Source: Candidatus Micrarchaeota archaeon
Lineage (GTDB): Archaea; Micrarchaeota; Micrarchaeia; Anstonellales; Bilamarchaeaceae
Assembly: GCA_043816005.1 (NCBI GenBank)
Contig: JBDRIM010000054.1
Coordinates: 1-47,341 of the forward strand
DNA length: 47,341 bases
Direction: 5' to 3'
Shown here: positions 1 to 47,341 of the stretch, piece after piece
How positions within the stretch are numbered: the stretch's first letter is position 1
How the letters are laid out: each line of letters begins with the position of its first letter
Program-made: the position numbers and the translations under genes
Notes under the pieces: generated by a model
What the model saw: only the letters and a program-made list of their open reading frames with translations
Database searches by the model: none
What the model was told of the DNA's origin: nothing

Positions 1-2
1 CA

Positions 3-227
3 ATACCATGCATTCAGATAATCGGATGGGCTGTGATAATAATAGGCTTGATTTATTTCTGGATTTATATTTCAACCAAGGCATATATGCACGTACATAA
101 GATAACATTTGTACATGCATTTGTAATTATGCTGATTACATTGTTTATAAGATTTGGAGTTATGATATATGTATTGGATTTTCTTTCTGTTTTGTTAGGT
201 CTGCCTGATATATTCAAAACGTTGTAG
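3..227 (+). CDS. Membrane protein, 3' part (Yip1-like C-terminus), truncated by window start
   Basis: Frame is open from position 3 (IPCIQIIGWAVIIIGLIYFW...AYMHVHKITFVHAFVIML); hydrophobic helices. Confidence 0.5.
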   Translation: MPCIQIIGWAVIIIGLIYFWIYISTKAYMHVHKITFVHAFVIMLITLFIRFGVMIYVLDFLSVLLGLPDIFKTL

Positions 228-263
228 GTCAACTCGATCAATAATAAAAATCAAGGTGAACGT

Positions 264-1218
264 ATGGTATTTGATCCAAAAAAATTCATAGTAGAATCAG
301 AAAACGAGATAAGAAAAAGGATAGGTAAAGAACATGCAATAACTGCACTCTCAGGTGGAGTTGATTCTTTTGTAGCTGCAACTTTGGCATCAAAAGCACT
401 GCCTGGTCAAATCCATGCATTCTATGTAAACAACGGACTCATGAGAAAAAATGAAACGGAAAAAGTTGCAGCAGTTGCAAAATCACTAGGGGTTGAACTT
501 ACTGTGATAGATGCTAAAAAACGCTTCCTTGATGGACTCGTGGGTGTTGATGATCCGGAAAAAAAAACGTAAGATAATTGGCGAGATATTTGTAAGAATT
601 TTTGAAGAAGAAGCCAAAAAAAAGAAAGATATTGGATTTCTAATACAGGGAACAATTGCTCCTGACTGGATAGAAAGTGGTGGGATGGGCCGTGATACAA
701 TAAAAAGCCACCATAATGTAGGAGGCCTTCCTGAAAAAATGCATCTTAAACTCTGTGAACCATTGCGTGAATTGTATAAACACGAAGTAAGATTAGTTGG
801 AAAAGAACTTGGTCTTCCTGAAACAGTTCATCAAAGACAACCATTCCCAGGACCAGGACTTGCAGTGAGAATCGTTGGTGAGATAACAGAGGAAAAAGTG
901 AAAATAGTTCAGGATGCATGTGATATTGTTGAAACAGAACTTGATGCAGCTGCAAAAAAAATTGAAAAACCATGGCAATATTTTGCTGCGTTATTACCTT
1001 CAAAGACAGTTGGTGTGAGGGGTGATGAAAGATCATACCAATACACAGTAATTGTACGCGCAGTACGAAGCATGGATGGAATGACTGCTAATTTCTCACA
1101 TATACCAATGGAAATTCTGGAAAAAATTTCAACTAGAATAACAAATGAGATTCGGTCAGTTGGGCGAGTTGTTTATGATATAACAAATAAACCGCCAGGA
1201 ACAATAGAAATGGAGTGA
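264..1218 (+). CDS. guaAB: GMP synthase subunit B (ATP pyrophosphatase), with a one-base frameshift in an A9 run at 559-567
   Basis: [10 protein letters not shown]-loop, DPEKKRKIIG split across frames, [47 protein letters not shown]. Confidence 0.93.
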
Positions 1219-1308
1219 ACGGAGATGTTCACTACTGTCAAGAACGCTTCCGCGTTCTTAACATGGAATAAATTTTATTGATTCGCTTCGCTCATGATAA
1301 TGGAATAG
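1210..1308 (+). repeat. Hairpin insertions with triplicated guaAB terminus (ATGGAR-stop at 1210, 1263, 1300)
   Basis: Stems agtgaac/gttcact and aagaacgc/gcgttctt between the first two copies (53-nt unit). Confidence 0.7.
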
Positions 1309-1320
1309 AATTTGAAAGGA

Positions 1321-1581
1321 TCAGACATTCATTTTTTCTACAAGAGCTTGAAAATTTTTGCCGAGTTGAATTGGATCGACATGATTTTGTCTGTTTCTAA
1401 GTGCATACAAATCTCGATCTGCTTGTGCTACAGAAGTAGATGCATCTTGCGGTCGAACCTGTGCAGCACGTGAAAGTGCATCTAAAGAAGAATGGATTTC
1501 TACTTCGGCTCTTCGAATAACAACCCGTTCCTCAGGTGGTTTTTCAGTAGGTTTTAGATCACGTTTAAACACTCCAGCCAT
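1321..1581 (-). CDS. Hypothetical protein
   Basis: 86-aa ORF divergent from the TPR gene, no recognised motif. Confidence 0.6.
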   Translation of the reverse strand: MAGVFKRDLKPTEKPPEERVVIRRAEVEIHSSLDALSRAAQVRPQDASTSVAQADRDLYALRNRQNHVDPIQLGKNFQALVEKMNV

Positions 1582-1657
1582 ATTCCCACATCTTTACACT
1601 GATTGCAATATCATATTAGATAAAACCATTTAAAAGGTTACTCCCAAAGGAATAAGC

Positions 1658-2167
1658 ATGGCGGAATTCGACGAGGCACGAGACTTACTAAGCAAACAAA
1701 TGTATAAGGAAGCCGCAGAAATGCTTGATCGAATGACACCGACTAACAAAAACAAGGACGAATTTTGGTATCTTCGCGGAATTGTATCACTTAAATTAAG
1801 GAATTATGATGCTGCACAAGAATATTTTGAACGAGCAGTATTACTTGATAAAAAATCAAAATATTACCAAATAAAAGGGATGGCTCATTTTGAGGTTTTT
1901 GAGATAGAAGAAGCAATTGATGCATTTCTCAAAGCACTTGCACTTGAACCAAATAATGCCACAACGCATTTTTTCCTCTCAATATGCTATCTTTTTCTCG
2001 ATGATCCGCGATCGGATTTTTATATTAGAAAAGCACGTAAGATAGATACTAAAAAAACAAAACAACTGTTGTTAAATTTCTACTCATTATTCCTCAAAAA
2101 CGATCCTCATATGAGTACGGCTCAGAAAGCTAAAATTGAAGAAAAAATACGTAAAATAAAAACTTGA
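1658..2167 (+). CDS. Tetratricopeptide repeat protein
   Basis: WYLRGIVSLKLRNYDAAQEYFERA and KGMAHFEVFEIEEAIDAFLKALALEPNN TPR patterns. Confidence 0.85.
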   Translation: MAEFDEARDLLSKQMYKEAAEMLDRMTPTNKNKDEFWYLRGIVSLKLRNYDAAQEYFERAVLLDKKSKYYQIKGMAHFEVFEIEEAIDAFLKALALEPNNATTHFFLSICYLFLDDPRSDFYIRKARKIDTKKTKQLLLNFYSLFLKNDPHMSTAQKAKIEEKIRKIKT

Positions 2168-2178
2168 GAGTTTACTGT

Positions 2179-2649
2179 ATGAAATTAATTGCATTGATTA
2201 TGGTTTCCTTACTTTTCCTTGGTTGTATTACCCCACCTAAAAGTGGTTTGGTTCCTTCGGATCTTGAAATAAAATATAGTTATGGTGCATGTCATGCAGA
2301 ATGGGGAAGAACAACAATAACTATAGATGCAGATGGGAATGGTATATACCAAAGCGGAAGCGGAATGATGCTTGACAATGGAAGATTTGAAAATGAAGGA
2401 TTTAGAAAAACATTTACTTTGAATGAAAGTGAAATACTTGAACTACTTGACAAAATAGAAAGTAGTGGGTTTTACTCACTTGATGAACATTATAGCGATC
2501 CGATGGTAATGGATGGTTCGTGCAAATCGATTTTTATAACTAAAAACAATTTTACAAAAAGTGTTTCGGTTGTGAATACTAATGCTCCAGAGGCATATTC
2601 TACAGTCGCTGATGCCATAATAGGCATTGTTGAAAGTAAAACGAATTAA
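2179..2649 (+). CDS. Putative lipoprotein
   Basis: MKLIALIMVSLLFLGC lipobox-type signal; ATG at 2179 preferred. Confidence 0.7.
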   Translation: MKLIALIMVSLLFLGCITPPKSGLVPSDLEIKYSYGACHAEWGRTTITIDADGNGIYQSGSGMMLDNGRFENEGFRKTFTLNESEILELLDKIESSGFYSLDEHYSDPMVMDGSCKSIFITKNNFTKSVSVVNTNAPEAYSTVADAIIGIVESKTN

Positions 2650-2696
2650 TTTTCTTCATGTTGAAAATCCAGCCTGATTTTTGACTCTAGAAAAAA

Positions 2697-3596
2697 TTAA
2701 CCAAATTTTTTCTTCATCTCATCCAACCATGCTCTTTCCTTTAGTGAATGAGGAGTAATTGTTCTGGCAAATTTTTCAATATTTGATGATTTCCCACGTG
2801 ACAACCAATTTTTACTTGTCTTTAATGATTTCAAATACCCCGGATTTGCTAAGAGAATCTGACGCAAAATTCGTTCAAAATGAGTCTTTTGTTTTATTGC
2901 TTCTTCTAGTTTTCTTGTTGCTATTGTTTCCGGAATGGTCCCTTTTCCAAGCGCCTTTTTCAATTCGGTTTTTGCATTATTTTCGTCCTGTTGATATTGG
3001 CTGATTTTAGTAGCAAATTTTGCAATTGGAATCTTGATAAGAGAATCTGAAAGCAGGAGAAGCCAACCTTCACGGAGAATAGTTTTCTCTGCTTTTTTTA
3101 TTGCTTCTAATGCATCTGCCTTTATCATATCCTGATTCATAAACCCTCTTAAAATTGGAAATGTAGCAAGAAAGGAACGTGAATGTACTACACCAACCCA
3201 ACCACGCAATGTCTCTTTTGCGGCTTTTATCTGCGTACGCCATTCCATTAGCTGTTCCAGCTTAATGTTTACCTCTTTCGGCGATAGTTGCTTGAAATCC
3301 AAAATCCATGCTTTTTTTGAAACAACTTTGCCGATGTTCTCATCTTCCATAATTATTTGAAGCAAGTCTGGAAAATATTTGTTTAGGGCACGGAATTCCT
3401 CAAGATTTAGAAGGAGTTCATCTATAATTTCGCTCCTCTTCTTGCGTATTTCTTTCCAGGTTGCACTCATTTCTTTTTTCAAATCGCCATCATAGATGCG
3501 ATGGAATTGACGCTCTAATTTCTGTATCCTGAGCCGACGCTCATGAACATACTCGGCAGCTTCTTCAAGATAATCTATAAGTAGCATCGCAATCAC
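2697..3596 (-). CDS. Hypothetical helical/coiled-coil protein
   Basis: 299-aa K/E/L-rich ORF overlapping the stop of the upstream endonuclease IV gene. Confidence 0.7.
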   Translation of the reverse strand: MIAMLLIDYLEEAAEYVHERRLRIQKLERQFHRIYDGDLKKEMSATWKEIRKKRSEIIDELLLNLEEFRALNKYFPDLLQIIMEDENIGKVVSKKAWILDFKQLSPKEVNIKLEQLMEWRTQIKAAKETLRGWVGVVHSRSFLATFPILRGFMNQDMIKADALEAIKKAEKTILREGWLLLLSDSLIKIPIAKFATKISQYQQDENNAKTELKKALGKGTIPETIATRKLEEAIKQKTHFERILRQILLANPGYLKSLKTSKNWLSRGKSSNIEKFARTITPHSLKERAWLDEMKKKFG

Positions 3597-4423
3597 TTTC
3601 TAAATTTCGAATATGTACTCATAAGCTTAATAGCATCAGCATCTATTTTTGGTGTCTCGCATATTATAGTTCCTGAATAATTATTTTCAGCAAGAATTTT
3701 CATAAATGGTTCGAATGGAGGTTCGTTGTTTGTACCAAGAACAAAATGATTTAATTCTCCCTTGGCAGAATAATTTATCTCAGAAAAATGACAGTGGAAC
3801 CTTTTTACATAATCACCAAGTTCATTCTCTAATTTGTTAAAAATGGCTAGATAGTCATTTTCACCAGTTATACGAAAATCACCGCGGGCATGAAGATGGG
3901 CAAAATCAATTACTGGTTCAACTGACTCTATCTGTTGAGAAAGTTTTATGTTTTCCTCAAGACCACCGAATGCACTTTTTTTCCCAACTGTTTCAGCTCC
4001 AAGTCGGATTTTGATTTTGTACTGTTTAAGTTTTTCATCAATTTCCTTTAGATTTTTCTTAGCAATTTCGAATGCTTCTTGGGGGGATAATTTCTGATAG
4101 AACCCAGGGTGAAAAACAGTTATATTGCCTCCACATAAGAAAGTTGTACGTGCAGCCTCGAATATGTGCCTTTTAGAATTTATTATTTTTTGTTCCTCCA
4201 AACTGCAAAGATTAACATAGTAAGGTGCATGTGATGAGAGAGAAATATCAAGTTTTTTTGAAACGGATGAAATTTCTTTTGCCATATCATCTTTCATTCT
4301 GACTCCATGGACAAATTCCATTTCCATTGCAGCAAGATTCAATTCTGAACAGCATTTTATCCCATCAACCGTTGTACCATGACATTGAATTGGAATACCT
4401 GCTGGACCAAAACGAATTGTCAT
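3593..4423 (-). CDS. nfo: Endonuclease IV / AP endonuclease 2 TIM-barrel protein
   Basis: FGPAGIP, SHAPYYVNL, VFHPG, ETVGKKSAFG, IDFAHLHAR, HCHFS, ICETP metal ligands. Confidence 0.88.
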   Translation of the reverse strand: MTIRFGPAGIPIQCHGTTVDGIKCCSELNLAAMEMEFVHGVRMKDDMAKEISSVSKKLDISLSSHAPYYVNLCSLEEQKIINSKRHIFEAARTTFLCGGNITVFHPGFYQKLSPQEAFEIAKKNLKEIDEKLKQYKIKIRLGAETVGKKSAFGGLEENIKLSQQIESVEPVIDFAHLHARGDFRITGENDYLAIFNKLENELGDYVKRFHCHFSEINYSAKGELNHFVLGTNNEPPFEPFMKILAENNYSGTIICETPKIDADAIKLMSTYSKFRK

Positions 4424-4465
4424 AGAATGAATTGGAAGTTAAAATTAATAAAAGAAGAGAATTCA

Positions 4466-4517
4466 AATAAAAAAGGAGATTGAAAGAACCGTTCAATAAA
4501 AAAGGAGATTGAAAGAA
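4466..4517. repeat. 23-bp direct repeat x2 (aataaaaaaggagattgaaagaa), period 29
   Basis: Exact copies at 4466-4488 and 4495-4517. Confidence 0.85.
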
Positions 4518-4567
4518 TCACGGGGTCTTAATCAAATTAAAAGGAAGTTAAAGAAACCTTGGTTTCT

Positions 4568-5416
4568 TTACTGGCACGTATGTGTTTGTTGATTACATTG
4601 TTCTCCTTGAACACAATCTGCTGCTGTATTACAGAAACCAGTCTTTGCATTGCAATAATGGCTACTATCACAAACTTGCCAGTCACCACAATCAGTATTG
4701 ACATTACACTTGTCAACATCAGGAACACACCTATGCGATTGACTACTACAAAGCTCCCAACTATTGCATTCATTGTGGGCAATACAATATCCTTGTCTTG
4801 CAATACATTTGTTTGTTGTTTTATCACAAAGAGTCCATGAATCACAATCTTCGGTACTCATACAAAAACCTACTTTTGGAGCACACAAATGAGTTTTTAC
4901 ATTGCATGCTTGCCATGAATCACAGTCACCATCAAGATCACATTTACTATCAAGTAGAACACATCTTTTTGTACTAATATCGCATTCTTTCCATGCTTCG
5001 CAATCTCTACTATCAACGCAGTATCCTGGTGCAGGACCACACTGATGTTTTGCAGGATTACAAAATTCTGATGGTTGATTGCATTGATCATCAGCATCGC
5101 AATAGCCTGGCGCTGGTCTGCATTTGAATTCTGAATCGCAGACTTGCCACCCTTGACAATCACTTGTTTTTCTACAGAAACCATCCTTAAAGACACAGAG
5201 ATGGGTACTTGTGACATCACAAATTGTAAGATTATCACTACAGTCGACATCGGCCATACAATAACCAGAACGTACAATACACGTACTACCTGATACATTG
5301 CATTGTTCCCATGATTGACATTCTGAATCAGATGTACATGAAGTTGGACCGCTATTTCCGCCGCATCCAGCCAAAAAGATAGTAATGGCAAAAAGCCCGA
5401 TTAGAATAAATCTCAT
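4568..5416 (-). CDS. Cys-rich repeat lipoprotein (10 four-cysteine repeats)
   Basis: FLAGC lipobox followed by ten ~26-aa G[YF]C-x5-C-x2-W-x2-C-x5-7-C units. Confidence 0.85.
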   Translation of the reverse strand: MRFILIGLFAITIFLAGCGGNSGPTSCTSDSECQSWEQCNVSGSTCIVRSGYCMADVDCSDNLTICDVTSTHLCVFKDGFCRKTSDCQGWQVCDSEFKCRPAPGYCDADDQCNQPSEFCNPAKHQCGPAPGYCVDSRDCEAWKECDISTKRCVLLDSKCDLDGDCDSWQACNVKTHLCAPKVGFCMSTEDCDSWTLCDKTTNKCIARQGYCIAHNECNSWELCSSQSHRCVPDVDKCNVNTDCGDWQVCDSSHYCNAKTGFCNTAADCVQGEQCNQQTHTCQ

Positions 5417-5478
5417 GAGGTGTTATTGAATTGATGGTTTTATAAGATTTTAGTCTGCTAGAAATTATAATAAAAACG

Positions 5479-6144
5479 CTAACAGCGCCTAATTTTAGCA
5501 ACAATAGATGGTAGCTCCCTTATAGAATTGATGATGAAATCTGCTCTGCTTGGAACATTCCCATGTTTCCCAGTCAAAACACGAACCGTTCTGATGCCTA
5601 TTGATTTAGCAGGTTTGATGTCTGTGTCTTCCCTATCCCCAATAATTACGCATTCATTAGGTTTCACATCAAGAGCAGTAATTATTTTTTTATAGAAGGA
5701 ACTATCTTTTTCTTTTTCAGTGACAAAAACACCATCAAAATAAAGAGCCAGCCTCAAACGAATTAGTTTGTCCCATTGCTTGGTTGAGATTCCGCTTGTT
5801 GCAATATAAAGTTTGAATCCGTTCTCCTTTAGACGAAGAAGTGTTAATGGCACAGTTGGAAATGGTTGAATTGCTGTTTTGGTATCATGATATGCTGCAA
5901 CAGCAGCAGCAATATATTTTTCAGGTTCTTTGACTTTAAGTTGTTTGCAGAGTTCATCAAAATGCCCCTCATAATTTGAACCTTTTTTTTCAATGATTTT
6001 TTGCAGTTTTGAATTGAGAAAATTATAATCAAAATTAAGTCCCATGCTTATCATTGCATTGATAGCATTTGTCCTTGCTAAGGTGGAAAATTCAGTAGAT
6101 GGAAAAAGAGTATCGTCGATATCAAATAGAATGAATTTGAGCAT
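5479..6144 (-). CDS. HAD-superfamily hydrolase
   Basis: FDIDDTL motif I, IATSG motif II, IGDREDTDI motif IV. Confidence 0.9.
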   Translation of the reverse strand: MLKFILFDIDDTLFPSTEFSTLARTNAINAMISMGLNFDYNFLNSKLQKIIEKKGSNYEGHFDELCKQLKVKEPEKYIAAAVAAYHDTKTAIQPFPTVPLTLLRLKENGFKLYIATSGISTKQWDKLIRLRLALYFDGVFVTEKEKDSSFYKKIITALDVKPNECVIIGDREDTDIKPAKSIGIRTVRVLTGKHGNVPSRADFIINSIRELPSIVAKIRRC

Positions 6145-6162
6145 GATAACTATAATGCATTA

Positions 6163-6279
6163 GAAAATAAAAAGGACCAAGGTTGTCCTTGAAATTCTTA
6201 TTTCAAGACAGTCAGGAAGGCTTTGCCTTCCTGCCACCTTTTTGAATCTCCTTTTTATTAGAAACGAAAATAAAAAGGA
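6163..6279. repeat. Branched hairpin insertion between 14-bp direct repeats
   Basis: gaaaataaaaagga at 6163 and 6266; inner stems ttgaaat/atttcaa and caggaaggc/gccttcctg closed by aaggt/acctt. Confidence 0.7.
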
Positions 6280-6347
6280 TCTTGATTCTTTTGAATTTGT
6301 TTTTTAGTAATTGTGAGAATAAAAAGAATTAATTTAAAATGAAAAAA

Positions 6348-7343
6348 TTACCTTCCTTCTCTTTCAACTGGTAATCTGGCGCTAAGAGGGGATGATATGG
6401 TACAGTCGCTAGAAGCAACTTTGTGACGTGCTATGTCTTTTCTTATCCTAGCTAGAACATCCGAATCTCCTGCGTTAGGACAGACACCACCACAGCTGAC
6501 AGTACCGCTACCTGGAACAACTCTTCCAGAGCTATCAACATTTGCAGTAATGGTAACGATAACTCCAATATCTCTAGCACCTAAAGTTGATCGTATAGAT
6601 CTTGAATTGTCATGTAATGCACCTACAATGAGGCCATGTACTTTTGCAACAACATCATCGCCACATTCTGGAGTCATCCGTCTTGATGCTTTGACTGGTT
6701 TTGGTGGATCGCAACCTACAACAACTGCTCCAAGTTCATAAACAGGTCCTTCTGATGTTGAAATTTCTTTTACTACACCTGTTCTAATAGTTCCTTGTAA
6801 AGCTTCTGGACCATCACACGTAAATGTATCTGCAAGACATCCTTCTGGAACTGGATTTCCTGTGAATATAACACTGCTTGAAGCGATTTGATCTGCAACT
6901 TCGGTTCTTGAAGAAGGACGAGAAGGATCTGCAACTTCAAGTGGATCTGCTTTACCATCTCCACAACGACCGCAACTTGCTGGATCGAAGTCTTTTGATC
7001 TGTGGTCACCTTCACCTCTGTCTAATTCACATTTCCCATCATCTTTTGCAAGTGGGGGTAATGGAGGTGTACATGGAGTACATTCCATTTCAATGATTTG
7101 GGGAGGAAGAGGAACTACTTGATATTTAGTAACAACTTTTGTCATTGGGTTTGCCATAGCAACACATGGAGTTGGTTCTGGTGGTGGAGCAATTTTATCT
7201 GGTTGGCATTTCCATGGGATAAGAAGTGCAGCAACAGCTGCTACAGTAATACCCACGGCAGTACTATTTCTCCACCCTAATCTCTTTGATTCGGGAGTAG
7301 TAGGACTTTTTCCACCAGGATTTTTTAAAGATAATTTTGTCAT
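6348..7343 (-). CDS. Membrane-anchored Pro/Cys-rich protein
   Basis: Single TM (AVGITVAAVAALLIPW), Pro-rich linker, CGRCGDG motif, small C-terminal alpha/beta domain. Confidence 0.7.
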   Translation of the reverse strand: MTKLSLKNPGGKSPTTPESKRLGWRNSTAVGITVAAVAALLIPWKCQPDKIAPPPEPTPCVAMANPMTKVVTKYQVVPLPPQIIEMECTPCTPPLPPLAKDDGKCELDRGEGDHRSKDFDPASCGRCGDGKADPLEVADPSRPSSRTEVADQIASSSVIFTGNPVPEGCLADTFTCDGPEALQGTIRTGVVKEISTSEGPVYELGAVVVGCDPPKPVKASRRMTPECGDDVVAKVHGLIVGALHDNSRSIRSTLGARDIGVIVTITANVDSSGRVVPGSGTVSCGGVCPNAGDSDVLARIRKDIARHKVASSDCTISSPLSARLPVEREGR

Positions 7344-7450
7344 ATTTTCACCGTTGTAACCATAATCACCACATGCGGTAATTGTGTTACAATATATATT
7401 TTAGTGGGAAACTATATTTAAAGCTATGTTTTTTTAAAATAATGAAAAAA

Positions 7451-8665
7451 TTATGAGCTATGAGGTGCCTCGGCAGGAAGCTCTAGAGCTTTAGCCTCAT
7501 TATTGAAATTTGTGTTTCTATGCAATCCAGACCATCCAATGAAAATTGATTGGACTGTAGCTAATCCTACAACTGCAATTGGTTGTAATGCACCTAAATA
7601 TTCAACACCTGCACCTGCGAGTGCCAATGTAATATCAACAGCTGCACAAACACCAACCAGATAAATTTCAGGAATGTATGGTTTTATTTTTAGGTTTGCC
7701 CAGAATTCTGCTGTTTTGTAATGTTTTGCGCTTTCCACTAAAGCAGATAATTTTTCTGCTTTTACTACTGGAACAACGCGTTTTGTACCTTTATGTACTG
7801 AGTCAAGAGAAAGATCTAATGTGGCATTGCCAAATTTAGTTCTGACATTAACACTGGTTGGTGTATCACCAACTCGGAGTGTAATATTTTCGCGTGTTGT
7901 TCTATTGTTGTGTTTGTTAATCAAAACGAAATTGTATTCGTCTCCTTTGGAACCTGTATATTCCAACATACAACTAGCTACTATCTTTTTTTTGGTACCT
8001 GGAAGATAAAAGTTAACTGTCTTGAGTTGTCTTGATTGTGGTTCTGGAATTGGCATGTCCATTATTCTAGTTGGAGCAGAATCTGGTTCAGCAGCAACTG
8101 GAGAAACATCTTCATCCATACCAAAACGATCTAATGGTCTTTCTGGAACATGAGGAGTGAAATCAGCTCCTAAATCAGGTGCTCTTGCTGGGACTGGAGT
8201 TGGTTCAGCTTGTTCGCCAATAGGTTCTCTTGGTTTAACATATACACTTGCTCTTCTTCGTGGTGGCGGTGCTTCTTCAACAGGTGCTCTTGCAACTGGT
8301 AAAGGAATATCGTCTAATGCGTCACCCTCTACAACTACTTTACGAGATGAACCTGCCCCTAAAAAAACAGAAGTATCTCTTGAATCATCATGTGCTTCAA
8401 CTGGTGGTGCTTCAACAGGTACTGCAATAGTTCCAAATTCTGGACTTCTATCAGCCCATGGTGCTCTTGTTGGTGCTGGAGTTGGTGCTTTTGCTGGTTC
8501 TGGAACTGGAGTTCCTTTTGAACCTGCATGTCCGCCACCATCTTGTAAACCAGCATCACTTGGAGGTCTTATGACTGGTCTAACAGTTGTATCAAGACCC
8601 TTCCTAGCATCAGCTATTCCTTTTCTTTCTGCTGCTATTCTATCTCTAAGACTTCCGCCTGCCAT
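7451..8665 (-). CDS. Hypothetical protein: disordered Pro/acidic N-half, beta-rich domain, two C-terminal TM helices
   Basis: 404-aa ORF coupled to the upstream gene (stop/start overlap at 8665). Confidence 0.75.
   Translation of the reverse strand: MAGGSLRDRIAAERKGIADARKGLDTTVRPVIRPPSDAGLQDGGGHAGSKGTPVPEPAKAPTPAPTRAPWADRSPEFGTIAVPVEAPPVEAHDDSRDTSVFLGAGSSRKVVVEGDALDDIPLPVARAPVEEAPPPRRRASVYVKPREPIGEQAEPTPVPARAPDLGADFTPHVPERPLDRFGMDEDVSPVAAEPDSAPTRIMDMPIPEPQSRQLKTVNFYLPGTKKKIVASCMLEYTGSKGDEYNFVLINKHNNRTTRENITLRVGDTPTSVNVRTKFGNATLDLSLDSVHKGTKRVVPVVKAEKLSALVESAKHYKTAEFWANLKIKPYIPEIYLVGVCAAVDITLALAGAGVEYLGALQPIAVVGLATVQSIFIGWSGLHRNTNFNNEAKALELPAEAPHSS
8472..8558. repeat. 87-bp repeat, copy 1 (copy 2 at 9842-9928)
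   Basis: 85/87 identical; encodes DAGLQDGGGHAGSKGTPVPEPAKAPTPAP in two adjacent genes. Confidence 0.9.
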
Positions 8666-10011
8666 TAATAATCACCTTTTCTTTGTGTTGATAATTCATC
8701 TCTACATGAAGCTAATCTTAGCATTGCAAGTTCAACGCGACCATCAATCTGAGCCTGCATACCTGCAGATGCTAAATCCTCTGCTGATAAATTTGAATCT
8801 GCTATTAATTCATCTCTTACTCTATCTGGAGTCATGCTTTCAACAACAGAATTTACTAATGGTGCACCAAAGTCTCTTATCATTTCTTTGGCCTTACCAC
8901 GAACAGGTACTTCCTGACCATCAGATATCACCGTACTGTTATTTCCACTATCTTCAGAAAGTATTAAGTCAAAAACTGTGCTTTTAGCAACCTGATTATT
9001 GATTGTACGAGTTGCATTTGCACCGGCATGATGTGATCCGAATGCAGCATCAAGTGTAACTCTTAAACCACTAACTCTTGTAGCTAATGCTTCAATTTGT
9101 CCTCTCAAACCAAAATCAGTTTGTGTTTCTCCTTCTTCTGGTGCTTTGCCTTCCATTGCATCCATGATAGCATCAACCATTCTATTTGTTCCATCTATAA
9201 ATGGATCCATAATGTCTCTGACTTGCCTTCTTACTTGTGCTTCGACTTCTGGTAATAATTTTTGTGTAACCTCGGCAACAATTGCATCAACATCAACTCT
9301 TGCTGGTTCTGGAACTGGAGTTGATTCTCTTACTGGTTCAGCTTCTACCGGTACAACTTGTACAGGTGGAACTGGTTCTCGTGTAACTGGACCTAACCCT
9401 TCAGATAGATCTGGTTCTACTGCAAATCTCCCTCTATCTGAAACTGGTGAAGAAAAATTTAAATCAACTGCTGATGGACCGTCTAAACCTTCGAAACCAG
9501 ATCCTAAACCTGCTCTTGGTACTTCAACAACTACATCTACATCCATAACTTCTTGTGTAGTTCCAGTTGGTCTTAATCCAGATGGTAATGGAATTGCATC
9601 TAATGCTTCTCCCCAATCAGCATCTGCTTCTGGTCCTGCAGCTTCAAGACGATCTGCATGTACATCTCCAACTGTTGGTTCATCTTGTGGAACTGGTGGT
9701 GCTCTAGCTTGCCCTTCTGCATGTGCAACTACTTGACTAGCAACTTCTCGTAAAATTTTTCGACGTTCTGATTCTTCTGCAGCTACAGGTTCAGTTGGTT
9801 CAGCTACCAGTGGTGCTTCATCAACATGTGCTTCAACTGAAGGTGCTGGAGTTGGTGCTTTTGCTGGTTCTGGAACTGGAGTTCCTTTTGAACCTGCATG
9901 TCCACCACCATCTTGTAAACCGGCATCAATTGGAGGTTTAACTTTATCTGGTTGTCCTCCTTTCATCCTTGCCAAACGTTCAACTAATCTATTACCTGCC
10001 ATAATTATCAC
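8665..10011 (-). CDS. Hypothetical Pro/acidic low-complexity protein with helical C-terminus
   Basis: 448-aa ORF overlapping both neighbours; likely start MAGNRL at 10002. Confidence 0.75.
   Translation of the reverse strand: MIIMAGNRLVERLARMKGGQPDKVKPPIDAGLQDGGGHAGSKGTPVPEPAKAPTPAPSVEAHVDEAPLVAEPTEPVAAEESERRKILREVASQVVAHAEGQARAPPVPQDEPTVGDVHADRLEAAGPEADADWGEALDAIPLPSGLRPTGTTQEVMDVDVVVEVPRAGLGSGFEGLDGPSAVDLNFSSPVSDRGRFAVEPDLSEGLGPVTREPVPPVQVVPVEAEPVRESTPVPEPARVDVDAIVAEVTQKLLPEVEAQVRRQVRDIMDPFIDGTNRMVDAIMDAMEGKAPEEGETQTDFGLRGQIEALATRVSGLRVTLDAAFGSHHAGANATRTINNQVAKSTVFDLILSEDSGNNSTVISDGQEVPVRGKAKEMIRDFGAPLVNSVVESMTPDRVRDELIADSNLSAEDLASAGMQAQIDGRVELAMLRLASCRDELSTQRKGDY
9842..9928. repeat. 87-bp repeat, copy 2
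   Basis: Matches 8472-8558 with two synonymous differences. Confidence 0.9.
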
Positions 10012-11381
10012 CCTGATTTACCTGGAGTTTCACCAGGTTTTTCTATACTTGAATCTGCCATAAGTGCAGACACATCAGAAACATTTGTTTCTCCACCCAT
10101 AACATTTGAAAAGAAAGTTGTAACTCCCAATTTTTTTGCTACTACAGCTACGAGTTCTGCAAGAACAGCAAGTTTTTCATCAATCACTGCAACTGCATCC
10201 GCAAGAACATCTGCTTTTTTACCTGCTTGATCAGCAGCCGTATATGCTCCATCTGCTGCTTGTCTTGCTTCTGCAGCTGATCTTTCTGCATTTGATGCAG
10301 CTTCAGTTGTTTGTCTAACTGCAGCTCCTGCACTTGTTCTTGCTGTTTCAGCTACTTCAACTAAATATTGAGCCAATTCAGCACCTGAAAGACGTACTTC
10401 TCTTCCATCTCTAGTAACTTTGGCTGTGAAAACCTCTTCAACAGCAGTTTTTGCTTCGGCTGAAAGACTATCTATTAAAGCATCAGCAGCCCGGAAAACA
10501 TGCATAATAAGTTGGACACCAGTTACTTGTTGGTATTTTGTAGTACCATCTTCATTTCTTCCAACTTCAACATTAGCTGAAAGAAGTTCAGTTAATGCCC
10601 TATCAGTATGGCCAACAAATCCTGATTCAAGATTGTCTACCCTACCACAAAGCATAATTAATGCATCAATACCAGCAACAGTTTCTCTTTTTGATTCGCC
10701 TTCAGCAGATGGTCTTTCTACAATCATTTCAATTGAAGCCAAACCAGCTACTAATTCTCTTAATGCATCAGGACCTTTAATTTCTGAGTTACCACGTTTT
10801 ATACTAAGACCATCAACAGTGGCAACAACATCTTTAACAGCTTCTACTCCATGAATAGCAGTTTCTCCTCTACTTAGTGATACGCCTGCCAAAGTAGAAA
10901 GCATCTGACCAATTTGATGAAGAGCTTCATCCCCTTCATAAATTTTTTCCCCAACTGTTACGGATAATGATCTAATACTATCACGTACATCTCCAGCTGC
11001 TCTTTCTGTAGTTGCTGCACTTTCTGCACATTCAGCTGCTGCTTGTGATGCAGCTGCTGCACCTTCATTTGCTGATTTTGCTGAGGTAATAGTTTCACCA
11101 GCATATGCAGCTGCTTCTTTTGCTTTCTTTGCAGCTTCTCTTGCTGATTCTCTAGCAGCACTTGTATCAGCTCTCAAACCATCTAATTGAGTATTAACAG
11201 ATCCAATAGTTTCATCTCTAACTGCCATCAATCCCTCTGTAAGAGTTTTTCCTACAGAACCAGGAGATGCACCCAATGCATCTTGAATAGATTTTGCAAC
11301 ACGAGATAAATCTGGTGCTTTTACACCGCCTTCTAATACTACAGGTTTAGCTGCAGCCCTTTGTCCACCCTTTCTAGTCAA
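10008..11381 (-). CDS. Ala-rich coiled-coil protein
   Basis: Two Ala-rich coiled segments flanking repeated x-x-G-x-[DE]-A-L units; GAGGTGA RBS upstream. Confidence 0.75.
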   Translation of the reverse strand: MTRKGGQRAAAKPVVLEGGVKAPDLSRVAKSIQDALGASPGSVGKTLTEGLMAVRDETIGSVNTQLDGLRADTSAARESAREAAKKAKEAAAYAGETITSAKSANEGAAAASQAAAECAESAATTERAAGDVRDSIRSLSVTVGEKIYEGDEALHQIGQMLSTLAGVSLSRGETAIHGVEAVKDVVATVDGLSIKRGNSEIKGPDALRELVAGLASIEMIVERPSAEGESKRETVAGIDALIMLCGRVDNLESGFVGHTDRALTELLSANVEVGRNEDGTTKYQQVTGVQLIMHVFRAADALIDSLSAEAKTAVEEVFTAKVTRDGREVRLSGAELAQYLVEVAETARTSAGAAVRQTTEAASNAERSAAEARQAADGAYTAADQAGKKADVLADAVAVIDEKLAVLAELVAVVAKKLGVTTFFSNVMGGETNVSDVSALMADSSIEKPGETPGKSG

Positions 11382-11536
11382 TCATATCACCTCAGAAATT
11401 ATAGTATAATGTGTTTTATGGTATACATTAGTGGGAAACAGTATTTAAATGTTTGTATTAGTCAAAAAACGTGATTTTGGAATAACTGTGAATGAGATAT
11501 AGTATAAACAATTTATAAAAAAATTAATTGGTTAAG

Positions 11537-13756
11537 TTATGAGAGATCAACTTTAACAGCTGTCACTACTTTATCATCATCTCGTTTACCTTCTCTAGGT
11601 GGACACTTACAAAGTGGTTGGAATTCTTTTATTGCAGTTGGCTGGCCATCTTTATCTAATGGACCATTTTCATTATCTGTTCTTCTTGCTTCCGCCATGT
11701 TTAGAAGAGCATCCCTTACCAGATTTAGGTCTCCTTGGTAAAAATCTAAGAGTAATGCAATTTCATGATCACATACTGGCACTCCAATACCATCACTATT
11801 CAATACTATGTGATCTCCATCTTGAAGAATAAATGGTGGTGCGTTAGAGCCCATATTATTTATAGTAATATAGTTAGCCATGCCACCAATTGCTGCAACA
11901 ATAACATTTTTTTGTGCAATTACCACGTCAAATAGTTCTGCTTCTGCTGTAGCTTCTGCCACCCTGGAAAAGAATGTATACACTTCACTTGGAGTTAATG
12001 AATCAACATTACGACCAGACGCTTCAAGTTCAGTTAATGCTTTATCATAACCAAAAGTATATGCAAGTGAATGGCCCACATCTCTAAAGACTACTTCACC
12101 ATTTCGTATTACTCTCCAGTCACTGTCACCACAGTGAATTCCGTAAAATTTATCACCATGTTGAAATGCAACGCTCATTGTTGACCCCATTGGGGTTCGT
12201 GGTGCGTAAATATCTGATGAATGACTAATCAAAATTTGTTCCATTACAACTGCCAAATCAGCCATAACAAAAGTGTGTCTTACATCTTCAGGTGTTGTTA
12301 TCCATCCTGCCATGGCAGAAATTTCAAAAACATCTTTTGCAATTCCACTTGCTACCTCGCCACCTTGGTGCCCACCCATACCATCAAACACTGCATGTAA
12401 ATTAATTACACTGCCATCTGAAAGATGAACTTCAGCAGATGAAAAATTATCTTCGCATTTTTTTGGCGTTCCATTTTTATCTCTTTTTGCTCTCATATCA
12501 GAATGCTCATATGTAATTTTCGTGTGCTCAATTCTAGTTGTAAATCCAAGTGCGCCAATTAAAACATCAAACTGTGCTTGAAAGTATGCTGCATCCAAAA
12601 GACTGCTACTGCGCATTTGTCCATCGAAGGCAGCTAGATGAACAATTGGTTGTTTATACTCACGATCCCTAGAATCAACAACTTTACTAAATGCACGAGA
12701 AAGATATTTTGTTTGATCACCAGACAACACACCATTAGGCATATATCTACCACTTAATCTAACTCCCAACCCATTTGCTTCTCTACCATAAAGTGTACTA
12801 ACATCAGCAGATGTTACCAATAGTTCTGCTAAACCTTTTTCTTCTCTTGTTAGGTTCTGACCATTTGCAAATCTGACTTTGTGTGCTGCTCCTGCAGCAG
12901 TATGAAGATCGAGAGTATTGCGTCTCCAATAATTTAAACGTTCATGTTGTGGAGTTTTAAACCAGAGATAATGAAGTGCATTGAGAGTTTGATTAATTTG
13001 ATTAAATGCATCTATTAATTCTTTTCTATCTGATGAAGTTATTCCAGCTAATTGTTTTACCCATGTTAAAATTTGAATATCCGCTTCAGTTAGTTCAAGA
13101 TTTTGAGCGAATTTTCTTCCAGCTGATCTCATTGCATCTAAAGATGGATAGGTAGAATTCCAATGAGATGAAAGTAAGTGTTCATTTCCATTAAGCCAAG
13201 CATCAAATATTTCCAATCTTGCAGCCATTTCAGAGGAGCTTGTATGTGCAATTGCCTTGAAATCATCTGTTTTTGGAACCTGTGGCACCAGTGGATGTAT
13301 AAAAAATGAATCAATAAGATCTCTTTGAGTTTGATTTGATTCAATAGCAGCTGCAAAAAATAATTCTGCTCTAGTAGCAGGAGCAAATTCGCATTTCTCA
13401 GAAATTGATTTTATACATTCGCGTGCTTCTGGAATTGCGTCTTTCCAGTTTTGCTCTTTCCAACATTCTGCAACTTGAAGATTCATTCTGAATTCGCGGA
13501 CACCAGAATGAAAATTCATGAAACTTTCGAATATCTCTTCATTAAGAAAAACAACATCAATATCCAAAACTTTTGCAATAAATCCACGTTCTACAGGAGT
13601 TAATAATTGGAAAATAGTTTGTATTTGAGGTTTTTTAGGTGGTGCAGTTAATGGTTCAACAACACACCCATATTTTTTTGAAACAGCACGAGAGATAGCA
13701 TCTATGCTAATAGTACTCCTATTTGCAGCAAATTGTCTTGGGTTGATCTCTGCCAT
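11537..13756 (-). CDS. PP2C/PPM-family protein phosphatase with large unknown N-terminal region
   Basis: AVFDGMGGHQGGEVAS, MGST, HCGDS, LNSDGI, DDDK motifs in the C-terminal ~300 aa. Confidence 0.85.
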   Translation of the reverse strand: MAEINPRQFAANRSTISIDAISRAVSKKYGCVVEPLTAPPKKPQIQTIFQLLTPVERGFIAKVLDIDVVFLNEEIFESFMNFHSGVREFRMNLQVAECWKEQNWKDAIPEARECIKSISEKCEFAPATRAELFFAAAIESNQTQRDLIDSFFIHPLVPQVPKTDDFKAIAHTSSSEMAARLEIFDAWLNGNEHLLSSHWNSTYPSLDAMRSAGRKFAQNLELTEADIQILTWVKQLAGITSSDRKELIDAFNQINQTLNALHYLWFKTPQHERLNYWRRNTLDLHTAAGAAHKVRFANGQNLTREEKGLAELLVTSADVSTLYGREANGLGVRLSGRYMPNGVLSGDQTKYLSRAFSKVVDSRDREYKQPIVHLAAFDGQMRSSSLLDAAYFQAQFDVLIGALGFTTRIEHTKITYEHSDMRAKRDKNGTPKKCEDNFSSAEVHLSDGSVINLHAVFDGMGGHQGGEVASGIAKDVFEISAMAGWITTPEDVRHTFVMADLAVVMEQILISHSSDIYAPRTPMGSTMSVAFQHGDKFYGIHCGDSDWRVIRNGEVVFRDVGHSLAYTFGYDKALTELEASGRNVDSLTPSEVYTFFSRVAEATAEAELFDVVIAQKNVIVAAIGGMANYITINNMGSNAPPFILQDGDHIVLNSDGIGVPVCDHEIALLLDFYQGDLNLVRDALLNMAEARRTDNENGPLDKDGQPTAIKEFQPLCKCPPREGKRDDDKVVTAVKVDLS

Positions 13757-13820
13757 ATAATTACCTGTTTATCTAAATGTATTTTTGTGTAAATCATTTT
13801 TAAAGGTTACCTGTTTTGTT

Positions 13821-13848
13821 TGAGGGGCTCGGAAGCCCCTCAGACCCC
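13821..13848. repeat. REP-like GC hairpin (gagggg...cccctc + gacccc family)
   Basis: tgaggggct/agcccctca stem; related to 33886, 35730 and 44001 copies. Confidence 0.65.
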
Positions 13849-13867
13849 ACATTTTTTTGACAAAAAA

Positions 13868-14572
13868 TTAGACTGATATATGAAGTAATGAACCAACAAT
13901 ATAACCTGCAAGTGCTGCAGCACCACCAATTAGCATAAGTTCCATACCACCATGAAACCATTTACCAGAAGTTTGATGACTTTTGTATGCACCAAATAGA
14001 AAGAGCAGAGCAAGAGAAATTACTAAAGCGATCAAAATAGAAAGAGAAACTGGGAAAAAGAAAAACGGAGCTAGTGGAATAATAGAACCAATAATAGCGC
14101 TTACACCTACTAATATTCCTTGCTTCAATGGACTCATTCCTTCGCGAGGATCTTCAAGACGAAGCTCTTCACGCATCATTGTTTCAAGCCAGACTTTTTT
14201 ATTTGAGCATATTTTGTCAACTACCTGGTCGAGTAATTTGCCGGTGAACCCCTTATCACGATATATTTGAACAATTTCTTCTCTCTCACGATCAGAAAGA
14301 TGTTCCATTTCATATATTTCGCGTTTTACTTCTGCTTCATAGTGTTCCAATTCTGCTCTTGAAGCAGTATATGCAACAGCAGCCATGCTTACACTTTCTG
14401 CAAATGCAGCTGCAAGTCCTGCAAGAATAACAATAGAAGTTGAATTAGTTGCAACTGCAATGCCAAGTATTATTCCAAGCACATTGACAAGGCCATCCTG
14501 ACCTCCAAGAATAATATTTCTGAAAAAAGCACCCTGATTAATGCGGTGTTGTTCAACGTGCGGCGTGATCAT
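13868..14572 (-). CDS. VIT1/CCC1 family Fe/Mn transporter
   Basis: RNIILGGQDGLV, AESVSMAAVAY, EREEIVQIYRDKG, MMREEL, five TM helices. Confidence 0.92.
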   Translation of the reverse strand: MITPHVEQHRINQGAFFRNIILGGQDGLVNVLGIILGIAVATNSTSIVILAGLAAAFAESVSMAAVAYTASRAELEHYEAEVKREIYEMEHLSDREREEIVQIYRDKGFTGKLLDQVVDKICSNKKVWLETMMREELRLEDPREGMSPLKQGILVGVSAIIGSIIPLAPFFFFPVSLSILIALVISLALLFLFGAYKSHQTSGKWFHGGMELMLIGGAAALAGYIVGSLLHISV

Positions 14573-14628
14573 AGACAATTCTTGGTCATATACTTAATAA
14601 CTCTTTCTTATCTAAGTAAACCCTCAAT

Positions 14629-15034
14629 GGGCTCGTAGCTCAGCCAACCTTTTTGGAGAAAAGGTTGGACCAAAAACTTTTTGTAAATTGGTCCAGTCTT
14701 CCTATCAAAAAGGTCGGAGCAACAGATGTGTTATGAATATTATAACATGGCTGAACAGAGCGCTCCGTTCGCATTTCGTGATTGGCTTGTCCAATCTATG
14801 TTCGTAATCGCTGATTACAACACCCATACAACTAGAAATAGTTTTTTTGGGGGAATGAAAATCGGAGAGGCCGGGGGTGCGAGTGTGCCTTTTGGAAAAC
14901 AACAATGTCGTAAGCGACATTGTGCCCCATTGTTCGAAGAACAATAGGGAGGCACCCCAAAACTTATTGTTGAAACGCCTTCTGCGTTTTTGGGGTATTT
15001 CAAACAAAAAGCGCCGTAATTCCCCCCGAGTCCA
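14629..15034 (+). tRNA. tRNA-Ala(CGC) interrupted in the D loop, anticodon loop (37/38, 14774-14861) and T loop (59/60, 14884-15020)
   Basis: Acceptor GGGCTCG/CGAGTCC-A with G3:U70; D stem GCTC/GAGC; anticodon arm CTCCG-TTCGCAT-CGGAG; T stem GGGGG/CCCCC; BHB motifs at two junctions. Confidence 0.88.
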
Positions 15035-15227
15035 TGAGTGAAATGAATGGACTGTATTGAACGTATCGACGTTCAATAACAAGTCCATAATTCTTTCTTT
15101 TTTATTTCCACCATTAGTTTAATCTCAGGAATTATGGACGGGAAGTGAAATCGCAATTTCACAACGAATCCATTTTATGAAATAAAATGGACGATCTTGA
15201 ACGTATCGACGTTCAAGTGGAAGTCCA
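15029..15227. repeat. Stacked hairpin elements duplicating the tRNA 3' end
   Basis: agtcca at 15029, 15082, 15222; ttgaacgtatcgacgttcaa hairpin present twice. Confidence 0.8.
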
Positions 15228-15245
15228 ATTTTTTATATTTTTTAA

Positions 15246-16901
15246 TTATATTCCTGGAAGGCTAAAACTAGTGTGTGCATCTCTATCCATTGCCCAGACT
15301 TCTGCTCTATGAGCTAGACATCGATCGATTTCGGCTTTTTTTCTATTATACCTAGCTGCTGCAGCACCAGAGTCATTTCCAGCAGCCAATTCAGCACTTA
15401 AACGATCTGCATAATTCATGATAAATCTAGCATAACGCAAAAGTGCATATGATTCTCTTGTTGTTAAATTATATTCTTCCATTAATCTAGTTCTATCATA
15501 TTCAGATATATCGATCACTCTTCCTGAATCTGATAATAATGGTATAAATTGATCAAGGGCATTTTGAAGTGTGATGAGTCTTCCATGTACTGCAGATGGA
15601 TCAGAGGTTAGTTGTGTATCTGGTAGAGAAGCAGATGAGGGTAATTTGCGTCCATTTGAACATATTTTTTGCAGTACGTCTGCTATATCAGAATAACGTT
15701 CCTCTCTCATAAGACGAAAAACTCTTCTAAGACCAGTATTTAGTTCGTACAATTGACTATCTGGATCAGTATGCAAACCACTGATTCGCTTTCGCGTACT
15801 CCCTTCGAGTGGATCAAACATCATAGTATTTCTAAGACCTAGCGTTACGCCTTTTTTTCTGCGAGTAGCAGCCAACTTATCTGCAAAAGAAGAATATTCT
15901 AGAATGGGAGTAAGTAACCAAAAGTTATCATCACTTGGAAGTGTACCTTTTATCGGTGCACCAACAGAATTTATCCCAGGTGTAAATGGTTGGAAATATT
16001 TGATAAACAATCCTTCATCAGTAACTGCAACGCAACAAAGATGAGTGCGGCATGCAACAACAAAGTTTAGATGGAATCCATATGCTCCTTCTTTTGAATC
16101 GCCAGACCACCAAAACGCAACCAGTGAATTAGGTTTATCATCAATAAGAGCAAGTTTTATTGTTCCTTCCAACATTGCATCTTGAATAAGTTGTTCTGCA
16201 TTTGTAATAATTGAAGACGCAATCCTGGATTCCCGATCATTACAAACAACAGCATTAATACCTAATTGGCTAAGGTGATGGGCAGGTGAATCTGCAGAAA
16301 GAGAGAGAACAATCGGTTTTTGAGTTTGAGCATATACTAAATCAATAGCACGTTGTATTTTCCAATGAAGATTTTGAATGTGTTCACTATGTTTATTTTC
16401 TCCTTTCCAAAAAATATTATGAGTATCTCCTGACTGATCGGTACATTGCACATAACCAGCAAACCTACGCCAACTTTCTTGTGATTTAGAACGATATGCA
16501 AAGACCAATTTAGTTTCGCCATCTGATCGAACATAAACTGGAACCACAGAATATCCAATATTTATTGGACTTCCTATTCCAACAACTCCACCATCTACTT
16601 CGACAAGTTCTCGTACCTTAAATACTTCTGGATTTGATTTAATAACTGTAGCAATATGACCATCATGTCTTTCAAATAATGTTCTTGCAATTTCTTGGTC
16701 TTTGGGTTTTAATGTACTCAAAACTGCAGTTTTATCAAAATGAGTTGATGTTTCTGGAATCTCCCCTACTTTCATTATTTTCTGTGTCAATAGTATTGAC
16801 TCTGGTTTAAGTTTTTCAATAGTTAAACCATAACGACGTCTCATTCCATCTTTTATTCTAGGCATATCGACATATTTTGGATGGATATTTGATGGTCTCA
16901 T
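15246..16901 (-). CDS. Hypothetical protein
   Basis: 551-aa ORF with own TATA promoter; no recognised family. Confidence 0.75.
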   Translation of the reverse strand: MRPSNIHPKYVDMPRIKDGMRRRYGLTIEKLKPESILLTQKIMKVGEIPETSTHFDKTAVLSTLKPKDQEIARTLFERHDGHIATVIKSNPEVFKVRELVEVDGGVVGIGSPINIGYSVVPVYVRSDGETKLVFAYRSKSQESWRRFAGYVQCTDQSGDTHNIFWKGENKHSEHIQNLHWKIQRAIDLVYAQTQKPIVLSLSADSPAHHLSQLGINAVVCNDRESRIASSIITNAEQLIQDAMLEGTIKLALIDDKPNSLVAFWWSGDSKEGAYGFHLNFVVACRTHLCCVAVTDEGLFIKYFQPFTPGINSVGAPIKGTLPSDDNFWLLTPILEYSSFADKLAATRRKKGVTLGLRNTMMFDPLEGSTRKRISGLHTDPDSQLYELNTGLRRVFRLMREERYSDIADVLQKICSNGRKLPSSASLPDTQLTSDPSAVHGRLITLQNALDQFIPLLSDSGRVIDISEYDRTRLMEEYNLTTRESYALLRYARFIMNYADRLSAELAAGNDSGAAAARYNRKKAEIDRCLAHRAEVWAMDRDAHTSFSLPGI

Positions 16902-17018
16902 GCCTAAACCTTACTGATTAATGTTATGGTAACTGTAGATTAGTGTAGAAACAGTTTTTAAATATAGCCAAATAGCGGCTTTTAATAATATTATTGTACA
17001 ATTCCTCCTAAGATTCTA

Positions 17019-18107
17019 ATGTTACCTAATATCTACAAAGGAAATTACAAGCTACTAGCAATATTCCCGCTTGCATTGATTTTGATATCATTGTACTTCA
17101 TACCAACAATAAAACTTGGTGTGGACTTTCAGGGAGGTACACTGATAACTTTATCACTAAAAGAAAGCGTCAACCCAGAGGAATTGCAAACACAACTGAA
17201 TGAAGAAGGGCTTGAAGCAACAGTAAGAGTTTTTGAAACAGCCGTAGGTCCAAGAGCAGAAATAGAAGTCCCACAAAGCCAAAATCTTATAGATGCTGAC
17301 GACCTAAGAAACCAATTTAATATCCTACTTCCTGAAGTAACACAACTTGAAGTTGCGAATTATCAGAATGCAACATTTGATGCTAAATACCAAGCAAAAA
17401 AAGCAGAACTTGAAACAATTGCAGATCAGATGTTTGAACTTACTGGCAACGATCGTAGTATGATGAATATAACAAGCACAAATGAATTACAACAAGCATT
17501 TGCACAATCATATTCAGATATTTACAAAAAATATCAACAATCAATATCAGAACCAATAAACAAATATGTGCAGTATGATTCTATATCTGTGCAGACTGTA
17601 AGTCCTGCACTTACAACACATTTCATCGAGGTTGCCACAAATGTGGTTATATTGGCAGTGATATTGAGTTTTATATTGGTATTTGTATTTTTCAGAACAG
17701 TCGCACCAAGTATTGCAGTACTTCTTGGTGCAGTAAGTGACATTGTAATTGCACTTGGTGCAATGGGATTTTTGGGGATACCATTGACTCTTGCTTCTTT
17801 TGCAGCATTGCTTATGCTTTTAGGTTTCTCTCTTGATACAGACATATTACTAACAACAAGAATGCTCAAAAGAAAAGGAGACCCAAGAGAAAATGCATTT
17901 GATGCAATGAAAACAGGAATGACAATGAGTGTGATGGCGATAATTGCTTTCCTTGCATTGTTCATCCTTGCAACACTCACTCACATACCAACGTATTATG
18001 AGATATCTGCAGTTGCACTTGCAGGTTTGGTTGGTGATCTTTTTGCAACATGGGGAATTAACGGTGTAATAATTCTTCATTATGTAGAAAACAGGAGGCG
18101 AGTCTAA
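17019..18107 (+). CDS. secF: Protein translocase subunit SecF
   Basis: LGVDFQGGT, extracytoplasmic domain, LLMLLGFSLDTDILLTTR, five C-terminal TMs. Confidence 0.92.
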   Translation: MLPNIYKGNYKLLAIFPLALILISLYFIPTIKLGVDFQGGTLITLSLKESVNPEELQTQLNEEGLEATVRVFETAVGPRAEIEVPQSQNLIDADDLRNQFNILLPEVTQLEVANYQNATFDAKYQAKKAELETIADQMFELTGNDRSMMNITSTNELQQAFAQSYSDIYKKYQQSISEPINKYVQYDSISVQTVSPALTTHFIEVATNVVILAVILSFILVFVFFRTVAPSIAVLLGAVSDIVIALGAMGFLGIPLTLASFAALLMLLGFSLDTDILLTTRMLKRKGDPRENAFDAMKTGMTMSVMAIIAFLALFILATLTHIPTYYEISAVALAGLVGDLFATWGINGVIILHYVENRRRV

Positions 18108-19816
18108 TGGATTTCTATAAAGACAATCACTTCATTTTTCTTGTGTTCATGTTCCTCGTATTTGCAGCAACCATAACATTCTATGCAGGATGGCTGCTCA
18201 TAATTGCACTCGTGTTTTTTGGTGCCACCTCTCTTATGTGGAAAGAACCCCACATAAAATTATCAGGTATGGTTTTACTTGTGATACTTGCTCTCCTAAG
18301 CATATATGTCCATGGAATGACTTTTGGTATTGATTTTGTAGGTGGTACGCGCATCCCAGTTGTTCTTGACCACCCAGTTGATCAACAGACAATGAATGAA
18401 ATGGTTAACACAATAAAAAGCAGGGCTAACACTCTTGGTCTTAAGGAGATCAAAGCACGTGCTGTTGGTGACAGTATCATCAATGTTGAAGTTGCTAGTA
18501 GTGATGAGGCAACCATAGATTATATAGAGAAAACACTTTCGCAACAGGGTGTTTATCTTGGTGTTGTTGATGGTAAAGTTGCAGTTAGCGGAGATCATAT
18601 TTTTAGAACATCGATAAGAGCACTTCCTCCAAATGAACTCCTTCAGCAGGGAGGAGCAGACTGGGGAGTTGGTTTTTCAGTTGATAGGGAGGGAGGAGAT
18701 ATATTTGCCAATGCTGCAACCGGCAAGGCTGATTATCCAGTTTATATGTTTATAGATAGACCAACTAATGCGATATTGGTCTATGATAAGGAAACATTCA
18801 AAAATTACATTCTTCAAGATGCAGGAGAAAAAGAATCAATGAAGGCATTGGAAAAGATGCTGGAACTTGAAAACAATGATATTCTGGTTTATGTGGTTGA
18901 TGAAATTCCTGCAAACTTGACTCCAAAAACAAATGATACAAAAGTCATAGTATCAGAAGGATTATCAGCAGATGCAAAAGAAAATCTTACCAAACTTGGT
19001 TTTGATATTGTAGAATTTCCTGAAGAAAAAATAAAACCAGAATTCATGAGATCAAAAACAGGTGTTCTTGTTGTTAACAAACTTGAAGCAATTGGATTAC
19101 TTACTGCGCCTCTTCTGAGTGGAGGAGTTACAAATGGAGTACCAAATTATAATTATATTATTACTGGAAGTGTAGATATAACAGACAACAAACTTCGAAA
19201 CCAGGAAGCTCTTGTACGTGTCAAAAGCATTGAATCAATACTCAAAGGCGGTGCCCTCCCAGTCCAAATTTCATTAGGTTCAAGAACAACCCTTCCAGCT
19301 TCTCTTGGGAGTGAATTCTTGAAACTAAGTTTAATTGCAATTGGTGGTTCACTTGTTGCTATAGCGATATTAATTGGTATCCGCTACAGAAATATACGTG
19401 CAACTTTGCCGATAATACTCATCAGTTTTGCAGAACTTATAATTCTTCTTGCCATACTTGGTTCCTTTACAATAGATCTTGCGGCAATGGCAGGTATCAT
19501 AGCTGCAATTGGTGTTGGTGTTGATGCTCAAATTGTTATTACAGATGAATTATTGAAAAAAGATGACCGTAAGGTTTCGGAAAAAGTCGAACTTGCATTC
19601 GGAATAATAAAAACAAATGCAATTGTAGTTGTGTTTTCAATGATACCCCTTTTATTTTCAGGATTAGTTGAAGTAATTGGATTTGCAATGTCAACAATGC
19701 TTGGTGCAGTGTTAGGATATCTTCTTACTAGACCAGCATATGCAGCATTAGTAGAAAAGGTATTGGAAGCAGAGAAAAAAGGACATGAACATAAGCATGG
19801 TCATCCAATTGCCTAA
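18107..19816 (+). CDS. secD: Protein translocase subunit SecD
   Basis: FGIDFVGGTRI, LKGGALPV, SLGSEF, IDLAAMAGIIAAIGVGVDAQIVITDE. Confidence 0.92.
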   Translation: MDFYKDNHFIFLVFMFLVFAATITFYAGWLLIIALVFFGATSLMWKEPHIKLSGMVLLVILALLSIYVHGMTFGIDFVGGTRIPVVLDHPVDQQTMNEMVNTIKSRANTLGLKEIKARAVGDSIINVEVASSDEATIDYIEKTLSQQGVYLGVVDGKVAVSGDHIFRTSIRALPPNELLQQGGADWGVGFSVDREGGDIFANAATGKADYPVYMFIDRPTNAILVYDKETFKNYILQDAGEKESMKALEKMLELENNDILVYVVDEIPANLTPKTNDTKVIVSEGLSADAKENLTKLGFDIVEFPEEKIKPEFMRSKTGVLVVNKLEAIGLLTAPLLSGGVTNGVPNYNYIITGSVDITDNKLRNQEALVRVKSIESILKGGALPVQISLGSRTTLPASLGSEFLKLSLIAIGGSLVAIAILIGIRYRNIRATLPIILISFAELIILLAILGSFTIDLAAMAGIIAAIGVGVDAQIVITDELLKKDDRKVSEKVELAFGIIKTNAIVVVFSMIPLLFSGLVEVIGFAMSTMLGAVLGYLLTRPAYAALVEKVLEAEKKGHEHKHGHPIA

Positions 19817-20646
19817 GTTACAGCTGCCATTACCATTATTGGAAATTCTAATTTAGCATGATTATCAAAATCAACTCGAAAAACTCTTTTGAAATCAGGC
19901 CATTGTCGGCATGCATATTTTATTTCACGATCCAACTGCTCAATGAATATGGTCGCTTGCTCTTCAGAAACTCCAAACTGATTTTTCCAATCGGTAGTTG
20001 TGACGCTACTTATATCATGATGGACAATTCGTGGATCAAAACCAGCTGAATGTGCGTAAGTTTTCCATTCTGCTAATGTTGGAATATGACAGCTTCCTTC
20101 TATTTCCCTAAGCCGGCCTGCTAACTCCTGCTTTGCTGCATGAATATGATTAACGGCCATCTGAGTATCTGCTGTTGCAACCATATCAGCAACAATTAGT
20201 TTTCCACCAGGTTTGATTACCCTAGCAATTTGATTAAATGCTACTTGCTGATCGCACTGTTGAAGATCTTTGATCCCATACCTTACAACAACAAGATCAA
20301 AAAATAAACCAGGTGGAACAATTGCACTAAGTTCTCTTACATCTCCAACAAGTCTTCTTTCAGGGAGATCAGTTGCAGTAACTAAAGGAAATTCACGTTT
20401 ATCATTATAGTAAAGTGCCACAGTTTTACTGCATCTGGCTGCATACTCTTCTATTATTTGACCAACTTTTCCAGGTCCTGACATAAGATCAAGAACCATT
20501 ACTGGTTCGTGTGTGAGAAATCTGCTAAGGCCAATTGCTCTTTTCAATGCTCTAGAGAATGGAGTTCTAGAATCGTAGCTAGTAATGTCTCTTCTGAATT
20601 CTTCTCTTGTTTGTCCTGCTGTTCCCCTATATCCGCCAGTGCTCAT
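19813..20646 (-). CDS. Class I SAM-dependent methyltransferase
   Basis: VLDLMSGPG motif I, GDV, FDLVV, RVIKPGGKLIVAD. Confidence 0.85.
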   Translation of the reverse strand: MSTGGYRGTAGQTREEFRRDITSYDSRTPFSRALKRAIGLSRFLTHEPVMVLDLMSGPGKVGQIIEEYAARCSKTVALYYNDKREFPLVTATDLPERRLVGDVRELSAIVPPGLFFDLVVVRYGIKDLQQCDQQVAFNQIARVIKPGGKLIVADMVATADTQMAVNHIHAAKQELAGRLREIEGSCHIPTLAEWKTYAHSAGFDPRIVHHDISSVTTTDWKNQFGVSEEQATIFIEQLDREIKYACRQWPDFKRVFRVDFDNHAKLEFPIMVMAAVT

Positions 20647-20759
20647 ATTATCAATTAGATTTTAAGTCATAAAAAGTAGGTGTTATAGAGTATGAGTATA
20701 TGTTTAAAAAATCACAATGGCCCATCATAGTTTAAAAATTATAATTGAATAGTAGAAAC

Positions 20760-23198
20760 ATGTGTAACTTATATCTCGAAGGCACAAGAGCCATTGTAGA
20801 TTTGGCAAAGTGTCCATACGAATTTGCTTCTCCAGAATTTCTTAATCTCCATTTGAAAGATCTGTCAACAACAGAAGCTCCAATAAAAACCATAAGATAC
20901 GAAGAAGAAATAGTTGTTGAATTAGACGAAGAAAAGTCCCTTATTCTTACTCAATATGCTTCGTTTATCCGTCAGCTTGAAACAATTCTTCTGAAGAATG
21001 ATATTTATGGTATGGGTCAAGATCCTGCAAGTGACAAACGTAGAGTAGTATTGAAGAGATTTTACGAATATGTTTTTCTTAATCCCCTTATGGCAGCCCA
21101 GGAGCTACGAGATTTCAATGAGGGAGAACCTGAAAAAGCAATGTTTGTCAAAGGGTATCAAACATTCAAAAGCTGGGTTGCTGGAATTCTAAAAAGTTAT
21201 GAATCAACCAAATTATACATTTTAGTAAAGAAAACAGGTGACTTTCGTGCTGCCTTCTTGGAATTAGTTGGATTAAAAACCCTTTATTTTGTACCGTCCC
21301 TTGTTCTGGGAATACCAAAAGAAGCTGTTCCATTGAAAGGTCCGGAAGCAAAATATAGTTTGCCATATGGTATCGAAGTGCAGATATATGAGATACCAGG
21401 TGCTGAAGCCTACCTTTATGTTCAAGAAAATAAAATTATTGAAGAGTTACCACAGGAACTTAACAAACTTTTGAAAACTACCATCAATGAGCAATTCAAG
21501 GAAAGTTTTTCTAATGTTGATTGGGACATTTTAATGAACATTAAAACAAGAGAATATAGACAATTTTTCATAGACAGAGCAGTTATTGATGGAATACCAA
21601 TTACACCTCACCAAGCGATGGCTATGGGACATGAGTGTGCTGCATGGGTTGTTGGACTTGGAGCACATATCGAAAATCTATCTCTTGACAAAGAGAATAT
21701 CACTGATATTTACATTGATAGTGAAAATTCGCCCCTTTATGTTGAGCATGCAAAGTATGGACTTTGTCACACACTTTACAGATATAATCGAGATCTTTTA
21801 GAAAGATCATTCAAAAACATAGTTCATGTACTTAAAGGAACAAGAAAATTCGATGATAGCAATCCAATAGTTGATGTTGTTCTGAAAAGACTCTCGATGA
21901 GATGCCACTTGCAAAGGCCGCCAGCAACTTTTGGTGAGTTACAAGCTGCTTTGAGAATAATGAAAGAAGCTCCATTCACATATGCCCAATATATTAATTT
22001 TAATTCATTCACCCCATTCTTTGCAGGGTACGATGACGTGATGGTCGGTCTTGGGTGTTCAGAAGCAGTGCTTGGACTTAAAGGTGTTGGTAAAACTTGT
22101 TTCACTGCAGCAAAAATAACATCAATAGGTACTAGAAGGAGAGTTATCCCGGTTCAAGATATTGAAGAAATACCAGTTAGAGCATTTAGAAAAAGAGGTT
22201 TTCACATAGGTGCAGCAAGAGTTCAAAGTTCAGATGTTGAAGAATCCAATACAAAAGAACTTGATCTTGTTTCCATGGCCAATGCACTTTTGCGTATGGG
22301 TGATGCTGCCCTTATTATCAACGAAGTTAGATCACGTGTAGCAGTTCAAGGTATAATTAATTTACTTAACACTCAACCAGGTGTATTTTTACTTTATAAT
22401 TTACATGCAGAATCCCTTAGAGATATTCAGGATAGATTAGAACTTGTTTTTGGATTGCCTGCGGCAAGCATGTATGCAACTGACAGATATACCTTCCTTA
22501 AAAAAATAAGATTTGGAAGAAAAGGAAGAATTTATCGTGTGCTTGGTTTTGAATATGAAAGCGACATTGATGAGAAAAAATTCGTAGAGGTGTTTAGATT
22601 CAGAAGAGGGGACAGTATTGAGGGGTGTACATGGGAAGCAAAATTCATCAGAAATCCAGAGGCATCGATGTGGGACTTTGATAAAGTTGATATCAAAAAA
22701 CTTATGAAAACCCTTGACATTGCATTTATTCCACCTGCACTTGGAAGAAGAAGTGAAGAAACGGGTATTTCTCCTGAGCAGTACATCCTGCAAGCATTCT
22801 GGAAAGGAAAAATGTATTATGAAATTTACAAATTAAGTAAGCAACTTGATGACAAACTACTACTTGAACTTGACTTCGTACTCAAAGTAAATACTGCAGC
22901 TGGAAGACTTCTTGTCTCGATGGAACAAGAACAAGGTGATATAGACTTTGGAGATGCATGGGAAAAATGGAAACCTATTTTCAAGGGAATTGTAAAACAG
23001 GAACTTGAGAAAAGAAGATTGGGAGGTATTCCGGAACTTCCTGATGAACCTATACCAGAAGATTCGGAAGTACCAAAAAGCGATATAGAAGATGCTCCGG
23101 ATGAAGAAGACGAACCAGAACCAGAAGAAGATCCGAGAGTAAAAACACTGAGAGAAAAATTAAGAGAAAAAAGACTAGCGTCAAAAAAGAAAAAATAG
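20760..23198 (+). CDS. Type II/IV secretion / pilus ATPase (VirB11/TadA/FlaI-like), divergent
   Basis: ITDIYID, Walker A GLKGVGKT, ALLRMGDAALIINEVR, NLHAES; acidic then basic tail. Confidence 0.8.
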   Translation: MCNLYLEGTRAIVDLAKCPYEFASPEFLNLHLKDLSTTEAPIKTIRYEEEIVVELDEEKSLILTQYASFIRQLETILLKNDIYGMGQDPASDKRRVVLKRFYEYVFLNPLMAAQELRDFNEGEPEKAMFVKGYQTFKSWVAGILKSYESTKLYILVKKTGDFRAAFLELVGLKTLYFVPSLVLGIPKEAVPLKGPEAKYSLPYGIEVQIYEIPGAEAYLYVQENKIIEELPQELNKLLKTTINEQFKESFSNVDWDILMNIKTREYRQFFIDRAVIDGIPITPHQAMAMGHECAAWVVGLGAHIENLSLDKENITDIYIDSENSPLYVEHAKYGLCHTLYRYNRDLLERSFKNIVHVLKGTRKFDDSNPIVDVVLKRLSMRCHLQRPPATFGELQAALRIMKEAPFTYAQYINFNSFTPFFAGYDDVMVGLGCSEAVLGLKGVGKTCFTAAKITSIGTRRRVIPVQDIEEIPVRAFRKRGFHIGAARVQSSDVEESNTKELDLVSMANALLRMGDAALIINEVRSRVAVQGIINLLNTQPGVFLLYNLHAESLRDIQDRLELVFGLPAASMYATDRYTFLKKIRFGRKGRIYRVLGFEYESDIDEKKFVEVFRFRRGDSIEGCTWEAKFIRNPEASMWDFDKVDIKKLMKTLDIAFIPPALGRRSEETGISPEQYILQAFWKGKMYYEIYKLSKQLDDKLLLELDFVLKVNTAAGRLLVSMEQEQGDIDFGDAWEKWKPIFKGIVKQELEKRRLGGIPELPDEPIPEDSEVPKSDIEDAPDEEDEPEPEEDPRVKTLREKLREKRLASKKKK

Positions 23199-23211
23199 AC
23201 TAGTCTGTCAT

Positions 23212-24129
23212 TCATTTTTTGTGTTCTTTTTCATATTCTTCCAATGCCTCTCTAGTTATTTTCCAATTCCGGTTGAATTTTACTGCACCAATCTTTCCAT
23301 TACGAGCCAGAAGACTGAGATATTCTTCGCTATACTTATTCCTGCTGATTTTTGCTGCTTCTGTAAGTGAAAGATATTCTTTTGATTCTGTTCCAAGAGA
23401 ATCCAGATGGATGTCAAGCGACCTTTCAACTGCCTTTGCAACGAAATTTGCAAAATGAATTGTGTCATTATCCATTCTTGCTTGCATTATAGTACGCAAA
23501 TATTTCTTTCTTTCTGCCCGCAGTATTATGATCGGTGGATAGCCATGACGCATAAGATAAAGATTCATGAGAAGTCTTGCTGTCCGTCCGTTTCCGTCAA
23601 TGAACGGGTGGATATCAACGAATTTCTGATGAATCAGTGCTGCAGTTTCAATTGGTTCTCCTCCACGCGTATTCAAAAGTCGATATACTTCCTGCATTAA
23701 GTTCGGAACTTTTATTGCATTTGGAGGTGAATAATCAGTACCGCTAATACGAACTGCAGATCGTCTATAAAATCCTGCATTTTCCTGGTCAATTCGATCA
23801 AGAATAATGGCATGAATATTAAGTACATCAATTTCTTTTACTTCTGGTTTGCTTACCAAAGACTGAATGAAGTCTATGGCCTTGTTGTGGTTTGTGACTT
23901 CAAGATGCTCCTTAAGACTCTTACCACCAACAGTGATACCTTCTTCCAGAACTAATTTCGTCTCGCTGAGGCTAAGAGAATTGCCTTCAATGGCATTTGA
24001 GTTATATGTCATATCAACACGAAATGCTTCCTGTAGTTTGTGGAGTGCACCTTGGTTGAATGGTCGTAATTTACCTAGTGCTTCGCGTTTGCGTAAAATT
24101 CTTTCGTATGTTTTTTCTTCTATTTTCAT
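23212..24129 (-). CDS. Fic-family protein with C-terminal helix-turn-helix
   Basis: TYNSNAIEGN, canonical HPFIDGNGRTAR, C-terminal YLSLTEAAK...YLSLLARNGKIGAVKFNRNW. Confidence 0.92.
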   Translation of the reverse strand: MKIEEKTYERILRKREALGKLRPFNQGALHKLQEAFRVDMTYNSNAIEGNSLSLSETKLVLEEGITVGGKSLKEHLEVTNHNKAIDFIQSLVSKPEVKEIDVLNIHAIILDRIDQENAGFYRRSAVRISGTDYSPPNAIKVPNLMQEVYRLLNTRGGEPIETAALIHQKFVDIHPFIDGNGRTARLLMNLYLMRHGYPPIIILRAERKKYLRTIMQARMDNDTIHFANFVAKAVERSLDIHLDSLGTESKEYLSLTEAAKISRNKYSEEYLSLLARNGKIGAVKFNRNWKITREALEEYEKEHKK

Positions 24130-24140
24130 AATTAAACTAT

Positions 24141-24238
24141 ATATCGGATAGTTTAAAAAACTACTTATCCGATATTAAATGAACAATTAACCCCAGTTAA
24201 ATTATATCGGATAATAAGATATAGGACTTATCCGATAT
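24141..24238. promoter_or_regulatory. Two operator-like inverted repeats ATATCGGATA-N15-TATCCGATAT
   Basis: Arms at 24141/24166 and 24204/24229; the first pair straddles the TATA box of the fic gene. Confidence 0.75.
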
Positions 24239-24343
24239 TGTGTGATGCCTACTCTTATTTAAACATTTGTATTTAAGTTTGCCACTACAAATATTGTTCA
24301 ATATATACAGAAAAAAAAACTGGCATCAAAAAAGAAAAAATAA

Positions 24344-25498
24344 TTATTTTGTTTTCATAAACTTTTCCACTCTGTCCATAGCCTCATTAATCTGATCAGG
24401 GGATCCTAGGAAAACCACTCTGAAATACTTTCCTTTCATTGTTGGTGCAAATCCAGAACCAGGAACAACAACAACACCCTCTTTCAAAAGGCCGTGAACG
24501 AATTCGACATCATTCTTCCATGGACCATCAACTTTTATGAATGCATAAAATGCACCACGTGGTAGTGCTATGCTAAGACCATCAATCTCATTCACTCGCT
24601 TCACTAAAACATCACGCCTTACCTTCAAGTCTGCATTAAACTTGGCGATGTGATCGTGTGGACCTTTTAAAGCAGCAATATATGCTCTTTGCATCTCCCA
24701 GTTTACAGAAAGCCTTTGATTGCATAATCTTTGAGTTGCATCTTTTACCTGACTCCATTGCTCACCATGGAAGGTAATGTAACCAACTCTGGCACCAGGA
24801 TAGATATAATTCTTAGATAGTGAGTTTCCTGAAACAAGCGGAACATCTTTGTGAATCGTACGAAGATTAGTATATCCCCCATCGAAAATAAGTTTTTCGT
24901 AGGCATCATCAGAGATGATTGGTAAATTATGCTCTCCAGCTATATCAACAATACCTTCAAGTGTTTTTCGTGAATATACGGCACCAGTTGGATTGTTTGG
25001 GTTAATAACCAAAATTGCTTTGGTAAATTTGTTTATTGACCTTCTAAGACTATCAAGATCAGGCTCAAAGTTGCTGTCACAATCATAGAATTCTATAGTT
25101 CCATAACTCAAACGTTCCTTTGTTAGATAAAGTGGGTATGTTGGCACTGGTAAAACAAGATTTCTACCTGGATCAATAAGTGCTTGGAATAAAAAATCGA
25201 TTCCTTCGCTTAGGCCAGATGTTATAAAAACATCTTCAGGGGAAGTTTTTTCATAATCTGCAATTGCCTGACGAAGATCAGGATCGCCTTCAGATGGTGC
25301 ATAACCAGAATAATTTTCCTTTAATGCTTCTGATGCAGCGTCAAGAACATGCTGTGGTGGCCTAAAACCAAATGGTGCAGGGTCACCTATATTAAGATAG
25401 ACCATTTTGGTGCCTTGTTTTTCAAGTCGTTTTGCCTCTTGTACAATGTCCCGGATAGGATAGGAAACTAATTCACTTCTCATAGACGGTTCAATCAT
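24344..25498 (-). CDS. PLP-dependent aminotransferase class I/II (alanine aminotransferase-like)
   Basis: YPIRDI, LNIGDP, INPNNPTGAVY, ISDDAY, SLSKNYIYPGARVG, PRGAFY. Confidence 0.9.
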   Translation of the reverse strand: MIEPSMRSELVSYPIRDIVQEAKRLEKQGTKMVYLNIGDPAPFGFRPPQHVLDAASEALKENYSGYAPSEGDPDLRQAIADYEKTSPEDVFITSGLSEGIDFLFQALIDPGRNLVLPVPTYPLYLTKERLSYGTIEFYDCDSNFEPDLDSLRRSINKFTKAILVINPNNPTGAVYSRKTLEGIVDIAGEHNLPIISDDAYEKLIFDGGYTNLRTIHKDVPLVSGNSLSKNYIYPGARVGYITFHGEQWSQVKDATQRLCNQRLSVNWEMQRAYIAALKGPHDHIAKFNADLKVRRDVLVKRVNEIDGLSIALPRGAFYAFIKVDGPWKNDVEFVHGLLKEGVVVVPGSGFAPTMKGKYFRVVFLGSPDQINEAMDRVEKFMKTK

Positions 25499-25600
25499 GT
25501 GAAACCCCCACAATGTTATTTAGTAGTATTTCTACCATTATTAATTACCGAATATGAGCTGGAATGTTTTTATTAGTGTTGATACGTCAGAAGTCGATGG

Positions 25601-25957
25601 CTATCTCGATGCGATGGAAAATGTAACCTGTCTTGGCGAACCAGCTGAGATTACTGTTCTTTTCAGGGTAATTAAAATGACATGATTATCCCCAGAACGG
25701 CAGTTGGTGAATTGAATCCCATCGATAAAAAAACAAAGTCCGGTTTGATCTCCAATTTTAGCCATATCCAATTCAATAATCACACGCTTTGCATCTGCAA
25801 AATCATTAAAATTCCCACGAAGATAAAGAATCCTCCAGACATCATCTGCAAGCTGAAGTTGATAAAGAGAATAATCAATAGGTTTGACCTCTGGTACAAG
25901 TAAAAGAAGTATTGAAATGAAGAATAGTAATGATAAAATTCCCTCAACAGTTTGCAT
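25601..25957 (-). CDS. Small membrane-anchored pilin-like protein
   Basis: MQTVEGILSLLFF hydrophobic N-terminus with Glu near +5; last gene of cluster. Confidence 0.55.
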   Translation of the reverse strand: MQTVEGILSLLFFISILLLLVPEVKPIDYSLYQLQLADDVWRILYLRGNFNDFADAKRVIIELDMAKIGDQTGLCFFIDGIQFTNCRSGDNHVILITLKRTVISAGSPRQVTFSIASR

Positions 25958-25961
25958 TTTT

Positions 25962-26429
25962 TCACCGTCCTTTTTTAGGAAAGACGGATCGAACCCCCTG
26001 CGAACGAAGGGAGTTCAACAAACAAAACCCGCCACAAACAAAAAGTTTTTTTATATCTTTATTACTCCCAACTACAACAAGACGATAGATACAAACAGAA
26101 TAATTTTGCTGGCTAGTAGTACTAATATAGAGATTGTTAAGATCAGTTTTCTGACGAAGATCTTCCACAAACTGTGCATTTAGTTTTTGTTCGTCAATCC
26201 AATTTGAATATCGAATATTGTCTTGGTGAATGGCTGCGCCGCTTTTTACAGTATAATCAGCTATAGATACCAACTTGTTAAAAAAAATTTGATTGTGTGA
26301 AGTTTTAGCATTGGAATTTGACAGAAACGAAATAGACTCTGCAAGAAGAAATAAAATTAACAATATTGGAAGTAAACTTACCATCCCATCAATTGTTATA
26401 AACGCTCTAGATTGGTTCGCTATTGTCAT
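25962..26429 (-). CDS. Pilin-like protein with class III-type signal peptide
   Basis: SRA|FITIDGMVSLLPILLIL; start at 26429 preferred; C-terminus runs through a hairpin element. Confidence 0.6.
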   Translation of the reverse strand: MTIANQSRAFITIDGMVSLLPILLILFLLAESISFLSNSNAKTSHNQIFFNKLVSIADYTVKSGAAIHQDNIRYSNWIDEQKLNAQFVEDLRQKTDLNNLYISTTSQQNYSVCIYRLVVVGSNKDIKKLFVCGGFCLLNSLRSQGVRSVFPKKGR

Positions 26430-26703
26430 ATATAAAAACACCCCCCACCTCGATAATTTTTCCTTCATATTTCATATGAAGTTTATTTTGCTCAATCGTA
26501 AAAAAATCGGAAAATTCTGTTGTTATACCGCAATTAAGTGCAGAATCTACTGCAAGTGCAATTGATTCTGCAGAATTTATTTGTTCAGTATATTTTGCTG
26601 CCGATCTTGCGCTAGAAATTTGAGAGAGTATTGCACTCGTAAATAACATAATCAAGATGAGCGATACCAAAACAACAAACAAAAATTCGCTTGTCAGTGG
26701 CAT
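26407..26703 (-). CDS. Small pilin-like protein
   Basis: MPLTSEFLFVVLVSLILIML N-terminal helix; GGTGA RBS. Confidence 0.55.
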   Translation of the reverse strand: MPLTSEFLFVVLVSLILIMLFTSAILSQISSARSAAKYTEQINSAESIALAVDSALNCGITTEFSDFFTIEQNKLHMKYEGKIIEVGGVFIYDNSEPI

Positions 26704-26816
26704 AAAAAAATCACCATTTTTTTATTATTGAACGGAACGTAATTGTTCGACAAATCGAACAATGTGCGCCTTGAAACAAGTTTCAAGTGCGCGCCGTTCA
26801 ATGGCATGGAATCACC
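26694..26816. repeat. Three-way-junction hairpin insertion duplicating a stop/start overlap
   Basis: tcaRtggcat at 26694 and 26798; stems attgaacgg/ccgttcaat, attgttcga/tcgaacaat, cttgaaac/gtttcaag. Confidence 0.75.
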
Positions 26817-27361
26817 AACCCTTTTGGTAACGTTGAATTAGTTAATAGAAATTTTGAACTTAAGGTTATTTTGCCATCGTTTTCAAAACGAAGATAGTCT
26901 ATTGAGAACCCGTTTTTTGCAAGTTGATTTGGATAGAGAAAAACAGAAATTTGTGGATCATGAATTGTTATATTAAAATCAGGATCGAATTGGTGATTTT
27001 TCAAACTAAATAATTTTATTCTTGCCGAACTAATTGCAGCTGCACGTGCATCTGATTCTCTAAAACACTTTGAACAAAGAAAATCATCGCAGTAATTTGG
27101 GAAATCTCGATCATAAGTACAAAAATGATCCATACAATGCCTACACAAGGAGATTTCATGGGTTAAATCATATTGACTAAAACCGTCATTTGTTCCGTGT
27201 TTCAATGTTTCAATAATTACCTCTTTCACATTCATTGAGATGCCATAAGCCCGCTCAACTGAAATTGCTTTTGAAAGATCTGATTGTAGGCTCACAGATA
27301 ACAAAGTGAAAATTAACAGTAACGAAACAAAGACTAAAATAAACGAGAAATACCCTCTCAT
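26798..27361 (-). CDS. Pilin-like protein with class III-type signal peptide and Cys-rich insert
   Basis: MRG|YFSFILVFVSLLLIF; CRHC...C...C...CSKC. Confidence 0.6.
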   Translation of the reverse strand: MRGYFSFILVFVSLLLIFTLLSVSLQSDLSKAISVERAYGISMNVKEVIIETLKHGTNDGFSQYDLTHEISLCRHCMDHFCTYDRDFPNYCDDFLCSKCFRESDARAAAISSARIKLFSLKNHQFDPDFNITIHDPQISVFLYPNQLAKNGFSIDYLRFENDGKITLSSKFLLTNSTLPKGLVIPCH

Positions 27362-27444
27362 CCATCCCCCCCTAAATTAATTAGCAGGGAAGATTAAAAT
27401 GGTTTTTGTTGGGAATAACAATTATAAAATTAAAAATAAAAAAA

Positions 27445-27627
27445 TTACTTGACCCTGACTGCATAGCCACCAACGACATTGATACCAACGACTTTGGCAA
27501 CTTCTGAACGCTCTGCATCAAGAATAACGATTGTACCGGAATATTTCTCTGAAAGTTCTCCTTGACATTTTGGACAAACTTTGTCCTTTGTGTGAACTAT
27601 ATATCTGCATTGTTTACATGCACTCAT
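27445..27627 (-). CDS. spt4: Transcription elongation factor Spt4 (RpoE2)
   Basis: ACKQC...CPKC zinc ribbon, SEVAK...GGYAVRV; coupled to rpoE1. Confidence 0.93.
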   Translation of the reverse strand: MSACKQCRYIVHTKDKVCPKCQGELSEKYSGTIVILDAERSEVAKVVGINVVGGYAVRVK

Positions 27628-28205
27628 TTCACTTCACCTTTTTTCTCTTTCTTCTTTGGAGGAGCAGCTGCTTTTGCTTCCAACCAATCTGGTCTTCCAA
27701 GTCCATCTGGCCTCATCGTCAGACCAATTTTAGTATCTGATGAAGTGGATTTCAAACTCACTGTTGAAACCTTGACAATAACATCGTCTCCTTTCTTTAT
27801 TACTTTTTTAAGAACCTTGGAGCCAAGTGTCTTTGCCTTTTTATCATAGTAGAATTTTTCTTTATCTATCTGTGAAACATGCAATAAACCTTGGAATGGA
27901 CCGATTGATGCGAATGCACCGAATTCAACGATTTCCTTGATTTCTGCTTTGTAAACTTCATTTACCATTGGATAGAAACAAAGTGCATCATATTCTACTG
28001 AATAATATGCACCGCTATCTCCAGGTATGATTATGCCTTCTGAGATAATTTTAGGATTGTTTACTGAGAGTACAATACCCATATCTTTGTAGATACGACC
28101 TTCATATCGTTCTCTTAAAATTGCCTGGACTGCATCCTCAAGCTCGCTACCAAACATTGCTGGCGGAACTCTAATTCGATCTTCAACTGTTTTGATATAA
28201 TACAT
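27624..28205 (-). CDS. rpoE1: DNA-directed RNA polymerase subunit E' (Rpo7)
   Basis: IRVPP, IIPGDSGAY, EFGAFASIGPFQGLLHVSQI, KIGLTMRPDGLG; start MYYIK at 28205 after GGAGG. Confidence 0.95.
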   Translation of the reverse strand: MYYIKTVEDRIRVPPAMFGSELEDAVQAILRERYEGRIYKDMGIVLSVNNPKIISEGIIIPGDSGAYYSVEYDALCFYPMVNEVYKAEIKEIVEFGAFASIGPFQGLLHVSQIDKEKFYYDKKAKTLGSKVLKKVIKKGDDVIVKVSTVSLKSTSSDTKIGLTMRPDGLGRPDWLEAKAAAPPKKKEKKGEVK

Positions 28206-28303
28206 AATTTGACCTCCGTCATTCGCCCACTCCATGTTGAAATGGGAGAGTCTAGCTCTTTGAGCAATAACTATTGGTATGTGTGGGTTTAAATTTATAC
28301 CTT

Positions 28304-29020
28304 TCAACCCAATTGAGATAAATTATGGCGTAATTCTGCCATTGCTGCATCTCTCAAATCAGAGAATCTTGGATCTAATCTGCCTAACCGCTCAAATAAT
28401 ACTGCCTGTTCCGTTGCAAGATTGATGGGTAGTTCGAGTTTTGTATATTCCTCAGCTTTTAACCTGATAGCAGTGCTAATAGACAATACCACTCGCGTTA
28501 ACCTTTCTGTACGGTCAATCGGAACAGAATCATCTTGGTTGCGTATGTATTGTATGGCGTGGATTCCTGTTAGAACTGCTTCATTGTAGCACCCAGCACG
28601 AACAAATAATTCACTTGCTCGGGTAAAACGATCAGAGATTTCAAGATTAATTTTAGTAAAAGATGATTGGGAAAGAAGTATGGCTGCAATAAACAAATTT
28701 GTTGTTGTTGGTTTTTGTTCAAGTTTAGTTATTTGATCATCAATAAATTCCAAAACATTAGGTTCGTGATTGCACCTAGACACTGCATCTGAGATAAGTA
28801 GGGCAATATGAGAACGAGAAGGATGAATAGTTCTTTCAAACCGCATCAATGCGTCCATAATACTTAATCCACGACGGCCAATCTCCTGAGATTTTTCTAT
28901 TGCATCGTATAGCAGATGAAAACGAATTTTTTTATCAAAGTATGCATGTGCTCTTGGAAAATATCTTGCAAAGACTCCTTTTTGTTGATCTTGTCCAGTT
29001 TGACCTAAAAGTTTTTGCAT
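28304..29020 (-). CDS. Hypothetical helical protein
   Basis: 238-aa ORF, no recognised motif. Confidence 0.65.
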   Translation of the reverse strand: MQKLLGQTGQDQQKGVFARYFPRAHAYFDKKIRFHLLYDAIEKSQEIGRRGLSIMDALMRFERTIHPSRSHIALLISDAVSRCNHEPNVLEFIDDQITKLEQKPTTTNLFIAAILLSQSSFTKINLEISDRFTRASELFVRAGCYNEAVLTGIHAIQYIRNQDDSVPIDRTERLTRVVLSISTAIRLKAEEYTKLELPINLATEQAVLFERLGRLDPRFSDLRDAAMAELRHNLSQLG

Positions 29021-29039
29021 AAAATCAGCTCAATATATT

Positions 29040-30605
29040 CTAAGGACAAACGCTTGGTGGATAGTTTTTTTTACCTCTGCAGATATCCCCCATACCTGAT
29101 TGGCCTTCGTATACTCTTTCGCCACCTTCAGAATATACAAACCATTGTTTTTTATCATAATCATAATGTCCCCAGGTTACTCTGCCGTTTTTCACCCAAA
29201 ATCTATTATGTTCATATGCATATCGAATATCTCTGGCAATTTCTCTTCCTATCATGTCATTGTTTGCTTCTGCATTGTGAACTTCACGATAATATGCAAG
29301 CTCACTATCAGAGAAAACCTTGAATCGCAGTGTTTCTGCTTCCCTTAGTGCAAGAACAACACCGAGTTCAATATCTGAGAAACCTTCAAATCCATAAATT
29401 AGCGGACCTGCCATAGGATGGTCGCAATTTTTACCGGGAATCTTGTTACAAACAGCTACTGCTTCTTCTTCATCAAGCCAGTTATCCCTATCTTTGTCTG
29501 CATAAACTAATACCTGGGCTTGTAATAAACTCCTATTGAGAATTTCGAATTTCGTGCGTTCAATTACATATCCCCAAACTGCTAAGGCAGTGACTGCAGC
29601 AACAGTTACTACAATGGCAGCATATTTGATCGCGGATTTTAATTTTCTTAACCAATGCTTTTCAACAGCAGCCTGATCGAAAATACCTCTACCAGTATTG
29701 ACTATTACGACTGTATCTTTGGGACTTAGATCATATGCTTTTGAAAACCACATTGCACCTGAAAATGCAGCAGCTGCAGATGGTTCAACAGGAATTCCTA
29801 TTTTATTAAGCAATTCGTATGTACGCATAATTTGACGCTCTTCCTGGAAAAAAATTCTCCCTCGTCCGCTATCAATTACTGAATGAACCAATGCTTTGAA
29901 TTTTGAATAACCATTTACCAATTTATCTGCGACAGATCGTTTGAACTTTTTAATAAAATCAGTTTCATTGAGAATTGCATTTGGAGAAGCCGTAAATCCG
30001 ATTATTGCAGGTGTGCCTTCTGGCCAAACTTCTTGTGCTGCTGCAGCCAATTCAGTAAATAATTCGCCTTCACCTACAGGGCAGAAAATATATCTTGGCT
30101 TTACGCCATCAGCTGCAATTTCACGAACAATCTGACGATAACCATCAACCAGACCATAGCTTTCAACCATTTCAATTTTAACTTCATCAAAGTTTGTTAA
30201 TTGTTTTGCAATTGCACGCATTTCGTCCGGAGTAACAATGTGATCAGTCAGGTCCATTTCATATACAATAGAGCATGATTCGAGTTTTGCTTTTATTACT
30301 GGAGAGAGGTTTCTTGGAATAATATTAACGACTTTTATTTCTCTTCCTGTCTTTCTGGCTTCAGCTTCTGCCATCATACCAAGACTATAACCAGAATTAC
30401 CAGTAGTTATTTGAACAAATGCAACCTGGTTTCTATTATTGGTGCTTTCGAGCAAGGCAGCACAGCGTCTATCCTTGAACGTACTGAATGGGTTACGGTC
30501 TTCCCGTTTCACCAATACTTGGGCACCGTTACACCTACCACAAAGCTCAATGGATTTGTGTAGAGGTGTGTGACCTACGCGTAGTTGATTCATATCTCTC
30601 CACAT
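29040..30605 (-). CDS. Fold-type II PLP enzyme (threonine/cysteine synthase-like) fused to a TM helix and C-terminal domain
   Basis: TPL, KREDRNPFSTFKDR, TTGNSG, PVGEGE, EPSAAAA, VIVNTG; TM AAIVVTVAAVTALAVWGYVI. Confidence 0.8.
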   Translation of the reverse strand: MWRDMNQLRVGHTPLHKSIELCGRCNGAQVLVKREDRNPFSTFKDRRCAALLESTNNRNQVAFVQITTGNSGYSLGMMAEAEARKTGREIKVVNIIPRNLSPVIKAKLESCSIVYEMDLTDHIVTPDEMRAIAKQLTNFDEVKIEMVESYGLVDGYRQIVREIAADGVKPRYIFCPVGEGELFTELAAAAQEVWPEGTPAIIGFTASPNAILNETDFIKKFKRSVADKLVNGYSKFKALVHSVIDSGRGRIFFQEERQIMRTYELLNKIGIPVEPSAAAAFSGAMWFSKAYDLSPKDTVVIVNTGRGIFDQAAVEKHWLRKLKSAIKYAAIVVTVAAVTALAVWGYVIERTKFEILNRSLLQAQVLVYADKDRDNWLDEEEAVAVCNKIPGKNCDHPMAGPLIYGFEGFSDIELGVVLALREAETLRFKVFSDSELAYYREVHNAEANNDMIGREIARDIRYAYEHNRFWVKNGRVTWGHYDYDKKQWFVYSEGGERVYEGQSGMGDICRGKKNYPPSVCP

Positions 30606-30730
30606 TTATAGTGGTTGTTAGTGTTTTTAAATGTGACTTTTTGAACTGGTTTGTGAGAACCAGGAATAGTGTTTAAAAGTAAATATATGTGGAGCAAATG
30701 TTTAAATATGGTTTTGCACTAAATAACAAT

Positions 30731-31387
30731 ATGAAATTCTGCGAAATCGGTGTTTTCCATCATGATTGTTGGTTCACTGATGCGATAAATAACTTTCCAG
30801 AACTACAAGTACGAGAGATCAGTGCGAGAGTTTGTGAGTTGGAATCTGGCACAAAAATAAACAGAGCCAGCTATCGTATTTTTACACCAAGAAAAGAACT
30901 TATTGGTGCGTTTATAAAAAAGATTTCTTCTTCAGTAAGTGATGCTAGATTACTTACTTCAGATAGCACAACTGCAATAGTAGATGTTAGTTGGAAGGCA
31001 CCTAAAACTTCTTATGATGCAGTTTTGGGAAGTGGATGTACAGTAACTTCTGCTTGTTATGGAAAGGACGGTTATGAAACTTATTCTTTATTCACAGAAA
31101 AACCAGATGATACCAAAAAATTACTTGGTGAATTAGAACAAATTGGTGAAGTAAAAACATTTTCGATTAAAAATACACCGAATAGCAATATGAAATTCGG
31201 GCTTACTCCAAAACAGCAGCAGGCAATTGTTTCCGCAATTTCCATGGGATATTATACATGGCCAAAACAAACTAATTTGGAAGAACTTGCAGCAAGATTG
31301 GGGATAAAAAGAAGAACTTTACAGGAGAATTTAAGAAAGGCTGAGAGTAAAGTACTTCAGAATCTTTTAGATGAAATTAGTGATTAA
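30731..31387 (+). CDS. Bacterio-opsin activator-type (HTH_10) transcription regulator
   Basis: HHDCW N-terminus; LTPKQQQAIVSAISMGYYTWPKQTNLEELAARLGI...LRKAE. Confidence 0.88.
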   Translation: MKFCEIGVFHHDCWFTDAINNFPELQVREISARVCELESGTKINRASYRIFTPRKELIGAFIKKISSSVSDARLLTSDSTTAIVDVSWKAPKTSYDAVLGSGCTVTSACYGKDGYETYSLFTEKPDDTKKLLGELEQIGEVKTFSIKNTPNSNMKFGLTPKQQQAIVSAISMGYYTWPKQTNLEELAARLGIKRRTLQENLRKAESKVLQNLLDEISD

Positions 31388-31393
31388 AACATC

Positions 31394-32131
31394 TTACAGC
31401 ATGTCCCACATAAATCGAAAGAATTTTTTGTAACCATCAGCTAGGCGTCTGCTCTTTACTACAAACTGAACAGGATTATCACCTAGTTTTCCGACCTCAA
31501 CTCCAGTAAAGCTAACTACATAATCTCCAAAAATATCTACAGCAGTTGGACTTGAATACTGTTTTGGTAAAAATTTGTATGGTTTTCCCACAAATTCTAG
31601 AATTTCCGGTTTCTTCTTTTTTACTTCATAATCAAAGATGTGCATAAATTTTATACCAAGTTTTTTTCGTTCGGTATCGAATTTAGGAAGAAAGTACTGT
31701 AGTCTTGGATCAAGCCAAAATGCTTTTGCACCCATGAAATAAACTGTCTCTTTTTGTTCAAGTATATCATTTAGATAATTCTTGAATCCTTCTATACCCC
31801 TATAAAAGTAAGCTTCCTCATTTTCTCTCACTTTTCGATATTCTTCTTGCAATGAAGGAAGAATAGTACCAAGTTCATTTTGTTTTTCGGTAAGTATATC
31901 GACCAGCCTACTTGGATCTCTTGGAATGTAATTTTTTTTTCCTAGAACTACTAATTCTGAGATTAGCCCCCTATCCAATAGTTTTGCAATGGAATCGTAA
32001 ATATTTCTTCTATGAACTCCGGACCGTGCAGCTATTTTTTCTATGGGCGCCTGCCCCATTCGGATTAATGCTTCGTAGACCTTAACTTCATTTATTGTAA
32101 GGCCAATTTTTGTGAGAGTGTTTTCGTACAT
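31394..32131 (-). CDS. TrmB-family transcription regulator
   Basis: LTKIGLTINEVKVYEAL, IAARSGVHRRNIYD...L..RGLI, FYRGIEG. Confidence 0.88.
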   Translation of the reverse strand: MYENTLTKIGLTINEVKVYEALIRMGQAPIEKIAARSGVHRRNIYDSIAKLLDRGLISELVVLGKKNYIPRDPSRLVDILTEKQNELGTILPSLQEEYRKVRENEEAYFYRGIEGFKNYLNDILEQKETVYFMGAKAFWLDPRLQYFLPKFDTERKKLGIKFMHIFDYEVKKKKPEILEFVGKPYKFLPKQYSSPTAVDIFGDYVVSFTGVEVGKLGDNPVQFVVKSRRLADGYKKFFRFMWDML

Positions 32132-32283
32132 TTGATCTGTGGTGATAAGTATCACCAACATTATTTAAATACACGGCAAGCGTAATATGTTTAGACGAGT
32201 AGAGTAAAAATTAACAGATAAAAAGGAGGGCGTTATGGTTAGATTTACAACGATTAGCGTGAGCTATGCAAAAGGTGGTTGGT

Positions 32284-33855
32284 ATGAGTAATAGCCAAAC
32301 ACTTCGTGAGTTAGAAAAGAGATGGAATAGCTCATGCAAATTGATCTTTAATCAAGAAGTCGGAGGGTTGTTAGAGTATGAACCTTGGCTTATGGAGCTT
32401 ACTGAGCCGATTACTTACCACAAATCAAATCTTTCAGGCAAAGAGGTAATATCTGCACCTACAGATTACCACTCTGATTCGAAATGGATAGCATTTGATG
32501 AAGTAGATTTTAGTCAAAAGTTTGAACCACTAGAGATTAACGAAATAAAAGATATTGATTCCTTAGTAGAAGCCATATCAGAAAGATGGTATTATTCTGG
32601 CAACATAGTCTTTGGAAAATCAGGTTATATTGAGAACAGCTCGAACATAAATGACAGTTTTTACATTTTTAAAACTGCTAGATTTGGGAATTCAAAATAC
32701 TTGAGCCATTGTACCATCGGCAGGCAGAACGAGGACTGTTTTGGATGTAATGCAGTGGATGAATCATCACATTGTATAAGATGTAGTCGAATACATCGTA
32801 ACAGGCGTTGTTTTGAGGTTTGGATGAGCCAGAATACTTCTGATTCTTATTATTCATATGGTCTGAACAACTGTTCGAATTGTATATTTTCATTCAATCT
32901 AAAAAGCAGAAGGTATGCGATTGGCAACCTAGTATTGGAAGCATCCGAATATGATGCTATAAAAAATAAACTTCTGTCTGAAATGGCTGAAGAACTCATG
33001 AAGAAAAAACGGCTCCCATCACTTATCGAGCTAGTAGAAAAGAGTAAAGTCAAAGTGTCAACAGTTGCTGTTCAAAATGCACCAATATCAAAATTAAATA
33101 AATCAGGGATAGAAGATGCATTCTCAAAAACAACTAAAGTGCTTTTTGGGAAAACTCTTAGTGGGAGTATTGATGATTATGCATTATGGCTTACAAGGCA
33201 CACTAGAGGAGTGGAAACACGATTTTCTGCAGTAAATGGCCAAGAGCTCTTCACTGCCAGTTATGCAAACTATCCAAAACTTCCAAGAGAGAGATTGCTA
33301 AACGCAGATGATGCAGAGGGATTAGGGAACCGTACAAGCATTAGTAAAGAAGACGCACAATCTCTGAGCCTAAAAAATGTACATGAAAAAATAGGCTACC
33401 TTGCATTTTTCAATGTGGAGTTATTAGAAGGCACCAACCAGAATCAGATAAATTGTGCAGTTTCAATCGAATCGTCCAATTGTTACAGAAGTTCAGTCAC
33501 AGAATATTCTAAATATTGTGGTTACTCGTTCTGGCCAAGAAATTCCCAGTATTTGTTTGGTTGCGATTCGCCGTTTGATTCAAATTTTAGTATTAACTGC
33601 TATTCATGTACTTCACTCGCAAGATGTTTTGAAATAGACTGTTGTGGTTATTGCTCGGATTGTTACTTCTGTCATAATTGTGAAAATGTACATGATTCTA
33701 TGTTTTGTTTTAATGTAAAAAATTTGAGAAATGCAATTGGAAACACCCCGATAAGCCGGGAAAAGTATCAACAAACAAAAACTGACCTGAAAAACTGGAT
33801 AGTGGAAAAACTTGAACAAAAGAAAGAGGTGGATTTAGATGTTTTTTCACTTTAG
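32284..33855 (+). CDS. Cys-rich repeat protein, fused A+B modules
   Basis: INEIKDIDS (A), FWPRNS and CYFCHNCENVHDSMFCFNVKN (B); paralogous to seven other genes here. Confidence 0.85.
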   Translation: MSNSQTLRELEKRWNSSCKLIFNQEVGGLLEYEPWLMELTEPITYHKSNLSGKEVISAPTDYHSDSKWIAFDEVDFSQKFEPLEINEIKDIDSLVEAISERWYYSGNIVFGKSGYIENSSNINDSFYIFKTARFGNSKYLSHCTIGRQNEDCFGCNAVDESSHCIRCSRIHRNRRCFEVWMSQNTSDSYYSYGLNNCSNCIFSFNLKSRRYAIGNLVLEASEYDAIKNKLLSEMAEELMKKKRLPSLIELVEKSKVKVSTVAVQNAPISKLNKSGIEDAFSKTTKVLFGKTLSGSIDDYALWLTRHTRGVETRFSAVNGQELFTASYANYPKLPRERLLNADDAEGLGNRTSISKEDAQSLSLKNVHEKIGYLAFFNVELLEGTNQNQINCAVSIESSNCYRSSVTEYSKYCGYSFWPRNSQYLFGCDSPFDSNFSINCYSCTSLARCFEIDCCGYCSDCYFCHNCENVHDSMFCFNVKNLRNAIGNTPISREKYQQTKTDLKNWIVEKLEQKKEVDLDVFSL

Positions 33856-33929
33856 TTTGTTGATCGCTTTGCGATGGGGATACGAAGGGGCACTGCCCCT
33901 TCAAACAGAAAAAACTGACATATGTCAGC
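33856..33929. repeat. Intergenic hairpin cluster incl. REP-like gaagggg/ccccttc stem
   Basis: atcgc/gcgat, gaaggggca/tgccccttc and ctgaca/tgtcag stems. Confidence 0.65.
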
Positions 33930-33964
33930 TTATTTCTATATGCGATGAGAATCCAGTTCAATAC

Positions 33965-35602
33965 ATGGAAAGTTATAATGAATTAAACAAAAAATTAACG
34001 CCTGTAGACGTCAATATTTGCCAAGCCGAGCTCGGTAAAGAATGGAAAACCACCTCGAGATTAGTGTTTGGTGGAGATGTTGGTGAGCTTAGTGATTACA
34101 AAGAATGGCTAATCGAACTGAACAATCCCAGATTTGTAAAAAAATCTTCGATTTCTGGTGTGGACACTGTTTTTTCCAGTAGTGAGTATTTTGACGATGC
34201 TAAATTTATGGCAATGAACGAGATAGACATAAACAAAAAATTCGAACCATTAAACATTAATGAAATAAAGGATATGGATTCCATAGTAGATGCAGTTCAA
34301 GAACGGATAGTTTATTGTGGAAATGTTGTTTTGGGCAATTCAAAATTTGTTGAAAAAAGTTCCAATGTAACTAATAGTTTTTACGTCTATGATTCTGTAA
34401 AAGTTAGTGATTGTAAGAATATAGCGTACTCGCAATATCTTAGACTATGCGAAAACATATTCGGAACAAATGAAGGGGGAGAATCAAAATATTGCATAAG
34501 ATGCTGTATACTTTTCAAGAATGCACGAAGTTTTGAATTGTGGAAAAGTGCCAGTTGCACAGATTGTTATTACTCTTTTGGATTGGACGGTTGTAATGAT
34601 GCTATTTTTTCATTTAATCTCCAGGGTAAATCCAATATAATAGGAAACTTACAACTTCCAAAAGACAAATTTCAAGAAATAAAGAAAAAACTACTTTCGG
34701 AGATGCGAAAAGAATTAATCAAAAACAAAAAACTACCTTCTTTAGTTGATCTTGTATCAAAAGAACCAGTTGATTTGGGTGGAATTGAAACGGGACGAAA
34801 AAGAACAGATGACGAAACAAATAACGACCGCTCAGTAGTGGATAGTGCATTCGGAAAAACCTCCGAGCTTCTACTGAATAAAAAACTCCCGGAAAAAATG
34901 GAAGATTACGATTTATGGCTGAAATCGCATATTGTGGTTCCTTATTCTGTAAAATCAGTGTTGAGTAAAAAACCAGTCCAGCTTTCTGAGTGGCCTGGTT
35001 TGGCGCAGTTGCCAAAAAACAGAATAGTAACTTTGAAAGAAGCCAGGGAACTGGCGAAAATCGCAATAACCATCGAGCAAGCGGAAAAACTAGACCTAGC
35101 AAATGCACCTGAACAACTAGGTAAAATAGCTTATTTCCCACCAGAAGAAATGACTGGAACAAATACTAATCTAATAGAATGCCAGTGGGGATCTTCAGCA
35201 GCAAATTGCTATCGTTCAGTTATCTGTGTTTATAGCAAAAACTGTGGTTACTGTTCCTGGCCAAGAAGTTCTGAGAATTGTTTTGGTTGTGGAATTGTTT
35301 TTGATTCAAATTTCTCCATGAAATGCTATGATTCAGTAAAACTTTCTAGATGTTTTGAAGTGGATTCGTGTTCTTCATGCACAGACGTTTATTTCTCTCA
35401 TAATTGTGAAAATGTTCGGGATTCAATGTTTTGTTTTAATGTCAAGAATTTGAAAACTGCCATTGGGAATTTTTCACTCCAACCAGAATCTTACAAAAAA
35501 ATCAAAACAATGCTCCAGAACCAGATATATGATGAGCTTCAATCAAAAAAATCCTTAAAATGGAATATTTTTTCCTTGAACCGAGGTGATGGTAGTGATT
35601 AA
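33965..35602 (+). CDS. Cys-rich repeat protein, fused A+B modules
   Basis: Same motifs as 32284-33855; start MESYNEL preferred because the longer ORF start runs through intergenic hairpins. Confidence 0.85.
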   Translation: MESYNELNKKLTPVDVNICQAELGKEWKTTSRLVFGGDVGELSDYKEWLIELNNPRFVKKSSISGVDTVFSSSEYFDDAKFMAMNEIDINKKFEPLNINEIKDMDSIVDAVQERIVYCGNVVLGNSKFVEKSSNVTNSFYVYDSVKVSDCKNIAYSQYLRLCENIFGTNEGGESKYCIRCCILFKNARSFELWKSASCTDCYYSFGLDGCNDAIFSFNLQGKSNIIGNLQLPKDKFQEIKKKLLSEMRKELIKNKKLPSLVDLVSKEPVDLGGIETGRKRTDDETNNDRSVVDSAFGKTSELLLNKKLPEKMEDYDLWLKSHIVVPYSVKSVLSKKPVQLSEWPGLAQLPKNRIVTLKEARELAKIAITIEQAEKLDLANAPEQLGKIAYFPPEEMTGTNTNLIECQWGSSAANCYRSVICVYSKNCGYCSWPRSSENCFGCGIVFDSNFSMKCYDSVKLSRCFEVDSCSSCTDVYFSHNCENVRDSMFCFNVKNLKTAIGNFSLQPESYKKIKTMLQNQIYDELQSKKSLKWNIFSLNRGDGSD

Positions 35603-35789
35603 CGAACTGTGTATTACGAGAGGGAAGTGTGAAACCGCAGATTGCCTTGAACAAAGTTCAAAACAGTCTCGAACGGAATGCCGTTCGAGGACATTCACAA
35701 ATAGTGAGTTGTGCCCTTTTTTCCATCAGGGATTCAGGGGGATGTGCCCCTCGAACAAACCAAAACCGTTCTACAGCGGCACTAGTGAT
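35593..35789. repeat. Composite hairpin element containing the 42-bp inverted-repeat arm 35738-35779
   Basis: tagtgat at both ends; stems ttgaac/gttcaa, ctcgaacgg/ccgttcgag, gggg/cccc. Confidence 0.65.
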
Positions 35790-35824
35790 ATATACTTGAA
35801 AAAAGAGATAGTTGGTGTGGGAAT

Positions 35825-38098
35825 ATGGAAGTGAGAGAGGTCCACCTCTATTCTGAAAAAGTAGAGGAGGAAGATGTGAAGAATTTATTCAACAGGGTCA
35901 CTAAATCAAGATTTCCGTTTCTTGGTTTTATCGACTTCTCAGATTTATTCTCGTTAAATGCACTCACGTTAGTCGTAAAAAGAAATATTAATACAGTAAA
36001 ATTCTATGTAAAGGAAAAGGACTGCCTTCAGAATATCTCTCCACTGATTTTTCCATACAGGATGTGCGATCCAAGCCTCCTGAAATTATCTGAGGGCTCC
36101 TTTTTCCCTGTTCCGAGAATGTATGTTATTGATGGAAATAAATATGATCTTCTTGATTTCATACTGAAAGAAAAGATAGAACAGCTGACCTTACATGTCA
36201 CTAAATTCATGGGACAGTTTGTTGCAAGCGGCTCTTTGGTAAGTGAAAATGGACAAAAAGGCCAAGTGATTGTCACCAACCCACACAAATTCTTGAAGAT
36301 TAATTTAGAAAAAAATCCATCCATTTATATTGAACTTCTGGAACCATTACCAAAACAAATTTACATGAGTTCCAAATTTCCTGTTTTCGAAGAAACGGGA
36401 GTTAGTATTGGTGTAGATAATTACGATCCGCTTCAGCATACTATAATAGCAGGAACTTCAGGTTCAGGAAAAAGTAAAGGTTTGTTTGTTTTGCTAAAAG
36501 CATTGGAAGCCAAATACAAAGACAATACAAGAATAGTAGTTGTTGACCCACACGGAGAATTTGCTAAGCTTTTCCCTCATGCTAAGATAATCAATTTTAT
36601 AGACAATTACGTTGAGCCTTTGGACGTAGGACGAGATAAATCACCAATGCTTACTCAGCTTGTTTCTCAATTAATTACTTCATCAATTGGTCAGGAAAAT
36701 AAATATTCAGAAAGAGTGTTGTTCTATACAGTTCACCTTCTTTCATCGATAAACAAACTTGATTTGAACAACATAAGTTTACTGCTTACTGATTCTTCAA
36801 TTAAAGCAGAGTATGTAAGCATGTGCGATAATGATGAGGTAAAGAGATTCTTTGATGAAGAATATAATGACATACATATACATCATTTCAATAATGCAAT
36901 TCTGCCTATTTTGAACTTCGTAGGCGAGTATCAGTTATACTTAGGTAAAGAAAAGAAACGTGAGGGACTTTTAGAAGCAATTCAGCAAAATAGGATAACA
37001 GTTGTTGCATTTGATCCGAAATTCTTCGGAAGAAGGATGATTAGTTTCCTTGCTGGTGCAGTCATAAACCAGATGTACATATTAGCCATTACTGGAAAAT
37101 TAATGGACAAACCAACAGTACTTGTTGTTGATGAATTCCCAAGAGTGGAAACAAGAGTTACCAAGGACATTCTATCAGAAACAAGAAAATTCAATTTGTT
37201 TGCCTATCTTTCCTGCCAGTATTTAGGTCAACTTAGCAAAGAAGTTCTTGATTCAATTGTATCAAATGCTAGGAACATCATTGCATTCAAAATAAATAGA
37301 CAGGATGCTACTATGCTTAGTTCTATTATGGAGATAAAAGTCGAGGAGTATTTTAAAAAATCACGAGCCACCACTGAATTGGAAGAATCGAAAAAAGAGA
37401 TGTTTGTTCGACTTCACCAAAGAGAATGTATAGTAAGATTATTTGATGGTGTAAAATATTTGCTTCCAATGAAGCTCAAAATAGTAGATGCAAGAAAGTG
37501 GGGATTACGAGAAGATGGAGCTGAACCGTATAAAGAAAAAACACCACCGCCTGAAGCACCAGGAGTATTGAGATCAAAACCGATGGAAAATGTTTTCCAG
37601 AATCAAGCACTAAATGATGGACCACCAGCGCAACCATTACCTAGAATGTCAGTTGCACAGCAACAGGAAGCTCAACCAAGAATGGTACAACCTGATGAAC
37701 CAAATTATACACAAGAAAATGAACCTGACGAAGAAAAAGAGGAAAAACCAGAATTGCCAGAACCAATGACCGAAAGCCCATGGTTGGTAGAGACTCCAGA
37801 TGCCATTTATCAGCTTGAAAAGGCAAAGCTTAGAGGAGATATACCAAAACAACAATTCCAGGTGCCAGAGATGCCAAAGGTACTTGAACCAACGTCTGGT
37901 GATTCAGCAAATGCACCACCTCCGGAAACAGAAATTGAAGCACTAAAACAGGAGCTTAAGGAAGCGATGGCAAAATTGCAAAATTTTGATAGTAGTGGAA
38001 AACATCAGAGTTCTAATACAACAAAAAAAACAAATGCAGCAGAAAAAAAATCAGAAGATTCGCCACACAAAAAATCTAAGAAAAAGAAGAAAGAGTAG
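35825..38098 (+). CDS. HerA/VirB4/coupling-protein-like ATPase (DUF87 type) with disordered C-terminus
   Basis: HTIIAGTSGSGKS, VVVDPHGEF, LVVDEFP, ETRKFN...QYLGQL. Confidence 0.85.
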   Translation: MEVREVHLYSEKVEEEDVKNLFNRVTKSRFPFLGFIDFSDLFSLNALTLVVKRNINTVKFYVKEKDCLQNISPLIFPYRMCDPSLLKLSEGSFFPVPRMYVIDGNKYDLLDFILKEKIEQLTLHVTKFMGQFVASGSLVSENGQKGQVIVTNPHKFLKINLEKNPSIYIELLEPLPKQIYMSSKFPVFEETGVSIGVDNYDPLQHTIIAGTSGSGKSKGLFVLLKALEAKYKDNTRIVVVDPHGEFAKLFPHAKIINFIDNYVEPLDVGRDKSPMLTQLVSQLITSSIGQENKYSERVLFYTVHLLSSINKLDLNNISLLLTDSSIKAEYVSMCDNDEVKRFFDEEYNDIHIHHFNNAILPILNFVGEYQLYLGKEKKREGLLEAIQQNRITVVAFDPKFFGRRMISFLAGAVINQMYILAITGKLMDKPTVLVVDEFPRVETRVTKDILSETRKFNLFAYLSCQYLGQLSKEVLDSIVSNARNIIAFKINRQDATMLSSIMEIKVEEYFKKSRATTELEESKKEMFVRLHQRECIVRLFDGVKYLLPMKLKIVDARKWGLREDGAEPYKEKTPPPEAPGVLRSKPMENVFQNQALNDGPPAQPLPRMSVAQQQEAQPRMVQPDEPNYTQENEPDEEKEEKPELPEPMTESPWLVETPDAIYQLEKAKLRGDIPKQQFQVPEMPKVLEPTSGDSANAPPPETEIEALKQELKEAMAKLQNFDSSGKHQSSNTTKKTNAAEKKSEDSPHKKSKKKKKE

Positions 38099-38128
38099 TT
38101 TTTAAATTTTCACAGGTGGAGTGAGTAC

Positions 38129-39151
38129 ATGGTGTTAACGCAAACAGAAGAAAAAATCTTGCGTTCAATCGTTGTCCGCTCTGAAAATGATCCTGATAAT
38201 CCTGAATTTCCTCCAAAAAGTCCAAAATTTCCTGCAACTCCAACACATAAAATAGACGTTCCTGGTTTCAACAATGTCTGGCTGAAGGATGAGAGTTACA
38301 ATCCAACAGGCACACATAAGGATAGGATGGCATGGGAGATAGTTGTTACATATAGAAGATTTTTACTTGCTAAAAAACTAGGCCAAAGAAAAGGACAATT
38401 ACCTCAAATGTCAATAATATCATCAGGTTCTGCTGCAATTGCAATCCAAATACTTCTGAAAACCTATAGATTACCTAACTTGAAGGTACTTATTGATGAG
38501 AGACTTGACAATAAGATCATTGCATCCATGAAAAAAATCGGGTGTGAAATTTATAAAACAGATTTGAGTGTAAAGGAACTGAACTGGAAGGATATTCTCG
38601 AACTTACAAACAATCCAGATGGTTTTGACATAACATCAAATGAAGCTCTTGATCCTAGTACTAGATTTTATGATTGGCTGAGTTATGAGATCATTAACAA
38701 CTCACCAGAGTATTGTTTCGTTCCATTTGGAACTGGGAAATTATATGAAAACATACTCAATGTAAACAAAAAAGAAGTTTCAACTACTCATCATGATCCA
38801 AGATTCAAAGGTCATGTAAATGTGCTGAGAAAGTGTAATTTTCTTGGGGCAACAACAAACAACCCGAATACAAAAGCAACAAAACTTTATTCACAGCATC
38901 TTCCGTTTGTTCATTATGATGAACAATGGATAAGATTATATCAGGATTCTGCTTTTTGTGGTCCTGAAACAAGTGTCCATTTGCTTAAGGAAGGTTATTT
39001 GGAAGAAGCAATGGAAATTGCGCAAGCAAACAACATAAAATGCGAATATTCTGGGATTGCAGGATTGGCGCTTATGCTTCAGTTGAGTATATATCTTCCA
39101 AGAAACAAAAAAATGCTAATTGTGAGTACTGGGAAGACAAAATACCCGTAA
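38129..39151 (+). CDS. Fold-type II PLP enzyme (threonine synthase-like)
   Basis: ATPT, LKDESYNPTGTHKDR, SSGSAA, VPFGTG, EYSGIAGL, IVSTG. Confidence 0.85.
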   Translation: MVLTQTEEKILRSIVVRSENDPDNPEFPPKSPKFPATPTHKIDVPGFNNVWLKDESYNPTGTHKDRMAWEIVVTYRRFLLAKKLGQRKGQLPQMSIISSGSAAIAIQILLKTYRLPNLKVLIDERLDNKIIASMKKIGCEIYKTDLSVKELNWKDILELTNNPDGFDITSNEALDPSTRFYDWLSYEIINNSPEYCFVPFGTGKLYENILNVNKKEVSTTHHDPRFKGHVNVLRKCNFLGATTNNPNTKATKLYSQHLPFVHYDEQWIRLYQDSAFCGPETSVHLLKEGYLEEAMEIAQANNIKCEYSGIAGLALMLQLSIYLPRNKKMLIVSTGKTKYP

Positions 39152-39912
39152 TGATAAAACGTACATCCAATATTGTAAATGTTCATCTCTAGCTTTTTTT
39201 CAGTTTCTATCTTGTTTGCAATTTCTCCAATTATCTTTTCCTTTATCTTGAGATAGGTTTCTCTACCAACTTCTATGTTTCCAATTGCATACCTCAGTGA
39301 TTTTACATTGAAACAAAACATGCAGTTGTTCAAGTTCTCACAATTGTGACAAAAATAGCAGTCAGTGCAAGTACTACAATCACTTAATTCAAAACATCTG
39401 GCCAACTTTACAGAATTATAGCACTTTATAGAAAAATTAGATGCGAATATAAAATGCGAACCAAAACAGTATTCTGATTCTCTAGGCCAAAAGCAGTAGG
39501 CATCGCATTTTGAGTTGATATACCAAACTCCATCGAAACAGTGTTGAGCATTCATATAGGTTGATGTTTTTTTTAGATCTTGATTCTGACCAAGCATAAC
39601 ATCAGAAGTCACAAATTTGATATCTTTCAATTTCTCAGAAGCATTTGCCAAGGTTAGTATCTTTGTATCCTCTTCTGAAAGTTGCCGTTTACCAAGCTCA
39701 ACTGACTCATCTAGAGTAACCATGTTCTTCTTTATTGAACTGTAAAATATAATGTCCGGAACATAAACTGTGTTATTACTTATCTGGGATTTTGTGTATA
39801 ATGCCTTGCCAACAGATTCCAAAAGCCATGTCCGATAATCTTCCAAATTATATAATTTTTTACCGAATAGAATTGAGGTGGTTTCCTGGAATGCTTTTTC
39901 TATCTCATCCAT
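39079..39912 (-). CDS. Cys-rich repeat protein, B module
   Basis: IEKAFQETTSILFGK, FWPRES, CYFCHNCENLNNCMFCFNVK; 3' end overlaps the convergent gene by 73 nt. Confidence 0.85.
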   Translation of the reverse strand: MDEIEKAFQETTSILFGKKLYNLEDYRTWLLESVGKALYTKSQISNNTVYVPDIIFYSSIKKNMVTLDESVELGKRQLSEEDTKILTLANASEKLKDIKFVTSDVMLGQNQDLKKTSTYMNAQHCFDGVWYINSKCDAYCFWPRESEYCFGSHFIFASNFSIKCYNSVKLARCFELSDCSTCTDCYFCHNCENLNNCMFCFNVKSLRYAIGNIEVGRETYLKIKEKIIGEIANKIETEKKLEMNIYNIGCTFYHYGYFVFPVLTISIFLFLGRYILN

Positions 39913-40693
39913 GAGCATCACCATTAATTATGTCTATGAGGGACGGTATTGTTTTTTTCGCTTTGAGCATGTCACGAATATCTTGAATTAGTTTTTCCTT
40001 TAGTTTGTGATATTCTTCAGGTGTGAATTGATGATTGCCAATCCTATGGCTCTTGTTTCTTTGGTTAAATGAAAACATACAGTTGGTGCAGTTTTCTAGA
40101 CTACCAGTGAAATAACAATCAGACGCAACATAATTTCGAATAGTTTCCATACAACGAACATTTTTGTATGTTTCAAAAGTTTTTATATTAAATTTGCTGC
40201 CTTCGCCGATGGCATTACCACCAAAAATGTACTCGGCAAATCTTAGAACAGACGAACATGCGACGAATTTGCAATCATAAACATCTTGGGTTTTGTAGAT
40301 GAATGAAGAATTTATACAACGATTAGTGATTTCAACATTAAGTGAATTACCAAGCACAACATTACCAATATAATATGCTTTTTCACGTACTGTACCGATG
40401 ATAGAATCGATGTCCTTGATGTCATTTACATTAAATGTGACATTGCCAATTTTTTCCATGTAGATACCGGTTTCATCAAGACTGAGAAACTTGGCACCAT
40501 GACAGACATTTTTAGAAGAAACAATAACTTCTTTTCCAGAAATAGCTGATTTCTCCATACCAAATGGTTCAACATATTTCAAAAGCCAATTTTCATATTC
40601 GGTTAAATCGCCTATATCTTCACCAAACAGCACTCTACATGTCTTTTTCCATGCAGTATTAATGTCGGCATTGGGAGTAGAGTTAATTTCCAT
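39905..40693 (-). CDS. Cys-rich repeat protein, A module
   Basis: AWKKTCRVLFGEDIG, NVNDIKDIDS, GNVVLGNS, CTNCMFSFNQRNK. Confidence 0.85.
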   Translation of the reverse strand: MEINSTPNADINTAWKKTCRVLFGEDIGDLTEYENWLLKYVEPFGMEKSAISGKEVIVSSKNVCHGAKFLSLDETGIYMEKIGNVTFNVNDIKDIDSIIGTVREKAYYIGNVVLGNSLNVEITNRCINSSFIYKTQDVYDCKFVACSSVLRFAEYIFGGNAIGEGSKFNIKTFETYKNVRCMETIRNYVASDCYFTGSLENCTNCMFSFNQRNKSHRIGNHQFTPEEYHKLKEKLIQDIRDMLKAKKTIPSLIDIINGDAHG

Positions 40694-41462
40694 TACCACA
40701 CCCGAGGTTAAAGATATTCAATTTTAATTTTTTGTCTTTTTCAAGTTTTTTGGTTAGTTCATCTAGAATCAACTGTTTGATTTCAGTATATCGTTCTTTT
40801 CCGACTTCGACATTTGCAATGGCATACCTTTTGGCTTTTACATTGAAACAGAACATGCAGTTGTTTAGATTTTCACAATTGTGACAGAATAATGAATCTG
40901 TACAGTTGCTGCAATCACTCATCTCAAAGCAACGGTTGAGATTCTCTGAATTGTAGCATTTGATGCAAAATTGAGAAGAGAAAGTATACGACGTACCAAT
41001 GCTATAGTTTGATTGTCTTGGCCAGAAACAGTAGTAGCAATATTTTGACCGAACCATGGCAACTGACTTGTAGCAATAATGAGAGGAGTAGTAAAAATCG
41101 CAATCGGCAAGGTTACTACATTCGCCATATTTAGTATTAGGAGTAACAGTTGATATTTTTTGCAGAGTGTTTTTTGCATTTGAAAAACTAAGTTGTCCTA
41201 GCTCAGTTGGAGAGAGTTGTTTTTTACCCTGGATGTCATATCCTTCTTCGATGGTAAGTATATTATGTTTTATATCACGATAGAAATCAAATGGGGGAAG
41301 GTAGATTTTTTCGCCGCTCATGATTGATTTGCCATACTCATTAGTAGATACATTTTCAGTTAGCCATGCTTCATATTCTTTAAAATTAGTAAGTCGTTTA
41401 CCTAAAACAACTGTAGTTATCGTCTGAAAATTTTTTTCAAGATCTGCTTCGAGTTTATCCAT
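40683..41462 (-). CDS. Cys-rich repeat protein, B module
   Basis: FWPRQS, FCHNCENLNNCMFCFNVK. Confidence 0.85.
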   Translation of the reverse strand: MDKLEADLEKNFQTITTVVLGKRLTNFKEYEAWLTENVSTNEYGKSIMSGEKIYLPPFDFYRDIKHNILTIEEGYDIQGKKQLSPTELGQLSFSNAKNTLQKISTVTPNTKYGECSNLADCDFYYSSHYCYKSVAMVRSKYCYYCFWPRQSNYSIGTSYTFSSQFCIKCYNSENLNRCFEMSDCSNCTDSLFCHNCENLNNCMFCFNVKAKRYAIANVEVGKERYTEIKQLILDELTKKLEKDKKLKLNIFNLGCGNGN

Positions 41463-42276
41463 TCCATTCACCTTTTCCACTTATTATCTCAATGACTGAT
41501 GGAATTTTTTTCTTTTGTTTAAGTTCATCTTTTATTTCACTAACCAATTTCGATTTCAATTCTGCATATTTATCCTTCGTAAGTTGAACATTTCCAATAA
41601 GATAGTGTTTGTTTCTTTGGTTGAAAGAAAAGAGGCAATTCGTACAATCTTCAAGACTGGCAGAATAATAACTATCTGATGTAACATTGCAATGATATGT
41701 TTCCAGACATCTGATTTGTTTGTGTGGATCTAAAACCTTGATACAGAATTGGATTTCACCACCAAAACAACAACCAAATGAATATTCCGGGCTTCTGATG
41801 GATGTTGTAAATGCAACATATTTGCCATCGTAGACATCTTGGCAGCCGTAAGCGTATGAGGTATTAACGCAACGATGCGAATCTATAACATTGCGTGAAT
41901 TCCCAAGGATGGTGTTACCAGCATAACAAACTTTTTCCTTTATTGTTTCAAGTATTGAATCAATATCTTTAATTTCATTTACATTGAATGGGAAAGTAAA
42001 TGTCTTTTTTTCATATTCAATCATTTCCTCATGACCAATGACTGGAACGTTTTTTGATATGCGGTGAGATGAAATGGTAACATCTCGACCACTCAGAATT
42101 GATTTTCTTTTTTCGATTGGATCCGTATATTTTTTTAGATAGCCCTCATACTCGATCAGGTCACCGATATCTTCACCAAGTAAAACCTTGCATGTTTTTT
42201 TCCACGAGTTGTCAAGCTCTGCTTGGCAAATATTGACGCTAGATTGCATCAATGGCTTATTTAGTTCAGGATCCAT
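41455..42276 (-). CDS. Cys-rich repeat protein, A module
   Basis: WKKTCKVLLGEDIG, NVNEIKDIDS, CTNCLFSFNQRNK. Confidence 0.85.
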   Translation of the reverse strand: MDPELNKPLMQSSVNICQAELDNSWKKTCKVLLGEDIGDLIEYEGYLKKYTDPIEKRKSILSGRDVTISSHRISKNVPVIGHEEMIEYEKKTFTFPFNVNEIKDIDSILETIKEKVCYAGNTILGNSRNVIDSHRCVNTSYAYGCQDVYDGKYVAFTTSIRSPEYSFGCCFGGEIQFCIKVLDPHKQIRCLETYHCNVTSDSYYSASLEDCTNCLFSFNQRNKHYLIGNVQLTKDKYAELKSKLVSEIKDELKQKKKIPSVIEIISGKGEWNG

Positions 42277-43045
42277 TACTATCACCTATATTGAAAATAT
42301 CATATTTCAGATTTTTTGTTTTTGTTAATTCTTTTCCTATATCTGCAAGTATTTTTTCTTTAATTTCACGGTATTTCACCTGAGGTAGAAGTACATTGGC
42401 AATTGCATTTTTGAGATTTTTTGCATTAAAACAGAACATACTGTCACTTACATTTTCACAATTGTGGCAAAAGAGAAGATCACGGCAATTAGACGAAGAA
42501 TCTACTTCAAAACATCTTGATAACAAAATTGATCGGTATGCATGAATACAAAATTGTGAGTTAGTTAGTGCATAACAGCCGAACATGTTTTCGCAATATA
42601 ATGTATAATTTGAGAATCCTATGTTCTTGACTCCTAAATAAGTATCTTCTCCGACATAGACATTTCTTCCGCCCCCACCACCACTTACTTTTTCCATGTT
42701 TTCATATTCTTGATATCTAAAATTACCACAGAAAAAAGAAAGTGGTTTGATAAATTTAGTCATTAGTTCGCCTATAGTTGCAGTTTCAATATCTTTTGCT
42801 ATGAATGGAGAAACGTTTACCCTGTCCATTTCTTCCATTGAAATGATTTTGGATTTGTTGAATGGTTTGTCAAAATAGTTCATTGTTGGTGGGATCCAAA
42901 CATCTTTGCCACTTACTATTGATTTTGCAAGAGTTGGTAGTGGTACGTGCTTTCCAAGCCAGTCTCCATAATCATCGATATTGCTAAGTTTTTGACCAAG
43001 AAGAAGTGCTGTGATTTCTCCAAATGCATGTTCTATTTCAATCAT
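42266..43045 (-). CDS. Cys-rich repeat protein, B module (divergent)
   Basis: IEHAFGEITALLLGQKL, RCFEVDS, FCHNCENVSDSMFCFNAKN. Confidence 0.85.
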   Translation of the reverse strand: MIEIEHAFGEITALLLGQKLSNIDDYGDWLGKHVPLPTLAKSIVSGKDVWIPPTMNYFDKPFNKSKIISMEEMDRVNVSPFIAKDIETATIGELMTKFIKPLSFFCGNFRYQEYENMEKVSGGGGGRNVYVGEDTYLGVKNIGFSNYTLYCENMFGCYALTNSQFCIHAYRSILLSRCFEVDSSSNCRDLLFCHNCENVSDSMFCFNAKNLKNAIANVLLPQVKYREIKEKILADIGKELTKTKNLKYDIFNIGDSNGS

Positions 43046-43049
43046 ATTA

Positions 43050-43820
43050 TCACGACAGTTTCATTAGATCTATTATCGAATATTCCAATTTCTTTTTTCT
43101 TTTAAGTTCATCAGAAAGATCAGTAATAAGTTGGGTCTTGATACGAAGGTAGCGATCCCGATCAAGCTGGATATTACCAACCAGGTATCTTTTTGATCGT
43201 TCATTGAAAGTGAATAAACAGTCTGTGCAGTTGAGCAGATTATAAGAAAGATAGCAGTCTGATGCACGAACAGAAGTAGAAACTTCAAAACAGCGAGTTA
43301 GGGAATTATTGTAGCAGCAACGTAGAATGTATTTTGATTGTCCACTAGACATTGATGCAAAAGAGTTTTCACTCTCTCTTGCAAGATAGCTATAGGCAAT
43401 ATACTTTCCACGCTCTACGATTGAAGAATTAAATACCCCAGTACTATCGATTATTGCATCAGAATTCTCTATGTATTTTGAATTTCCAAGGATTTTGTTG
43501 CCGCCATAAACAAACTTTTCGCCTACGGCGTGTAAGATGGAATCGATATCCTTTATACTGTTAATATCAAGTGGTTTTGATGCAAGATTGTTGAAGTGTG
43601 TTAATTCACTATCATAATCAAAAAATTTTGCCTTTTATGAGTAACTGTTGGATGCTACCCAGACTGATTTTCCGGAGAATGTAGAGACTACAGATTTTCC
43701 GGGTACTGCAACATGCATATATTCTGCAAAGTCCTTCAACTCCCCGATTTCCTGCCCAAATAGAATTTTAGAAGTTGATTTCCACGCAGTATTAACTATT
43801 TCATAAGTTTCGAGTGCCAT
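43050..43820 (-). pseudogene. Cys-rich repeat protein, A module, with one in-frame TAA at 43635-43637
   Basis: ...NSYS*KAKFFDY...DINSIKDIDS...GNKILGNS continues in frame into ORF 43050-43352; GGAGG RBS before ATG 43820. Confidence 0.85.
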
Positions 43821-43976
43821 AATTTTGACCTCCTTATCTGGATTCGGTGGTTTGGTGATTCGTTCTTGGATTTGCCCCAAAAAAACGAGAGCGTGGATTG
43901 CCATAAACGTTGAAAAGTAGAATAGATTTCAGAATTCATGTTATTTTACTCTCTATAACCATATAATAGAGTAACA

Positions 43977-44018
43977 CCGCTGTAGAACGGTTTTGGTTTA
44001 TTCGAGGGGCACATCCCC
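43977..44018. repeat. 42-bp inverted copy of 35738-35779
   Basis: 41/42 identical to the reverse complement; weaker similarity extends ~20 bp outward. Confidence 0.9.
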
Positions 44019-44140
44019 TCGAACCCCTTGAAAAAAAGTACATAAAAACTTTGGGGTTAAGTGGATTCGGCTCCTTCCAACCCTTGCGCATATGATGAAC
44101 AATAAACAGAATTATAAACAGATTCCCACACTAAAACCAT

Positions 44141-44796
44141 ATGGCAGTTCTAGTTCGCAAAGCAAATTTCGCCGACTTGGGCATTGTTCACGGTTATATG
44201 CATGTTACGGGAAAACCAGCATTGGATAATCTAGCTGGATCATGTAAATCTTTAGGTATGCAAGTACACTATCCTGATTTACCTGAAAAAACTGGACAAC
44301 CAAAATTAGCAGCATGTCAGGAAGCAAGCTTCCTGACTGCCATTGTTCGAATCGTCGAACAATAGCATGGCTTGAAGCATTGAATAGAAGTATGCCAGTT
44401 ATTAATGAAACTTCGGCGTTAGTTGCTCTTTCTTTAGGATGCCCAACTGTATTGCAGTTGTTGGCTAGTGAAAAGCGAATTGAACAAGTTGGATTATTAG
44501 TTTTGGTATCTCCAGGTACTCGGCCTGTCGTAATCCAAAAAGGGTATGGTTTCTTAGGCCATTTCTTTGATGGTTTGGATAGAACTTTTGCTCGAGTTGC
44601 AGAAAAAGTCAGACGTATCGAAGTACTGACATCTGATAATGATCCATTTTCATCTCATGTTGATATTTTCGCTATGGCAAAACGACTTGGTGCTAGTTTC
44701 CACAGTATCCATGATGGAGGTCATCTTGATACGGATTCGGGTTTTTACAAATTTCCACTGGTTTTAGACATGATTGCGCCAGTTGTAACCGAATAA
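44141..44796 (+). pseudogene. RBBP9/YdeN-like alpha/beta hydrolase interrupted by a 53-nt double-hairpin insertion
   Basis: IVHGY, PDLP...PKLAA|WLEAL, ALSLG, SDNDP, GGHL; removing 44317-44369 restores the frame. Confidence 0.8.
44311..44369. mobile_element. 53-nt double-hairpin element with 6-bp target duplication AGCATG
   Basis: gtcaggaagc/gcttcctgac and attgttcga/tcgaacaat perfect stems. Confidence 0.75.
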
Positions 44797-44799
44797 ATT

Positions 44800-45516
44800 C
44801 TACCTCATAATTCGCAAAATATCATTCAAAACAGGGAGTAATTTTTTCTCTGCTTTTCTAAGCAATTCAGAGCAGGTAGACGGACCAATCCCGAGTTTTG
44901 CTGACATTTCTTCTATGCTGATTTTTTTGGGTTCTTCATAATAACCATAACGGCAGGCAATATCAAATGCTTCCATTTGACGATCAGTTAAAAGCTCGCT
45001 TGCAAATTTTAACTTTGAAAAACCAGATGTTCTAAAACTGTCTAATGAAACTGATTGGGATTGTTCAAGATATCTTTTTGATTTTATCTTAAGGTCATAC
45101 CCCTGTTCTTTTACCAAATCCATAAAATTTTTGAGGCTTTTAAAGTTTGGTGCAAGCATAGTCACATGATCTACACCTGCTTCGGTCCATGTTGGTTCGA
45201 TCCACATGGTTTTTGTTTTTGCTAATGCAGGTGCAGTAGCAAGATCCTTGCTTTGTCTTACAGATATCTGGGATTTGTGAGTCCCTATAATAATTATTGA
45301 GACTTCTTTGACTTTGTGTTGGTTTTTCCACAAATCAACAACCGAACGAAGATGTGAAGTATCAATCTCAAAAAGATTAGTTATTGTTTTTTCATCCTGT
45401 CCTATTGTTGCCAACCATTTGACTTTAACATCTTTGAGTTTATCAGTAACCGCAATTGAAGTACAATCGTGAATTTGTTCTAATTCAACAATAAGTGGTT
45501 GTGTTTTGTCAGGCAT
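44800..45516 (-). CDS. Bacterio-opsin activator-type (HTH_10) transcription regulator
   Basis: HDC N-terminal motif; LTDRQMEAFDIACRYGYYEEPKKISIEEMSAKLGI...LRKAE. Confidence 0.88.
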   Translation of the reverse strand: MPDKTQPLIVELEQIHDCTSIAVTDKLKDVKVKWLATIGQDEKTITNLFEIDTSHLRSVVDLWKNQHKVKEVSIIIIGTHKSQISVRQSKDLATAPALAKTKTMWIEPTWTEAGVDHVTMLAPNFKSLKNFMDLVKEQGYDLKIKSKRYLEQSQSVSLDSFRTSGFSKLKFASELLTDRQMEAFDIACRYGYYEEPKKISIEEMSAKLGIGPSTCSELLRKAEKKLLPVLNDILRIMR

Positions 45517-45556
45517 AAAGAGATTTTATAATATTGATTTTTATAATATATTGGAA

Positions 45557-46729
45557 TTATGATAGTTTATGATAACTAGGATTAACTTCAAGCCAACGCC
45601 CAGCATCTGGTTGTTCACCCTTCAATCTTTCAATACATTCTCTTGCAGTGGCATCTGAAATCCACTGTGGGATAATTGGCTTTCGAAGGGCATCCCTAAT
45701 GCGAGCATCCATTGCCATTACACGATCTTCTGATGCATGAACACCGCACAAATGACGAGCAATAGCATGAGGATTCATACCGGAAACGTGATGTAAGCGA
45801 TAGATTTCTGTTCTCCATACAACAAGCTGGTAAGTTGATTCGAACATTCTGTATCTATCCGCCATATATTCGCCTAGAAGCATCTGACGAAGAGATTCTG
45901 GAATAACCCTATGTAAAATTGCATCTGCTACAGCTGTTTGTAATGGTTCGGTCAATGAATAAAAGGTACCATTACCTTTACCTAATGCTCTTATAGTAAT
46001 GAGATCTTCCTGTGCAAGTTTTCTAAGTATTGGTTTTACACTCATTGGTGAGCCAACACCATCCAGAGTACCAAAAGTTTTACCGTAATGAGTTAACGGG
46101 GTGATAAGATCATTAACAGTACACGTACCGCCCAAATCATTCATTCGTCTTAACAGACTAAAAGAAAGACCAGTTGAAAAAGTATCAAAGACTATTGGTG
46201 CATTACGATGACTCATATGTCCCCATAGTTGCATATTAGCAGTGGCTCCAGCAACAGAAGGAAGTTTGAATAATTCAGCTGCCTTTTCAAGAATTGTAAG
46301 TGCAGTTCTAATAACTCCTTGTGAACGACGATGAGAATCAGACCCAGAAACATAGGTGCCGGTTGCATCAACTAACTCTTGGGTTGTTCTAAGGCATGGA
46401 ACACCCTCATTATCCAAAATGATTGGCAGGCGCTTAAAAAGATCGAATCTTTTGGCATGTAAAAGGACTCTAGAACTTCCTTCATAGTCTCTTTGATGCA
46501 CCATTTCTTGTGCCCAGAGAAGTAAAATAAATTTATCAACAAGCTCACCATCAGATCCATATGCAATTATTGCTGCTGCAGTCAGATCAAATACGTGAGG
46601 CTTTGTAGCACTAGGTGTGACTGCATGTTGCGTATGTCGCATATTTCTGCCAAAAACTTTTTGGACTTGTGGAAGACAGGCATGAACTTCGGGAATTGCA
46701 ATAGAAACCTGTCTCAATCTCCTAGGCAT
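45557..46729 (-). CDS. Hypothetical protein with possible winged-helix segment
   Basis: SVKPILRKLAQEDLITIRALGKGNGTFYSLT resembles a wHTH recognition helix and wing. Confidence 0.6.
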   Translation of the reverse strand: MPRRLRQVSIAIPEVHACLPQVQKVFGRNMRHTQHAVTPSATKPHVFDLTAAAIIAYGSDGELVDKFILLLWAQEMVHQRDYEGSSRVLLHAKRFDLFKRLPIILDNEGVPCLRTTQELVDATGTYVSGSDSHRRSQGVIRTALTILEKAAELFKLPSVAGATANMQLWGHMSHRNAPIVFDTFSTGLSFSLLRRMNDLGGTCTVNDLITPLTHYGKTFGTLDGVGSPMSVKPILRKLAQEDLITIRALGKGNGTFYSLTEPLQTAVADAILHRVIPESLRQMLLGEYMADRYRMFESTYQLVVWRTEIYRLHHVSGMNPHAIARHLCGVHASEDRVMAMDARIRDALRKPIIPQWISDATARECIERLKGEQPDAGRWLEVNPSYHKLS

Positions 46730-46881
46730 GAATTAGTGTTGTATAAAAAGGAATAAAAGGGGAGGTATAGTAACAAACCGAAAGAGTGAAGGTATTTAAA
46801 ATATTTTGACTATTTAACATTTGTTAAATATTTGTTTTTTGTTGTTGAAAATTTCGCTAGGCGAAGTTTTAGGTGATGTTT

Positions 46882-47341
46882 ATGGGAAAAATAAAATGTG
46901 CAGTTGTTGGTGTTGGGAATTGTTTTGCTGGATTAGTACAGGGTATAGAATATTATAGACAACACCCAGAACAGGAAGTCATTGGTGTTATGCATGCAAG
47001 TGTAGGGCCTTATTCTATCCATGATATTGAATTTGTCGTTGGTTTTGATGTCGGGGAAAACAAAATTGGCAAAACAATCAATGAAGCGATTTATGAATAC
47101 CCAAACATGGTCAAATGGATAGTAAAAGAAAAAATGCCAAAGACAAACGCTATTGTTTATGAAACACCTGCACTTGACGGGGTTGGGCTCTGGGTTGAAA
47201 ACAAAATAAAGCCGATAAAAAGCAATAAAACCACTGAACAATTGACAGATGAGATAAAAAAAGCACTGAAAGAAAATAACGTGGAAATAATCGTATCATA
47301 TTTACCAGTTGGTTCGGAAAAAGCAACTAAATTCTGGGCAC
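46882..47341 (+). CDS. ino1: Myo-inositol-1-phosphate synthase, 5' part (runs off window; absent from ORF track)
   Basis: MGKIKCAVVGVGNCFAGLVQGIEYY...DIEFVVGFDV...SYLPVGSEKATKFWA; AGGTGA RBS. Confidence 0.92.
   Translation, partial: MGKIKCAVVGVGNCFAGLVQGIEYYRQHPEQEVIGVMHASVGPYSIHDIEFVVGFDVGENKIGKTINEAIYEYPNMVKWIVKEKMPKTNAIVYETPALDGVGLWVENKIKPIKSNKTTEQLTDEIKKALKENNVEIIVSYLPVGSEKATKFWA

Follow-up and report, generated by a model that had tools for sequence, protein, structure and literature searches.

Double-hairpin elements (DHEs) of fungal mitochondria are said to have been described by Paquin et al. in 2000, and archaeal bulge-helix-bulge (BHB) tRNA introns and their transposition were reportedly treated by Fujishima in 2010. 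Folded single-stranded DNA serves as a substrate of tyrosine recombinases at integron attC and CTX attP sites. According to the accessible parts of the published accounts, DHEs are GC-rich, sequence-conserved, mostly intergenic and potentially mobile (PMC10085805); IS200/IS605 PATEs consist of ends only, with two hairpins, are moved in trans and make no target duplication (PMC7290912). In the RAYT-linked REP/REPIN families, the palindrome doublet moves, clusters by insertion into older copies and shows an extragenic bias (PMC3116915, PMC3733652), and yeast mitochondrial GC clusters are GC-rich palindromes of ~40-50 nt that fuse and reshuffle, undergo conversion at their flanks and leave a fixed duplication of AG at the target (PMC4478555). 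BHB tRNA introns and their transposition are covered in PMC3239211, and for Asgard tRNA introns the accessible part of a recent study reports that no mobile-element donor and no general arrival route was found (bioRxiv 10.64898/2026.10.13.758758).

The window, a 47,341-nt stretch of Candidatus Micrarchaeota archaeon DNA, contains short paired hairpins that a first-pass annotation had proposed to be a structure-conserved, mobile family. Our analysis upholds this part of the reading: the units are gene-less, structure-conserved, mobile elements, and no published account of them was found in the main texts of the mostly freely available literature searched. As far as the accessible parts of the accounts above describe them, DHEs likewise have two adjacent hairpins and no genes, lie mostly between genes, occur as near-identical copies across species and are present or absent between relatives; the Micrarchaeota units differ in being archaeal and AT-rich, in a median likeness of only ~53%, in a linker-length rule and in their occurrence as tRNA introns. 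PATEs are alike in their ends-only two-hairpin form and lack of target duplication (0 nt at six junctions here), but Y1 transposase does not co-occur with the units, which have no fixed 4-5-nt target, and IS200-type ends in this genus carry other hairpins. As with REP/REPINs, the doublet is the moving unit, inserts into older copies and is biased towards extragenic DNA; unlike them, the listed units have, by eye, no GTAG or CGTC tag at the hairpin feet, their arms are unconserved, and no Y1 gene is flanked by unit clusters (the source genome has none). GC clusters are likewise ~40-50-nt palindromic elements without an enzyme of their own, and merging, shuffling and flank conversion appear in both; the units, however, are not GC-rich and do not duplicate a fixed AG. 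Among the units is one complete BHB intron, in a host with EndA and heavily interrupted tRNAs, but most units lie outside tRNAs or in older introns and lack the splicing motif; in contrast to the Asgard introns, a donor family is visible in this Micrarchaeota genome.

Genome-wide, the source genome (G000) contains 103 adjacent perfect double hairpins, with stems of 11 bp at most, against 4 and 9 in dinucleotide shuffles. Its close relative G023 has 43 against 2, and another relative, G042, has 3 against 2; the spread across the family is patchy. The unit sequences are AT-rich and diverse, with a median pair similarity of 53% and no conservation of the arms. At least 15 unit sites are empty in relatives, as the first-pass annotation had anticipated, and empty sites miss both hairpins together. 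Since copies 96-98% alike are also found at unrelated loci, we consider the units mobile. Hairpin modules recur between different sites, again as first described, and units nest inside one another. A lenient test without control found an adjoining hairpin for 64 of 78 GWWCG-type hairpins. Three hairpin pairs (C22:15851, C41:44355 and C61:12015) were rejected as elements because they align without gaps in G023. Within the window, we assigned the following units.

1211..1263, forward strand: 53-nt family A unit in the last codons of guaA, repeat ATGGA at 1210/1263
6163..6265, no strand assigned: 103-nt composite in which a unit is nested in a ~50-nt host repeat with one hairpin and a 14-nt direct repeat of its own (6163/6266)
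6184..6236, reverse strand: nested 53-nt family A unit, 0 nt in common with either flank, 96% like the C20 copy
14900..14949, forward strand: 50-nt family D unit with GCCCC linker, nested in intron 4 of tRNA-Ala(CGC), within the 3' arm of its first hairpin
15029..15081, forward strand: 53-nt unit at the 3' end of tRNA-Ala(CGC), repeat AGTCCAT at 15029/15082
15134..15223, forward strand: two overlapping units of 53 and 55 nt with the middle hairpin in common, repeat TCCA at 15169/15224
26694..26797, reverse strand: 104-nt composite at a start codon, made up of a ~50-nt family B unit and a 54-nt unit nested at 26740-26793
33992..34039, forward strand: 48-nt insertion, degenerate and in frame, close to the N-terminus of a hypothetical gene
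42208..42255, reverse strand: 48-nt copy, likewise degenerate and in frame, in a paralogous gene and resembling that at 33992
44315..44367, forward strand: 53-nt family A unit causing a frameshift in a serine hydrolase gene (44141-44796, PF06821), repeat AGCATG at 44311/44364

The direct repeats listed here stand at the spacings first reported, as does CAG at 14641/14694; the latter is incidental, because the supposed unit is the first two thirds of a 79-nt BHB intron (14644-14722, intron 1 of tRNA-Ala(CGC)). The 103-104-nt forms had been called branched; their spans are right, but each consists of a 50-nt repeat into which a 53-54-nt unit has nested. Elsewhere in G000 and G023, the host repeat of 6163 occurs as an unfilled core of ~34 nt. 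Of the two 48-nt in-frame units, that at 33992 is indeed an insertion, the G023 orthologue lacking the stretch; both are degenerate, and neither shows the exact 48-nt repeat; at 42208 the shorter N-terminus of the G023 protein suggests an insertion, with an ambiguous DNA alignment. The guaA site is empty in G023 and G042, and the unit provides another stop codon, with the final residues unchanged. At 26694..26797, which is empty in G023, the family B unit re-creates a GGTGA ribosome-binding site. Without its unit, the serine hydrolase frame encodes 200 aa colinear with the uninterrupted orthologue of G012. The 14900..14949 unit has no nucleotides in common with its flanks, its boundary being deduced from hairpin symmetry, and the first stem of the 15029..15081 unit incorporates the reverse complement of 7 nt at the end of the host tRNA.

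Units range from 48 to 58 nt, with a mode of 50-54 nt. Spacings of 50, 51, 52, 53 and 54 nt were seen 10, 7, 8, 10 and 9 times among 128 pairs; the supposed single 53-nt peak does not hold, nor does a length conserved at 53 nt. What is conserved is geometry. In each unit, hairpin 1 is followed by linker L1, hairpin 2 and linker L2; the stems measure 7-11 bp, and L2 exceeds L1 by 1-2 nt at any linker length. Unit length minus twice the distance between hairpin centres equals +1 or +2 nt in 33 of 40 units (Spearman 0.84), a relation as in an opened dumbbell circle. Among 135 pairs, 33 have repeats of at least 6 nt at the +1/+2 spacing, whereas other offsets give 0-9; for 29 pairs from other genomes, repeats of at least 4 nt fall there in 6, against 1-5 elsewhere, which does not clearly set this spacing apart. 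The 52-nt intron of tRNA-Ala(TGC), whose length is set by an empty allele, also obeys the rule at +1 (hand count). L2 is largely complementary to L1 in several subfamilies, where the linkers covary by inspection (ACTGTC with AACA, ACTGCC with AGCA, GCCC with AGGG); in families B and C, pairing is mostly absent from the centre. Circular folding energy was dropped as a length predictor, the true length (mean -9.8 kcal/mol) not being singled out from two bases shorter (-10.2 kcal/mol).

At the junctions, six sites share 0 nt with the unit, two share 1 nt and others up to 21 nt, the 21-nt stretch being an exact copy of FtsZ coding sequence; the family D empty allele is inferred, not orthologous. 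Insertion is precise and does not require duplication, and the proposed target duplication was abandoned: because the shared length varies from 0 to 21 nt, the direct repeats represent homology between target and junction. Targets tend to resemble the circle junction (often ATGG, AAGG or GAGG) and the first arm; other targets lie in the stems of older hairpins. Of 144 arms, 28 agree with the host flank at 7 or more of 9 positions (permutation mean 2, maximum 8), which bears out the earlier remark that one arm is often the reverse complement of the host target; roughly a third of the matching rows come from tandem arrays. End sequences vary between the subfamilies, which may not all rely on one mechanism.

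Inside coding DNA we found 3 of 97 units, versus an expected 84%. With few exceptions, surviving units lie in non-coding DNA, keep the reading frame, or sit at gene edges or within tRNA introns; those at gene edges often re-create a stop or a ribosome-binding site, and those internal to genes mostly preserve the frame. Two genes are broken out of frame, and both look dispensable. Several apparent unit-made ORF fusions were dropped as adjoining genes or chance. Since units avoid coding DNA, they are probably not spliced out of mRNA, and with no excess of splicing motifs we rejected spliced mRNA introns as a model.

The window also holds a heavily interrupted tRNA gene, whose joined exons form a 72-nt tRNA called by ARAGORN, which reports no tRNA in the intact window.

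14629..15034, forward strand: tRNA-Ala(CGC) gene with four introns, unannotated and missed by ARAGORN
14644..14722, forward strand: intron 1, 79 nt, D-loop, BHB with 4/4 central-helix pairs
14726..14755, forward strand: intron 2, 30 nt, D-loop, central helix 4/4 once intron 1 is removed
14774..14861, forward strand: intron 3, 88 nt, canonical position 37/38, central helix 4/4 with one G-U pair
14884..15020, forward strand: intron 4, 137 nt, T-loop, central helix 4/4 with one G-U pair

The G042 homologue is intronless. In tRNA-Ala(TGC) on C85, a 52-nt unit is the whole canonical intron, with a 4/4 central helix, and is absent in G023. Double-hairpin D-loop introns are likewise polymorphic between G000 and G023. 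The tRNA-intron link and the dumbbell geometry were absent from the first-pass annotation.

The HUH/Y1, RAYT and reverse transcriptase genes named there as possible movers do not co-occur with the elements. G000 (86% complete) contains no Y1, IS110 or resolvase, and a simple HUH motif scan of its proteins gave no matches; its two reverse transcriptases are frameshifted or partial and, judging by context, presumably DGR-type. In a genus set of 40 genomes (26 element-rich, 14 element-poor), Y1 occurs in 9, reverse transcriptase in 10, DUF559 in 2 and GIY-YIG in 24; the GIY-YIG matches, almost all long ORFs, are probably UvrC, and none lies in G000 or G023. Y1/RAYT was found in 7/26 element-rich versus 2/14 element-poor genomes, reverse transcriptase in 8/26 versus 2/14 and tyrosine integrase in 21/26 versus 5/14 (p=0.007, which overstates the association because the genomes are related). 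G042 has two integrases and no elements, and five element-rich genomes are without tyrosine integrase. Y1, reverse transcriptase, IS110 and serine recombinase do not track the elements; tyrosine integrases do so weakly. One unit lies within about 600 nt of 3 of 12 Y1 loci, none has flanking unit clusters, and the hairpins flanking the 12 loci differ from units. By subtraction, 246 of 1287 G000 proteins are common to G023 and not found in G042 (coverage 1.25 of about 1.47 Mb); the part of this list read by eye held no transposase-like candidate. The orphan hairpins examined revealed no gene-carrying parent element. Virus sequence scans gave 0, 0, 6 and 0 matches, the six being isolated and without a second hairpin, and a SecF-based metagenome scan found distant relatives only (53-80% identical). 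Rfam 15 gave 0 matches to the window at gathering score and three chance-level matches at E up to 1. In four low-depth DNA contig sets, which would not reveal rare excision, sites 1210 and 6163 were bridged filled, with no unit-skipping joint.

With moderate confidence, we favor the view that these are non-autonomous Micrarchaeota elements of 48-58 nt that move as a single-stranded DNA circle folded into a dumbbell. An enzyme acting in trans would lift out one strand and seal it as the dumbbell, so that mobilization in trans, as first suggested, would apply. This enzyme would read both stems and the bulged center and open L2 at a point three base pairs past the mismatch on which hairpin 2 rests; the opened strand would be transferred into the target, aided by base pairing, and replication would fix the product. 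Occasional conversion tracts could place host sequence in one arm, with the partner arm re-matched, which would explain the sequence diversity. Like attC and attP substrates, the units would combine two short stems, a mismatched bulged center and single-strand transfer with little homology; here, however, the element is the folded site alone, and a specific IntI- or Xer-type partner is hypothetical. A tyrosine recombinase with single-strand exchange is our first guess for the mover, though at less than even odds; the remaining probability falls to an unrecognised HUH-type or core host enzyme.

A route through RNA, in which units began and travel as tRNA introns, EndA cuts them out, ligation turns them into circular RNA dumbbells and these return to RNA or DNA with the help of reverse transcription, would fit the complete, polymorphic tRNA-Ala(TGC) intron and the similar D-loop introns. 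Many units lie within or adjoin tRNA genes, G000 carries two EndA-domain genes, and 43 of 80 four-base loops are of the NNCG or CGNN type, which resembles RNA tetraloops. We nevertheless judge it unlikely: non-tRNA units show no excess of splicing-helix junction sets (31 versus 32.6 in controls), coding DNA is avoided, units read by eye occur in both orientations to transcription, also inside MetRS and tRNA introns, reverse transcriptase is present in only 8/26 element-rich genomes, and G042 has intron-rich tRNAs yet no units. Movement without a dedicated enzyme, by polymerase template switching or break repair that copies units into microhomology sites while fold-back synthesis perfects the arms, would account for homology varying up to the exact FtsZ copy, for arms resembling host flanks and for the lack of a co-occurring transposase. 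It appears quite improbable, given precise insertion at six zero-homology junctions, the use of the same bond in one repeat family by different units, the +1/+2 rule across unrelated linkers and a close relative, G042, wholly without units.

The TG...CA ends of family A, and loops laid out as inverted ends in units with two GAACG hairpins (G000, G010, G048, G138), recall a MITE of the ordinary DDE type, which has terminal inverted repeats and duplicates its target at a fixed length. The duplication is not fixed, however, and zero-duplication junctions largely refute this model; end complementarity reaches 2-3 nt, in family A only, and family D ends differ, which leaves it very little credence. 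It is equally hard to believe that the units are non-mobile features selected by the host, such as terminators, leaders or protein-binding sites. Core genes do have many of them at their starts or ends, a ribosome-binding motif is present in 13 of the 17 units next to a start (44% of all genes have one, and the gene caller used favors such starts), and one unit common to G000 and G023 keeps its pairing through compensatory changes. Presence or absence at the 15 or more sites refutes such a general origin, and the two broken genes and the nesting of units also speak against it; later exaptation of single copies is possible.

Beyond the mobile dumbbell that we favor, a bolder and rather doubtful proposal is a new minimal class of mobile DNA: a ~50-nt, geometry-defined dumbbell circle that targets by base pairing, takes host sequence into its arms, is moved outside the known HUH, IS110, DDE and reverse transcriptase routes, and is a direct source of archaeal tRNA introns, kept where the inserted end pairs with the exon. 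Few mobile DNAs are as small as these elements, which conserve shape rather than sequence and have no partner among the transposases tested; finding the mover could reveal a new chemistry of precise strand transfer. In practical terms, units cause tRNA genes to be overlooked in annotation, alter where genes start and stop, and insert loops into core proteins, MetRS and ArgF among them. On the question of how archaeal tRNAs gain introns, a mobile family is visible here genome-wide, and a lineage-specific, complete tRNA intron with an empty allele in a relative makes one route of intron gain testable.

Perfect, adjacent double hairpins number 103 in this Candidatus Micrarchaeota genome (G000; 1.26 Mb, 36.5% GC, 86% complete; the window is its contig C54, whose genes are archaeal by gene assignment), whereas two shuffled versions hold 4 and 9, the comparison with shuffled sequence that the first-pass annotation had proposed. 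For 10-bp stems the counts are 84 versus 6, and the longest stem is 11 bp. Each unit consists of hairpin 1, linker L1, hairpin 2 and linker L2, and the direct repeats and hairpins that had been described in the window are present at the coordinates given. The fixed length of 53 nt did not hold, since the 128 pairs include 10, 7, 8, 10 and 9 with spacings of 50, 51, 52, 53 and 54 nt, and the range is 48–58 nt. The supposed branched forms of 103–104 nt are instead a 53–54-nt unit nested in a 50-nt repeat. The units are indeed sequence-diverse: median similarity is 53%, reaching ≥90% in only 8 of 9008 pairs. Linkers tell subfamilies apart: ACTGTC or ACTGCC in family A, one base in family B (sites are start codons), TTA or TTT in family C (sites are GAGGT) and GCCC in family D; further subfamilies exist.

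In 33 of the 40 units with a clear repeat, doubling the distance from one hairpin centre to the other and adding 1 or 2 nt gives the length of the unit (Spearman 0.84); therefore, the outer linker L2 exceeds the inner L1 by 1–2 nt, for L1 lengths anywhere between 1 and 9 nt. The spacing predicted by this rule carries a repeat of ≥6 nt in 33 of 135 pairs (0–9 at other offsets). Among 29 pairs from other genomes, repeats of ≥4 nt occur at +1/+2 in 6, versus 1–5 at other offsets. In families A and D, L1 and L2 change together as complements of each other, as judged by inspection, and an A-C mismatch recurs at the foot of hairpin 2. The unit thus has the form that a closed dumbbell takes when it is opened at a single point. 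Neither the 29 pairs from other genomes nor circular folding energy, which did not single out the true unit length, gave support for a dumbbell.

The units are polymorphic between relatives. Both flanks of 58 of 100 G000 loci could be aligned to the close relative G023 (1.19 Mb), and at least 12 of these show, by eye, a clean 48–58-nt gap in G023, so that the empty orthologous sites anticipated in the first-pass annotation do exist. Further empty sites in relatives are those of the two in-frame insertions of MetRS (54 and 51 nt), of guaA, of window 26694 and of window 33992. The serine hydrolase gene carrying a unit at 44315 is uninterrupted in relative G012, as is the Toprim gene in relative G042; in the reverse case, G023 has units of its own at sites empty in G000. 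One family C unit of G000 shares 98% identity with two G023 units at different loci, and the unit at window 6184 is 96% like a copy on contig C20. A few sites are common to G000 and G023, and there pairing is kept via compensatory changes. One shared unit (G000 C61:9214, G023 C9:309460), whose pairing is kept in this way, now forms the SRP54 C-terminus, a possible exaptation. At G023 C11:73129-73250, a 57-nt hybrid unit is duplicated exactly in tandem.

Hairpin motif counts are 8–42 in 26 of 40 genus genomes (rich) and 0–5 in the other 14 (poor), with 0–5 in controls; G042, with 3 doubles versus 2 in shuffled sequence (1.25 Mb), is truly negative. In an order-wide scan with a stricter motif, 65 of the family's 98 genomes had matches, with at most 38 copies; outside the family, genomes of the order mostly have 0–2, with two exceptions (9 and 10). 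A family A motif scan of species genomes yielded 13 loci: five from Micrarchaeota (two of them Bilamarchaeaceae), four from "uncultured archaeon" and four bacterial, the last lacking the second hairpin. Virus scans for units were negative.

Gene-family searches of G000 and 40 genus genomes did not find the enzyme moving the units. The partners suggested earlier did not bear out: Y1 transposase is present in 7 of 26 rich versus 2 of 14 poor genomes, and reverse transcriptase in 8 versus 2. Tyrosine integrase is present in 21 of 26 versus 5 of 14, an association that is weak evidence: the genomes are related to one another, five of the rich ones lack an integrase, and G042 carries two integrases but no units. 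G000 lacks IS110 and resolvase, and the distribution of DUF559 and GIY-YIG in the genus genomes does not follow the units. G000 has two reverse transcriptase loci, which we take to be DGR-like by context; one adjoins a tyrosine integrase of 412 aa on C41 that weakly matches a zinc ribbon (L033).

L001, C41:51891-55313, reverse transcriptase locus, frameshifted or partial
L002, C4:2723-6079, reverse transcriptase locus, frameshifted or partial

Several units lie in tRNA genes, which bear on a possible RNA route.

Window 14629-15034, tRNA-Ala(CGC) gene with four BHB introns of 79, 30, 88 and 137 nt
L035 and L036, genes with an EndA domain, one a multi-unit form of 360 aa and the other a form of 163 aa

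All four tRNA-Ala(CGC) introns have a 4/4 central helix, one of which forms only after removal of another intron, and the joined exons are called by ARAGORN as a 72-nt tRNA; unspliced, the gene was missed by ARAGORN and Rfam in the raw window. Three introns per tRNA was the archaeal maximum at its date according to the cited part of PMC3239211. Intron 1 includes the supposed unit at 14641/14694, intron 4 holds a nested family D unit to which the module at 14929 belongs, and the unit at 15029 is located at the tRNA 3' end. At window 14658, two other samples (one contig each, low depth) have A instead of G, which perfects an 11-bp intron hairpin. In tRNA-Ala(TGC) on C85, a 52-nt canonical intron with a perfect helix is one whole unit; the G023 gene is without intron. 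A separate intron family with T-run/A-run hairpins, differing between both species, occurs in many tRNA genes of G000 and G023 and also directly after a protein stop codon (G000 C41:25056). Near G000 C43:5222, a 147-nt insertion that G023 lacks holds the tRNA-Pro 3' end twice plus its reverse complement.

Surviving units reveal selection: 3 of 97 strict units lie within coding DNA versus 84% expected. Coding-internal units are mostly in frame; two out-of-frame units interrupt the serine hydrolase gene, of which two paralogues exist, and the small Toprim gene. At window 32266-43904, about eight paralogous hypothetical genes surround a HerA-like ATPase, two of them with the same degenerate 48-nt insertion. 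A unit at the edge of a gene often restores a stop or ribosome-binding site, the latter accompanying 13 of 17 versus 44% of all genes, with a gene caller biased to such starts; that the units are host regulatory features seems highly improbable beside their empty sites. Unit junctions show no enrichment of the splicing helix (31 versus 32.6 in controls), so the units are probably not mRNA introns. An RNA-circle route via EndA and ligase, for which the C85 intron offers a setting, we consider unlikely; by eye, MetRS and tRNA introns each contain units in both orientations, an observation in favour of a step at the DNA level.

The junctions are precise. G000 and G023 both have unfilled copies of a 34-nt single-hairpin repeat; its filled copies, found at window 6184, on C20 and also in G023, contain exactly 53 extra bases, with 0 bases common to either flank. 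This repeat family (~34–50 nt), itself polymorphic, is a landing pad for units at one bond.

Window 6163-6265, landing-pad repeat
G000 C10:9051, C41:74569 and C41:5401, landing-pad repeats
Several G023 loci, landing-pad repeats

Family D junctions, at their inferred boundary, likewise share 0 bases and two others one; elsewhere homology extends to 10–13 nt, and in one case 21 nt of FtsZ coding sequence are matched exactly. We do not read the direct repeats as the proposed target duplication but as a likeness of the target to the circle junction, plus occasional conversion; we give a DDE MITE very little credence. Stem arms do match the host target, as had been noticed: 28 of 144 match the flank at ≥7/9 positions versus 2 expected, about a third from tandem arrays. 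Repair or template-switch copying, which would involve no dedicated enzyme, strikes us as quite improbable. A GC-rich and an AT-rich hairpin at window 13815-13870, without flanking repeat, resemble another multi-locus repeat family. Our best model, which we hold to be somewhat more probable than otherwise, is a single-stranded DNA dumbbell circle that an enzyme acting in trans would excise and insert, with target choice aided by base pairing and the inserted strand fixed through replication. The analysis shows the anatomy of the units, their precise insertion, their polymorphism and the pattern of selection on them; circle, cut chemistry and enzyme are what we infer. The units may be likened to folded attC and CTX substrates.

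The literature searched yielded no published description of the family. In the cited parts of the sources, PATE and REPIN are closest in working, sharing two hairpins, the lack of genes and the lack of duplication (PMC7290912, PMC3116915, PMC3733652), but their defining partner and sequence tests place the units outside both. Closest in look are fungal mitochondrial double-hairpin elements and yeast GC clusters, which, unlike the units, are described there as GC-rich and conserved (PMC10085805, PMC4478555). As a family of mobile double-hairpin mini-elements the units are real; they belong to non-autonomous palindromic mobile DNA, and they may possibly, if doubtfully, be moved by a new mechanism.

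What the first reader, a model, noticed from the sequence alone, without database searches (positions are those of the whole stretch)
14629..15034. 406-nt tRNA-Ala(CGC) with large structured insertions in all three loops
Seen: joining the exon pieces gives GGGCTCG TA GCTC AG(C/T)CGGACA GAGC G CTCCG TTCGCAT CGGAG AGGCC GGGGG TGCGAGT CCCCC CGAGTCC A, with the G3:U70 alanine determinant. The 88-nt 37/38 intron has a BHB (TTCG/TGAA helix, bulges CA|T and AA|T). The 137-nt 59/60 intron also has one (TGCG/CGTA helix, bulges AG|T and AT|T, inner GTGC/GCGC). About 107 extra nt lie in the D loop; the best reading uses a micro-exon around GG at 14716-14717, but I found only a partial BHB for the second piece and none for the first. 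Known: archaeal EndA splices BHB introns, and multi-intron tRNAs exist, usually with shorter introns. Inference: these introns were inflated by stacked hairpin elements. G at position 55 is also atypical.
Basis: partly seen in the sequence, partly recalled or inferred. Interest (0 to 1): 0.88.

Follow-up and report, generated by a model that had tools for sequence, protein, structure and literature searches.

The report
Four-intron archaeal alanine tRNA gene
This is most likely a working alanine tRNA gene of a tiny archaeon, cut into five pieces (one only three letters long) by four long introns, two of them built from a hairpin repeat that is ordinary intergenic DNA in other microbes and giant viruses, which points to where such introns may come from.

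Summary
Real gene, partly misread. Window 14629-15034 is the only tRNA-Ala(CGC) found in a Micrarchaeota genome that encodes an epsilon2 splicing endonuclease and RtcB. It has four BHB introns: 79 nt (15/16), 30 nt (19/20), 88 nt (37/38) and 137 nt (59/60). The 72-nt spliced product matches an intron-less orthologue at 70 of 72 positions. Intron 2 forms a perfect BHB only after intron 1 is removed (predicted order). G55 is not decay: it travels with A18 in 75 of 76 A18 tRNA-Ala genes and in none of 74 G18 genes. Here 35 of 40 tRNA genes carry introns (median 57 nt). 24 of 62 introns carry one hairpin-plus-tail module at the splice site, in either orientation. The same module is an intergenic repeat in bacterial, archaeal and giant-virus contigs. 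No mobilising enzyme was found and no RNA data exist. Multi-intron tRNAs and ordered splicing are known; the intron size, A18-G55 pair and repeat origin were not found in my searches. The scan earlier noted this intron element on other contigs of this genome.

The parts
14594..14600 (+). TATA-like box 29-35 nt upstream of the tRNA (inferred promoter)
   Evidence: Sequence; similar A/T boxes upstream of several orthologues; function inferred
14629..14643 (+). Exon 1, tRNA positions 1-15, with G3
   Evidence: Spliced alignment to intron-less orthologues
14644..14722 (+). Intron 1, 79 nt, at 15/16; HBh'-type BHB, helix GCUC/GAGC, bulges AG|C and AA|C
   Evidence: Helix pair probability 0.63-0.87 in the full precursor; site occupied in 8 of 29 orthologues
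14644..14677 (+). Hairpin-plus-tail module (arm, T-run, short loop, A-run, arm, CAAAAAC) starting at the 5' splice site of intron 1
   Evidence: One of 44 genome-wide hits against 0-3 in 3 shuffles; inverted repeat I9; local scores 42-47 to Val, Ser and Thr introns against a null maximum of 26
14723..14725 (+). Exon 2: 3-nt micro-exon C16-A18-G19
   Evidence: Required to give the D loop of the orthologues; recovered by two automated solvers
14726..14755 (+). Intron 2, 30 nt, at 19/20; simple hairpin, no module; its BHB helix spans the intron 1 junction
   Evidence: Helix 3/4 and cost 8.3 kcal/mol in the precursor, 4/4 and 2.6 kcal/mol after intron 1 removal; site occupied in 4 of 29 orthologues
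14756..14773 (+). Exon 3, positions 20-37, anticodon CGC at 14770-14772
14774..14861 (+). Intron 3, 88 nt, canonical 37/38; hBHBh', helix UUCG/UGAA; no recognisable module
   Evidence: 4/4 helix, inner 3 and outer 5 pairs, but not populated in the predicted ensemble (cost 5.5 kcal/mol); site occupied in 20 of 29 orthologues
14862..14883 (+). Exon 4, positions 38-59, with G55 at 14879
14884..15020 (+). Intron 4, 137 nt, at 59/60; hBHBh', helix UGCG/CGUA; module hairpin (arms 14885-14890 and 14950-14955) split by two inserted hairpins (14902-14923, 14925-14949), then a third hairpin (14955-14997)
   Evidence: Helix probability 0.79-0.86; local scores 45-55 to Val, Thr, Ser and Leu introns against a null maximum of 27, two of them antisense; site occupied in 9 of 29 orthologues
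15021..15034 (+). Exon 5, positions 60-73, U70 at 15031, discriminator A73; CCA not encoded
15046..15228 (.). Three GGAC...GTCC palindromic repeats just downstream of the gene (15046-15090, 15134-15173, 15186-15228)
   Evidence: Repeats D1, I5, I12; similar repeats follow several orthologues and tRNA-Ala(GGC) of this genome

Best explanation
This is a functional tRNA-Ala(CGC) gene. The precursor is cut at four bulge-helix-bulge motifs by the genome's epsilon2 EndA and joined by RtcB. Introns 1 and 4 are pre-folded and can go first. Intron 2 goes after intron 1, because its 4-bp helix uses C13-A14-G15 plus C16 across the first junction. Intron 3 probably goes late. The product is a 72-nt tRNA whose elbow uses A18 with G55 in place of G18 with U55. 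The introns were gained separately at four reusable sites. Introns 1 and 4 derive from a REP-like palindromic DNA module that lands beside structured-RNA sequence in either orientation. It is kept inside tRNA only where a BHB can form, and it grows by picking up more hairpins. Shown here: exon structure, BHB geometry, enzyme genes, covariation, module distribution. Inferred: splicing itself, its order, an A18-G55 contact, mobility of the module.
For: The spliced product equals an intron-less orthologue at 70 of 72 positions, and the two differences are one compensatory pair. Of 29 CGC orthologues in the genus, 4 have no intron, 13 have one, 7 two, 4 three, and only this one has four; all four sites recur singly. 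EndA: best PDB hit 4fz2, E 1.9e-133; read off that alignment it keeps the ASL Tyr/Lys and the Tyr-His-Lys triad named in PMC12397907. RtcB E 1.7e-168. Genome census: 40 genes, 35 with introns, 62 introns; helix at least 3/4 in 60 of 62, against 112 of 620 slid controls. Two other D-loop doublets with 2-nt micro-exons show the same dependence (helix 1/4 to 3/4 and 2/4 to 4/4). 18/55 states in 150 of 162 listed tRNA-Ala genes: A/G 75, G/T 70, G/C 4, A/T 1, G/G 0 (hand count). In the class sample 39 of 40 A18 genes have G55, across five families and two isotypes. Module: 33 of 44 hits in tRNA introns, 6 abutting tRNA ends; 10 sense, 7 antisense and 7 double-ended introns. The Lys(CTT) intron is the reverse complement of the Gln(CTG) intron at 38 of 44 nt. 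The module is also a 53-nt BHB insert in 23S rRNA and abuts SRP RNA in relatives. Contigs of independent DNA runs cover introns 1-2, most of intron 3 and parts of intron 4 with few differences.
Against: No transcript or cleavage data exist. The BHB of intron 3 has near-zero probability in the predicted ensemble, and that of intron 2 only 0.25 after intron 1 removal. A one-step skip (14647-14755) also has a 4/4 helix, passes ARAGORN and costs about the same as cutting intron 2 first (8.4 kcal/mol). Census boundaries were placed partly with a BHB score and seven genes were fixed by hand, so the 60 of 62 figure is partly circular. No Y1 transposase in this genome. The Y1 genes in 9 of 40 genus genomes carry other hairpins (10 loci read). 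Only 1 of 78 metagenome loci had transposase domains beside the module. Only 4 of 62 introns reach 80% full-length identity across isotypes. Introns 2 and 3 lack the module. Covariation counts come from related genomes and are not independent.
Confidence: 0.72

Rival explanations
1. Same functional four-intron gene, but introns spread between tRNA genes by gene conversion or intron transposition as in Thermoproteales. The hairpin module is simply an old intron scaffold, and its likeness to bacterial and viral repeats is convergent (A/T-run hairpins made by template switching).
For: 18 of 62 introns fall in cross-isotype pairs at 70% identity (shuffles 0). No transposase was found. The motif is short and low in complexity.
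Against: Copies occur antisense, abut tRNA 5' and 3' ends, sit in 23S rRNA, and 6 of 26 sampled sites in two relatives are outside any RNA gene found. In viral contigs 110 of 156 matches have at least 3 further complementary arm pairs that the pattern did not require.
Confidence: 0.3
2. The D-loop insert is removed as one 109-nt intron (14647-14755), giving C18-A19 in the D loop.
For: The helix CAGC/GCUG is 4/4 in the unspliced precursor, and the product passes ARAGORN.
Against: It loses G19, and no orthologue has that loop. Its helix probability is 0.08 against 0.63-0.87 for intron 1, and its cost is 8.4 against 2.8 kcal/mol.
Confidence: 0.06
3. The gene is a decaying pseudogene invaded by repeats, and GCG codons are read by tRNA-Ala(UGC).
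For: GCG is the rarest Ala codon (1025 of 16434 in long ORFs). 82% of the gene is insert.
Against: Exons are unchanged apart from one compensatory pair. All four junctions keep 4/4 helices. 35 of 40 tRNA genes here are interrupted alike.
Confidence: 0.05
4. Intron 2 has a separate origin: it is a short intron that destroys the target of a free-standing LAGLIDADG endonuclease homing into the tRNA-Ala 5' end. This is compatible with the best explanation for the other introns.
For: In G015 a 234-aa LAGLIDADG ORF ends at tRNA position 10 and the gene has a 19/20 intron. G017 and G041 have the intron plus an upstream copy of the tRNA 5' end. Three such genes lie directly upstream of tRNA genes in this genome.
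Against: No endonuclease or remnant is seen upstream of the window gene or in G011. G005 and G048 have the remnant without the intron. Cleavage sites are untested.
Confidence: 0.3

Closest known systems
Disrupted tRNA genes of ARMAN-2 (Ca. Micrarchaeum acidiphilum) and its epsilon2 EndA (PMC3239211, text parts 2-3 read; PMC12397907, passages)
   Same: Same phylum, same enzyme type with ASL and triad; non-canonical sites including 59/60; relaxed motifs cut in vitro.
   Different: The ARMAN-2 substrates described there have 13- and 25-nt introns and two T-loop introns in one gene. Here there are four introns of 30-137 nt and a 3-nt exon.
Heavily interrupted Asgard tRNA genes (bioRxiv 10.64898/2026.10.13.758758, abstract, sections 2.1, 2.2, 2.5 and discussion read; PMC11291895, passages)
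   Same: Most genes interrupted; D-arm inserts missed by standard tools; up to five per gene, so four is not a record.
   Different: Median 22-23 nt there against 57 nt here. Almost no shared intron families there, and the arrival route is called the central open problem. Here a shared module with both orientations exists.
Thermoproteales transposed and nested multi-intron tRNAs (Fujishima 2010, Sugahara 2007, Tocchini-Valentini 2009: not read, known only through passages of PMC4090602, PMC3728597 and PMC3978253)
   Same: Intron families shared across isotypes; last BHB forming only after other introns are removed.
   Different: The review gives 11-129 nt for archaeal tRNA introns; 12 of 62 here exceed 129 nt (maximum 241). 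Sharing here is modular (4 of 62 at 80% identity, against 28.3% quoted in the preprint by a different method), and copies occur antisense and outside tRNA.
REP/REPIN elements and MITEs (search listing of PMC3116915 and PMC3733652 only; PMC10664404 passages on pithovirus M1/M2; the rest recalled)
   Same: Short palindrome with co-varying arms and a fixed tail, single or as inverted doublets, many copies, intergenic in other organisms.
   Different: No RAYT/Y1 partner and no target duplication found. Here about three quarters of copies lie inside tRNA genes as spliceable introns. Identity with pithovirus M1/M2 was not tested (their sequences are in a figure).

Membership tests
Archaeal BHB intron-containing tRNA gene | Joined exons form a cloverleaf matching orthologues | tested here: met
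Archaeal BHB intron-containing tRNA gene | BHB or relaxed BHB at each junction | tested here: met
   4/4 helices at all four, intron 2 after intron 1 removal
Archaeal BHB intron-containing tRNA gene | Broad-specificity EndA and ligase in the genome | tested here: met
Archaeal BHB intron-containing tRNA gene | Splicing shown in RNA or in vitro | not testable with these tools
   No RNA holder listed
tRNA-Ala | G3:U70, A73, NGC anticodon | tested here: met
Canonical tRNA elbow | G18 and U55 (recalled consensus) | tested here: not met
   A18 and G55, covarying; the other tRNAs of this genome keep GG and a pyrimidine at 55, except Ala(UGC)
Ordered (dependent) multi-intron splicing | One BHB forms only after another intron is removed | tested here: inconclusive
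   Predicted by sequence and folding; a 3/4 helix exists beforehand; not shown biochemically
REP/REPIN element (the intron module) | Multicopy palindrome with compensating arms, singlets and inverted doublets | tested here: met
REP/REPIN element (the intron module) | Cognate Y1 (RAYT) transposase flanked by the repeat | tested here: not met
MITE (the intron module) | Terminal inverted repeats | tested here: inconclusive
   7 of 62 introns double-ended under the strict rule, 16 under a relaxed rule; most are single-ended
MITE (the intron module) | Target-site duplication | tested here: not met
   None at the four window junctions or, by eye, in census introns; one 6-nt repeat at the 23S rRNA insert
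Group I, group II or guide-RNA-bearing intron | Match to a curated RNA family | tested here: not met
   No Rfam match at gathering score; only chance hairpin hits

The most novel reading that the evidence does not exclude
A short REP-like palindrome that lives between genes in bacteria, methanogen-like archaea and giant viruses has become the main source of tRNA (and some rRNA) introns in one Micrarchaeota lineage. It inserts at DNA level in either orientation next to structured-RNA sequence, is rescued by the relaxed epsilon2 endonuclease, and stacks until a 72-nt tRNA is spread over 406 nt with a 3-nt exon. The same tRNA carries a natural A18-G55 replacement of the near-universal G18-U55 elbow pair.
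Probability: 0.45. Interest if true: 0.83.

Novelty: new variant of a known kind. Interest (0 to 1): 0.66.

Why it matters
How intron DNA enters archaeal tRNA genes is called the central open problem in a 2026 preprint. This lineage offers a named candidate donor, both insertion orientations, and orthologues with and without each intron, so the route can be tested. The gene is also a compact substrate for ordered splicing around a 3-nt exon. The A18/G55 covariation is a natural double change at the tRNA elbow that can be tested with a four-way mutant set. Practically, ARAGORN without introns finds 5 of at least 40 tRNA genes in this genome, so tRNA counts for such genomes are badly low.

Tried and rejected
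GG micro-exon: passes ARAGORN only with a distorted D arm and matches no orthologue. Nested sub-introns proposed by the first solver: over-fitting from a positive BHB bonus, discarded; the stricter solver was hand-corrected for seven genes. ARAGORN at lowered threshold gave noise. The 127-aa antisense ORF 14705-15088 has no Pfam match and is taken as spurious. Y1/RAYT as mobiliser: not supported. Flanking ORFs of metagenome copies: 140 of 187 were scanned (left out: two loci labelled human gut and the 39 short loci); one locus had IS605/IS1595 domains. Reverse splicing alone: a reverse transcriptase exists, but antisense and flanking copies argue against it. Plasmid BLAST of intron 1: chance hits only. 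No RNA holder listed; laid DNA contigs showed no joint skipping an intron, and no piece spans the whole gene. No SRP or 23S gene found in this 86% complete assembly, and no Rfam family beside three non-tRNA copies. One search used a mis-spaced pattern, missed known positives and is void; one search replaced it. The sigma-70 scan is not informative for an archaeon. Literature searches that did not find these introns, the module or an A18-G55 pair. The library lacks most subscription papers, including tRNA sequence surveys, so A18-G55 may be in print. The preprint's supplementary tables were not seen and may hold equally short exons or long introns. A Geobacter repeat paper (PMC2700814, passages) mentions repeats shared with many genomes, but I did not open its supplement.

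Full report
Observation. ARAGORN and Rfam find nothing in the window. The precursor is strongly structured (z -6.7). The genome is 1.26 Mb, 86% complete and 5.5% contaminated. The closest EndA relatives are in Micrarchaeota records, some labelled Bilamarchaeum or Bilamarchaeaceae. The 391-aa EndA matches the ARMAN-2 epsilon2 enzyme (E 1.9e-133). Reading that alignment against the residues named in PMC12397907 (passages), it keeps the ASL Tyr and Lys and the catalytic Tyr, His and Lys. RtcB is present.

Exon structure. A DNA search of 41 genomes and a pattern search of the 40-genome genus gave orthologues; 32 Ala loci were aligned, 29 of them CGC. Intron-less copies have a 7-nt D loop, A14-G15-C16-A18-G19-C20-A21, and G55. 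This fixes the window gene as five exons (15, 3, 18, 22, 14 nt) and four introns (79, 30, 88, 137 nt; 334 of 406 nt). The spliced 72-mer differs from an intron-less orthologue only in the compensatory pair 6-67 and is called tRNA-Ala(cgc) by ARAGORN. Among the 29 orthologues (one cut at a contig end), 4 have no intron, 13 one, 7 two, 4 three, and only this gene four. Sites used: 37/38 in 20, 59/60 in 9, 15/16 in 8, 19/20 in 4, 18/19 in 1, 58/59 in 1. No other copy of exons 3-5 is in the assembly. DNA contigs from other runs cover introns 1 and 2, most of intron 3 and parts of intron 4, so the inserts are not an assembly artefact; none spans the whole gene.

Splicing path (predicted). In the full precursor the helices of introns 1 and 4 are populated (0.63-0.87 and 0.79-0.86). 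Intron 2's helix is 3/4 and unpopulated; forcing it costs 8.3 kcal/mol, which falls to 2.6 once intron 1 is removed and C13-A14-G15 meets C16. Two relatives have 15/16 plus 18/19 doublets around a 2-nt exon with the same dependence. Against a clean picture: intron 3's helix is not populated in the model (cost 5.5), and a one-step skip with a 4/4 helix exists (probability 0.08) that would lose G19. Dependent BHB formation is known in archaea (passages of PMC3728597 and PMC3978253).

A18 and G55. A pattern search over 176 genomes of the order returned 162 intron-less tRNA-Ala genes, of which 150 were listed. By hand count: A18/G55 75, G18/T55 70, G18/C55 4, A18/T55 1, G18/G55 0. Some genomes hold both types, including this one, whose tRNA-Ala(GGC) is G18/T55. 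In 201 genomes of the class, 39 of 40 A18 genes had G55: 37 Ala and 2 Thr(GGT), in five families with different stems; the exception is a Thr(CGT). Kin are not independent, but recurrence across families and isotypes suggests a compensatory elbow contact (inference). Three searches did not find it described, within the limits of the library.

Genome context. Spliced alignment with templates from two relatives and refinement (seven genes fixed by hand) gave 40 complete tRNA genes, all accepted by ARAGORN after in-silico splicing. 35 have introns: 62 in all, median 57 nt, maximum 241, 12 longer than the 129-nt upper bound in a 2014 review (PMC4090602, passage). The window gene is the longest; tRNA-Trp also has four introns. 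Three of the five intron-less genes duplicate anticodons and may be contamination. Four introns is not a record: Asgard genes reach five, with a median near 22 nt (bioRxiv 2026.10.13.758758).

What the introns are made of. A module (variable arm, T-run, 2-4-nt loop, A-run, complementary arm, then a CAAAA tail) gave 44 hits against 0-3 in three shuffles. After inspection, 33 lie in tRNA introns, 6 abut tRNA ends, 4 are elsewhere intergenic and 1 is in a gene; two hairpins are counted on both strands. Under the strict rule 24 of 62 introns carry it (10 sense, 7 antisense, 7 both), with the hairpin 0-7 nt from a splice site and the tail pointing inward. Intron 1 starts with it. Intron 4 starts with it, split by two extra hairpins shared with other introns in both orientations. 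Introns 2 and 3 show no significant match. A looser pattern hits 20 of 22 genus genomes but few distant families. Of 26 listed sites in two relatives, 17 are in tRNA introns, 1 abuts a tRNA, 1 is a BHB insert in 23S rRNA, 1 abuts SRP RNA and 6 are elsewhere (two assigned by eye or position). Of 119 metagenome loci, 4 are in tRNA introns, 2 abut tRNAs and the rest show no tRNA. Their neighbours include CodY, SASP, MreB, CofC/CofH, chaperonin and large-virus capsid and A32 genes. So the module works like a REP element, but fails the membership test for a cognate transposase. Homology across domains is inferred from a short motif and could be convergence.

Intron 2. It belongs to a short, module-free class at 19/20. 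One orthologue with it has a LAGLIDADG ORF running into the tRNA 5' end, and two have remnants of a duplicated 5' end. This gene has neither, so a homing origin is a lead only.

Verdict. A real, probably functional gene (about 0.9). Order intron 1 before intron 2: about 0.7. Mobile-repeat origin of introns 1 and 4: about 0.5. It is a member of the archaeal BHB multi-intron tRNA class and a new variant in intron size, micro-exon, elbow and intron source.

Noticed in passing
G000:C64:76246-76484 (-): tRNA-Trp(CCA) also has four introns (15/16, 30/31, 37/38, T loop), with a free-standing LAGLIDADG gene directly upstream.
   Followed up: partly
G000:C13:1-160 (-): Pro tRNA cut by the contig end, with two T-arm introns like ARMAN-2 tRNA-Pro(GGG).
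   Followed up: no
L212:496-548 (G049:C4): 53-nt module insert with a CATG/CATG BHB helix in 23S rRNA; a short direct repeat at its ends would create the helix by itself.
   Followed up: partly
L171 (G045) and L182 (G049): tRNA-Ala genes with 15/16 plus 18/19 introns around a 2-nt exon; the G045 gene is 411 nt long.
   Followed up: partly
L021:707-1411 (G015): LAGLIDADG ORF inserted between the VIT1 gene and tRNA-Ala(CGC), ending at tRNA position 10; G005, G017, G041 and G048 have a duplicated tRNA 5' end upstream.
   Followed up: partly
G000:C80:20162-20400 (-): tRNA-His has a duplicated 5' end upstream and module copies abutting both ends.
   Followed up: no
G000 C8/C66, C72/C73, C43/C56, C36/C41, C15/C22: Five anticodons occur twice with different sequences (Phe, Val GAC, Ser GCT, Lys TTT, Thr TGT), suggesting contamination or mobile DNA in the bin.
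   Followed up: no
window 14658: Contigs from two runs read A instead of G here, which would perfect the module hairpin of intron 1 (low depth).
   Followed up: no
window 13868-14578 (-) and 17019-19816 (+): VIT1-family gene divergent from the tRNA, and secF/secD downstream; similar neighbours appear at several orthologous loci. A 551-aa ORF without a Pfam match (15246-16901) lies between.
   Followed up: no
L237-L364, L365-L483: The module forms tandem arrays in many giant-virus contigs, and in Firmicutes-like contigs it follows a G/C-run hairpin.
   Followed up: partly
G000:C5:14421-14663 (-): A second, shorter tRNA-endonuclease-like domain protein.
   Followed up: no
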